From NCBI GenBank assembly GCA_051362555.1, contig CM120649.1, forward strand, positions 1,798,001 to 1,862,000: DNA of 64,000 nucleotides. The letters run 5' to 3'. How positions within the stretch are numbered: position 1 is the first letter of the stretch; each line of letters begins with the position of its first letter. Under the pieces are notes generated by a model. The model saw only the letters and a program-made list of their open reading frames with translations, searched no databases and was not told where the DNA came from. Made by a program: the position numbers and the translations under genes. This document shows positions 1 to 64,000 of the stretch, one piece after another. Source of the stretch: Lingula anatina. Taxonomy: Eukaryota; Animalia; Brachiopoda.

Positions 1-2647
1 ATAACTGCCGTTTTTGTGGTTAAACAGAATATATTTTATTTCTGTGAGTTATTCACTAGTTTTTTTGTGAAATATAGATCTCATATGATAACAGTGATAT
101 ATATCTCGGTGGTTCTGGTGGAGGGTACAGAGCTTCCTCTCAAATATTTGTTGTTCATGTTTGGCCAGGAATCCAATGGACGATTACCTTGGTTCAAACT
201 TTGAACAACCGTCTTTGGAATTTTAAGAAAGGAATAATGTCATTTGTTGAAACTATTTCAATGAAATTAAGAGCAAATTTTATTTCAAGTGATTTCATCA
301 TACATTTTTCGCTGCAGACTATAAGGCAAATTTATTTGAAATTTATTGACATTCTGCGGGTGTGCTAATGGACGCTTGTGGATCCTGCATGTATTTTCTC
401 CGGCACAAATGGATTATATACGCATTTCTGCTACACAAAGAATCAGTGAGGATTTACAAAACCTGTGTCACGATTATCACAAAGCATACTGTGACACTGG
501 CGATGCATTCTAATAGTTTTAAAAGGGCAGTTATCTGTATGAAACAAATGTATGTGTCTAAGGTTAACGAATAGATATTCATACTTTTTGCCCTGTAGTA
601 GAGCTTGGTCCAATAGCACTAAAAACAGCTGTATCTACACCCAGCAATGTTTGTTCCTATGGTCAGAGACAAAGCCAGGTTTTTGTCCAATGCTTTTAAA
701 ATCGGGAGACTTGAAAACCTAACGGTTGTTCGGTTTCGAAGCCTTATTAAAACGGGAATGAAGTAATTATTTTCTTTAAATGTAAAAAAGCCGATTCAGA
801 TAAATGGTAGTTTTAACTTTCTGTGGTACTTTCAGCATGTATAATTAGATGTTCGGTGTCTCATTTGTCGCCTTTATGTGAAGTGTGGTTAGAATTAACA
901 TTCTAACCAATTCTAAGAGTGTTTAGTACCAGAAGTGGTCCCCTTAGTTTCAGATTTCCTCATACGTGGGTCATAATAAATTTTGGTGAGTTATAGCAAG
1001 AAGAATAAACCATTTAATGCTTGGTGAACAATGTTTATTTATTCTTTTGAAAGGCCAGATGTAACTTTTCCACATTTCAAATCTTGGAATATATTTCATC
1101 GTGCGATAGAACAATCAAATTTACAAATTTAATATTTTATTTGTCGTGAAAGTAGTTTTGAAGAGAATCATGCTTTAAATTTGTATGAATGGCATGGAAT
1201 ATTGATATGTTTACACGTAGTTTGTATTTTCTCACCCCTAATATCTGTTAGATTTGGTCTCTGGAATACAAAGTACTGCTGAACTGTAATATAATCAGTT
1301 TTTATTATCATTATTATTATTATTATCATTATTATTATTACATTATTTTTGTGTATTTTACTGACACACACTTTACAAGTAGCAGTAACATAGCATTCTT
1401 TTTACTTCAACTCTTTCATTTATTTTGTTATGGGGGGGGGGGGGCAGCGTCATTTCGGTTTTTGTTGCGTCCTTTTGGTGATTATTTATTCATTTATTGA
1501 CTTGCATATTCATTGTTTGTTTGTTTCCTGCAAAATAGGCATTAATCGTTTTTGTGAGGTCGATGCTCTCCCTCCCCTCCGTTGATTCCTTTGCCATTAC
1601 AATGCAAAAGTTGCCTTGACGGAAGTACAATAAAACGTCGAACTCCACAAAAGTTGGGTTTTCCCATAAAGTGAAGAAGGCATTGCACAGTTACACATCA
1701 TATAATTATATTCATGTATAGCTATCCAGGGAATAATCTTTATTCCTGTAATATAAAAATAACAAATACTGACATTTTAGCGTTTAACACATATGAAAAA
1801 ATCAAAACAGTATACCCAAATGTTGTTACATATTTTACCATTGCAACCATCTCACCTATTTATAAGTGATGCTTGTTACCATGCGACTGATGTTATTACT
1901 GATACATTGGTGAGCTGTGCTCAGCACCAAAATAAAACACGCTGAGTGAGGTCGCGGTGTGACTGAATGTTCAGGGAGGTTAAGCTTTAATTTTGTATAG
2001 AAAGTGAAAGTTAAAACTTATGATTATTATCAATATACTACATAGATGAAAATTCTTAACTAGCATTTGAAATACTTAATGTTATGCATAATATGATAAA
2101 GCTTTGATTTATACAATGTGAATCAGTGTATTTTATGTCTTATTATTGTTATTTTGATTAAATAAAATCCCATAGACAAATTATTCTTCACATGTAAATT
2201 TACAGCAAACAAAAAAGAATGTGATCTAAAAGCCCTGTGATTCCATGGCAGAGTTTCAGTTTCATCTTTTCTGCCACGTTTACAGTATACATCTTATATA
2301 AGCTACCAAGCTGAGCACGATGTTAGCGTTATCAGCACCCAAACTTGGTGACATGTTAAATTACATTGGGCGCTCTGTAAAAATGATGAATCACGCGCAC
2401 GCACAGGCAACTGCAACGGTTTTGCCATGAGCATTTGGTTTCAAATTGCAATGCTCCCGAAAAAGAGAATATATTGCCATATTGCATTATTTCTGTGCCT
2501 CGTAATCTGCGATTTTTTTCAAGAAAATGTGCCCGATTTAGTTTAAATATTGTCATACATGTATGATGATGTTAAAATCTGAATATCTCATTTTATTCCA
2601 GCATAGAAGTGCTATAGAAGAGTACTTTATCCAACATCAAATATTCT

Positions 2648-5600
2648 ATGATGGGATTGTCCTGTCCGAGCCTTGTTCAGGCCTTGATGGCGTTCGTCTT
2701 TCTCAGTAAAACTCAGCTGAGTCAAACTTGTAAGTGTATAGAAACCAACTCAACATCCAAGTTCATGTGCCGTAGCATGTTTGCAATTCTGAGATCCGAT
2801 GTAAATTTTTGTTTCAGCATTTTGGTCTCAACATTGCTTGTTTGCAATGATTATATGCCATGTTTTTATGGATCTTTTCAAGTCTACTCGTTCCCACCTT
2901 TCTGCGGAACGCAATCCAGGCTGCGGTATACTATATGAACCTCTCATAGTTAGTATTCACAATATTCAGCACTACTTTTACCATATGATCAGGTCTTTAA
3001 TTCAATCTCAATATGCCAGGTGCTTTATCGATCATGCAGCAGCCACTATTATAATAGTCTACGGTATGACCAGGCCAGGGGGATCAAACTACATGACTTT
3101 TTGCACCAGAATGGAGCACGCCGTGCGGACAACTTATATATCATTTAGGCATGCTCCAGGTGTACAAGCCATAATCGTGTGAAAACGATAACCTATGCAT
3201 GATCGCTATATGCAAATTGATTGAGTAAAAAAATAAATTAAACTATATGTGTGAAATTATAAAACATGCCTGGTATTTATAATGCCTTGCTACATCTATT
3301 TTCAGACAATTGCGAGGATGACAGTTGCTATAATGGTGGGTTTTGCATAGATAATCCTGACGCTCCGTCTGGCTTCCAGTGCATTTGCTTCTCTTCCTCT
3401 TTCGGAGAGAGATGCGAATTTAGTAAGCAATACATTTGTTACACTTACTGTCGTCCTTTGTGGACAACATGAAATAGTTATGTACAGCAAAATGTAAGAA
3501 AGCATGTTTATTTTTGCAACAATTGATACCATACCATATGCTTCATTTAATACAATTTATCTATTAGCAGCGTGTCTTCTTCTGTTTGTCAGACATTTTA
3601 TTCATCTAGTGAGTTTTAATTTTTACTGCAAAATGAACAGTATGTCATTTCGTTTGATGGCACGGAGTGGTCCATTGTGAACACAGCATTCACAACATCA
3701 TCAACATCTTATTCTGAAGAGAAAGAAAAAAGTTGAACAAAAATACGCAAAAAAGTACCAGGTTGATATTCTGTGCAAAATAAATTCCATAGATATTGGT
3801 TGTCCTGCCTTATTAAATGCTTAAATTGTAAGAATTGAAATATCTCAACTGAAAGAGCGCGCAAAGCATGTATAAGCCTAGCAACATCCTCATTTCAGGT
3901 CCTTGCCTCATGGGTAACTGCAAGAATGGCGCAACGTGTGCAGTTAATGCTACAAATTTTCTATCGTTGTGCATTTGTCCCGAGGGTTATTACGGAAGAG
4001 AGTGCCAAATAGGTAAGCCGCTCCTTTCTAATACTGCATACATTGTGTATCTCGGTATTGACAGATAACAAGTAATAGCTAAATTACAAAACAGATTTAC
4101 TAGATTGACGCCAGAAGATAATAACAATTCCAATTAAAGGTATCATCTTTAGACTGATATTAAGTGATAATATGACATTAGATATCTCTTTATAAACTAT
4201 AATACCATATTTAAACGATTAGGTGGAACTCATGAAAACAGGTCCTGTGGCTTTGGATATCTGGGCCCGGTTTCAATAAGGATGGATAGCGCTAGCCTTT
4301 GGATAAAATGTCTGCAATGTGCATCCTATGGATAGCGCTATCCAGAGAATAATGCGTTTTTATCAACATTGGATAGCGTTATAAGTGCTTATCCAAATGA
4401 TAAAGATGTCCCCTCAAAGTAGGTGCAGTTAAATCATCAAAAAAAAAAAAAAAATGACGCAGTAAACCCTAGTTGTTTTTGCTATTGATACTTTGAATGA
4501 TACTGAGTCCATTGATAATATATCATAATATATCAAATTGACTGATTTAGTCTAGTGAGATTTTTGAAAAAATGCTCTGCATAAGAGGCAAGGGGCATTT
4601 TGGGGTAAAAGTTGGGAACCAGGCTTATTAGCGTAATTTTGGAATGCTGATTCCAATTAACCCGGTTCCCAAGCGAAATTTTGCGTTTTTAACGGTCTAA
4701 TTTGCAAAAAAAAAAAAAAAAAAAAAATAGCCGCCAGATTTCCTATTTTCTGCAATATCTCTGGAACTAGACAGTCAAATATGACAAATGAAGTGTCTTT
4801 AACTATATTTTCAGGGTCGAGGAACATTATTAAGATGTTTCTGTTAAAATTAGATTTACGCAATTTTCCTAAATATGCAAATTAGGATCGCCATTACTGA
4901 AAAACCGTTTTACTTCTGTATTTCTGTAACTAGGCAAGCAAACATGACAAATGAAGTGTGTACACTTATGTTCTCAGGGTCAGGGAATGTGATAAATCAG
5001 ATGTCTTGTCTGATGGGTAGCACTGACTTTGTGAATCGTGTCCGAGTAGCACCTTTTATTGCTTCTTCCCTGTATCTGTCAAACACTAGTCAATCTGCTG
5101 GTAGTTAGAACCTGCCTTCAGAACTGCTTTTATGTTCGTGTCGGCCGAACTACCAAAGGTCACTGCATTGTCAGGCTTTCCCAGTGAAATTGCCAGTTCT
5201 TGCCAATCAATTATAAGGCAAGGTGAGCAGAGGCGGATCCAGGATTATTTGAAGGGGGGGGGGGGGGTCCGCAGATGCAAAGCCTTCCCCTCCCAATTGG
5301 CAACGGGTTAGGGGCCTGTTGAAGGACCACGAACAATTTTGGTACATAAGAGGGCGAACGGTGCCATTTGATTATGGTTTACAACTATGATTCAGCTAGT
5401 CAAAATTATAATTTCAAGTGGGGGACAAGAATTCGAAGGGGGGGGGGGGTCAGAGCCGCTTGGTTAGGAGTCATTCAGTTTAATTTCATCAGGGTAGAAT
5501 ACGTCTTCTGTTAACCTTTCTGTTACAGATTTGGTCTCAACGAAATCGTTTAGAAGCTTGAGAAACTGCTCAGACTTGCAATTAACACAGAAATGTTTTC

Positions 5601-8600
5601 CGTATCGTCAATCATTTAATTGGATTCAATAGAACATCAGAAGATTAAAGTTAAAATCCAAGAACTTTTGTTAACGCGTAACTAGTAATAAGCTAATGGA
5701 AAAATCGCCGAAATGGATGAGGTGAGATGTCATCGTGTACTTTAAGTATACACATACATATTGACATTTAATATGGAATATTTTAGTTCAAAAACAAAGT
5801 GTTGATAATAGATTAACTTTTTTAGAAATATTGATCACATACGACAATTGTGATCAGGTATATGTCTAGCCAGGTGTGTTGGTTATTGTTCATTAGACTG
5901 CTTTCTCTGAAGCGCGGTTATATTACGTAATATATGGCAGTTTCTCTGAGCAGTCCTCTTTGGCTGGTTACATAATATAAAAGGGCAGCAGTTCTGCAGA
6001 ATAAGTCTGTATTTTTTTGCAACGTCCAGTCAAATAGCTTGATATTTTGCAGACTGTTTGCTGACCTTACGGAATGTGAACAAACGGCAGCAACTTGCCA
6101 CACTATTGTTGCATTATACCAGAATGGACTGAAGCAAACTGCTATTGCCAGACAGCTGCATGTGTCCCAGGGAGCAGTTTCTAATGTCTTACAGAAACAC
6201 GCTCAGACTGGTACATTAACACAGAGACCACGCCCAGGACGTCCTTAAATCACCACCAGAAGGGAAGACCGCTTGCTTCTGCGGTTATGTCGCAACAACT
6301 GGACAAAGACAAATCTTGCTGTAAAAAATTGAGTGGCAAATTACCATTCAAAAGCATGTTTCTAGAACTCTAGTGAATGCAAGGCTACTTTTAGTTGGTT
6401 ACCTCTATTAACAGAGCAATGCCAACGTCTGCGTCTGTGGTGGGCTAGACACCATTTGCGGTTCCAGGCACAGCAGTAGGTTCATGTAGATTTTTACAGA
6501 TGAGGCAGGGTTCGAGTTCCACCACCGTGATGGCTGAATCAGTCAGTAGGCTTCCAGAGGAGTTACTGCACGAGGATTGTGTCACACTACAGTGACTTGT
6601 GGTCGTGGCAGTATCTGTGTATGGGCCGGTTTCCACGCTGGAGCCAAAACAACATTGATGGCAATTGATGAAACCCTCAACCAGATAAAAATAAAGGGAC
6701 ATTTTAGAGAATACTTGCTTGCAATTTGCAAGAGGGTATTTCCAGGACAAATTGATCTTGCAAGATGACAATGCCCGACCACATCGTGCCCATGCAATAA
6801 CTGCTTTTCTGCAAAACCAAGAGGTAAACAAGTTGCCTTGGTCGACGGAATTCCCCTGACATGGGGAAGAGTTGAAAGCGACATGACTCCCAAGGTCACG
6901 TCAGCTTCGTTTATAAGGCTTTACTTACATGTATTCAGCTGCGAAAATCACACGCCATGCCTATTGTTTTATAACATTGTCATTTGAGAGACGAACGCGA
7001 CATCAATTTCGCAAATGTGGAGTTCAGTAAGTGGCGAAAGAGACACAGCCATGTCATTTTCGGCTCTCAAAGCTCTGTAGAAAAAGGCGAATTCGGCATA
7101 GGCCTTATCGTTTTCGCATGTAAAGGGGCGTCTATATGACGCACGCGTAGGCTCCTATGGGCCATGGTAGATAACAAGTGTTTTTTCATCCATTACTAAT
7201 ATATGGGAAAAATTAAAGAACATCTGTTTGAAAAAATCCATTTAAATGTCAAGTCCGTACATTGCATCACATGAATTACTTGCTTCTGCAAATCCCTCCA
7301 TTGCATTAATAAGGAAATCATTTTTTTAATCTAGGTAAAAGGGGCAGTTGTGTGATCCAATATGTTTACATCCCAATGGCAGCGCAGTATTTAATTGCAA
7401 AATTCAATTCAGATTCGAATAATTGCTACAGTGTGACAGTGTAGCACTCATTGCTGTTTTGATTATAGTGACAATGTCTTAACCACTTTCCCTAACGCTG
7501 AAAACATAGGTGTGGGCACTTCATATGTCATGTTTGCTTACCTAGTTAACGAAAGAGTAGTTCTGAAGGCAGGTTCTAACTGTCAGCAGATTGACTTTTG
7601 TTTGAAAGATACAGGGAAGAAACAATAAAAGGTGCTACTCGGACACGATTCACAAAGCCAGTGCTACCCATCAGACAAGACATCAGATTTATCACATTCC
7701 CTGACCCTGAGAACATAGGTGTAGACACTTCATTTGTAATGTTTGCTTGCCTAGTTACAGAAATACAGAAGTAAAATGTTTTTTCAGTAATGGCGATCCT
7801 AATTTGCATATTTAGGAAAATTGCGTAAATCTAATTTTAACAGAAACATCTTAATAATGTCCTCGACCCTTAGTCGAGTAGCCAGAACGCTAACCCTGCA
7901 ATGTTTTTTCCTGTAAACTTTTTTCGCTGAAATGCATTCTTTTGCTCGAGAGAAGCAAAATTAGCTTGGTTGCTATTTCCGAGACCTTGAGCATTTTTCA
8001 ATATGGCCGTCAATTTATGAGAAAAAATAGAAAAACGAGCAGAAGTCGCCGGGTAAACATTATTGACAGCTTTTTCGAACGTGTATCCTATCAGGAGAGC
8101 ACAACAGTACTAGTGAATACAATTAAGCCCGTTACATATAGCAAAAAAGCCAAAATGGCCGTCAAAACATATGGCAGAAAGTAAAAACAGCTGCAAAATA
8201 AGTTCGTTTTTTGCAAATTAATTCTTATTAAAAACATTTCCGCCGTTTCTATTTATGTCAATTATGATAATTTGTTAGTCATGATCCTAAACTCTCAGAA
8301 ACAGCTTATTTGACATTAATCAGATGGTGGCAGACGGTGCCATCTCCTGAGAGTCCATTTGCCACTCCGACGAGCCCCATAGTCAAAGCTTGCTATGTTA
8401 TATCTTGCAAGCTGTTTTAAAATAAATTGTTTCATCTGGGTTAGAGAAGCTTATAAGCTTGATTTTATTTGCCAGTTGATACGTAGGAGATATTGACAAT
8501 TTTTCAAAATTCAAGATGGCCGTCAATTTGTTATGTGAATAGCGAGAGCCATACATTCAAATAAAAAAAATTAATGCTTCACTCCATTGTTCATTATTGC

Positions 8601-11600
8601 ATATTTATATTTATATCCATGCAAAGTGCGATCATTTATTTCATTTTTGCAAGTTATTTTAATAAAAATGGCCTCTAAAACATAATGGAAGGGCAAAGAA
8701 ACAACTGTAAAACTACAAGGCTTTTAACTGAAATAGACTTTAACTGGAACAAATATAAATTCATATATAAAGTGAAAAACGATATACCTGCGTTCAAGAC
8801 ACATCACACAATAAAACATATTTTTAGGTTAAATGATACAAACAAGGAAAACCAATATGTCCGTCAATGCTGCTCTATGATCAATCCAAACATGTGTAAA
8901 CTAAATCATTTTGAAATAAAAAAAGGCGTCAAATCGTTTTCTTCAAGTTGGATTATTCTTATCCTTTTCTTGTAAACGTTTTAAATATTTTAACAGCGAT
9001 GGGTAAAGGCATTTTTGTTGTTTAACAATGAATTTTATTATAAATAACCGAGATCCAAGCAGGGGTATACAAACCCAGAGGTTAGGGCCCATGAAGTCAG
9101 CTATTTTGGACAACGTGACATAGTACGGGGATATGCGAGGGTTATCCATCGACATCATGTATTCGAAATGTTGTTTTTGCCAATATATACTTACAGATAA
9201 TGGAAACCTTGAGATAGTAATGTATGCATTTTCTACTTGTAGGGCAGATGTAATTATCCATTGTGCATTTATTGATGACTTAGTACTCGGGCAGTTAAGA
9301 TAATGATGAGTTGTCATGTTGCCATGGTTCATTGCTCATGGGTAAGCATTTTTTTTTGCAAAAATGGACCAAATACACATTGAGCAATACTCAGTGGGCA
9401 TCTGCACATTTTGAGGATTGGTTTTGGAGGCCTGTAAAGGCCCAAAAAAGGTCACCCATGTTGTTAGTCCAGTGAACGGAATCATGCCATGTCTATCATG
9501 TGAACAACTTACATCTCTGGGCACTGGGTGTGAGGGGAGTCTGATTTGAGCTATAATGTATGGGCTGTTCCCACCCCACAATCAGGAACCTGGTTGAATG
9601 CCTCAACATGCCAGGCTCTGTTAGCGATATACCGCAGCCAGGGCGAGAGAGTGTCAACTCCAGACCAGGATCGCTACACCAGGTTGCATCAGCTACGGGA
9701 GCAGTTTCGCCATGTCAGTCGTACAGTACAAGAAGCCCCCGGCAGGAACAACAACCGGAGCAGCAGCCCCACTGTACGTCGACGCTTGCTGGCGGTCAAC
9801 CGATGGTGGTCGTTGTTGGCAACATACCAGTAACTGCTCGTCACTACGTAGATCAGATCCTGCAACCTCACATAACCTCGTTAATGCAGCAGAAAACTGA
9901 TATCACCTTTTCCCAACAGGACATGACCCGTTCACATTCGGGGTAGGACATCCACCCCTGGGATGGATGTCCTACCCCGGCCTGTCTATTTTCCGGATAT
10001 GAATCCGATTGAACATTTGTGGTACTACATATATCTTGTCCGTCCGTTGTCCAAGGCAGCAGCTGGTCGAGGCACTACGACAAGGCTGGAATAGGATTCC
10101 ACACGACACCATCCCATCCACATTTATTGCCCGAGCATGCGCCAACAGATCGCCGCCTGCATCGAAGCAAGCGGAGATCGTACCGGCTATTGGCCGTTGT
10201 GACTTTGTGTTGGGCTGGTGCCATTTTTGTTTTGAAACTATTCATGAAACTTAAGATTTTTGGTTCTGTATACAATGTCCTAAACAAATTATTCATATGA
10301 AAATAATCCAGTTTAGAGCTTCAAAATAACAATTATTTTGAAAAATATGGCCTCAAAGATTTTAATGGCTGTCAGTATATAACCAAAAGATTTGTAAGAT
10401 GTTTTGCTTATTAACTCTTAAAAATGCAAAGTTAAAAAAGTGCAGTAATAAGAAAAACTAGAAATACTGTCATATACTGATGAAATATTCTTACACGTGC
10501 AAATCTCAATAAAAAGAATGGGAAGTTTTAAAGCTAAATTTTATGTACATACTGAAAAAGTTATGATAAAGATATAAAATTGAAATATTAAGGTATGATC
10601 AATTTAAAAACAAAAACGAAAAAAAATAATAAGATTAATATTTTTACAAAAGTTAGATTAAATTACGCTCACCCCCCCTCCCACCCCGTCCCCACCAACG
10701 GACTTGGTTGGACTCCATGTAAATATAAGAGTCCCGATTGCAGATGAACATTTTGGACTGTGCCCAAATTCCTGAAGAACCCCCTGTTGGCCCTTGATAA
10801 ACTTTCTGTATTAAAAAGAGAACTTACGTAATGGTCAATCCTATCAATTATCCTCTTTTATAGAGTCTTCGTATAACTGTACCTTACAAGTTCACTTTGT
10901 CAATAAATAACAGGGTTAGATATATTTTATTATACGCCGAATTATCAGTTTAAAACGTAATTTAACTGCTTTTTACCTTTTTGGGCATGTTTTAGCGGTC
11001 ATTTGAAATGCGGAATATCATGCACTTTAAACCCGACTCTTTGATATGTTACACAATTATTTATTTATAATATAATGATATTATAATATATTTTTATATT
11101 ATTGACGGCCATCTTGAATTTTGAAAATTGATCAATGTTCCATATCTAGCCACTGCCAAGAAAGCCCAAATTAAATTGGCTTTTATACCCCCAAAGTGTT
11201 AAATTCTTTTTAAAAATTCAGGGAATAACATTCTAAGTATTTGACTATGGGACCAGGAGAAGTAGCAAACAGACTCTTGGGGGGTTACTGAACTGTCAGA
11301 TAAGCTTATTCCAAGAGTTTCGGGTCATGACTAACAAAATATTATAATTAACATAAATATAAAAAGGGGATATGTTTTTATAAAAATAAATATGCAAAAA
11401 ACAAACTAATTCTGGAGCTTTTATCATTTTCTGCCTTATGTTTTGACGGCCATTTTGGTTTTTTGCTTAGTGGTACGCGATTAAGCGTATTCACTAGTAC
11501 TGTTGTGCTCTCCTGATAGGATACACGTTAAAAAAAGCTGTCAATAAAGTTTACCCGGCGACTTCTGGTCGTTTTTCTATTTTTCGTCATAAATTGACGT

Positions 11601-11847
11601 CCATATTGAAAAAAGCTCAAGGTCTCGGAAATAGCAACCAAGCTAATTTTGCTTCTCTCGGCCTGAAGAATGCATTTCAGCAAAAAATGTTTACAGGAAA
11701 GAAAATTGCAGGGTTCGACTATTGGGCCTATGGAAGTGGCGACTCAACTACCTGAAAATATAGTTAAAGACACTTCATTTGTCATATTTGCCTGTCTAGT
11801 TCCAGAGATATTGCAGAAAATAGGAAATCTGGCGGCCATTTTGTTTT

Positions 11848-11880
<33 letters not shown>

Positions 11881-14535
11881 AAATTAGATCGTTGAAAACG
11901 CAAAATTTCGCTTGGAAACCGGGTTAATTGGAATCAGCATCCCAAAATTATGCTAATAAGCCTGGGCCCGGTTTCATCAAGGCTGAATAGTCTATCCTAT
12001 GGATAACACTATCCAAGGTATAAATCTCTTATCCTCTGTATAGTTATCCTCTGTATAAAATTGTGTTTCACAAAGGCTGGATAAACAGCATGATAGTAAT
12101 CCAGTGCATCCAATACCATATTTGGAAAAACACATTCCCATAATGCAGTTGGTTGCTATAAACATTATAATAGCTATGATAGTTGCTAACAAAAAAGTGA
12201 TCTATACCATATTTTGAAAATAAATTACCCATAATAAACAATATTATCAGTATATTATAAGATGGCACATTCATTAAAATAATGGGGAAAATATCTAGCC
12301 TACAGGATACTTTAGTGTCAGAGTCACAAACACATCACATTGCATTAGTTGTGCCTCATGCAATGTTTACAATTTGCAGTTGAAGGGCAAAGTCGTGACT
12401 TTTTAACAAAATGGCTGACTTGGCACGTGTATTATAATTTTAATTTTTCGTCGTTTCAAAAGGTATGTTTTCAGTAAAATAAAATTTATACTGAACAAAA
12501 ATATAAACGCACGAAATAATATGTAGATGACCAATACACAGACACTCTGTATAGTCTAGACACTGGTAGCACTAGGAACCACCCACATGCACCGACCACA
12601 CCCGATATGTCGCCCATTAAACACCTGTTGAATGTTCTGGGTCAACGTTTTAGCCATCATGTTCCAGCTCTCGAGAATGTTCGCCAACTGCGAGTAGCAC
12701 TCCGAGAGGAATGGGATAATGTCCCTCAGGCCAATATTGGCAACTTAATGATGTCCGTGCGCCGCTGGTGTACTGCTCTGCGCAAAGTTTATGGTGTCTG
12801 TGGACTCAGGATGTTAACCCCCATGGTGTATTTGATGTCCTAACTCTTGGGCTATGCATTTAAACTTCCCCTAATGCTTTCAAAGTGTTGTCTATTTGTC
12901 GAGAAAAATATGCTGTTATTTTTGGACATATACTATAGTTCCATATATGAAAATAAATCTACATATTATTTCGTGCGTTTATATTTTTGTTCAGTATAAA
13001 TTTTATTTTACTGAAAACATACCTTTTGAAACGACGAAAAATTATAATTATAATACACGTGCCAAGTCAGCCATTTTGTTAGAACGTATTTGACGACCTT
13101 GTCCTTCCACTGCACATTGTAAACATTGTAAACTAATCCAATGTAGTCTGTTTTTACACTGACAGTTTAAAACTCTCCTGAAGATACTATTATTATTATT
13201 CCTATTATTTAACTGAACGTGTCATCTTGAAATATATATTTTTATGGGAAGTTTATTATCCAAACGTGGTATAGATTACTTTTTTTAGCAACTATCATGA
13301 CTTTTCCAATGTTTATAGCAACTTATTACATCATGGGAATGCTTTTTCCAAATTTCTTATCCACTGGCTTACTATCATGCTTTTTAATGAAACCTTTGTG
13401 AAATATAAATTTATACAGCTGATAACTGTCTAGAGGATAACAGAATAATACCCTTGGAAGAGATTTATACGATGGGTAATGTTATCCATAGGGTAGTGCT
13501 ATCCAGTGTTGATCAAACCAGGCCCGGGTGATTAGGTGTAACATATGAAAACACGTCATAAAATAACGTCCATTAATAGGGTCTAAAATTTCCAAGTAAT
13601 CAGTTGCAGGCGAGTGCCAAGGTACATTTATTATATTTGATTTCAGCAAAATGTGGGGAAAACGCCCAATGCGCTGAAAAGCAGTCCAATGTTCCATTGC
13701 CTGGGAACAATGCCAACTGCAATTCATTTTTTAACCAAATTTGTGTTTGCAATGAGGGTTACAGTGGGGACGGATTTAACTGCACTAGTAAGTATTATAG
13801 AACATTTGGAAAATTGAATAGTTCTCTTTTTTGATTTTATTTTTTTTTTATTTTTAAGGTTTCTATTGTAAAGCACGTCACAGTTTTGGCTACTTACTGA
13901 GACAGAACAACAGCATTATTTTTTATAGAAAAATAATCAAACACATCTTTTGTTATACTACCATGTTAATTTTTGTTTTTGATGCAAATTCTTGGTCCTC
14001 ATTACTTCACTCATTAATAGTTAGGTGGCACCGGAAATTTACACTAAAGGCTGTACCAAGGCCCATATAAATTGGTGGTTGAAATAATAAGTGATATAAA
14101 TATAAATAATAACTTCAGCAATTTAACGTCAGATAATGTCTATAATAAGGGGATCCAATCACATATTTGGGTAAAGGGCAGTATGTATTACATTAAGATA
14201 TGTACTAATATTTCGACGTTGATGAAAGCCTGCATGTTCATTCGTATTTATTATTTTGCGTTGTTAAACATTTGATACACATGGTAATATGTGGAAGTAT
14301 TCAAAATATTGAAAGTTCTGAGGGGCTTTTTAAAGCCATTATTTCCACATAATTGCCATCAATTTCATATCTTCGTAATAATCATCCTTCGTAATAATCA
14401 TCATTTTAGTAAAAATAAAAACACTGAAGAAATTTGTTTGTATATTACTGAATGCACCAAAATGTGCTCTAACATGAAATCGGTGTCAAGGTGTCAATAA
14501 AACATACTTCTGTTCTTACAGGATGGGTGGAATAA
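2648..14535 (+). CDS. Copy 1: secreted 3-module EGF-like protein SP-A-B-C, 155 aa predicted (exons 2648-2729, 3306-3422, 3899-4012, 13647-13787, 14522-14535)
   Basis: Signal-like exon MMGLSCPSLVQALMAFVFLSKTQLSQT then T|GTAAGT. A: NCEDDSCYNGGFCIDNPDAPSGFQCICFSSSFGERCEF. B: PCLMGNCKNGATCAVNATNFLSLCICPEGYYGRECQI. C: KCGENAQCAEKQSNVPLPGNNANCNSFFNQICVCNEGYSGDGFNCT. Stop exon RWVE*. All are flanked by polypyrimidine-CAG and GTAAG; module exons are 117/114/141 nt (phase 1-1). Exon 1 appears to lie upstream of the window. Confidence 0.8.
5757..7257 (+). mobile_element. Decayed Tc1-like transposon inside Y
   Basis: TA flanks; TIRs catattgacatttaatatgg / ccatttaaatgtcaagtccg. HTH remnant IARQLHVSQGAVSNVLQK..RPRPGRP and GRGSICVWAG motif, broken by stops and frameshifts. 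Confidence 0.8.
7871..11750. mobile_element. Long-TIR element Z (TAG...CTA termini, 3-bp TSD CCT; possibly an Academ-like non-autonomous element)
   Basis: CCT at 7868-7870 and 11751-11753; termini tagtcgagtagcca / tggcgactcaacta; arms about 7871-8530 and 11100-11750 are inverted copies. Removing it restores Y's right arm (cctcgaccctgaaaatatag). Superfamily is inference. Confidence 0.75.
9188..10377 (+). mobile_element. Decayed, internally deleted Tc1-like transposon inside Z
   Basis: Transposase remnants GCSHPTIRNL..GSVSDIPQPGR, TPDQDRY, TARHYVDQILQPH..QQD, PDMNPIEH; degenerate TIRs tacttacag.. / ..ctgtcagta next to TA. Confidence 0.7.
12489..12996 (+). mobile_element. Short Tc1 deletion derivative
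   Basis: TIRs tactgaacaaaaatataaacgcacgaaataat at both ends, TA flanks; C-terminal transposase remnant PDMSPIKHL..LREEWDNVPQANIGNLMMSVRRWC. Confidence 0.85.
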
Positions 14536-14671
14536 ACAGACAGAAAATGAAATAATAAAATATGCAAGAGAGGATGCACAGTTATTTGAATAATTTAAGA
14601 ACAAAGCATATAATGAATATTCATTCGAAGATTCATTGAAAGTTATGACTGAATTAAGGATACCAATTGGA

Positions 14672-14677
14672 AATAAA
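14672..14677 (+). terminator. Putative poly(A) signal of copy 1 (homologues at 15571, 27596, 53485, 62435)
   Basis: AATAAA at a homologous position about 110-160 nt after each stop exon, followed by a T-rich tract; changed to AAGAAA in copy 4 (about 41833). Confidence 0.45.
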
Positions 14678-15430
14678 GTATTTTAGGCATTACATTTTGT
14701 TCTTCTTAGTCCTCCACAATTTTCACATCTAATTTGCTTTGGCTTTTGTGATTCTAAACATAAAATCCTTGTCGTACTTAGTTAAATTACGAAGATGAAT
14801 GGATATGGAAGACACCCAACGGTTAATGGGATATTTTTCATGTTTTAAATAAATATTTCAATGACAAATGACACATTGCCTAGTTAACGTGTAGGCCACA
14901 ACAAACTCATAACTACATTGTAGTCAATATCTATGCGACTTTGATACATGACGTGGAAGTTCAACATAATGGAAACCCCTATGGCGCGATAGGCAATATG
15001 AAATTACTAACAGTATATGACTATATGAAATGCTTGCAAGCTGCGTTTTGCAGTAAAAAAGTCATTCTATGTTCAAACAAGCACAGTTGTGATTGGATGG
15101 CTGCCAACGTGTCAAGTATTTTACACTGATATCATTTGCAGTATATTATTTACCAGTTTATTATACTGCGTTGTTCAACATTTGATAAGCATGGCAATGT
15201 GTTCAGGTATTTAAATTGTCGAAAGTTACTAGGAGCTATTAATTATTATTATTTCTATCATAATTTCTATCACCAGCTTCATCTTACCATTTTTATAGTA
15301 AATTATTTTTATTTAAAAAAAAACACTGAAGAAATATGTTTGTGTATTACTGAATTCAACAAAATGTGCTGCGGTATTCTTGAAAACGGGATAAAAGTGC
15401 ACATAAAACATACAATTCTTTCTCTTACAG

Positions 15431-15462
15431 GATCGACGAATTACACTCAGAAAACCGAATAA
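15431..15462 (+). CDS. Duplicated (alternative) last exon of copy 1, RSTNYTQKTE*
   Basis: tctcttacag acceptor inside a local duplication of the last intron and 3' UTR block (about 14170-14900 vs 15120-15780); has its own AATAAA at 15571. Confidence 0.5.
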
Positions 15463-16559
15463 CAGAAAAAGTGTAAGAGAGGATACACACTTATTTGATA
15501 AAACCAAAGTAATAATAACAATTTATTTGTGCATTTATCGAAAATTATGCCTAAGCTAGGGATAATTGAAAATAAAACACTTTAGGTGTTGCGTTTTGTT
15601 CTTTTAAGTGATCCACAATTCTCAAATCACATTTGTTTCAATGATTCTTAACATAAAAAAGTTCTCTTGAGTTAAAATAGGACAGAAATGGACATTTGCA
15701 ATGCGCTACGGTAAATGGATTTAAATGGTTTTAATATCAAACACCACATTGTCAAACTCACACGTTGGCCACAACAGGCTAATTATCCTCTTTATTTATT
15801 GTTCTTTACTATTGGTATCAGAACAAGCGTCGTGAAAGGGCGATTGCAGGGAGCTCTTTATTGTAGTTTCAATGGTAGTTTGTGTGTCAGAAAAAATACG
15901 CCTGCATGCTCAGATCACATCTGACGACACCTGTTGAACAAATCAAACAGTGCACCTTGCCGAGTTATATTGACACTTGGGTTTACAAATATGTTAAACT
16001 GGTCTATGTTCGAACATGAAAACAGTAATGTAAATGCCCGTCAAGATCGATATATAACTTTAAAAACTCTAAGATAACTATTAATTTTTTTTTTATATAA
16101 AGAGAAAGTTTTTCATTGATTTATTTGCTTTTTTCTTAACATTAAAAATGCACTACAGAAAATGATGTATAATTCCACTTATATATTTGTTAAACTGTTT
16201 TGGCATGACTTAAGATAATTACCATTGTACTTGATCCGTTGATATAGTGAGACACGTTACCAAAATCAATTAACATTAAACCTACATATTACGAGCTGAA
16301 TACAGGTCCCATTTGGAACTGGACAAAGTGATCTGGACAGCAGCACATAAACTAAATTTTATTTTAGAAATAAACGTTTTAGCAATTGTCAAGATATAAA
16401 ACCACGCCTTAATTCTGATGATTGTGCCTTTTGTTACTGCATCTGCCAATACTGCAATTTTGTCAGTTTGCCAAATGTAATAGTAAACATATTGTTTTGA
16501 TTTGGTTCGTAGAAAGACATGGCCACCAAACAGTACGATAAATCAGAGGTCGTAAACAA

Positions 16560-17045
16560 ATAATGCTTTACATAAGTCATATACTGGTTGTAAGTTCATA
16601 TTATCCAACGCCCTTTATCAAAGTAGCGCTTAAATTAACTGGGTGATGCAAATAAAACTGTTGTTTAATTTTTTGGTTATTATTCCAACAATCTATCGCC
16701 ATCACCATTTGTATACACAACACACACACACACACACACGAGAGAGAGAGAGAGAGAGAGGGAGAAGAGAGAGAGAGACCAAAGACACGGATAAGAGGCT
16801 TTGTTATTTTACTTGTTTGTTTTATTTAATCGGAATAAATCGTGTTTGAGGACAAAGTCCAAATTCGCCTCCAGAATAAACAATGTGACTTAACAAGCAT
16901 CGCTTTTCATAAAGCCATATGCTGGAAGTAATTTCATATCATCCAAAGCGTCATAGGGGTTTCCATTATTTTTTATTCCGACGGCCTGTATCAAAGTAGC
17001 ACTGAAATCAACTGGGTGACGCAAATAAAATAAAATAGCTAACTG
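16560..17045 (+). repeat. Intergenic repeat unit with CA/GA microsatellites, present 1-3 times between gene copies
   Basis: Unit aagcatcgcttttcatatagtcatatactgg..gcgtcatagggtttcc..tcaaagtagcactgaaat.aactgggtgatgcaaataaaa recurs at about 16560, 16895, 20650, 20918, 33070, 33450, 33855, 42560, 54010, 62890 and 63540. Confidence 0.8.
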
Positions 17046-17560
17046 GTGACGGGTGCCTTCAGTTATTCCATCACTATGTCATACACTCACGATGGCTATC
17101 ACGGAATTAATGATATCAAATGTTGATTTAACTAAGCAAACTAAGTACAATATAGCAGTGCTGTTATAGACCTTAATGAACTCTGGTTGAATATTTTTGG
17201 CTATCTCTCACTATTTTGCCCAAATCCAGCAGTTTATGTGGCGCACAGACACAAACACACGAGAGAGAGAATCTGAGTTTCATCTGAAAAATGTATTGTT
17301 AGAACTAGGCCAATTCGACGGGTAATATCATAATAAAAAGTCAAGCAAATTGTTGGCTAGAGTTTCCTTTACCGCATTACCTCAATACTAATATTTGTCA
17401 AGCTACGGGAGTGTTAATGGAAGCCACGACCTGTATGAAGATTTTCTGGGTCAAATATAAAAATACAAGATATATTCTGAACGAAGGAAGCCGACGAAAT
17501 ACCCAAAAATGGCGTGTGATAATAAACTGGGCATCCTATATTCAAATAAGCACTTTCGTG

Positions 17561-17666
17561 ATTGGATAATTTATCGTGTGACACGTTTTCCACGAGATAC
17601 ACTGTCGAATCGGTGCTAGCAGTATATGATAACCAGTATGTGACTTCAACGAGAAAAAAAAAGGAG
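17561..17666 (+). promoter_or_regulatory. Promoter and non-coding exon 1 of copy 2
   Basis: ATTGG (reverse CCAAT) at 17561, TATA-like gtatatgataa at about 17622, donor GAG|GTAAGT at 17666/17667; homologous to the other copies but with a small deletion. Confidence 0.5.
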
Positions 17667-18687
17667 GTAAGTTTTGTGTCAACTGTGAAATATTGTGATC
17701 GGTGCAATTCTGCAACTTTATGGTGGTCTCCTGCACACACTGATTGTTGGTAACTAAACTGTGAATATCTCTCATTAGTTCTGGCGGAGGGTACTGCTTT
17801 TAATCAAATGTTTGTTGTTCATGTTTGGCCAGGAATCCAATGAACCTAAATACCACCAAAGAGTGTTTCATACGGTAGTTGATTGCCTCGATTCAACAAC
17901 TACCATTTGAATTTTAAGAGAGCAATGATAGTGAGAAAATGTATTTTCCATTTGTTGAATCTATTTCGAAGACTCACTCAAATTTAGTTCAAGCTTGGTC
18001 AGGAATCCAATGAACATTTAAATACCAAAGACTGATTAATAAAGTTTATTGTTGCCTGATATCACACTTTTAACAACCGCCTTTAGAATTTTAAGAGATG
18101 GATAGTGAAGGTGTTAGAAAGTAGGCACTCTCCATTTTTTAAAACTAGTTCGAAGCTTCAACCAAATATAGAGCAAATTTTGTTTCAAGTGATTCAATCA
18201 TATATTTATCGCTACACACTATCAAGCAAATTGATTTGAAAGCCGTTGCCATTCTACAGGCTTGCTGATGCACGTCGGCCCTGCAGGTATGTTCTCTGGG
18301 ACAAATGGATTATATGCATTTCTGCTAAACGAAAAAGAGCGGGTATTGACAGAATCTGCAAATAAATGGCAAAGTTGGTTTTTATTAATATTCGGGTATT
18401 TTTTTTACAATATTCGGGTTTTTAAAAATAAAATTCTGTTAACAAAGTATCAAGAGTTAACAAGATGTTATCATAACCAACACCCAAACCTGCCCCATAT
18501 TAAATATATATTGCATTGTTTGCCTCGTAAGCTGCGATGTTTTCAAGAAAACAAACCCAATTTTAATTAAAAGTTTAAATATGCACATATATATGATGTT
18601 GAATTTTACCACTTTCTTCTGAATATCTTATTTCATTCCAGCATAGAAGTGCTATACAAGAGTGATGTGTCTAACACCAACCAATCA

Positions 18688-19452
18688 ATGATGGGATTGT
18701 TGTTCTGCCCGAGTCTTGTCCTGGTCTTGTTTGCGTGTGTCAGTCAAACTCAGCTGAGTCAAGCTGGTAAGTGTGAAGAGACCAGCTCGACATCCATGTA
18801 CATGTACAATAGCATGTTTTAATTTCTAAGATACGGTATCAGTTTTCGTTTCAGCTTTTTGTTCTCAGCATTTCTTGGTTGCAATAATTATATGCCTGGT
18901 TTTTGTGGATCTTTTCAATTCTAAATCATTCCCACCTTTCTGCGGAGAATGCAATCCAAGCTGCGGCTTATGCACCTTTCGTAGTTAGCATTCACAATAA
19001 CCAGCACTACCGTATGACCAGGTCTTTTCCTTACTTCGTTCTCAATTTGCTTAGTGCTAAGCGAGGGGACTCCAGGTACTATTATAATGGTCTTTGGTAT
19101 GACAAGGCTATGCACGGGGATCAAACTCATGACCATTTGCAACCAGAGCACTCTCTGTAGGTGGTCTTTTAAATCATGTAGACATGGTGTACAAGCCGTG
19201 CCGTAACATTGTTAACAGGATAAAATGTGCATGACATATCTATTAAAATTGTTTGAATTTCTAAAGTTTAAAGTATATGTGTGAAATGATAAAGCATGCC
19301 TAACATTTAAATTGGCTTGCAACATCTAGTTTCAGACGGATGCGACCGTGACAGTTGCTATAATAATGGGCACTGCGTAGATAATGCCGACGAACCGCTT
19401 GGCTTCAAGTGCTTTTGTCAACGTGGCTATTTCGGAAAGAGATGCGAATTAT
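18688..19452 (+). pseudogene. Copy 2: 3'-truncated copy, SP-A only (exons 18688-18766, 19336-19452)
   Basis: Intact MMGLLFCPSLVLVLFACVSQTQLSQA and A exon DGCDRDSCYNNGHCVDNADEPLGFKCFCQRGYFGKRCEL with good splice sites. The A-B intron joins 3'-flank sequence at about 19798, so B, C and the stop exon are missing. It may still be expressed (see findings). Confidence 0.7.
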
Positions 19453-20427
19453 GTAAGCAACGTCTTTGTGACCCTGTTGTCCTCTGTAGATAACAGGAAA
19501 TAGTTATACACAATCAAATGATAGAAAGCATCTTAACGTTTGCAACAACTGATACCAGCAGATATGCTTCATGTTAATACAATTTATCCATGAACAATGT
19601 ATCTACATTGTTTCTACATGTAAGTTTTTTATTTATTCATTTATTTATTTATTCATTTATTTATAGTTTTTTTCTGCAAAATGAAGAGTATGTCATTTTC
19701 GTTTGATGACGTGGGCTGATCCAGTGTTCACAACATCATCAACATCTTATTCTCAAGAGAAATAAAAAGACTGAGCAAAAGGACGCAAAACGGTGTCAAA
19801 CAAACCAAACCATTTTGCCGAATTATAATTTCACAAAACGTTATAAATATATCACATTGGTAATTTTTCTCTTTTCGACTAAACGTCCTTCAATATCGAC
19901 AAATAACTTTAAAAACTTTTACTTTAATATTTATTATATGTAAGGACGAAGATTTTTTATGACTAATTTGCTTTTTTTTTGCCATTTACAACTGCACTAC
20001 AAAAGTTAAACTAAAAATGATGTACTATTCCACTTACATATTTGTTAAATTGTTTTGACATGGTTTAAGATAATTACCATGTTACTTAATAGGTTAAGAT
20101 AGTGAGACACGTTACCAAAATCAATTTACATAAAACCTACATGTTACGATCTCAATACAAGACCATTTGCAACGGGACAAAGTCATCTGGACAACAGCAC
20201 ATAAACCAAAAACTATTTGGAAAAAAATATTAGCAATTGTCGCTCTGATGATTGTGTCTTTTGTTACTGCATCTGTCGATACTGTCATTTTGTAATTTTT
20301 TTCAAAAGTAAAAGTGAATATATATTTTTTTTTTTTTTTGGTTTTGATTTGGTTCGTATAAAGACATGGTCGCCAAACAGTATGGTATATCAGAGGTCGT
20401 TAAAAAAATCCCCTTTCTTTAGTCATA

Positions 20428-20647
20428 CACCCCATTTCCATAGATTTTTAGATCGATCTATCCCTGTGGGGAGTCTCACTAGATTACTGTCAGCTTGGCC
20501 GGCTTAAGCGTCTGTCCCGCCTACTAAAAGCTGTAAGGGGGTAATTAACTTGAGCTCGGCTGACTGCAATTTAGCGTGAACCCCCAGGGAGTTAGGTTGA
20601 TCGAAAACTTAATCTTTATATCGATCTAAATCTCTGGGAAAGCACCC
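20428..20647. mobile_element. About 215-bp MITE family W
   Basis: caccccatttccatagat..gatcgatcta..gggaaagcaccc between ATA duplications; absent from paralogous units; other copies at 35890-36755 and 50992-51200. Confidence 0.7.
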
Positions 20648-21166
20648 ATATACTGGAAGAAATTACATATTATCCAACGCGTCACAGGGTTTCCAATATG
20701 TTTAACTATGACGTCCTTTATCAAAGTAGCACTTAAAATAACTGGGTGATGCAAATAAAATAGCTCACGCTCACAAGCGAGAGAGAGAGGGAGAGAGAAG
20801 GACCAATGCCACGGATAGAAGGATTTGTACATTTACTTCTTTGTTTATTTACTCGGACTAAATCGTGTTTGATGTCAAAGTCTAAATTCGCATCCAGAAT
20901 AAGCAATACGACTTATCAAGCATCGCTTTTCATATAGCCATGTTCTGGAAGTAATTTTTTCATATCATCCAAAGCGTCATAGGGGTTTCCATTATTTTTT
21001 TATTCCGAGGGCCTGTATCAAGGTAGCACTGAAATCAACTGGGTGACGCAAATAGAAAAAATAGCTAACTGGTGTGAGATGCCGTCTGTAGTGTAATATT
21101 TTGATTATTTTGGCTGTTATTCAATCGCTGTGTCACACGCACACATACACACGCAAACGGACACAC

Positions 21167-21202
<36 letters not shown>

Positions 21203-21695
21203 CAAAGAGAGTTGAGGGAGCAAAGTGGGGAATAAAAAACTAAGCGATGGCTGCCACGGAGAGAAGGATATCAAATATTTGATTTAACTGAGCAATACAG
21301 ATATAATATTGCAATGCTGTTATAGACCTTAATGAACTCAGGTTGAATATTTTTGCCAATCTCTCACTATCTTGCCCCAATCCAGTAGTTTATGTGGCGC
21401 ACAAACACAAACACACGAGAGAGAGAATTTCATTAGAAAACTTTATCGTTAGAACTGGGTTAATTCGACGGGCAACATCATAATAAAAAAGACAAACAAA
21501 TTGTTGGCTAGAGTTTCCTTTACCGCTTTACCTCAATACTAATATTTTCCAAGCTACGGGAGTGTTAATGGAAGTCACGTCCTGTATGAAATTTTTCTAG
21601 GTCAAATATAAAATACACGTATGCTGAACGAAATAAGCCACAAATGGGGTGTGATTATAAACTGCGCATCCTATATCTAAATAAGCACTTTTGTG

Positions 21696-21823
21696 ATTGG
21701 ATGGTTTCTCGCGTGCCTCGTTTTTTACCAGATACACTGATGTCCCGGTGCTGGCTGTATATTATAACCAGTAGGTGATGAGAAGTTGCATTTCCTGACC
21801 TGACTTCGACGAGAAAAAAGGAG
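21696..21823 (+). promoter_or_regulatory. Promoter and non-coding exon 1 of copy 3
   Basis: ATTGG at 21696, TATATTATAA at 21758-21767, donor GAG|GTGAGT at 21823/21824; next acceptor ttattccag ends at 23610. Confidence 0.6.
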
Positions 21824-22479
21824 GTGAGTTTTTTTGTTAACTGTAAAATATTTTGATCGATGCGATTCTGCTACTTGATGGTGATCCCCTGCACACACCG
21901 ATTGTTGGTAATTAAACAGTGAAATAGCTCTCGGTGGTGCTGCATGGTGGAGGGTAACGCTTCCTGTCAAATACGTGTTGTTCATGTTTGGCCAGGAATC
22001 CAATGGACCTAAATACGAACAAAGAGTGATTAATACAGGAGATGATTACCTTGGTCCAAACAACCGCCTTATGAATTTCAAAAGAGGAATAATTGTAATT
22101 TTCCATTTGTTGAAACTATTTCCTAGACTCATTCAAATTTAGAGCAAATTTAATTTCAAGTGATTTCATCATATATTTTCGGTACAGACCATTAAGCAAA
22201 TTGATTTGAAAGCTATTGGCATTCTACGGGCGTGCTAATGGACGCTCGTCGGTCCTGCAGGTATGTTGTCCGAGACAAATGGATTATATGCATTTCTGCT
22301 GAACGAAAAAACGACTGGTATTTGCAGAATCTGAGAATGAGTTGCAAAGTTGGTTTTAACAATATTTGGTTACTAAGATGAACACAGTTTTGACTTGATG
22401 GGTCCCCATATGTGTCCCGATTATCACAAAGTACACTGTGACACTGGCAATGCATTCTAATAGTTTTAAAAGGGCTGTT

Positions 22480-22987
22480 CCCAGCAGGCATAGTTGCGTT
22501 GGATCAACGTTGAAAACAGGTTGATACGTTGAATTGCCGTTGATCTACCTAAATTCAAAGTTAAATCAACGTTGATTCAGCCACGTCGAAACACCGTCAT
22601 ACCGTCTGTAATGTGACGTTGACTCAACGTTGTATTTTGGTCAATGACACAACCTTGCAGTTATGGATTGTAATTGAAAATATTAATTATTGAAAAGGTG
22701 ATACTTTGTTTATCAATACTGTAAGTAAATGTATCAAAATAATAACAAAAGGGTTTTAAAGTAAAAGGGACAGTTGTTTTGTGTCTTTAGTTAACTAGTG
22801 AATTTTCTTAACTTGTTATTCAGAAATACATGACAATAAACTGAATTCCTTGCAAGGTCAGCTAACACTAGGATGAATAACTTGCTGTAAATCTGATGAG
22901 GTTGAGTTAACAGTTCTTGGTAACCTGTTATAGATAGACAGGTTGAGATGACTGTGACTTTGTTATATAGATGGTTGTAGTTATCTT

Positions 22988-23060
<73 letters not shown>
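22480..23060. mobile_element. Truncated CACTA/EnSpm-like end with CAACGTTG subterminal repeats, ending in (TA)n
   Basis: Starts cccagcaggca, has repeated tcaacgttga palindromes at 22505-22632, is absent from paralogous intron 1, and ends in a TA tract at 22990-23060. Classification is tentative. Confidence 0.45.
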
Positions 23061-23064
<4 letters not shown>

Positions 23065-23656
23065 CACCAAAACCAGTTTTATTTACAAACAACAATGCTT
23101 GTTGCTATGGTTACAGGAAAGCTCGATTTTTGGCCAGTGTTTTCAAAACCTTACTATTATTAGATTTCGAAACCTTATTAAAGACATTAAACAAGTAATT
23201 ATTTTTTAAAAAGCCCATTCAGAAAAAGCCATCAAAAAGCACTGGCATCTCATGGCAGAGTTTTAGTTTTATCTTTCCTGTCACCTTTACCAAATGATTC
23301 CAGCTTATATAAACTTCAAAGCTGAATACGATGTTATTGTAACCAGCACCCCACCCAGCAACCATGTTAAATTACATTGGAGACACTGTTAAATGATAAA
23401 TCACTGACACGCACAGGTAACTGCAACGATTTTGCCATGAGCGTTCTATCGCACATTGCAATGCTCCCGAAAAAGATAATATATTGCCGTGTGGCATTGT
23501 TTGCGTGCCTCGTAATCTGCAATGTTTTCAAGAAAGCAAGCCTGATTTAGTTTAAAGATTGTCATACCTGTATGATGATGCTGAAATCTGAAAATCTTAT
23601 GTTATTCCAGCGTAGAAGTGCTATAAAAGAGTACTGTATCTAACATCAACCAATCA

Positions 23657-26600
23657 ATGATGGGATTGTTGTTCCGCCCGAGCCTTGTTCTGGCCTTGAT
23701 GGCGTGCGTCTTCCTCAGTCAAACTCAGCTGAGTCAAACTGGTAAGTGTGTAGAGGCCAACTCGACATCCAAGTTAATGTACATTAGCATGTTTGCAATT
23801 CTGAGATCCGATATCAAATTTTGTTTCAGCATTTTGGTCTCAACATTATTTTCAATTCTTTTTTTTCATTCTTTTCAATTATATGCCTGTTTTTTATGGA
23901 TCTTTTTAATTCTAAGTCATTCCCACTTGTCTAGCTGCGGCATATGCAACTCTCGTAGTTAGCATTCACAATAACCAGCACTATCATATGACCAGGTCCT
24001 TTCCTTACTTCAACCTCAATATGCTGAGTGCTAAGTAAGCATGCAGCAGCTACTATATTAATGGTCTTTGGTATGGCCAGGCCATAAGGATCAAACTCAT
24101 GACTTCCTGCACCAGACTTGATCACTCACTGTGGATTCTTTATATATAATTTAGGCATGGTCCAGGGGTACAAGCCAGGGCGTAGTGAAAACGATATGAT
24201 ACGCATGATCTTCCTATTGAAATTGTATGAATTTCAAAAATTCAATTAAACTTTATATTGTAAACTGATAAAACGTGACTGACATTTTTAAATTGCCTTG
24301 CAACACCTATTTTCAGACGTATGCGAGGAGGACAGTTGCTATAATGGTGGGTATTGCAAAGAGAGTCCTGGCGATCCGTCTGGCTTCCGGTGCAATTGCT
24401 TTCGGTATTTAGGAAAGAGATGCGAATTTTGTAAGCAGTATCTTTGTTACACTTACTGTCGTCCTTTGTGGATAACAGGACATAGTTATGTACGGTAAAA
24501 TGTAAGAAAACATGTTTAATATCGCAACTATTGATACCAGCTGATATGCTTTATTTAATACATTTTATTATTCATCAGTTATTTATTTATTTATTTTTAG
24601 TTCTTGCTGCAGAATGAACAGTATGTCATTTTCGTTTGATGATGTGGGGTGGCCCATTGTTAACACACTATTCACAACATACACATCATCATCAACATCT
24701 TATTCCAAAGATAAAAGAAAAAGGCTGAAAAAAATACCAAAAAAGTGTCTGGTGGAAATTGTGTACAAAATGAATTCTATAGATATCAGTTGTAAACCTG
24801 CCTTAGTAAATGCTCAAATTATAAGAATTGAAATATCTCAGCTGAAAGAGCATGAGAAGCATTTTATAACCCTTCTATATCCTCATTTCAGCCCCGTGCT
24901 TCTTCAATTACTGCAGGAATGGCGCAACGTGTGCAGTTCATAGTACAACTTTAGATTCGCTGTGCATTTGTCCCGAGGGTTATTACGGAGCAACGTGCGG
25001 ATTAGGTAAGCACTACCTATCCAATACTGCATACTGTACATTATGTATCTCAGTATTGAAATAAAACAGCTAATAACTATCGAGTTGTGAAGCATGCAGC
25101 AAAAGAACTTACAAAGCAGATTTGCTAGCGCAAAAAATTGATGTCAGGAAATGATAACAGGTGCCAGTAAAAGTAACACCTTTAGACTGATATTAAGTCA
25201 AATGGCAATATATCTCTCTATATAAACTACACTACCATATTCAAACGATTAGGTGGAACACATTAAAACAAGTCCTTTGGCTATGGATATCTGTTTGTTA
25301 ATTATAATTCAACTAACATATTCTGGACCCGATTTTATCAAGGATGGATAGCGTTATCCTATGGATAAGATGTCTGGTACATGTATGCTCTGGATAGCGC
25401 TATGAATAGGATAACGAGTTTTATCAACATTGGATAGCGTTATCAGAACAGGTGTTTGCCATTAGTCTATTGATATTCTAACATTATTTATCAAATGGAC
25501 ACATTGTTATGAAAATGATCCGTGCAATCTCCACGAGAGACAAATTATCTTTTATTTTACTAAAAACGTTCCTTCTAAAACGACGAAAAACATCTGCATT
25601 GCTACTGATAGAATGTGCCAAACGTGCCAAGGCAGCCATTTTGTTTTAGCGACTTTGTTCTTCCACTGCAAATTATAAATACGAGGCACATCTAATCCAA
25701 TGGGGTCTGTTTTGAAAGTGTCAGTTTTAGAATATCGTGTAGATATTACTCCCATTATTTTAATGAATGTACCATCTTGAAATATATATTTTTTGTGGGT
25801 AATTTATTTTCCAGATATGGTATCACTTTTTAGCAACAATAATGACTTTTACCATGTTTATAGCAACCAGTTGCATTATGGGAATACTTTTCCAAATTTG
25901 GTATTGGGTAAATTTCCACAGGATTACTATAATGCAAAAGAGATTTTTTCCATGGGTATTGTTATCCATAGGATAGTGCAATCCAGTGTTGATGAAACCG
26001 GGCCCAGGTGATTAAGTGGAACTTATGAAAACATAAAATAACGGCCATTAAGGTGGTCTAATTTTTTCAAGTATTCAGTAGCAGGCAAGTGCCAACGTAC
26101 ATTTATTTATTTATTTTGTTTTGTTTTCAGCAAAATGTGGGGAAAACGCCCACTGCGCTAACAAGCTGCATAACCGTCCATTGCCTGAGAACAATGGCAA
26201 GTGCAATCCAACATATAACCAACATTGTGTTTGCAACGAGGGTTACAGTGGGGACGGGTTCAACTGCATTGGTAGGTCTTACGCCTCTTTCAGAACAGTG
26301 GACAGTCCTTGGGTCAAATATGGCCAATTCACTTGAATACTTCGACCTAATCTATTTAGTGTCTTTTAGTGGATTAGACGGTCCTACCCCAAACTGTATT
26401 CAGAATGAGGTAAAAAAAAACAGACATGGCCGAATTAAAGAGTTTAAGCAAAAGATAACATACGGCACTCTAGCCAGATGTAATATAGAACATGTCCTTT
26501 GGCTGTACTATAATGCAACAAGCATGTTCAGGTGATTAGGTGGAACTTGAGAAAACTCGCCATAAAACAATGCCAATCAAGGTGGTTTAAAAATCTTCGG

Positions 26601-27458
26601 GAATTCAGTCGCAGGCGAGTGCCAACGAACATATTTTTTTTTTAATTTGTTTTCAGTACAATGCGGGAAAAACGCCCACTGTGCTAACAAGCTGCATAAT
26701 GGTCCATTGTCTGAGAACAATGGCAAGTGCGATCCAGTAGATAGCCAACATTGTGTTTGCAACGAGGGTTACAGTGGGGACGGATTTAACTGCACTAGTA
26801 AGTATTATAGAATATTTGGGTTACTGAATAGTTCTGTTTTTTTTTTTTCTAAGCTTTCTATTGTAAGACAGGACAAAGTTTGGGATACTTACGGAGACAG
26901 AACAACGGCATTTTCTTTATAGAAAATAATGAAACACGTGTTTTGTTACATGATAATGTTAATTTCTGTTTTTGACGCAATTTGCCTGTCATCATTACTT
27001 CACTCATTGATAGCTAGGCGGCACCGAAAATTAACACTAAAGACCGTTGCAAGGACCATATAAATTGGTGGTTGAAATAAAAAATAATATTTATATAAAT
27101 GATATCTTTTGTAATTAAACGTCAGATAATGTCTCTAATAAGGGGATCTAATCACACATTTGGGCAAGGGGCAGTATGTGTTACATTAAGATATGTACTA
27201 ATATATACGACGTTATTGGAAATCTGCATGTTCATACGTATTTATTATTTTGCGTTGTTAAGCATTTGATATGCATGACAATATCTTAAAGTATTTAAAA
27301 CATTGAAAGTTCCGAGGGGCTTTAAAATTTTAGTAAAAATGAAAACACTGAAGAATTTTGTTTGTATATTACTGAACGCACCAACATGTGCTCTAATGAA
27401 AAACAGGGTCAAGGTGTTCATAATATAAATTTCTTTTATTTCAGAATCGACGAAATAA
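23657..27458 (+). CDS. Copy 3: secreted protein SP-A-B-C-C, 202 aa predicted (exons 23657-23741, 24317-24430, 24892-25005, 26131-26271, 26657-26797, 27445-27458)
   Basis: MMGLLFRPSLVLALMACVFLSQTQLSQT; A DVCEEDSCYNGGYCKESPGDPSGFRCNCFRYLGKRCEF; B PCFFNYCRNGATCAVHSTTLDSLCICPEGYYGATCGL; two 141-nt C exons; stop exon KSTK*. Canonical AG/GT throughout, no internal stops. Confidence 0.85.
25327..26004. mobile_element. Element X, uninterrupted copy in the B-C intron of copy 3
   Basis: TIRs ctggacccgattttatcaaggatggatagc / tatccataggatagtgcaatccagtgttgatgaaaccgggcccag; same intron site as in copy 1. Confidence 0.7.
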
Positions 27459-28609
27459 ACAACCAGAAAATGAAATAAGAAAATTATGCAAGAGAGGATA
27501 CACAGTTATTAGATCAATTTCAAAACCAAATGTGTAATAAATATTCATTTAAAGATTCATTGAGAATCATATCTGAATGAAGCATATCAATTGAAAATAA
27601 AATATTTTGGGCAATGCATTTGGTTTCCTTTAGTACTGTACAATTGTCACATTTCATTTGTTTTGCTATTTGTGATTGTAAACATACGAACAGAAATGGA
27701 CATTGACAACGCACTACAGTTGTTGGATTATTTTTCATGTTTGTAATATTTCAATAACAAATGCCACATTGCCTCACTCTTGCATTGGTCACCACAGACT
27801 CATAACCAGCTGCAATAAGAGGTCTATTTTATGGGTATCAGAACATGCTTCGTCAAAGAGCAATTGCAGGGAATTGACTACTTTATTGTAGTTCTAGCCA
27901 GTTTCTGTGTCAGGAAAAACATTTTTGCATGTTGGGGACATGTCTAACGAGGTCTACATAGCAGACATATAGCAGACAGTGCATCTAGCCGAGTTATTAT
28001 GTCAAATCATTCTACAAATTTATAACATTGGTAATGTCGCTCCGTTCCATCAGGGAAACAGCGATATCTGTGTGAAATAGCAGCATTCACCGCTAAAATT
28101 TCTAGATGAATATTTTTTTATTGTAAGCAGGACGTTTTTATATGACATACATGTATTTGCTTTTTCTTAACAGTCAAAACTGCGCTACGAAAGCTTTACC
28201 TTAAATGATGCATCATTCAACTTACGTATTTGTTAAACTGTTTCGGTATGCTTTGAGATACTTACCATTTTACCTAGTCGATTAACATAGTGAGTCACCT
28301 TACCAAAATGAATTTAAATAAAACTTAGACGTTACGGGCTGAATAAAAGTCCCATTTGCAACTGGAAAGCACATCAACCAAAAATTATTTTTGGACATTT
28401 TTCTCAATTCTCAAGATAGAAAACCATGTCTTCGTTCTGACGATTAGTGTCTTTTGTTACGGCATCTGTCGATACTGTAATTTTGTCATTGATCAAATGT
28501 AATGGGTAAACATATCGTTTTGATTTGGTTCGTGGAAAGACATGGTCGCCAAACAGTATGGTAAATCAGAGGTCGCAAAAAAACATTGCCTTCCATTAGT
28601 CATACACCG

Positions 28610-31600
28610 AAATGTACAGAAGAGGTCAGCAGAACACGGGGGATAACACAAACACAATGAATGTGTGGACTGGAAAGCATGTTAGCAATCATCCAGGGAT
28701 TTTTAACGGCCAACCACACCCAAACCCAGGGTTAGTTACCGCTCAAATGGGCCAACCTGTATATACTGTAAATAGCGTTCCAATTTTTAGGCCCAGAGTT
28801 CCTTCACCGCAGCTTTCAAGTACTCCAAGATAGGATCTAGTGGAGGGGAAAGTAACTAGGAAAGAAAATGCTTCAACTTTAAAATTGTCTGTAACCATCT
28901 ATACTCTTGACAGGCACAACCCTGTGGTTGAAATCTTTGTTGCTTATCTGTGGTTGCTTAAGATCAAACCGAGTATCACTGGTTTGAGAGATGGTATATT
29001 GATGTTCATAGTGTACATATATGTAACACATGAAGGTTCAAATTCTCGTAGGCATTATAATTGCGATCTTTATTGTGAGTTAGGAGGAAGTGTTTTGAAT
29101 CATTTTCAACTGATCACAACTGACATAGTCGGCAATTTGCCTAGTAGACTTGTTAACTCGATTTATTCTTATAGTCAAATTTCTACTAGTATAGCAAAAT
29201 GCAAAATGGAGCCAAATTACGTTATATCCTTATTTTCATTATCTTCTTTATCTCCAACACCCGTAACTTGCTGCTGGTTACCTCTGGTGACTATTATACT
29301 TCTACTGCTCTTAATTTCAGGGGAAGTCTACCCAAGCCCCGGTGACTCTCAGTCTTGGAAAGTGGAAACAATTTTAGTGTCTGCTACTTTTAATAACAGT
29401 ACAAATTATCTCAATATATACAACCGAAATAATGTGCTAAACAATAGATTGGCCAAAAGTATGTCTTTTCTTACCGGTACCTTTTTTCCATCCTCTCTGT
29501 TTATCTTACCAATAACTCCTGGTCTGCCCTATAAAATTAATTTATGTCTATTGCTCTTAATTTCAGGTGATATCCACCCAAATCCAGGCCCACATAAACG
29601 TCTGCAAAATCGGGTTGAGGAAGTCAATTTTTTGTTTTCAAACATCAGAAGCATCAGTGCGGAAAATGGTGCAAGATTTGAGGCCTTAATGATCCGAGCC
29701 AAACTCCTAAAAGCGTCAATCATCGGCTTATGTGAGGTGGGAAAGTTATCTTCTTATCAGTTAAACACTGTCTACAACATCGAGGGTTACCATTCTCCCA
29801 TCTACTACAACATTGGCCAAGGCTTATTAATCTATGTCAGCTCGAAAATAGTTTACAAAGAATGTCCTCAGTTAAAGAGTAACGATCTCAACTGCATTTG
29901 GATTGAATTTCAGTTACAGTTTAAGCGGTTTTTATATGGCATCTTCTATAGGTCGCCTAGTCAAACATCAACCGAAAGAGACAAGTTTGTGAACTTATGT
30001 AAAATGAGTCTCGAAAAAGCATGCCAACTAAATTCAAACGGTATTTTTATTAATGGAGACTTTAATGCTCACTCTCTTAGTTGGTTCAGAAAAGGTAAGG
30101 AAGACCTCACGGGTAAGCTTTTGAGCAGTTTGTTTCTAGAAAAAGGCTTCGATCAACTGATCCACGAGCCTACCAGGATACAAGGAAAATCCGCTTCTTG
30201 TATCGATTTGACTCTGACAAACAGACCCGACTTAATTAACAGTGCCTTCGTTGACCCGCCCATTGGCCAAACGGATCATAGTACCCTCGTTACTGAACTT
30301 TGTATTACTCAACCCAAACACGATCCTGTATATAGAACAATATGGAAGTACGATCAGGCTAATTTGGTGGCTTTAGACAAAGACATAAGCGAATATGACT
30401 GGGAAACTCTATTTTTAAAAAATAATTATGATATGAACGAAAAAACTGAAGTTTTTACTGATTCTTTACTCTCTTTTTACAAACGCCATATACCCCATAA
30501 AAGGAGGCTGATCAGGTCAAATGACAAGCCATGGTTTAATGACCAAATCAAGCATGAGTTAAATAAGAAAAAGAAACTATATAAAAAAATGAGGATTAAA
30601 CCTTCAGAAAGGAATGAAAATAATTACAAAAATCAGGCGATAAAAGTTAAAGAATTAATAATTAAAACAAAAGAATCATTCCTTAATTCTAAAATAGAGA
30701 GCCTCGACAATAAAGGTGATGATAGTAAATCATACTGGACCGTAATGAAAAATATTCTTGGGAAACAGCGATCGTCTTCTATTCCTATTCTCAATAACCC
30801 GAGAAATGGATCTGTCGCTTCTACTGATCAAGAAAAGGCTGATGAATTTCTGTCCTATTTCTCATCAATGTACCACTCGGACTCTGTAGCAAATGTTGGC
30901 GAAATTCTCTTTCCTGTAAGAACTGATGCTTCCCTATCTCAGATACAATCCACTATTAGTGAAATTAAATCGATAATTGATGATTTAGACCCATCTAAAG
31001 CTAACGGCCCTGACCTGATTACCGTCAAGATGATAAAACTTACCAAAAACTCCGTGGTGAAGCCCCTAAATATTCTGTTCAACGCAATTATACAGTCTAA
31101 CACCTTCCCCAACATCTGGAAAATTGCCGAAATTTGCCCAATCTTTAAAAAAGATGATAAAAAATATATTTTAAACTATAGACCAATTTCTTTACTTAGT
31201 ATTATATCTAAGATTTTAGAGCGAATAATATATAATAGAGTGATTAACTTTATTCTGAACAACAAACTCCTATACCCTAAACAATCCGGCTTTTTGAAGG
31301 GTCATAGCACAGAGCACCAGCTCTTGGCGATTCATAATTTAATTACGAGTAATTCTATTAATGGTTATGACACCAGAGGAGTCTTTCTCGATATAGAGGC
31401 TGCTTTCGACAGAGTTCCCCATTCACTCCTTCTCCTTAAACTCAAGTCTTACGGTCTAACCGGCAAACTTCATGCACTATTGTCATCGTACTTGACTAAT
31501 AGAAGAGTTAAAGTACGTGTTGGTGGGAAATCGTCTAATTTATCTAAGGGAGGTTACATAAATACAAGTGTACCCCAAGGTAGCATACTTGGCCCATTAC

Positions 31601-33065
31601 TTTTTCTCATATATATAAATGACCTCCCTGACGGACTCTCTACTGATTGTTTCATCTATGCGGATGATACTTCCCTCTTTATGCCCTCGCGTCGGGGAGA
31701 TGTTGATTCACATGCTATATTACAAGGTGACCTACGTACCATTGAAAATTGGTCCAATAAATGGAAACTCAATTTTAAACCGGCAAAGTGCCGCGAAATT
31801 ATATTCGGCAAAGAAAATGATAATAGTACATACCCTGAATTGTATATAAACAATACCATGATACCTAGGACAAAGAGCCACAAACACCTGGGACTAGTAC
31901 TTGATTCAAAACTAAATTTTAATGATCATACTGATTATGTTTGCGAAAAGGTTCAACGGGCCGTAAATGCACTAAAACCTCTATACTGCAAAGTTAGGTC
32001 CAAACATTTAAATGTTATATATAATGCCTTTATCCAATCACAATTTGATTACTGTGACATCTTCTATCATAACTCACTCCAGAAGAAATTATCGAAACTA
32101 TCGTCTCTTCAATACCAAGCCGGCAAAATAGTACTGGGAGCCTTACCTAGCTCTTGTACCTCCAAAATATTTGAACAACTAAATTGGATTTCTCTATTTG
32201 ATAGAAGAAAAATGCATGCTCAAAAAATTATGTTTTCAGTCATGGCGAATTTGGTCCCCTCCTATGTTTCTGATATATTCCGCCCATTCAGAAACCCTTT
32301 TCCAATCATAACCCGAGAAAATAACAAAAGAGACTTTAAACTTCCTCCTAAATACCCCCGTACCTCAGTTAACTATTTTCTGATGTCTTCATGGGATCAA
32401 CTCTCCTCCTCCACTAAATCTTTACCTTCAATCTCATCTTTCAAGAACTCGATAAAAAAACACCTCACTGCTGGGTCGCTTTCAACAACAACACTAAACT
32501 TGAACAGAAATCATGAAAAAATTCTTAACAGAGCGAGGGTCGGTTGTTTATTTAGAGCAGAATTGTTTAGGCATAACTGGACTACTATTGATACACCACA
32601 CTGCACCTGTGGTGCCCTTGAAACCCCTCTTCACTTTTTCTTCAGATGCCCTTTACTCAATTCAAAGTACCCTCCCCTTTACCAAAAAATAAATGAAACT
32701 CTACATGCAAGCAAGACCTCTTTCAAAACACAAAAAGAAAAGCTGTCGTTATTTCTCTACGGTCATAAATCCTTATCACCCACCCAAAATGAAATTATCT
32801 TCGACACTGTTGCAAATTTTCTTCTCGTAAACTTTGTTATCACTTAATAGGTATTATCTCTTTTCCTCTTCTTTCTTTCTGTACTTAACTTGTGCTCCTG
32901 ATATATATATGAAGTTTTATATTTACTCTGTTGTATATATGTATATACCTATCCATTTGTTTTATTTATTTATTTACTTATTTAATTTAATTTTGTGGAG
33001 AGCATATAATGCTTCCAGCGCCTTGCCTCCACTTCATTCTTTTGAATAAACGTTGTTTAAAAAAA
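28610..33065 (+). mobile_element. 5'-truncated CR1/L2-group LINE with intact ORF2
   Basis: TSD ACACCG at 28604-28609 and 33066-33071; 3' AATAAA plus short A tail; probable ORF1 tail at 28612-28833; host intergenic repeat continues on both sides. Confidence 0.92.
28840..32847 (+). CDS. LINE ORF2: apurinic-like endonuclease plus reverse transcriptase (true start may be a downstream ATG)
   Basis: Uninterrupted 1335 codons. APE motifs NIRS, YRSP, GDFNA, CIDL, TDH; RT motifs KANGPD, NYRPISLL, QSGF, FLDIEAAFDRVPH, VPQGSILGPLLF, YADD (31657-31668), KHLG; C-terminal CTCG..ETPLHFFFRCP. Confidence 0.95.
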   Translation: MEGKVTRKENASTLKLSVTIYTLDRHNPVVEIFVAYLWLLKIKPSITGLRDGILMFIVYIYVTHEGSNSRRHYNCDLYCELGGSVLNHFQLITTDIVGNLPSRLVNSIYSYSQISTSIAKCKMEPNYVISLFSLSSLSPTPVTCCWLPLVTIILLLLLISGEVYPSPGDSQSWKVETILVSATFNNSTNYLNIYNRNNVLNNRLAKSMSFLTGTFFPSSLFILPITPGLPYKINLCLLLLISGDIHPNPGPHKRLQNRVEEVNFLFSNIRSISAENGARFEALMIRAKLLKASIIGLCEVGKLSSYQLNTVYNIEGYHSPIYYNIGQGLLIYVSSKIVYKECPQLKSNDLNCIWIEFQLQFKRFLYGIFYRSPSQTSTERDKFVNLCKMSLEKACQLNSNGIFINGDFNAHSLSWFRKGKEDLTGKLLSSLFLEKGFDQLIHEPTRIQGKSASCIDLTLTNRPDLINSAFVDPPIGQTDHSTLVTELCITQPKHDPVYRTIWKYDQANLVALDKDISEYDWETLFLKNNYDMNEKTEVFTDSLLSFYKRHIPHKRRLIRSNDKPWFNDQIKHELNKKKKLYKKMRIKPSERNENNYKNQAIKVKELIIKTKESFLNSKIESLDNKGDDSKSYWTVMKNILGKQRSSSIPILNNPRNGSVASTDQEKADEFLSYFSSMYHSDSVANVGEILFPVRTDASLSQIQSTISEIKSIIDDLDPSKANGPDLITVKMIKLTKNSVVKPLNILFNAIIQSNTFPNIWKIAEICPIFKKDDKKYILNYRPISLLSIISKILERIIYNRVINFILNNKLLYPKQSGFLKGHSTEHQLLAIHNLITSNSINGYDTRGVFLDIEAAFDRVPHSLLLLKLKSYGLTGKLHALLSSYLTNRRVKVRVGGKSSNLSKGGYINTSVPQGSILGPLLFLIYINDLPDGLSTDCFIYADDTSLFMPSRRGDVDSHAILQGDLRTIENWSNKWKLNFKPAKCREIIFGKENDNSTYPELYINNTMIPRTKSHKHLGLVLDSKLNFNDHTDYVCEKVQRAVNALKPLYCKVRSKHLNVIYNAFIQSQFDYCDIFYHNSLQKKLSKLSSLQYQAGKIVLGALPSSCTSKIFEQLNWISLFDRRKMHAQKIMFSVMANLVPSYVSDIFRPFRNPFPIITRENNKRDFKLPPKYPRTSVNYFLMSSWDQLSSSTKSLPSISSFKNSIKKHLTAGSLSTTTLNLNRNHEKILNRARVGCLFRAELFRHNWTTIDTPHCTCGALETPLHFFFRCPLLNSKYPPLYQKINETLHASKTSFKTQKEKLSLFLYGHKSLSPTQNEIIFDTVANFLLVNFVIT

Positions 33066-33289
33066 ACACCGGGAGAAATTACATATTACACAACGCGTCA
33101 TAGGGTTTCCATTATGTTTACCTCCGACGTCCTGTATCAAATGTTCCATATAGTCATATACTGGCTGAAAGTAACCGGATGATGCAAATAAAATAGCTCA
33201 CTGGCCTGAGAAGCATCTTTTTGTTTACATTTTGGGCTATTATTCCAACAATTTCTCACCCTCACCTAGCTCTTTAGGCATGCACATTG

Positions 33290-33303
33290 CACACACACAC
33301 ACG

Positions 33304-33359
<56 letters not shown>
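33290..33359. repeat. (CA)n(GA)n microsatellite (others at about 16715-16775, 21135-21200, 33665-33740, 34060-34150, 42740-42820, 54240-54304)
   Basis: Read directly. Confidence 0.9.
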
Positions 33360-33362
<3 letters not shown>

Positions 33363-33672
33363 CGATTTAATTTTTAAAAGTTTCATTTACTCAGACTTAA
33401 TCATGCCAGATGACAAAGTCCAAATTAGCATAATAAACAATACCATCGACAAGCATCGCTTTCCATATAGTCATATACTGGTAGTAATGTCATATCATCC
33501 AATGCGTCATACGGGTTTCCGTTATGTTTACTAGGACGTCCCGTACGTATCACAGCATCACTGAAATAAACTGGGTGATGCAAAAAAATCTCGCTGGTGT
33601 GAGAAGCCTACTAATTTTTGGGCTATAATTCCAACACTTTCTCGCCCTCACCTACCTGTTTAGGCACACACA

Positions 33673-33703
<31 letters not shown>

Positions 33704-34103
33704 AAAAGAGAGAGAGATGGAGAAGCGAGAGAGAGAGAGGAAAGCTAGACCGATGCCACGGATAGAAGGATTTATTTAAGTTTCATTTACTTGGACTAAA
33801 TCGTGTTTGGTGACAAAGGCCAAATTCGCATTCAGAATAAATAATGCGACTTAACAAGCATCGCTTATCATATAATCATATACTGTAAGCAATTTCATAT
33901 CATCCAAAGCGTCATACGGTTTTCCATTATTTTAAATACCGTCGTCCTGTATCAAAGAGGCACTGAAATAAAGTAGGTGATGCAAATTAAATAGTTCAAG
34001 GGTGTGAGAGACCTTTTTCGGTTGAATTTTTGTACAGTATGTTTTGGCTGTTATCCCATCACACGCACACGCACACACACACACACGCACACGCACACGC
34101 ACA

Positions 34104-34154
<51 letters not shown>

Positions 34155-34234
34155 CCAATAGAGTTGAGGTAGAAAGAGAGAGATGGGGGGAGAAAACTGG
34201 CAACTGGATAGCTGCCACTGAAAGAATAACACAG

Positions 34235-34272
<38 letters not shown>

Positions 34273-34434
34273 TTGCACAGGAAAAACTTTTACTTTCAAT
34301 ATATATATGATAAAAAAGTAATAAAGAACAGCAGTTATTTTGCCCAGACTTCGTTGCATCTTCAGGGGAATACCCCCTGCTCATGCAATGAAACAGGTCG
34401 TTGGAGCATCGATATTATAATAAGCACTTTCGTG

Positions 34435-34562
34435 ATTGGATGGCTTCTTGTGTGCCATGTTTTTCACGAGATACACTGATGTACCGGTTCTGACAGTATA
34501 TTATAACCAGTAGGTGGGGAGACATTTCATTTCCTTAACTGATTTCAACGAGGAAAAACGAG
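34435..34562 (+). promoter_or_regulatory. Promoter and non-coding exon 1 of copy 4
   Basis: ATTGG at 34435, TATATTATAA at 34497-34506, donor GAG|GTAAGT at 34562/34563; next acceptor ends at 35631. Confidence 0.6.
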
Positions 34563-35677
34563 GTAAGTTTTATGTTAACTGAGAAATATTTTGATCGGTG
34601 CAATTCCCATGCACACACACGGAATCCAACGGTCCTAAATCGTACTTCAATGATGTCATTATACATTTATCGCTACAGACTATCAAGCAAATAGATTTGA
34701 CTTTCTAATGGCGTGCTAATGAACGCTCGTCGATCCTGCAGGTATCTTCTCTGAGACAAATGGATTATACGCATTTCTGCTAAACGAAAAATGGCGGACA
34801 TTTACAGAACCTGCGATTGACTTGCAAAGTTGGTTTTTAACATTATTCGGATTTTTAAAAAACCTTAAAAGATGAGCACGATCGGGATTTGATGGGTTCT
34901 CATATTAGTAGTGGATTTATTATTTTTTTCCTGTAGCAGACGCAGGTCCACAGCACCAAAACCGCCTTTATTTCCTGTCACTGATGCTTGTTGCTATGGG
35001 CACAAGCAAAACCTGACTTTTGGCCATTTTTTTTAAAGCGGGAGAGGTGATTCCGAAAACTGGTAGATTTTGAAGCCTTATTTCTGAAATTTGAAACCAT
35101 GTACATAATTACAGACCAATTCTTAGAGAATTTAATCCCAGAAGTGGTGTTTTGCAAAACTTCAGATTCCTCATACTATAATCCATAATAATATTTGGTT
35201 CTTAATAACAATAACAACAAATCCTTTATCGTTTTAAGTGGCCAAGTTTAATTTTTCTTTTTTTGATAAGATGGTATTCTATATACAAAATATTATTCGC
35301 TTGAACATTTCCAGAAAAATAGGTTTCTGAAAAGCCCTGCAATCCCCTGGCAGACATAGACTTCTATCTTTTCTGTCACTGTTATCGACTGAATCCATCT
35401 TTTATTAGCTGCCATGTTGAATGAGTTGTTCCCCTAGCCAGCACACAAACCTGCTACCATGGTACTTTGGAGAGACTGTAAAAATGATGAATCACGCACA
35501 CGCACAGGCAACTGCGAAAGGGTTGACTCACCACAGAAAGTAAGCCCAATTTTGTTTAAAGATTGTCAAACATGTATGACGATGTTGGAATTTCACCATT
35601 TTGTTCTTCTGAATATCTTATTTTATTCCAGAATAGGAGTGCTATAAAAGAGTACTGTATCTAACATCAACCAACCA

Positions 35678-37734
35678 ATGATGGGATTGTTGTTCTGTCC
35701 GAGCCTTGCCCTGGCCTTGATGGCGTGCGTCTTTCTCAGTCAGCCTCAGCTGAGTCAAACTTGTAAGTGTATAGATACCTGCTTGACATCCATGTACATG
35801 TACAGTAGCATGTTTGCAGTTCATTATCAATTTTCGCCTCAGCATTTTGGTCTCAACATTGCCAGACTCAACTGAGTGAAAAATGTAACGGACCATTTCC
35901 AGAGATATTTGGATCAATCTATCTCCCTGGGGAGTCTCACTAAATTGCTATCAAACTAACCGGCTTAAACGCCTGTCACGCCTAGTAAAACTGTTAGGAG
36001 TAATTATCTAGCTGATTCGGTAGGCGTGACAGTCATTGAAGCCTCTTGAGCTAATAGCAATTAAGCGTGAACACCCAGGAAGTTAGGTCGATCCAGGGGC
36101 CCGTTTCACGAAGCAGTCATTAGTTAAAATAACTAAACACTGAACTATCTCGCTAACGAGGAAACTTAGCGATTTTCGAGGGGTGTTTCACGAAGCAGTC
36201 GTTAACTCATCGCTAAGTTCAGTCGTAAAGTTCGGTCGTTAGTACTCTCGTTACTCACCGTAGTCTCGAAACTTGCGTAAAAGTGTCACGAAAGCACTAA
36301 CTTTCCATTTTTTGGCTGGAAATGCATAAGAACGTCTGCTTTGAGGTCATCGTAAAGGATCTCTACCACCTTTTTGCCGCTCTTTTTGTTACAGCTAGGG
36401 GCAACCTCTCTTAAATTACATCATCATGTGTATATTCTGATAGATTCTGCCTATCATGAAAATGTCGCAGTCTATGTTGCCATCTGGCGGTACAGATAGC
36501 AAAATAGGCAGCTGCCATATTGTATACAAAGGCAAACGGCAGACAATGTGAACTAAGCAACCTTTTTTATTTCACTCATTATGCAAGGTAAATACGAGAC
36601 AATAATGAGCGAGAGATCTTGAGTGAGAGATCTAGCGATAGCTTCGTGAAACGGCACTCGTAACTAGCGAGGGGCTAAATACCTACCGCTAACTAACTAC
36701 TGCTTCGTGAAATACAGCTAGGCCCCAGATGGATCGATCTAATTCTGCGGGAACCCAGTCTTAGACATGACGTACAAGCTGTAACAGTGTGAAAATGATA
36801 AAATATGCATGGCCTATCTATTCAGATTGTTTGATGGATACAACATTGGTCAAAAAGGTTGTCCCACCTCCATTTCCATTTACTCTTCTTTACAAATTAT
36901 CACCTCACAGCAATAGAAATAGAAATAGTGCTTTTTATTACAAATACCGTGCCTAACATGATTAATGGTTAAAAATACAAAATAGTGGTGAGAATATACA
37001 CATTTTATACCATTTTGTAAAATTTGTAAGACTTACCCCCCTTAAACGAGCACACCCTAATGCTAATTGTGTGTGAATATGGTGACATTTGATGGCGTAT
37101 TTTCAATTTAATAGACATTTCTTTACATCTGTAGAAGTCACATATAGGCTTAACAGTGGATTTGAGGGGGTACGTCTTATAAATTTTACAAAATAGTATA
37201 AAATGTGTATATTCTCACCACTTTTTTGTATTTTTAATCATTAATCATGTTAGGCACGGTATCTGTAATAAAAAGCACTATTTCTAACAAATTACGGCTG
37301 TAAGGTGATCATCTGTAAATAAAAGTACATGGAAATGAGGGTGGGACAACCTTTTTTACCAATGTTGTATGTGTGAAATGAAAAAAAAAAATGCTTAACA
37401 TATCAATTGCCTTGCAACATCTATTTTCAGACGGATGTAAACCTGACAGTTGTTATCATAATGGCACTTGCGAAGTTACTACCGACTATCCGTCGGGCTT
37501 CCAGTGCTTTTGTCAACATGACTATTTCGGAGAGAGATGCGAATTGAGTAAGCAACGTCTTTGTGACACATAGGCTACTATCGTCCTTTGTGGATAACAG
37601 AAAATAGTTATACACAGTAAGATGTTAGAAAGCATGTTTACTATTACAACAATTGATACCGGCAGATGGATGCTTCATTTAATACAATGTATTCATTAGC
37701 AATGAGTCTTCTTCTATATGTTAGAGTTTTTGTT

Positions 37735-37770
<36 letters not shown>

Positions 37771-40700
37771 TATTTTTAGCTTCATTTATTTATTTATGTA
37801 TTTATTCGTTTTTTTATTTTTAGTTTTTTTTTTCTGCAAAATGAACAGTATGTCATATTCGTTTGATGACGTGAGTTCGTCCAGTGTTCACAACATCATC
37901 AACATCTTTTTCTGAAGAGAAAGAAAAAAAGCCTTAGCAAAAGTACGCAAAACACTGCCAGGTGGAAATTCTGTGCAAAATGAGTTCCACAGATATTAGT
38001 TGCCCTGCCTTATTACTGTATTTGAATTGAAATATCTCAACTGAAAGAGCATACATGCTAAGCATTTTATAAGCCTTGCAATATCCCCATTTCAGCTTCA
38101 TGCCATCTGTTTCATAAATGCCTGAATGGCTCAGTGTGTGTATTTAATACTACAAACTCGCAATATTTGTGCATTTGCACCAGGGGTCCTTTCGCAACTG
38201 ATTGCTATGGTAAGCCGTGCCTTTCTTAGATCGCATTCACAACGAGTTGAGCCAGGCTTTACAAATCCTGGAGACTAAATATGGCGGACGTACATGAAAG
38301 AAAAACCGCCTAATCTTTTAATAGTCTCTCCGCCTCTCACACGCCTCCCCACGTGTCGTCCCAATGGAGCCGAGGTTTAATGACTGTCCCCCGCAGGGAC
38401 GACGTGTGGGGAGGCGTGTGAGAGGCGGAGAGACTATTAAAAGATTAGGCGGTTTTTCTTTCATGTACGACCGCCATATTTAGTCCCCAGGATATGTAAA
38501 GCCTGGCTCAACTCGTTGTGAATGCGATCTTATACTACATACATTGTGTGTCTCAGTATTGAAAGATAAAAGATATAAGAAAGATCTAAGTTGTAAAGAT
38601 TTACAAAGCAAATTTAGCAGCTCAAAAATTGATGACAGAAGATATGTAGCAAGTACCACTAATAATAAATATAGACTGATATCACATCATATGTCAGGAT
38701 CTCTCTTTATAAACTATAATACCATGCTCAAACGATTAGGTGGAACTTATGAAAGCACGTCTTAAAATAACGCCCATTAAAGTGGTTAAAAAAATCAAGC
38801 ATTTTTTCGCGGGAGAGTGCCAACTTACATTTTTCTTTGTTTTCAGAAATGTGTGGGGAAAACTCCCACTGCATGTACGGGATTTATTCAGTGTTTAAAC
38901 TATTTGATTACAACTGCGATTTACATTATGGCTATCGTTGTGTTTGCGACGAGGGTTACAGATATGATGGAGGTTTTTGCCAAGGTAAGTTTTAAATAGG
39001 CCGAATTCAGCACAGTCCCCTAATGTATTCAGTGTATAAGGCGGTCCTACTCGAAATTGCGCTGGTGTTCAGAATGAAAAAAAAAAGACAGACATGGATG
39101 AGTTGAGAACAATGACCACTGCGATTCAGGATCTTACCAATATTGTGTTTGCGACGAGGGTTACCTTAGGGACGGATTGAACTGCACCAATAAGCCTTAT
39201 AGTATATTTGGATGATTGAACAATTCCGGAATTTGAAATTGGACATGACGAAAGTACAGGAGTCTTTTCCATAGGCATTTTTTTGGACTAACATTTTAGA
39301 CCCCAGAGTTTTAGCAGATTTTAAAATTTTAAACTATATGTGTGATACGATAAAGCATGCCTAATAGTTAAATTGGTTTGCAACATCTGTTTTCAGAGAT
39401 ATGTCACACTGATAGTTGCTTTCAAAATGGGTTTTGCGAAGTTAATCATGAAGAACCGCTTGGTTTCAAGTGCGTTTGTGACCCTGGTTTTTTCGGAGAG
39501 AGATGCGCATTGAGTAAGCAATGTCCTCGTGACATTTACTATCGACTTTTCTGGACAACAGGAAATAGTTATACACAGCCAAATGTTAGAAAGCATATTT
39601 ACTTTTGCAACAATTGATACCAGCAGATATGCTTAATTAAATAGTAGTGTGTCTACCCAAAGAGTTATTTATGTAAGAGTTATTTATTTATTTGTTTTTA
39701 GGTTTTTACTTTGAAACGAACAGTACTCCATTATCGCTTGATGGCGGGGGGGGGGGGGGGGGGGGGTCCAGTGTTAATTCATACAACACAGTATTGATAA
39801 CATTAAGTTTAAGTGCTTTTTTGATCTGAAGAGTAAGAAAAAGGGCTGAGAAATGTACACAAAAAATGGCAGGTGTAAATTCTGTACGAAATGAATTCTG
39901 TAGATATTAGTTACGCTGCCTTAGTAAATGCTTAAATTATAAGAATTGAAATAACTTTTAATGCTTAGCATTTTATAGCACTTGCAGTGTCCTCATTTCA
40001 GGTCTGTGCCTTTGGAATAAATGCTTGAATGATGCAACGTGTGTAGTTAATACTATAAGTGCGCGATCGTGGTGCATTTGTGACGAGGGTTATTTCGGAA
40101 CATTGTGCGAAAAAGGTAAGCCGTGCCCTTCTAATACTGCACACATTGTGTATCTCAGTATTAACATATATCTATGTTGTGAAGCATGCAGCAAAGGGAA
40201 TTACAAAGCAAATTTACCAGCGCAAAAATTGCTGCCAGAAAATATGTAGCAAGTACAGTAGTAGTACCTTCTATAGACTGATTTCAAGTCATATGGCTCT
40301 AGATCTCTGTTTATAAACTATAATACTATATTCAAACGATTTTGTTACGAAAACGTGTCCTATGGCTGTAGATCTCTGTTTATGATAATACAACTAACAT
40401 ATTCAGATGATTAGGTGGAACTTATGAAAACACGTCATAATATAACGCCCATTTAGGTGGTTTAAAATATTCAGGTATTCAGTCGCGGGCGAGTGGCAAC
40501 GTACATTTTTTTAATTTGTTTTCAGCACAATGTGGGGAAAACGCACACTGCGCTGACAAGCTGCGCAATCGGCCATTGCCCGATAAAAATGACAACTGCA
40601 ATTCATTATATGACCAACATTGTGTTTGCAACGAGGGTTACAGCGGGGATGGATTCAACTGCACCGGTAGGTCTTAGGTCGCATTCGGAACAGTGGACTA

Positions 40701-40815
40701 ACTAGTCCTCGGGTCAAATATGGCCTACTCACTTGTATACTTCTCCCTAATATATTCAGTCTATATAAGTGGATTCGACGGTCCAACCCCAAAGTGTATT
40801 CAGCAAAGTGTATAG

Positions 40816-40850
<35 letters not shown>

Positions 40851-41684
40851 ATGGGCGAGTTTAACAAGTTTAAGGTTTATACAGGTCTGTTCATAAAATT
40901 TCATTATTCTGCGTTTTTCAATATTTGATGGAAATATGTGTACTCTGAAAGGTCATTATGTCTATCATAATTATTATCAATTTCATTTTATCATTTTTAT
41001 TAAAAATAATTTTATAAAAAAATAAACACTTTATAATTTTGCAAAAATGCTCATCAGCTAGGTAGTTTGATAATAAATAAAAATTAGCAAACACAAGCCG
41101 AGAAAAATGTCTTACCGTTAGGTTACTTTTGTGGGACTATATGTGAGATTAACTGTCGTGACTGCATTTTTTTTTTTTTTTTACATTGGTGAGACAGATA
41201 GACAGTTTAAGACCAGGGCTAGTGAACAAAGAAAACCAGTGACTGCATCGGACGTACATAGAAAATACCAGCTCTGCCACTTCTAAACATGTTATAAACA
41301 CCGGTCCATCACTGGAATCCAACTAGGTTCCCTGAATCCAAGTCATCTGAGATCCTACGTAAGAAACGAGAGGTTATCATCATCAGCTGTCACAAGCCAT
41401 CCATGGATAGGGACGGTGGGTCGATCTACCTGACATTTATAAGAGTGTCCTGGCCCCTATACCACCTATTGGACACTGAGTATCAACGTCTACTCACGTC
41501 ATTCTGATAAAGGCATACGTCCAGGTTTGCCGAAAGCTTCCGGTATGAAAGTTTCTCGGCTTGTGTTTGACTGAAAAAAATTGTTTGTGCATTACTGAAT
41601 GCACCAAATGCCCTCTAATATAAAAACGGGGTAAAGGTGTTCAGAAAACATGTTTTTTTTTTTATTTCAGAATCGGTGGAATAA
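35678..41684 (+). CDS. Copy 4: secreted protein SP-A-B-C-A-B-C, 279 aa predicted (exons 35678-35762, 37431-37547, 38096-38209, 38847-38984, 39397-39513, 40002-40115, 40526-40666, 41671-41684)
   Basis: Signal exon MMGLLFCPSLALALMACVFLSQPQLSQT; six open 6-Cys exons of 117/114/138/117/114/141 nt with CAG/GT boundaries; stop exon ESVE*. Confidence 0.85.
35890..36755. mobile_element. MITE W copy interrupted by a Harbinger-like element
   Basis: Homologous to 20428-20647; split at gatccag (36090-36096). Confidence 0.6.
36097..36725. mobile_element. Harbinger-like non-autonomous element, TSD CAG
   Basis: CAG at 36094-36096 and 36726-36728; termini gggcccgtttcacgaagcagt / actgcttcgtgaaatacagctaggccc; repeated tttcacgaagc subterminal motifs. 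Confidence 0.7.
36841..37367. mobile_element. Tc1/mariner-type MITE with about 200-bp TIRs
   Basis: TA flanks; caacattggtcaaaaaggttgtcccacc / ggtgggacaaccttttttaccaatgttg; partial copy at 55261-55573. Confidence 0.85.
38229..38529. mobile_element. Near-perfect hairpin MITE, TSD TTA (PIF/Harbinger-like)
   Basis: About 135-bp arms gatcgcattcacaacgagttgagccagg.. around a roughly 33-bp spacer; TTA at 38226-38228 and 38530-38532; begins 20 nt into the intron after exon B1. Confidence 0.85.
39105..39189 (+). pseudogene. Dead 3' half of a C exon
   Basis: ENNDHCDSGSYQYCVCDEGYLRDGLNCT; acceptor and 5' half deleted, donor GTAAG changed to ATAAG. Confidence 0.8.
41088..41570 (+). mobile_element. Penelope-like remnant in the last intron of copy 4
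   Basis: Short inverted ends caaacacaagccgagaaa / tttctcggcttgtgtttg; degenerate hammerhead ctgataa-aggc..gcc-gaaagctt at 41504-41539; homologues at 52696-53223 and about 61400-62164. Confidence 0.55.
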
Positions 41685-42775
41685 AAAACCAGAATACGAA
41701 ATAACAAAAAAAAAATTGCAGGAGAGGATCCGCAGTTATTTGATTTAATTACGAACTGAATGTATTATAAATACTCATTTGGACATTCATTGCAAATTAT
41801 GTATGAATTAAGTTTTAATTGAATCAACTGGAAAGAAAATATTTTGGGCATTGCATTTGGTTCTTTTTTTCACATCACATTTGTTTTGCATTTTATGATT
41901 CTAAACATAAAACCTGTCGTAATTGGTTAAAGTACGAACAGAAATGGACGTTCACAACGTGCTATACGGTTAATGGATTATTTTACTTGTTTTTAGTATC
42001 TCAATACCAAATACGTACCACATTGCCTAACTCCCGCATTGGCTACAACAGACTCATAACCAGCTGTAATAAGAGGTATTCGTCAGTTTCTACTTTATTG
42101 TTGGTCCAACCAGTTTCTGTGTCAGAAAAAAGTAACGTTTAACGGGGTCTGTCGTGTATAGCAAACAGTGTATCTAGCCGAGTTACAGTATCATATTCAA
42201 TTACAATTTTATCACATTGGTAAAATCCGATCTGTTCCACCCGAAAAACAGTGATGCCAATGCCAAATATTAACACTTAACGTTTAAATTCTAGATAAAT
42301 ATTTATTTATTATAAGGGGGAAGTTTTCATATAACTTACATTTCTCTTTTTCTTGGCCTGTTTTGGTTGAATAATATGGCTGATATTCCAACACTTTTTG
42401 TCGCATATTTTAGCTGCTAGGCATTCACAGCACACACACAAACGAGAGAGAGAGAGAGAGAGACCAATGCCAAGGATAGAATTTTTTTCGAGTTTTCGAC
42501 TTGACAAGCAACGATTTGCATATAGTCGTACATGAAAAGCAATGCATGTTAAGTCGCATTGCTTATTCTGGATAATTCAATATCATCCAAAGCGTCATAC
42601 GGGTTTCCATTATTCTTAATTCCTACGTCCTGTGTCAAAGTAGCACTGAAATTAACTGGGTAATGCAAATAAAATCGCTCGCTGCATGGTGTGAGAGTCA
42701 TCTTTGTTGTAATGTTTTGACTGTTATTCAATCACTGTGTCACATACGCACACGCACATACACACACACACACAC

Positions 42776-42824
<49 letters not shown>

Positions 42825-43287
42825 GGGGTGAACTGACAGCTAGATCGCTGCCACGGAAAGAAGGATACCATATATTTGATTTAACTGAGCAATTCAAATG
42901 CAATATTGCAATGCTGTTTTTGTTTATCTGTCATTATTTTCCCGCCACCCGGCAGTTTACGTGGCGCACACACAACACAAACGAGAGAGAGAGAGAGAGA
43001 GAGAGAGACTGAATTTTATCACATATATTTATGTTTAAAATGGGTTAATTAGCCGGGTAACATCATAATAAACAAGACAAACAAAAAGTTGGCCAGAATC
43101 CCCTCAAAGACTTTACCTTAATACTTGCCAAGCTACGGGAGTGTTACTGGAAGTCGCGGCCTGTATAATTGTTTCTAGGTCAAATATAAAATACACGTTT
43201 CATGCTGTACGAAAGAAGCCGATGAAAGACCTATAAACGGCGTGTGACGGTAAATGGGGCATCGTAGTTTCCATAAGCAAATTCTTG

Positions 43288-43415
43288 ATTGGATGGCTTC
43301 TCGTGTGCCATGTTTTTCAGGAGATACACTGATGTACCGGTTCTGACAGTATATTATAACAAGTAGGCGAGGAGACATTTCATTTCGTGACCTGACTTCA
43401 ACGAAAAAAAAGGAG
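43288..43415 (+). promoter_or_regulatory. Promoter and non-coding exon 1 of copy 5
   Basis: ATTGG at 43288, TATATTATAA at 43350-43359, donor GAG|GTAAGT at 43415/43416; next acceptor ends at 49109. Confidence 0.6.
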
Positions 43416-43460
43416 GTAAGTTTTATGAGAAATATTATGATTGGTGCAATTGTAGAACTA

Positions 43461-44439
43461 CAGTCTTAACATTTAATATGGAATATTTCAGTTTCGAGGG
43501 TATGCCTAGGTAAAAATGTTTTTCTTTTTTTAAAACAAACTCGGATCTCGTAGAGAAGTGTGAAGACAGGTGTGTCGCTTCCAATTAACTGAAAACCAGG
43601 TTTGTTGTGCTGCTGCATTATGTAATACGCAGTGATTCAATTGGGGAGTGCTCTTTTGGGCAGGTCAAAACTTGGCTTTCGCAAAGCATGGTTCTGTCAA
43701 AAAAAGTATCCATATATCGGCAACTAATGCATAGAAGAATTTTTAATTTTGCAAGCAAGTGGTCGGTTTTGCAGTGTGTAAAATGAGCTATGCAGTGCTT
43801 TAAAATTGTGTTAATCTGCGGCAGAATGGCGCGAAAAAGACAGAAATTGCCAGACAGATAATTGCGCCAAACGAAACGGTTCGCACAGTTTTATAGAGTA
43901 ATGCACAGACTGATGTACCCACACAGAGGCCACACCCAATATATTGAAATCTTACCACCAGGATACAGGACCCATTGTCTTTCGGGATATGCTGTTGCCA
44001 CTAAACAAAAACCACCCAGGCCGTTCAGAATAAGGAGTACATTGCCACAAAAACGCGTTTTCAAGGCCCTTAGCGAATACCAAACTGGTTTTAGCAGGTT
44101 AGAATACCAGACGACCTCCAAGGAACCCACTGTAAAAAGGAAAATATCGTTGTATGTTTCTCTAATGAATTGGGGACCTTGTCCGTTTCTGGGTTGAACA
44201 CTAAAACCTCGTGGCTTTCTTTAGTGAGGTCGGATTTCACCTGTGTCGCTCAACTAGTCAAAACAGAGTTTTGGCGAAATTCTGTTAATTAACTAGTGTC
44301 ACAATGACATCATAGAGATAATTAAAAGTTATCAAAACACGATTTTAATCCTTATTTTCATTTATCAGTCAGCAAAATAGGAAAAAATCTGATGAAAAAT
44401 GATTTGGAAAAAATATTCCATATTAAATGTCAAGTCTGT
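43461..44439 (+). mobile_element. Tc1-like internal-deletion derivative (same family as 46177-47838)
   Basis: TA flanks; TIRs cagtcttaacatttaatatggaatattt / aaatattccatattaaatgtcaagtctg; colinear with the longer copy apart from a deletion at about 44270. Confidence 0.88.
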
Positions 44440-45216
44440 AGATTCTGATCTCCTGTTCACACGATCATGTCACAATAAACAGTGGAATATCTCTCAGCTG
44501 TTCCTGTGAATTATGTTGCTTCCTCCCATATATATATATGCTCTTCATGTTTGGACAGGAATCCAGTAAACCCAAATACGACCAAAGAGTGACTAATATA
44601 GGAGATGATTGCCTTGGTTCACACAGTTTGAACAATCGCCTTATGAATTTGAAGAGAGGAAATGGCATTTTCCATTTGTTGAAACTATGTGTTTTTGTTT
44701 GCTTCAATGGCGAATTCTATTAATGAACTAGTGTCACTAGGAAATGGCATTTTCCATTTGTTGAAACTATTTCGTAGACTCAATCAAATTTAGAGCAAAT
44801 TGTATTTGAATGATTTCATTATACATTTATCACAACAGACTATCAAACAGATTGATGTGGAAGTCATTTGTATTATACGGGCATGTCGTCGGTTGTGCAG
44901 GTAGGTTCTCTGAGATATATGGATTATATGCATTTTTGCTAAACGAAAAACGTCGAGTATTTACATAATCTGCAAATGGGTTGCAACTATGGTTTTAACA
45001 AAATGTGGGTAACTAAACTGTAAAATATTTTAGTAGAACACGAGGTTGACTTGATGGGTCTCCATATGTGGCACGCTTATCAGGAGGTACTATAAGGTCA
45101 ATAAATAGATCTAGATACCACTGCTTTGTATCCTATAGCAGACGTGGTCCAAAAGCACCAAAACCAGCTTTATTTACTGCCAACAATGCTTGTTGCTCTG
45201 GCCATATGCAAAACCT

Positions 45217-45253
<37 letters not shown>

Positions 45254-45316
45254 CGGGAGAGTTGAAGACCTTGTAAATGGTAGGTTTTTAAGCAGGTTTT
45301 TAAGTAGGTTTTTAAG

Positions 45317-48300
45317 ATATCGTCTGCCCAAAATATAGATTAGATTGGGGAAAAACTAGTTTCAAAATGCTAGGGATAGAATTTGACGTAGATTTAGGTA
45401 AGATAACTAAGCAAAATATGGAGACCAAATTAACTTCCATGAAAAAAATATTTAATCAGTGGAGAGTAAGAAATATAACACCAATTGGTAAAATAACAGT
45501 AATAAAAACATTAGCCTTGCCGGTATTGAATCATATATTTATATCGCTCCCAAACCCAGAGGAAAAACAGATTAAAGAATTAGAAAAGTGTCTTTTTTTC
45601 TTTTCTTTGGAATAATAAACCTAAAAGAAATATCATTATAAGAGATTATAAAGCTGGGGGCTTGAGGATGGTAAGCGTGAGGCATTTTATAAAATCGTAA
45701 AAAATTCCGTGGGTAAGAAGACTTATGTTCGAAAATAAAGAATGGAAAAATATTATAACTAAATATGTAGACACTGAAAAACTAATTACATGTGGTACAG
45801 AATATATCTCAAAAATCTTGAAAAACATAAAAAATAGATTCTGGATTGATGCCTTAGCAGCCTGGAAAGAACTGTGGTACAATAATGGCCAATAAAATCA
45901 AGGATTTTGGTAACATTCCACTCTTTCTAAATGAAAATATACTTATTGGAAATAAACCTGTCTTCTATACATCGTGGTATGACAAAAACATTAGATTTGT
46001 TAATGATCTACTCCTGGACTCTGGCGAGTTCTATGACTTCACTGCGTTCAGGGATATCCACGGTATTGACACAAATTTTGTCGAATACCATGGAATTATC
46101 TCAGCCATAAAAGAATGGCTTGGTGGTATTCCTGAATAATTAAGTAAAATTGCCACTCCTTTAATTCCTGATCATACAGACTTGACATTTAATATGGAAT
46201 ATTTCAGTTTCGAAGGTATACCTAGGTAAAAATACGTTCTTTTTTCAAAAAACTCCGATCTCATATAAGATTTGTGAATGTAAAAGTGTGCAGTCAGGTG
46301 TGTCACTACCAATTAACTGACTTTCATGCCTGTTGCGCTGCTACATTATGTAATTTGCAGTGATTTAATTGGGTAGTGTTCCTTTGGGCTGATCAAAGCT
46401 TGGCTTAGGCAAAGCTTGGTTCTGTCAAAAAAGTTTCCATATTTCGGCAACTACTGCATAGAAGAATTTGAAATTTTGCATGCAGGCGGTCAGTTTTGCA
46501 GTGTGTAAGATGAGTCAAGTAGTGCATTACAAATTTGTCAATCTAAGGAAGAATGGCGCGAAAAAGACAGACATAACCAGACAGATCATAGCGCCAAACG
46601 GAACGGTCCCCACAGTTTTATAGAGTAATGCCCAGACTGATGTACCTACACAGAGGTCACCCCCAATGTATCAAAATTTTACCTACAGGGTACAGGACCC
46701 ACTGTCTTTCGGGATACGCTGCTGCAACTAAACAAAAAACACTTAGTCCGTTCAGAACGAGGGGTAAATTGGCACTAAAATGCGTTTTTCAAAGCCCTTA
46801 GCGAACACCAAACTGGTTTTCGCAAGTCAAAACTCCAAATGACCTGCGAGGTACCCACTGTATACAGCAAAACATCGTCGTCTGTTTCTCTAATGAATTG
46901 GGGGCCATGAACGATTCTGGGTAGAACACTGAAACTGCGTGGCTTTCTTTATTGAGGTCAGATTTCACCTGTACCGCCCAATTAGTCAAAACAGAGTTTA
47001 CAGATATCCAGAAGAGGCCTACGACGAAGCATATGCTAGGTCTAAAGTGACAAGGGTGATTGACAGCGTCAGTATTTGGAGTAGATTCCACATTGGTGCC
47101 AAAACACCAATGGTAGTCATCGACGAAAACCTGAACCAGATCAAATACAGGAATAATCTCGGAACCACTTGACTATCATTTGATAGGGAGCACCTTAGAA
47201 ACAATTCTAGGTTGCACGATGCGGTTGCAGGTTCACACAGAGCACTTTTAATAGCAGATAACTTACAGAACCAAGGGAATGAGCAGCTACCCTGGTCATC
47301 AAAATCGCCACATTTGAACCACATAGACAATATTTCGTTAGACCATTATTTGCCAATCAACTGCCTACATGTCCTACAACAAAACTGGACCAGATTGGAC
47401 AATTTTAGACCGATGCCTGGAATGCTATTCCAGATTGAACTCTAAAAACCTACCCCCAAGAAATGCCTTGCCGCTTGAGAGCGCTGGCAACAGCCACGAA
47501 GAGGCCAGGCGTAACAACGACCATTACTGTGACTAGCAACTGACACGAGGGTCTTTTGTGGAGCGTATTACCCTTTTACAGGCGATAATTTGGAAAATAT
47601 GGAGATCCAAAATATCTCTTTTAATGGGAGTCGTATGACATAGAATAGGCAATGTGTTTTTGTTTGCTTCTCTGGCAAATTCCACTAATAAACTGATGTC
47701 ACAATGACATCAAAGAGATAATTTAAAGTTATTAAAACACGATTATAATCCTTATTTTCATTTATCAGTCAGCAAAATAGGAAAAAACTGATAAAAAATC
47801 ATTTCGAAAAAAATATTCCATATTAAATGTCAAGTCTGTATATTGTTGCTGTCAGGTTGTTCAAAAGGCTCAAAGATTTATTATAAAACTTTAAGTAAAG
47901 TAGGTGTTCTTGAGATGTCGAAAGGTATGAATAAATGGAAGGAGTTGTTAAATTTGGAGGAAAATGAATGCCCGAAGATTTTCGAACTTCCTTTCAAAAT
48001 AACAAAAGATTCAAAGCTTCACTGGTTCCAATTTCGAATTAATCATAATATCCTTACCACAAATTCACTGCTTTTCAAATATAAAATGGTCGACAGCAGT
48101 ATATGTTCCCTTTGCAAAGGAGCTGAAGAAACAACTGAGCATTTATTCTGGAATTGTGCGGTTACCCAAAAATTATTGACCGACTTGGTAGAATATATAT
48201 TATCTAATACTCAAGTTACTCTACCTGTCTCAAAAAGGAATTGCTTAGTCGGCTCTACGAGCCTCTCTCCAAGTATTAATCTCATAATGTTGCAATTTAA

Positions 48301-48583
48301 ATTTTATATTTATTTAAGAAGATGTTCACAGGGTAAACCAACATTAGGAGGTTTGATTTCATCGCTTAGATATCTGGTGAAAACAGATAAGTTAATCTGT
48401 CAGTACAATTCAAATATAATTAAGTTATTTTCAATTTGAAGATTAAGCGTACGACGATGTAATTAACTAAAAAGTGTTATATAGTATAACATCTCTTATG
48501 TGTAAGTGTGTGAGCGAGTGTCTGTTTGTTTGTGTTTGTATTGTCATGTTTTTTGATGTATTGTGTCAATAAAAAAAAAAAAA
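45317..48583 (+). mobile_element. 5'-truncated, decayed L1/Tx1-clade LINE split by a Tc1 insertion
   Basis: ORF2 C-terminal remnants FKMLGIEF, WRVRNITPIGKITVIKTLALP, GGLRM, FQFRINHNILTTN, CSLCKGAEETTEHLFWNC; AATAAA and poly(A) at 48568-48583; TSD AGGTTTTTAAGC at 45282-45293 and 48584-48595. Confidence 0.88.
46177..47838 (+). mobile_element. Full-length decayed Tc1-like transposon (1662 bp)
   Basis: TA TSD at 46175-46176 and 47839-47840; TIR cagacttgacatttaatatggaatattt; broken transposase (FFIEVRFHL, SVSIWSRF, LPWSSKSPHLNHIDN). Confidence 0.9.
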
Positions 48584-49155
48584 AGGTTTTTAAGCATTAT
48601 TTTCGAAACCTGAAACCAAACAAAGGATTTTTGTGTGAACATATTTAGCAAACAAGAAGTGTATGATCGAGAAGCCCTACGACCTCATGACAGAGTTTCA
48701 ATTTCATTTTTTCAGTCACGGTTACTGAATGATTCCATCTTTCATAAGTTTCCGTCCTCAATAAGATGTTATCATAACCAGCACCCAAACCTGCTATCAT
48801 GTTAGTAAAAACGATGAATCAGGCGCACGCACAGACAGCTGCGACCGGGTTGACTCACCACAAATAAAAGCCTTGGAACAAGCGATGATATTGGCGTGAT
48901 CGTGCGGTTGCAAATCGCAATTCCTTCGAGAAAGATAATATATCGTCATATCGCATTGCTTGTGTACATGTACCCTGTACATAGTAAGTTGCGGTGTTTT
49001 CAAGAAAGTAAGCCCAATTGAGTTTAAAGATTGTCATACATGTATGCATAATCATGATTACGTTAAAATTTTGCCACTTTCTTTTTCTGAATAACGTATT
49101 TTATTCCAGCATAGAAATGCTAGAAAAGAGTACTTTATCGAACATCAACCAATCA

Positions 49156-52100
49156 ATGTCGGGATTGTTGTTCTGCCCGAGCCTTGTTCTGGCCCTGATG
49201 GCGTGCGTCTTTCTCAGTCAAACTAAGCCGAGTCAAACCGGTAAGTGTATAGAGACCAACTCGACATCCAAGTTCATGTACAATATCATGCTAAGCAAGC
49301 ATTCAGCAGCTACTATTATAATGGTCTTTGTTATGACAAGGCTTTGGGGATCAAACTCATGAGTTCCTGCACCAGAATGGAGCACTCTGTGTTGACACTT
49401 TATAAACCATTTAGGCATGGGCCAGGCACAATAGCCATGACAGTGTGAATACGAAAAACTGTGCATGGAATATCTAATCAAATTGTATGAATTTCAAAAA
49501 ATCTAACTATATGTGTGAAATTATAAAACATGCCTGCCTTTTATATTGCCTTGCGACATCTATTTTAAGACGAATGCAAGAATGACAGTTGCTATAATGG
49601 TGGGCTTTGCGTAGAAAATCCTGACGAGCCGTCTGGCTTCCAGTGCAAGTGCATCCCTTACTTTGTCGGAGAGAGATGCGAATTCAGTAAGCAATATCTT
49701 TGTTACAGTTACTGTCGTCCTTTGTGAACAACAGGGTATAGTTCTGTACAGTAAAATATTAGACAACATGTTAACTATTGCCACAGTTGACAGCATATTG
49801 GCAGCACATATGTTTTATTTAACACAGTTTATCCATTATCAGTGTGTCTTTTAAATATGTAAGAATTTTATTTATTTATTTATTTTAATTTTTTTACTGC
49901 AAAACCGTGTCATAGTGTGGGTGGTCCAGTGTTAACAAACTATTGACAACATTTAGTTTAAGTGTTTTTTTATTCTGAAGAGTGAGGGAAATAAACGCTG
50001 ATCAAAAGTGCACAAAAAGTGTCAGGTGGACATTTTGTACAAAATTAATTCCATAGATATTAGTTACCCTGCCTTAGTAAAATGCTCAAAATATACGAAT
50101 TGAAATATCTCAACTGAAAGAGCATGCGTATCATTTTTAAACCTTAATTACAATATCCTCATTTCAGATGATTGCGACAAGAATGGCTGCTGGAATGGCG
50201 GAACCTGTACAGCTTTTATTGTAAATTTCCAGCCGTGGTGTATTTGTCCCAAGGGTTATTTTGGAACATTGTGCCAAACAGGTAAGCCGTGTCTTTCTGA
50301 TACTGCACATACATGTATTGTGTATCTCAGTATTGAACTAGAAAAACACTCCGCAGACATCCGCCAAGGCAGCGATTTTTTATTATTATTGATTATTGAT
50401 TGATTATTGATCCGGATCACCACCAAATTAATCATCTCTTCATTGGCCCACTTCTGACAGTTCCTGAAAATTTCATCAAAAGTGATCCATAACTTTCTGA
50501 CTTATGTTGATGACAGACAAACAAAACAAACAGACAAACAGGGGTGAAAACATAACCCCCTTAGCGGAGGTAAAGATAACAACGATTAGCTCTAAGTTGT
50601 GAAGCATTCAGCAAAAGAAATTACACAATATATTTACTAGCGCAAAAATTGATGCCTGAAGATAGTAACCAGAACCAGTAATAGTATTCTCTATAGACTG
50701 ATATCAAGCCATATGGCTCTACATGTAGATCTCTTCTTAGGTGGACGTTATGAAAACACGTCATGAAAAAACGTCCATTAATACGGTTTAAATTTTTCTT
50801 TTGAGACGAGTGCCAACGTACATTATTTTTTTTTTTTCAGCCCAATGTGGGGAAAACGCACACTGCTATTTCAATCTGCTTTATCTTCCATTGCCCGAGA
50901 ATAAAAACAACTGCAATTCAGTACATCACCAATATTGTGTTTGTAATGACGGTTACAGCGGGGATGGATTTAACTGCACTGGTAAGTCTTACACCCCATT
51001 TCCATAGATTAGATCGACCTACTTTAGATCGACCTAACTCCCTGGGGATTCACGCTAAATAGCTGTCAACCGGGCGGACACGAAAGTTAATTACCTAGCT
51101 TGTAGTAGGCGGGACGGACATTTAAGTCGGATTATCTGAAAGTAATCTAGTGAGACTCCCCGCGGGGATAGATCGATCTAAAATCTATGGGAATAGAGCC
51201 TAAGGTCCTAGGTTGCATTCAGAACAGTGGACTCACTAGTCTGCCGGTCAAATGTGGTCGACACACTTGAATACTTCTCTCTAATCTATTCAGTATCTAT
51301 TAGTTTGATTAGAAGGTCGCGTTATATGACCCCTAGACTAGTTAATCCGCCCTTCTCATTGAACAGTTTTATTGGTATACCATAAGTTAGCTGAAACCAT
51401 AACGTGAAAAGAATTGAGAATCGACTCTCCCCCCCCCCCCCCCCACACACACACATGGACAGCCCAATCTACAATTTTACAAAAACCCTAAGGGCTCATG
51501 CACACCCCTAGTGATAGGTCATAGGTCTACCAAATCCCTAAAGTTTGAACTTTCTTACTCTAATGATCCAGGAAGAGAAAGCAGAAATTACGACGTAGTA
51601 AAAGAAAAAAATAGTATCAATCAACCCCCTGGGTCAGTCTAATCCCAATTAATACTAAAATTCCAATGGTATAATTTACAATGTAAAAGGAATTGAGAAT
51701 CAGAAGCGACGTCTTTTGTCTATAATAACAAATAATCAATTTTGTCACGTGCAACGTTGTTTTGTCACCGATTACTGTTCAACATCATGATAAGCCTGAT
51801 AAAAATCGCGAAATCTAACAAATGTCAGTCTAACCTTGACCGTAACACTTTAAGGCCATTGTGGCTAATTAAATCGACTTATCATAGTCAGCAATCAGAT
51901 TTTAGCAGACTAAACTTAGCCCATTGAGATATTTATTTATTTGTTTATTTATTTATTTTCCCCGCTCATTGGTGACAAAAGTCAAAAATATATTTTCCAG
52001 ACCATCATATTTTTTATGTTTTTGAGAGGATTTTTATTGTTTTTAATTGGCAAAATGGTAGATTGAAAAAAAAACATGCACTGTGTTATGATGATCAAAA

Positions 52101-53348
52101 ACCTTTGAGTTACCTTAGAGTGCTAATAGGTAAGATTTTTTTGCGCCAGAAATCTCACACAATGTTAATGAAAACCACTTAAACTAGGTCGACTCTTTAC
52201 AATATGGGAAGTGCGGGGATGTGTGATGGCTACCCATTGACGCCATCTAGTTGTGTATGAAGCACGTCCCAGATAATTTGCTTTTTCTTTGGAGAGAATG
52301 ATAGCCAATTCACGAAGGTATTTTTTGAGAGTGAGAAAAAAAGGGCGAGTCCAAGAGTCTTAACAAACGATAATAACACTCTAGCCAGTTGTAATATAGC
52401 ATCTTATTGATAGAGTTTTTTTTTCCAATTTCTAGTTTTGTTTATAAAAAATACATTAAGAAATTTGACGTGAGATGCCTATACAACGGAGTGTAATCAA
52501 ACACTTGAGTAAAGGGCTATACATGTATGCATTACATTGAAATATTTACATAGCATACAAGCTTTATGTAAGTCTGTTTATTTGATATGGAAATAGGTAA
52601 AAGTACTAGAAACGTCAAAAGTTACTAGGAGCTCTAAAATAACATTGTTTATCGGCTTGGCAGTTGGATCATAAAAATAATAATAATAAAAATTGTCAAA
52701 CACAAGCCCAAAAATTCTGACTATATGTGAGATTAACGGCCGTAACTCCAATTCTTTTATTTTTTCTTGAGACAGGTAGACAATATAAGGTAAGGATAAG
52801 TGAACACAGAAAACCAGAGGCTGTATATAGGCAATAGGCCTACCAGCTCTGCCATTTCTATAAACATGTAATATACACCGGCCACAGTACTGACTGGAAT
52901 TCAACCAATTTCCTTGAATCCGAGTCGTCTAATACCATATGTAAGATACTAAGGACTATCAACAACAGCAATCACCAGCCACCAATTTCCTTGAATCCGA
53001 GTCGTCTAATACCATATGTAAGATACTAAGGACTATCAACAACAGCAATCACCAGCCACCCATAAATAGGTCGATCTACCTGACATTTATAAGAGTGCCA
53101 GGGCCGCTATACCACCTATTGGTCACTGAGTATCAACATTTACACACGACGTCATTCCGTAAGAGCCTACGTCCAGGTTGGCCAAAAGCTAACGGCATTA
53201 AAGTTTTCTCGGCTTGTGTTTGATATTTTTTTTCTTTATGGCTGAATCAATGACTTATTACTGAATGCACCAACATGTGCTATAATAATAAAAAAGGGTC
53301 AAGGTGTTCATAAGATACATTTATTTTCTTTCAGAATCGACGAAGTAA
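49156..53348 (+). CDS. Copy 5: secreted protein SP-A-B-C, 156 aa predicted (exons 49156-49240, 49570-49686, 50168-50281, 50841-50981, 53335-53348)
   Basis: MSGLLFCPSLVLALMACVFLSQTKPSQT; A DECKNDSCYNGGLCVENPDEPSGFQCKCIPYFVGERCEF (weaker AAG acceptor); B DCDKNGCWNGGTCTAFIVNFQPWCICPKGYFGTLCQT; C QCGENAHCYFNLLYLPLPENKNNCNSVHHQYCVCNDGYSGDGFNCT; ESTK*. An in-frame upstream ATG exists at 49117. Confidence 0.83.
50337..50572 (-). mobile_element. Helentron-associated (HINE/DINE-1-like) element
   Basis: Minus strand reads ttacctccgctaagggggttatgttttcacc, a gtct/gttt microrepeat, subterminal inverted ccttggcgga and a ctagtt end; inserted in an A run with no TSD (empty site cagtattgaaagataa at about 38555). 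Confidence 0.7.
50992..51200. mobile_element. MITE W copy (interior inverted relative to 20428), 10 nt past the exon C donor
   Basis: TTA/TAA flanks; homology to 20428-20647. Confidence 0.7.
52696..53223 (+). mobile_element. Penelope-like remnant in the last intron of copy 5
   Basis: Homologous to 41088-41570 including the inverted ends; hammerhead core degenerate. Confidence 0.5.
52904..53057. repeat. Perfect 77-bp tandem duplication
   Basis: accaatttccttgaatccgag..caatcaccagcc at 52904-52980 and 52981-53057. Confidence 0.95.
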
Positions 53349-54265
53349 ACAACCAGAAAATTAAATAAATAAAATAGGCAAGAGAGGATACACAGTTAAT
53401 CGATAAATTTCAGAATCAAATATACAATACATATATTCATTTGGACATTCATTGAAAGTTATATCTGAATTAATATCAATTGAAAATAAAATATGTTGGG
53501 CATTGCATTTGGTTCTTTTTCGTGCTCCACAGTTTTTATCTCTTTTGTTTTGCTATTTAGGGCCCTCAACATAAAAGCCTAAGTCGTATTTAGTTAAAGT
53601 AAGAACAGAAATTTACTTAATCGGTTAAGATAGTAAGACACCTTACCAAAATCGTATTATTCCACTTTTGTTAAACTGTTTTGACAGGATTTAAGATAAT
53701 TTCCATTTTAGATAGTGAGACACGTTACCGAAATCAATTAACATAAAACCTACATGTTACGGGCTGAATACAAGTTCCAAAGTAATCTGAAGAACAGCAT
53801 ATCAATCAAAAATTATTTTGGAAAAAATAACAATCGGCAAGATGTAAAACCACGTCTTCATTCGGATGATTGTGTCTTTTGTTACTGCATCCGTCTATAT
53901 TCTGCAATTTTGTCATTGATCAAATGTAAAAGTTAACATATTATTTTGATTTGGTTCGTAGAAAGACATGGTCGCCAAACAGTATGCTAAAACAGAGGTT
54001 GTAAACAAACATCGCTTTTCATATAGTCATATACTGGCAGTAATTTCATATTATCTAAAGTGTCATGCGGGTTTTCATTATTTTTAACTCCGACGAACTG
54101 TATCAGAGTGGCACCGAAATTAACTGGGTGATGCAAATAAAATAGTTCTCTGATGTGAGAGGATTTACTTTTGTTGAATAATTTGGCTATTGTTCCAACA
54201 GTTTATATCCGCCATCTATCTGTTTAGGCATGTACAGGACACACACGCACACACGCGCGCGCGCG

Positions 54266-54307
<42 letters not shown>

Positions 54308-54542
54308 AATTTCATCAAGTTTCTAGGTCAATATAAAAGCACGTTTCGTGCTGAGTGAAAGAAACCAATGGAAGACCCACAAATGGCGTGTGACAGTTAA
54401 CGGGTCATCGATATTCAAATAAGGAATTTCGTGATTGGATAATTTCCCGTGTGTCACGTTTTTCACGAGATACACTGAAATGCCGGTACTGGCAGTATAT
54501 GAGGAGACTTTGCATTCCCTGACCTAATTCAACGAGAAATCA

Positions 54543-56424
54543 ATGGTGGGATTGTTATTTTGCTCGAGCCTTGTTTTGGCGTTGATAGCGTGCGTCTTTC
54601 TCAGTCAATCTCAGCTGAGTCAAATTTGTAAGTGTATAGATCGAGACCAACTCGACATCCGTGTTTCTGTACAATAGCATGTTTACAGTTCTGAGATACT
54701 ATATCACTTTCCGTTTCAGCATTTTGGTCTCAACATTGCTTGTTTGCAATAATTATATGCCTGGTTTTTATAGATCTTTTCAATTCAAAGTCATTAATTC
54801 GCATCTCCCAGCGGAGAAAGCAATCCAAGCTGCGGTAAATGCGCCTCTCGTAGTTAGCATTCACAATAACCAACACTACCGCATGACCAGGTCTTTCCTT
54901 ACTTCAGTCTCAATTTGCTTAGTGCTAAGCGAGGAGACAGCAGGTACTTTTATAATGGTCTTTGGTATGTCCAGCCAACCCTGAGTGCCAGGGCACAGTA
55001 AATCTACATGTAGCTTGTTAACTAGTCATATCACTTTAATGGCCCTGAGGAACAGCCACAATGTTCGTCATCCGTCAACCAAAAAGAACTGCTTCGCATT
55101 GAATCTATAGTTAAATGTCATTAGTCCAAAATGAAACATAAAGCAGATTTAATTTTGCTTTATTTAGTTTTATTTACTTATTTAAGATGTAAATTGAAAA
55201 AAAATGTATATATTAAAAAAAGATATATGCAATGTTATATATACCTGTATATATATATATATTAGTCAAAAAGGTTGTCCCACCCACATTTCCATGTACT
55301 TTTATTTACAAATGATCAGTTCACAGGTGTAAATTGTTATAACTAGTGCTTTTTATTCCAGATACCATGTCTAACATGATTAATGGTCCAAAAATACATA
55401 ATAGTATTATAGTACACATTGTATACCATTTAGTCAAATTTATAACAAGCACCCCCTCAAATCCAATGTTTCATTGTGATTTCTACAGATGTAAAGAAAT
55501 GTCTATTTGATTGAAAATGCGTCATCAAATATCACCAAATTTACACACAATTGGCATTAGGATGTGCTCGTTAAAGGTCACGTGCCTAATAGCGTGTGCG
55601 TCTACCGCGTACTGTAATTATCTCTTGTAGATGGCGCGACAAGCCTTCAACAAGGGTAAAAATTCTGCTTCGTGGGATATTATCCCATTCTTCCTAAACA
55701 GCTTGAGGGAGTTGGTCCACGTTTTTATGGGGTTGGTTCTCCTTTGCATTGCACACTCCAATCCATGTCACAGTTGATTAGTAAGGTTATAATATCAAGG
55801 ATCAAAGATGGTGGTTTCATCCTGAGAACATTGTGTTTCTACAACAAATCACTTGCCAGGCGAGAAGAGTGAGCAAGACCACTCTCATGGTGTAAAAGTG
55901 TAAACAGGATAAACTATGCATGACCTTTCTATTCAGAATGTTTAAATTTCTACAGTTTAAAGTATATATGTGAAATGATAAAGCATGCCTAGCATTTAAA
56001 TTGCTTTGCAACATCTAGTTTCCGACGGATGCGACCGTGACAGTTGCTATCATAATGGGCAATGTGAAGATAATGCCGACGAACCGCTTGGCTTCAAGTG
56101 CTTTTGACGCGATGACTTTTTCGGCGAGAGATGCGAATTGAGTAAGCAATGCCTTTGTGACACTTACTATCGTCCTTTGTGGATAACGTACATTTTATCC
56201 CCGCACTTTTGGGACAAAAGTCGGGGATCATGTTATCCCGCCCGTCTGTGCGTCAGTGCGTCCGGGCGTCTATGTGTTAGTGGCCAAAACGAAGAGTTAT
56301 TGTCCCTTTATGGAACAACATCAATAATTTAAAATATCTGTGTGTTGACCTGTATCCGGGGGTGGATGTTTCTGTTGTTTCATATAAGTGAAGGACATTT
56401 AAAACTTGCTTATATTTCAATCCA

Positions 56425-56462
<38 letters not shown>

Positions 56463-59400
56463 TGAAACCTCCAAATTGATATATAAGCAATAGCTTTATG
56501 GGGCAGAAAAAAAAACATCACTAACATTAGCAGTGTCATTACATCTTATACATATGTCATTATCTAATCATTTTTCATTTATCATTTATCTAAAACATTA
56601 TTCATGTTTTATTTATCCAGATATGTGGATAGATAATTTTTCTCTTTTCTGTTTCTTAGCATATATATACCTTTATATGTATGTACCAGTGTACATACAT
56701 GTATTTTTATATTTATAAAGAATTTTTTTTTACATGTTCATTTTAAATACCTTTGGATGAAGCAGTGATGTGTGTGTATGTGTGGTAAGTGGTCCCTAGG
56801 GGTGAGCTGCTCTTGATAATATGGTGAAGTGCGGGGATATGCGATGGTTACCCATCGACACCATCTACAGGGTTACCACTTAATATGGAATATTTTTTAT
56901 CATTGTTATTTTTGAGTGCTGATTAAATTTTTTTGGCTTGAGTCATTAAAAAAGTATGTCACTGAGTGATAATAACATCCAGTCTTCTGTTGTGAGATAT
57001 TTTGGTCAATAATATTAAATCTGACATAAGATGTCATTCAAAAGAAAGGAACACCCCCAGAAAACCATAACAACATTTTGATGTCAGTATAAACTTTAAG
57101 ATAAGATATTAAAGAAAATGATAGCCTACGGACAGTGATATGTTACACAGTCAAAGAACTCACTACAGTAAATCATGAAAAGTCAGTAATTGCGGGTATG
57201 ACCTCCAGCAGCCGCTTGCAGCGCCCTCATCCTACATGACATATCCTGTGACACGTTTTTTAGAGTTTGGGTGGGGATATCATCCCACGCAGTGATATTT
57301 GCCTGTCGCAGTTCATCACTATTTACCGGCCGAGGACCCTAGCTATTAATTCTGTGAGTTACTTCCGCCCACAGATTTTCAATTGGGTTCATATCTGGAT
57401 AGTTTGCAGGCCAGGGCAGTTGCTGAACCCATTGGTTTTGAAGAAAAACAGTGATTCTGCGGCCTCGATGTGGGGTTGCCCAGTCGTCCTGGTACACAAA
57501 GTTGTTCCTGAAGATGAATCTTACCAATCGAAGCATTGTTTGCTGTAGAATGTCTCTGTAGGGATCCTGGATGAGGTTGCCTTCAGAAAAACCAGCTGGT
57601 TCTGGGCACCGACATGAAATACTCCCCAAAACAGAGACGTTACCATCCCCTGCTTGCACCCTAGGCAGTACACAATCATTGTTTTATGCCCCTCGTACAC
57701 GTCGGTGGACACGGATTCGACGATCAACCCTAAAAAATCCATATCTGGCCTTATCACTGAAAACAACGTGATTCCAGTGTTTTGGCTGCAACTGCACGTG
57801 GTCCCCAGCCCTTTGCAGACGTCGCTGTATATGACCTGCTGTTAACAGTGGTTTCCCTACTGGCCTTCGTGCATAATAACCGGCTTGCAGAAATCTCTTG
57901 TTCACGTGGGATCTTGAAACGGGCGTTTGAATGATATTCTGCCTCTCTTTTCTGAGGACACTGGTTGTCTTTGTACGACCAGCACGGCGTCCACTAAGGA
58001 GAAGGCGATCCTGTCTTCTTGGTGTGATACGCGGACACCCTGGTCGAGGTATTGGAGTAGGTGCCCCTGTAGCAGCATTTCTTTGGCGGACTTCACAAAC
58101 GGTTCCTGATAAATGTTGAATTACCTGGCAATGGCTGTCCGTTTCTGGCCATTTTCTCTGAGAGCAAGAATCCCATAGTAAGCTGCGTTGCTTTGCTGTC
58201 GTACCATATCTTCACTAAGGTACCTGACAAGTTTCAGAGCGATCCCTTTGTTGCTTCTCTAAACACGCTCCAAAGATTGACCAAACCCATGCGTTTTTAT
58301 ACAAGGGCAGAAATTGCCGAAAAGACCACCCCTCACATTTCTGACCACAGAACATGCAACTGCATGCATCAATTGTTTCGAGAGTTGTGTGGTAATTAGG
58401 TAACACATCTGGCTACACATGGAGTGACACCTCAGCTTTGGATTTAAAGTAGTTAGAGAGAAATTAAATATTTTGTAGAAAATTTATTCGCCAAAAAATA
58501 ATATTCCATATTAAGTGGTAACCCTGTAGTTTTCTTTGTTTTCAGCAAAATGTGGGGTAAATGCTTACTGCGCATTCAGGAGTAGTCCATTATATGAGAA
58601 CAATGACAAGTGCTATTCACTATTTGATCAACATTGTGTTTGCAACGATGGTTACAGCGGGGATGGATTTAACTGCACCGGTAAGTCAAATGTGGCCAAC
58701 CCACTTAAAATCTTCAAGTATTCAGTCGAGGGCGAGTGCCAATGTACATTTTTTTTTTAAATTGGTTTTCAGCACAATGTGGGGAAAATGCTCACTGTGC
58801 TGACACGTCACGTAATCGTCCAGTGCCTGAGAACAATGACAACTGCAATTCTTTATATGACCAACATTGTCTTTGCAACGAGGGTTACAGCGGGGATGGA
58901 TTCAAATGCTTCGGTAAGTCTTGGGTCGCATTCAGAACAGTGGACTAACTAGTCCTCGGGTCAAATACATGGCCTACTCACTTGAATACTTCCCCCTAAT
59001 CCATCAGTCTATATATAAGTGGATTTGACTGTCCAACCCCAAAGTGTAGTCTTGGGTCGCATTCAGAACAGAGGACGTCCTTTGTGGATAACAGGAAATA
59101 GTTATACACAGCCAAATGTTAGACAGCATGTTTACTATTGCAACAATACCAGCAGATATGTTTCATTTACAGGTAATACAATTTACCCATTAGCAATGGG
59201 TCTCCTTCTATATGTCAGAGTTTTTATTCATTTATTTTAATTTTTTCTGCGAAATGAACAGTATGTAATTTTCGTTTGATGGCGTGGGTGGTCCAATGTT
59301 CACACCCTAATCTCATCATCAACATCTTGTTCTGAACAGGACAAAAAAAAGGCTGAGCAAAAGTACACAAAACAGTGTCAGGTGGAAATTCTGTACAAAA

Positions 59401-62294
59401 TGAATCCATAGACATTAGTTGACCTGCCTTAGTAAATGCTCAATTTATTTGAATTAAAATATCTCAGCTGAAAGAGCATACATACTTAGCATTTTATACG
59501 CCTTGCAATATCCTCATTTCAGCTTCGTGCGACAAGTATGGCTGCTTGAATGGCGGAACATGTGTATATAATAAGACAAATATGCTACGGTGGTGCATTT
59601 GTCCCGAGGGTTATTACGGAAGAGAGTGCGAAATAGGTAAGCCGCTCCTTTCTAATACTGCATACATTGTGTATCTCAGTATTGGCAGATAGCAGCTGAT
59701 ACATCCAAGATGTAAAGCATGCAGCAAAAAGATTTACAAAGCAAATTTAGCAGCGCAATGACTGATGCCAGAAGATATGTAGCAAATACCAGTAATAGTA
59801 ACTATAGATTGATCTCAAGTCATATGGCTCTTGATCTCTCTTTATAAAACTATAATACCATATTAAAACGATTAGGTGGAACTTATAAAACCACGTCATA
59901 AATAACGCCCATTAAAGTGGTTTAAATTTTTTTAATATTTTGTCGCGGGCGAGTACCAACGTACACTGTTTTCTTTGTTTTCAGCAATATGTGGGGAAAA
60001 CGCCCACTGCGCTTCCAGGAGTAAACCATTTCATAAGAACAATGACAAGTGCTATTCACTATTTGGTCTTCATTGTTTTTGCAACGATGGTTACAGCGGG
60101 GATGGATTTAACTGCACCGGTAAGTCTTAGGCCGCATTCAGTCCAAACTAGTCCGCGAGTCAAATATGGCGAACCCACTTAAAACTTTGTAGTATTCAGT
60201 CGCGGGCGAGTGCATACTTACATTTTTTAGATTTGGTTTCAGCACAATGTGGGGAAAACGCACACTGCGCTTACACTCCAAGTAATCGCCCATTGCCTGA
60301 GAACAACTGCGGTTCATTAAATGGCCAACATTGTGTTTGCAACGAGGGTTACAGCGGGGATGGATTTAACTGCATGCACCGGTAAGTCTTGGACTACATT
60401 CAGAACAGTCTACAAACTAGTCCGCCGGTCAAATATGGCCAACCCACTAGAATAGGTACTCTTACCTCATATATTCAGTGTCTGTTAGTGGATTAGACGG
60501 TCCTACCGCAAACTGCGCCGTATTTAAAGAGAGGGGAAAAAACAGACATGGACGAGTTGAAGAGTTAAGACAAAAGGTAACACACGGCACTCTAGCCAGC
60601 CGTAATATATAATATTTATAATTAGATTTTTTAATTTCCAATTTTTAAATATATGTAATATAAATAATAACTTGTGCAATTTGACGTCAGGCAATGTCTA
60701 TACCACTGGAATCTGATCAAAAATGTGAGTAAAGATCTATTTATATTGCATTAAGATATGCGCAGAATACAGACTTGACATTTAATATGGGATTTTTTTT
60801 TATTTTTTTTTTTTATTTTGCCAAATCATTTCTCAATTTTTTCGTATTATGCTGACTGACAAATGAAAATAATGATTAAAGCCGTGTTTTAATAACTTAA
60901 GATTATCTCCTTAATGTCGTGATATCAGTTCATTGATCGAAGCAAACAGAAATACATTGCCTACTCGATGTCATACGACATCCAATAAAAGAGATATTTT
61001 TGATCGCCATATTTTCCGAATTATCGTCCGTAAAAGATAACACTCGCCACAAAGGACCCTCATGTCAGTGTCTAGTCACAGCAACGGTTGTTGTTACGCC
61101 TGGTCTCTTCTGGCTGCTACCAGCACTCTCAAGCGGCAAGGTAGCCCTTGGGATAGATATTTAGAGTTCAATCTGGAAAAAAAATCGAGGCGTAGGTCAA
61201 AACTTGTCCAATTTGGTACAGTTTTGTTGTAGGACATTTGGGCCGTTGATTCGGCGAGTAATGGCCTAGCCACATATTGTCTATGTGGTTCAAATATAGC
61301 GATTTTGATGACCAAGGCATCTGCTCATTTATTCGTTTCTGTAAGTTATCTGATATTAAAATTGCTCTGTGTGAACCGTTGTGAACGGAATGCAGGTGAG
61401 CATATATAATTACTCCGCAAAAACGCCGATTTGCAGGTTCGTCTCTCTGGCGTAGTGGTTAGGCTGTGCAACAATGTGAATCCAGAACAGTATCTTTAAG
61501 TAATCTGATGGGAGTTCTAATCCCTATAAACATAAAGTTCCGTTTTTAACTTTTGTGTGATTTTTGTCTTTGTCATGTTTGCTGGTCATTTTATTTTGCC
61601 ACGTCGGATTATTTTGATTGGTTACAGATGACACGCGCTTTCTTGCACTACTATGAATACGTTCACATTCTGATACCACACTCTCACTTGACATTGGGTA
61701 TGGAAGGGACGAGCAGCACCCTTGCTAGACCCAACATAGAAGTTATATTTCAGTTTCTTCAAGAGGGTACATAGCCGATAGGCACAACACCGACCCAGAA
61801 AAGAGTTATTCGAAGAACTAGCAAGTCGAATTATAAATAAGTTTTCATTTACAGTTACTTTTCATAATGTTCAAAATACACACGATTTTCGTTTACACAG
61901 GCCATATTAGCTTTCACACAGACATACATTCCTAGGAATGTAAGTCCGTCAGACCTTCGCGCCTTTCGTCGTTTATAAATATCGTCGCCGCCCTTTTCTG
62001 TCATTCTTATTTGCTCACCAGCCATCCATGAGGATCTATCTGACCTTCATAAGGGTGTCCTGGTCGCTATACCACCTGAATATTAACATCTACTCACGTA
62101 ATTCTGATGAAGGTCAGGTTGGCCGAAAGCTTACTATATGAAAGATTTCTCGGCTTGTGTTTGATAATGTTCATTTATGACTGGTATATTACTGAATGCA
62201 CCAAAATGTGCTGTAATGAAAAACGGGGTCAAGGTGTTTCTCAAATGTATTTTTCGTTTCTTTCAGAATCTACGAAATAAACGCCAGAAAATGA
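54543..62294 (+). CDS. Copy 6: rearranged copy SP-(dead A)-C-C-B-C-C, 258 aa if A is skipped, otherwise a pseudogene (exons 54543-54627, 58546-58680, 58773-58913, 59523-59636, 59985-60119, 60243-60381, 62267-62294)
   Basis: Signal exon MVGLLFCSSLVLALIACVFLSQSQLSQI is intact; five open 6-Cys exons with canonical splice sites. The last C exon has a TGCA duplication after Cys6 that only changes the tail to MHRIYEINARK*. TATA region is damaged and intron 1 deleted. Confidence 0.55.
55261..55573. mobile_element. Partial copy of the 36841-37367 MITE
   Basis: attagtcaaaaaggttgtcccacc..; one TIR plus interior in the opposite orientation. Confidence 0.75.
56025..56141 (+). pseudogene. Dead A exon of copy 6
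   Basis: Acceptor CAG changed to CCG (56022-56024) and Cys5 codon changed to TGA (56105-56107); closest to the A exon of copy 2. Confidence 0.85.
56193..56867 (+). mobile_element. Helentron-associated (HINE-like) element
   Basis: Subterminal inverted repeats tatccccgcactt (56196) / aagtgcggggata (56827), cgtc microrepeat, 3' hairpin gatggttacccatc; its ctagtt end is split by the Tc1 insertion; a similar 3' end is at about 52207-52252. Confidence 0.65.
56868..58526 (-). mobile_element. Full-length decayed Tc1-like transposon (1659 bp)
   Basis: TA TSD; TIR cagggttaccacttaatatggaatatt; minus-strand transposase pieces YYARRPVGKPLLT, WNHVVFSDKARY, FVYQDDWATPHR, LPWPANYPDMNPIENLW in different frames. 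Confidence 0.92.
60770..61380 (-). mobile_element. 3' fragment of the 46177-type Tc1 family
   Basis: TA plus cagacttgacatttaatatgg; reverse complement matches about 47225-47838. Confidence 0.8.
61400..62164 (+). mobile_element. Penelope-like 3' remnant in the last intron of copy 6
   Basis: Shares its last approximately 150 bp with 41088-41570. ORF 61553..61774 ends HYYEYVH..GME..AR.NIE..GT*PIG, loosely like a GIY-YIG C-terminus. Left boundary uncertain. Confidence 0.45.
62098..62142 (+). ncRNA. Putative minimal type I hammerhead ribozyme
   Basis: CTGATGA (62104-62110), A, stem II GGTC/GGCC, GAAA (62125-62128), palindromic AAGCTT stem III; stem I pairing is weak. Confidence 0.5.
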
Positions 62295-63893
62295 AATAAC
62301 AAAAATATGCTAGGGAGGATACAAAGTTATTTGATTAATTTCAGAACCAAATATATAATAGATATATAAATGAATAATATATATTCATTTGGACATTTAT
62401 TAAAATTATATCTGACTTAAAAATATCAAATGAAAATAAAATATTTTGGGTATTGCATTTGGTTCTTTTTCGTGCTCCTCAATTTTCATATCTCATTTGA
62501 TTTGCTATTTATGACTCTCAGCATAAAATCCTAAGTCGTATTTAGTTAAAGTACGAACAGAAATTTAATTAATCAGTGAAGATAGTAAGGCACCTTTCCA
62601 AAATGAATTAACATAAAACCTACATGTTACGCTATAAATACCAGTCCCACGTGGAAATGAAGGCATCTGGACAACAGCACATGAACCAAAAATTATTATG
62701 GAAATATTTTAGCAATTGTCAAGATATAAACCCACGTCTTCATTCTGAAGATTGTGTCTTTTGTTACTGCATCTGTCGATACTGTAATTTTGTCGTTGAC
62801 CAAATTTAAAAGTAAACATAGTTTTGATTTGGTTCGTAGAAATACATGGTCGCCAAACAGTATGCTAAAACAGAGGTCGTAAACAAACATCGCTTTTCAT
62901 ATAGCCAAATAAGTGATTTATATCATCCACAGCGTCATGCGGGTTTCCATCATTTTTAATTCTGACGTCCTGTATCAGAGTAGCACTGATTTTAAATGGG
63001 TGATGCAAATAGAATAGCTATAAGAAGCCTTCTTTGGTTGAATATTTGGCTGTCTAGACCTCGTCTAGGTTTTTAGGCATGCACAACACTCGCACACACG
63101 CACACACACACGAGAGAGAGAAATAGGGAGAGAGAGCGTGAGTGAGAGGGGGGGTGAGGAAAGCTTGACCGATGTTACAGATGTATTTATTTGTTTAAGT
63201 GTTATTTACTAGAATTAAATCGTGGCCTCTTTGCAACCCCACAAATTAAAACGTCTGCACTATGTTGTTTGGGAATTATATATAAAATAGTCTTTTCAGA
63301 CGTAAAATCTACGTATTTTGGCACTGTCACAATTATTTCATTTTAACATCAAAATTTAATTCATTTTAGTACAAGGATTCACAATAAAAGCGGCCGCCAT
63401 CGGCCAAATTTCGAACATCATACTTGAGTTTGTCATTTTATTGCTTCTTTCTCGGCATCGTATTGAACTTTTCGATCAAGGAGACATAAATGGTGTCTGC
63501 TGACAAATTCGCCTCCAGGATAATCAATACGGCTTAACAAGCATCGCTTTTCACATAGTCATGTATTGGAGGTTATTTCATATCTACCAAAACGCCGTAC
63601 GAGTTTTCATTACTTTTTTATTTCGACGCCCTGGGTCAAAGTAGCGCTGAAGTAAACTGGGTGATGCAGTATTAACAAACTATTGACAACATTTAGTTTA
63701 AGTGATTTTTATTCTGAAGAGTGAGGGAAAAAATGCTGACCAAAAGTGCACAAAAAGTGTCAGGTGGACATTTTTTTTACAAAATTAATTCCATAAATAG
63801 TAGTTACCCTGCCTTATTAAAATGCTCAAAATATACGAATTGAAATATATCAACTGAATGAGCATGGGTATCATTTTATAATCCTCATTTCAG

Positions 63894-64000
63894 TTTCGTG
63901 CGACAAGTATGGCTGCTGGAATGGCGGAACGTGTTTAGCTTTTGTTTTAAATTTTTGACCATTGTTTATTTGTCCCAAGGGTTACTACGGAACATTGTGA
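63894..64000 (+). pseudogene. Copy 7: orphan B exon with stops
   Basis: SCDKYGCWNGGTCLAFVLNF*PLFICPKGYYGTL*; TGA at 63956 and 63998, Cys4 lost. The intergenic repeat is fused to the A-B intron at about 63668, so promoter, signal exon and A are deleted. Confidence 0.85.

What the first reader, a model, noticed from the sequence alone, without database searches (positions are those of the whole stretch)
3306..49686. Strong excess of amino-acid-changing substitutions between paralogous EGF exons
Counted by hand over full codons: A exon copy 1 vs copy 5 has 13 amino-acid-changing codons and 1 silent; B exon copy 1 vs copy 3 has 14 and 2. Cysteines, glycine turns, the signal exon and the flanking introns stay easily alignable. 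Established: a conserved signal and Cys frame with hypervariable loops is the pattern of conotoxins, defensins and gamete-recognition proteins. Inference: diversifying selection. Caveat: neutral change already yields about three replacements per silent change, so a formal test is required.
Basis: partly seen in the sequence, partly recalled or inferred. Interest (0 to 1): 0.8.

Follow-up and report, generated by a model that had tools for sequence, protein, structure and literature searches.

The report
Positively selected brachiopod EGF protein array
In the lamp shell Lingula, a tandem row of small genes for predicted secreted proteins built of EGF modules changes amino acids about three times faster than its introns change bases, which marks an undescribed family under diversifying selection that likely serves to bind variable foreign targets.

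Summary
The window holds six tandem gene units of Lingula anatina: signal exon, phase-1 EGF exons of three types (A, B, C), short tail, no membrane anchor. M8 beats M8a for A (p ≤ 6e-4) and B (p ≤ 2e-5), with ω 3.3–5. With introns as the yardstick, synonymous rates equal the intron rate and free amino-acid sites run 2.6–3.3 times faster (p ≤ 2e-6). The signal survives multi-hit and rate-variation models, other trees and recombination null simulations. A tree-free test supports B strongly and A only marginally. C is weak (mean ω < 1), and the signal exon shows no positive selection. Close relatives were found only in Lingula, misnamed jagged-, delta- or crumbs-like. None is in two shell proteomes, and ten literature searches found no description. 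Function is untested and no spliced RNA read was seen. Non-self binding is the likeliest role; gamete recognition is the main rival. The scan had not noted this family on other DNA.

The parts
2602..2729 (+). G1 signal-peptide exon (S; ATG at 2648/2651), phase-1 donor
3306..3422 (+). G1 EGF exon A (Cys spacing 4-5-11-1-8)
3899..4012 (+). G1 EGF exon B (4-5-10-1-8)
13647..13787 (+). G1 EGF-like exon C (5-15-7-1-10), after a 9.6-kb intron with nested repeat elements
14522..14535 (+). G1 terminal exon, coding part (short tail and stop); a second terminal-exon copy lies at 15431-15462
18642..19452 (+). G2, truncated unit: S exon 18642-18766 and A exon 19336-19452 only; no B, C or terminal exon
23611..27458 (+). 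G3: S 23611-23741, A 24317-24430, B 24892-25005, C 26131-26271, C 26657-26797, terminal exon from 27445
35632..41684 (+). G4: S 35632-35762, A 37431-37547, B 38096-38209, C 38847-38984, partial C about 39104-39202, A 39397-39513, B 40002-40115, C 40526-40666, terminal exon from 41671. RefSeq XP_013382190.1 models this gene as S-A-C-A-T.
49110..53348 (+).
54543..62280 (+). G6, decaying or rearranged: S 54543-54627, broken A 56025-56141 (stop codon, non-AG acceptor), C 58546-58680, C 58773-58913, B 59523-59636, C 59985-60119, frameshifted C 60243-60381, terminal exon from 62267
63894..64000 (+). orphan B exon with a stop codon, cut by the window end
17664..17672 (+). predicted donor of a non-coding first exon; like sites at 21821, 34560 and 43413
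   Evidence: sequence only

Best explanation
This is a tandem array of a Lingula gene family for small, predicted secreted proteins made only of EGF modules, whose A and B modules are under diversifying selection, likely because they bind variable non-self targets such as microbes or parasites. Shown: exon anatomy, no membrane segment, gene conversion between copies, decay of some copies, and ω of 3-5 at 36-77% of A and B codons on a fixed cysteine frame. Inferred: phase-1 exon cassettes are duplicated and reshuffled by unequal crossing over; each new copy is selected for a new binding surface; copies that stop being useful decay (birth and death). I put the selection claim at about 0.9 and the defence or non-self-binding role at about 0.45.
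For: Site models on 6 of 7 A, 6 of 7 B and 9 of 10 C exons under three codon-frequency settings: M8 vs M8a p = 1.5e-5 to 6.4e-4 (A), 3.1e-6 to 1.9e-5 (B), 1.8e-3 to 7.3e-3 (C); positive class ω 3.3-4.9. Joint intron-exon model: silent rate 0.74-0.93 times the intron rate (not different from 1), free sites 2.6-3.3 times, p ≤ 5.4e-8. On five matched units with 362 gap-free intron columns and gamma rate variation: 2.9 and 3.0 times, p = 1.5e-6 and 6e-7. B exon DNA is more divergent than the intron in 9 of 10 pairs, A in 7 of 10. Multi-hit plus rate-variation models: A p = 0.01, B p = 8.5e-4. Null simulations with four independently evolving segments: highest LRT 4.6 of 25 runs (A) and 7.2 of 27 (B), against 17.2 and 18.8 observed with the same tree pipeline. 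A class at ω near 0 covering 22-31% of sites shows purifying selection, so these are not drifting pseudogenes. Signal exon ω = 0.67 with no gain for M2a. A conversion tract joins B3899 and B59523 (Sawyer test, 0 of 1000 permutations). All 13 of 315 fetched proteins with the C-module cysteine pattern are Lingula records, and none of 13 family proteins checked has a late hydrophobic segment. None of 16 family accessions is among 54 shell proteins.
Against: No functional or tissue data. The tree-free bootstrap for A is marginal (P = 0.04 against introns and 0.07 against dS for non-cysteine codons; 0.11-0.17 for all codons). C has mean ω 0.66-0.81. Samples are small (6 sequences of 38 codons), the code is my own rather than PAML, and site calls are naive empirical Bayes. 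Some tested exons lie in truncated or decaying units (G2, G6). A kappa-B-like GGGNTTTCC motif recurs in an upstream repeat but is no better conserved than its neighbours, so it gives no support to an immune role.
Confidence: 0.45

Rival explanations
1. Gamete- or self/non-self-recognition proteins: secreted egg-coat or sperm-surface EGF modules diversify through sexual conflict or species recognition, as proposed for ascidian HrVC70.
For: HrVC70 is made of EGF repeats that are polymorphic between Cys3 and Cys4 and carries O-fucose (PMC9265791, passages). Five of 6 intact B exons keep a C-x4-(S/T)-C site of the recalled O-fucosylation consensus. Allelic differences seen so far change amino acids: one F/Y difference from the RefSeq model of G4, and three single-base differences in G3 exons in run X1. 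Broadcast spawning in Lingula is recalled.
Against: No ZP domain or anchor. Many diverging paralogs with birth and death fit defence families better than a single recognition locus (established knowledge). The variant table was truncated and one of the three differences may come from a paralog.
Confidence: 0.22
2. Secreted mimics or antagonists of EGF- or Notch-type receptors of other organisms (chemical defence against predators, foulers or parasites), working like EGF-like venom peptides.
For: Signal peptide plus a hypervariable cysteine frame. All A modules keep the G-x-R-C ending with the Arg before Cys6 that ErbB ligands conserve. EGF-like toxins exist in ant venom (PMC8851504, listing and start of abstract).
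Against: Both ErbB-ligand criteria fail: no intron between Cys4 and Cys5 and no nearby membrane segment. The closest solved sequences are Notch repeats, which also show G-x-R-C. Lingula is a filter feeder with no venom organ (recalled).
Confidence: 0.13
3. Structural or adhesive secretion (pedicle glue, periostracum or shell matrix), like mussel EGF-repeat foot proteins, diversified for substrate binding.
For: The small tandem-EGF architecture resembles mussel Pvfp-5b (Foldseek E = 2.9e-3). One relative is auto-named adhesive plaque matrix protein 2.
Against: 0 of 16 accessions among 54 shell proteins. No small EGF-only protein in the 2015 shell proteome tables. Tyr 4.5-6.2% and Lys 3.4-4.0%, not the Tyr/Lys-rich make-up recalled for mussel glues.
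Confidence: 0.1
4. No adaptive signal: relaxed constraint after duplication, exon-local hypermutation, or gene conversion that homogenises introns.
For: Several broken copies; conversion is detected; the tree-free test for A is marginal; mean ω for C is below 1.
Against: Silent sites match the intron rate, which excludes local hypermutation and intron-only homogenisation. Neutral models are rejected in every variant for B and for A. Recombination nulls never came near the observed statistics. Second codon positions in B (p = 0.40) exceed third positions (0.21) and introns (0.22).
Confidence: 0.08

Closest known systems
Lingula anatina RefSeq models XP_013382190.1, XP_013390330.1, XP_013418876.1, XP_013386451.1, XP_013385403.1 and others (auto-named jagged-, delta-, crumbs-, WIF1-like)
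   Same: Same family: shared signal peptide and A/B/C modules. XP_013382190.1 is G4 of this window, with one amino-acid difference inside exons.
   Different: The names come from generic EGF similarity. The G4 model omits both B exons and the second C exon. No study of the family was found.
Notch, Delta and Jagged EGF repeats (PF00008)
   Same: A and B modules have Notch-type cysteine spacing; best sequence and fold matches are Notch EGF repeats.
   Different: No DSL, no membrane segment, no intracellular part; 119-348 aa; amino acids change faster than neutral.
Conotoxins, defensins and other cysteine-framed secreted families under diversifying selection (recalled)
   Same: Conserved signal exon, fixed cysteines, hypervariable loops, exons more divergent than introns, tandem birth and death.
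   Different: EGF scaffold, multi-module proteins made by exon shuffling; silent sites are not accelerated; no toxic or antimicrobial activity known.
Ascidian vitelline-coat sperm receptor HrVC70/HrVC120
   Same: Extracellular protein of EGF repeats that vary in sequence (PMC9265791, passages).
   Different: HrVC120 has 12 repeats and a ZP domain and varies between alleles; here 2-6 modules, no ZP, and variation between paralogs.
Insect Nimrod/Eater EGF-repeat phagocytosis receptors
   Same: EGF-repeat proteins used in non-self binding (PMC2375007, passages).
   Different: NIM-type repeats and mostly membrane-bound (recalled); no homology beyond the EGF clan was shown.

Membership tests
EGF-like domain (PF00008 clan) | Six cysteines in EGF spacing; Pfam score above the cut-off | tested here: met
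   2 of 2 A and 2 of 2 B exons scanned reach the PF00008 cut-off (one A copy exactly at 21.5 bits); the AlphaFold model of relative P0012 (pLDDT 82) matches Notch EGF repeats
EGF-like domain (PF00008 clan) | C module: canonical EGF spacing and fold | tested here: inconclusive
   Spacing 5-(13-15)-7-1-10; 2 of 2 C exons scanned stay below the EGF_3 cut-off; no solved sequence hit; best fold match NELL1 EGF, Z 3.2, rmsd 2.2, 31 aligned; Foldseek E ≥ 0.66
Notch ligands (DSL family) | DSL domain and transmembrane segment | tested here: not met
   Gene units run signal exon, EGF exons, stop; no late hydrophobic segment in 13 of 13 family proteins
ErbB/EGFR ligands | Splice site between Cys4 and Cys5 of the EGF module (PMC1618406) | tested here: not met
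   Each module is one whole phase-1 exon
ErbB/EGFR ligands | EGF module next to a transmembrane segment | tested here: not met
ErbB/EGFR ligands | Conserved Arg before Cys6 | tested here: met
   Invariant in 6 of 6 A exons; absent at that position in B and C
Lingula shell matrix proteins | Detected in the shell proteome | tested here: not met
   0 of 16 accessions among 54 proteins (PMC13425148 Data S1); no small EGF-only entry in PMC4595640 Tables 25-26
Egg-coat EGF-ZP proteins (HrVC120 type) | C-terminal ZP domain | tested here: not met
   Terminal exons encode 4-10 residues
Egg-coat EGF-ZP proteins (HrVC120 type) | Gonad-specific expression | not testable with these tools
   Tissues of the RNA runs are not given
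Secreted innate recognition or effector proteins | Binding to or killing of microbes; induction on challenge | not testable with these tools
   needs experiments
Gene families under diversifying selection | Site class with ω > 1 and dN above neutral reference divergence | tested here: met
   (B strong, A moderate, C weak)

The most novel reading that the evidence does not exclude
A combinatorial, EGF-based secreted recognition repertoire in a brachiopod. Three exon cassettes, one a Lingula-specific EGF variant that appears to have lost Cys1 and gained a cysteine in a long loop, are reshuffled between genes, converted, alternatively spliced and driven apart by selection. Together they would give dozens of soluble binders for immunity or allorecognition.
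Probability: 0.2. Interest if true: 0.75.

Novelty: new member of a known kind. Interest (0 to 1): 0.5.

Why it matters
Brachiopod defence and gamete-recognition molecules are barely known. This family gives a concrete, statistically supported arms-race candidate in a so-called living fossil, and one that databases hide under Notch-pathway names. EGF modules are usually conserved signalling or matrix parts; here they act as a hypervariable scaffold, and the fast sites name the surfaces to test. The pattern itself (secreted cysteine frame under diversifying selection) is well known from other animals, which caps the surprise until a function is shown.

Tried and rejected
No whole genome is held for this window, so copy number rests on RefSeq records (12 scaffolds by length) and on 20 contigs of run X1 covering one signal-exon position. 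No RNA holder was listed for the G3 region; this is no evidence either way. Expression and splicing of G4 and G5 remain untested. The search for longer or fused forms returned only generic EGF-repeat proteins among the best 120 of 339, so a link to the EGF-TM-TIR receptors noted elsewhere in this genome was not found; this is weak evidence. ESM Atlas gave only generic EGF clusters at or below 0.90. Rfam: 0 matches. The kappa-B-like motif was rejected as support. The search of the 2026 shell-proteome supplement for three family motifs found 0 hits; its peptide sheet would hold them only if those exact peptides were detected. Exons left out of the codon tests: A56025, B63894, C60243 (broken) and the partial C near 39104. 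Wrong (random or star) trees raised the LRT rather than lowering it, which is why the recombination simulation was run. Fold searches with the C-module model gave no clear match; this does not show a new fold. Ten paper searches found no description of the family. The library lacks most subscription papers, including a 2018 survey of Lingula immune genes that I recall but did not see; bioRxiv supplements were not available.
Full report
Observation. Self-comparison shows the window is a tandem array. Exon mapping gives six gene units on the + strand, each starting with a signal-peptide exon (S), followed by phase-1 cysteine-rich exons of three types and a terminal exon that codes 4-10 residues. 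The orders are G1 S-A-B-C-T, G2 S-A (truncated), G3 S-A-B-C-C-T, G4 S-A-B-C-(partial C)-A-B-C-T, G5 S-A-B-C-T and G6 S-(broken A)-C-C-B-C-(frameshifted C)-T, plus an orphan broken B at the window end. The hand counts are exact: 13 replacements and 1 silent change for A3306 vs A49570, and 14 and 2 for B3899 vs B24892. They are favourable pairs: first of 15 for A and third of 15 for B.

Identity. A and B are EGF domains by Pfam. A profile of nine C exons searched against 1.84 billion representatives gave 134 hits, mostly partial matches to generic EGF repeats. Of ten hits looked up, eight were Lingula anatina RefSeq models and two were unrelated metagenome proteins. XP_013382190.1 is G4 itself, with one F/Y difference inside exons, so the window is Lingula anatina. 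RefSeq names these proteins jagged-, delta-, crumbs-, WIF1- or adhesive-plaque-like. They have no late hydrophobic segment (13 of 13), and the window's gene units have no room for a DSL domain. The C-module cysteine pattern occurs in 13 of 315 fetched proteins, all from Lingula. Family records lie on 12 scaffolds by length, and 20 contigs of one DNA run cover a signal-exon position, so the family is larger than this array. Other brachiopods are poorly represented, so 'Lingula-specific' is provisional.

Selection tests. I wrote codon-model likelihood code (GY and MG forms) and used 6 A, 6 B and 9 C exons with open frames. M0 ω is 1.27-1.42 (A), 2.03-2.19 (B) and 0.66-0.81 (C). M2a vs M1a, M8 vs M7 and M8 vs M8a are all significant: M8 vs M8a p ≤ 6.4e-4 (A), ≤ 1.9e-5 (B) and ≤ 7.3e-3 (C). 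The positive class has ω 3.3-4.9 and covers 37-44% (A), 62-77% (B) and about 10% (C) of codons. The signal exon has ω 0.67 and no positive class.

Intron yardstick. In a joint model of flanking introns and exons on one tree, the silent rate is 0.93 (A) and 0.74-0.79 (B) times the intron rate, not different from 1. Free amino-acid sites run at 2.6 and 3.2-3.3 times (p ≤ 5.4e-8). With the whole A-B intron of five matched units and gamma rate variation on both parts, the values are 2.9 and 3.0 (p = 1.5e-6 and 6e-7). This excludes depressed dS, exon-local hypermutation and intron-only homogenisation.

Robustness. Adding double and triple substitutions and codon-level rate variation leaves A at p = 4e-4 to 0.02 and B at p ≤ 8.5e-4. 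Dropping single copies and the first codon leaves p ≤ 0.01 in 4 of 4 trials. Gene conversion is real (B3899/B59523 tract; Sawyer test 0 of 1000 permutations for B, p = 0.054 for A). I therefore simulated neutral-plus-conserved data on four independent trees per exon: the highest LRT was 4.6 in 25 runs (A) and 7.2 in 27 (B), against 17.2 and 18.8 observed. Against my reading: a tree-free block bootstrap supports B (P ≈ 0.005 over all codons) but A only marginally (P = 0.04-0.17), and C falls to p = 0.04 without C38847.

Where the change falls. In A the fast sites flank Cys1 and Cys3, sit between Cys4 and Cys5 and follow Cys5, while D-S, P-x-G-F and G-x-R are fixed. In B 18 of 38 columns score above 0.9 (naive Bayes, indicative only). 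AlphaFold of relative P0012 gives three folded modules (pLDDT 82) that match Notch EGF repeats. The C module model has strands at residues 6-10 and 30-34, carrying its second and fourth cysteines. With the C-G-x-N-A-x-C motif, this suggests an EGF that lost Cys1 and gained a cysteine in a long loop. That is inference; disulfides could not be read from the model, and fold matches are weak.

Expression. Three RNA runs laid on the G3 region gave no spliced read; tissues are unknown and only part of each run was read. The RefSeq model of G4 skips three exons that look intact here, which may reflect alternative splicing, another haplotype or the gene predictor. Function therefore rests on the evolutionary signature.

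Mechanism. Symmetric phase-1 exons let unequal crossing over add, drop and reorder modules without a frameshift (established knowledge). Selection then favours new surface residues on a fixed disulfide frame, and unused copies decay. Such a signature in a multi-copy secreted family most often reflects host-parasite or host-microbe conflict (established knowledge), so I commit to soluble non-self binders (0.45). The rivals are gamete or allorecognition (0.22), receptor-mimicking chemical defence (0.13), adhesive or matrix roles (0.10) and non-adaptive causes (0.08). A shell role is disfavoured: 0 of 16 accessions among 54 shell proteins (PMC13425148: passages and supplement part 1), and no small EGF-only entry in PMC4595640 (passages and supplement Tables 25-27). 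ErbB-ligand membership fails the criteria of PMC1618406 (passages). HrVC70 (PMC9265791), Nimrod (PMC2375007) and Biomphalaria MEGF-like receptor clusters (PMC13712769) were read as passages only; PMC8851504 was seen as a listing with the start of its abstract.

Verdict. Interest 0.5.

Noticed in passing
window 13647-13787 and the other C exons: The C module has an unusual cysteine spacing (5-13/15-7-1-10) that looks like an EGF_3-type domain lacking Cys1 with a new cysteine in a long loop; the pattern was found only in Lingula among 315 fetched proteins.
   Followed up: partly
window 35632-41684 vs XP_013382190.1: The RefSeq model of G4 joins S-A-C-A-T and skips both B exons and the second C exon, all with open frames and normal splice sites: possible alternative splicing.
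   Followed up: partly
window about 29000-32850: A long open stretch between G3 and G4 that reads like a LINE-type retrotransposon (endonuclease and reverse transcriptase motifs by eye), apparently near intact.
   Followed up: no
window about 6050-6900, 9400-10250, 12500-12900 and 57150-58400: Decayed Tc1/mariner-like transposase fragments (by eye) inside introns, some nested within inverted-repeat elements (4619-4815/11751-11965, 4813-5131/7553-7870, 7892-8527/11101-11715).
   Followed up: no
window 16565-17040, 20646-21066, 33071-33993, 42564-42675, 54004-54144, 62882-63668: A repeat of about 120-180 bp upstream of the gene units with GGGNTTTCC and ATGCAAAT-like motifs; possible promoter or enhancer module. 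The motifs are no better conserved than their neighbours.
   Followed up: partly
window 54400-54627: In G6 the predicted non-coding first exon is fused directly to the signal exon; the first intron appears deleted.
   Followed up: no
window 24403, 24905, 26668 (run X1) and 37431-37547 (vs RefSeq): All four exon differences seen between individuals or assemblies change an amino acid; the table was truncated and one may be a paralog, so this is only a hint of selection on alleles.
   Followed up: partly
window 38228-38530: A palindromic MITE-like insertion just after the donor of B38096.
   Followed up: no
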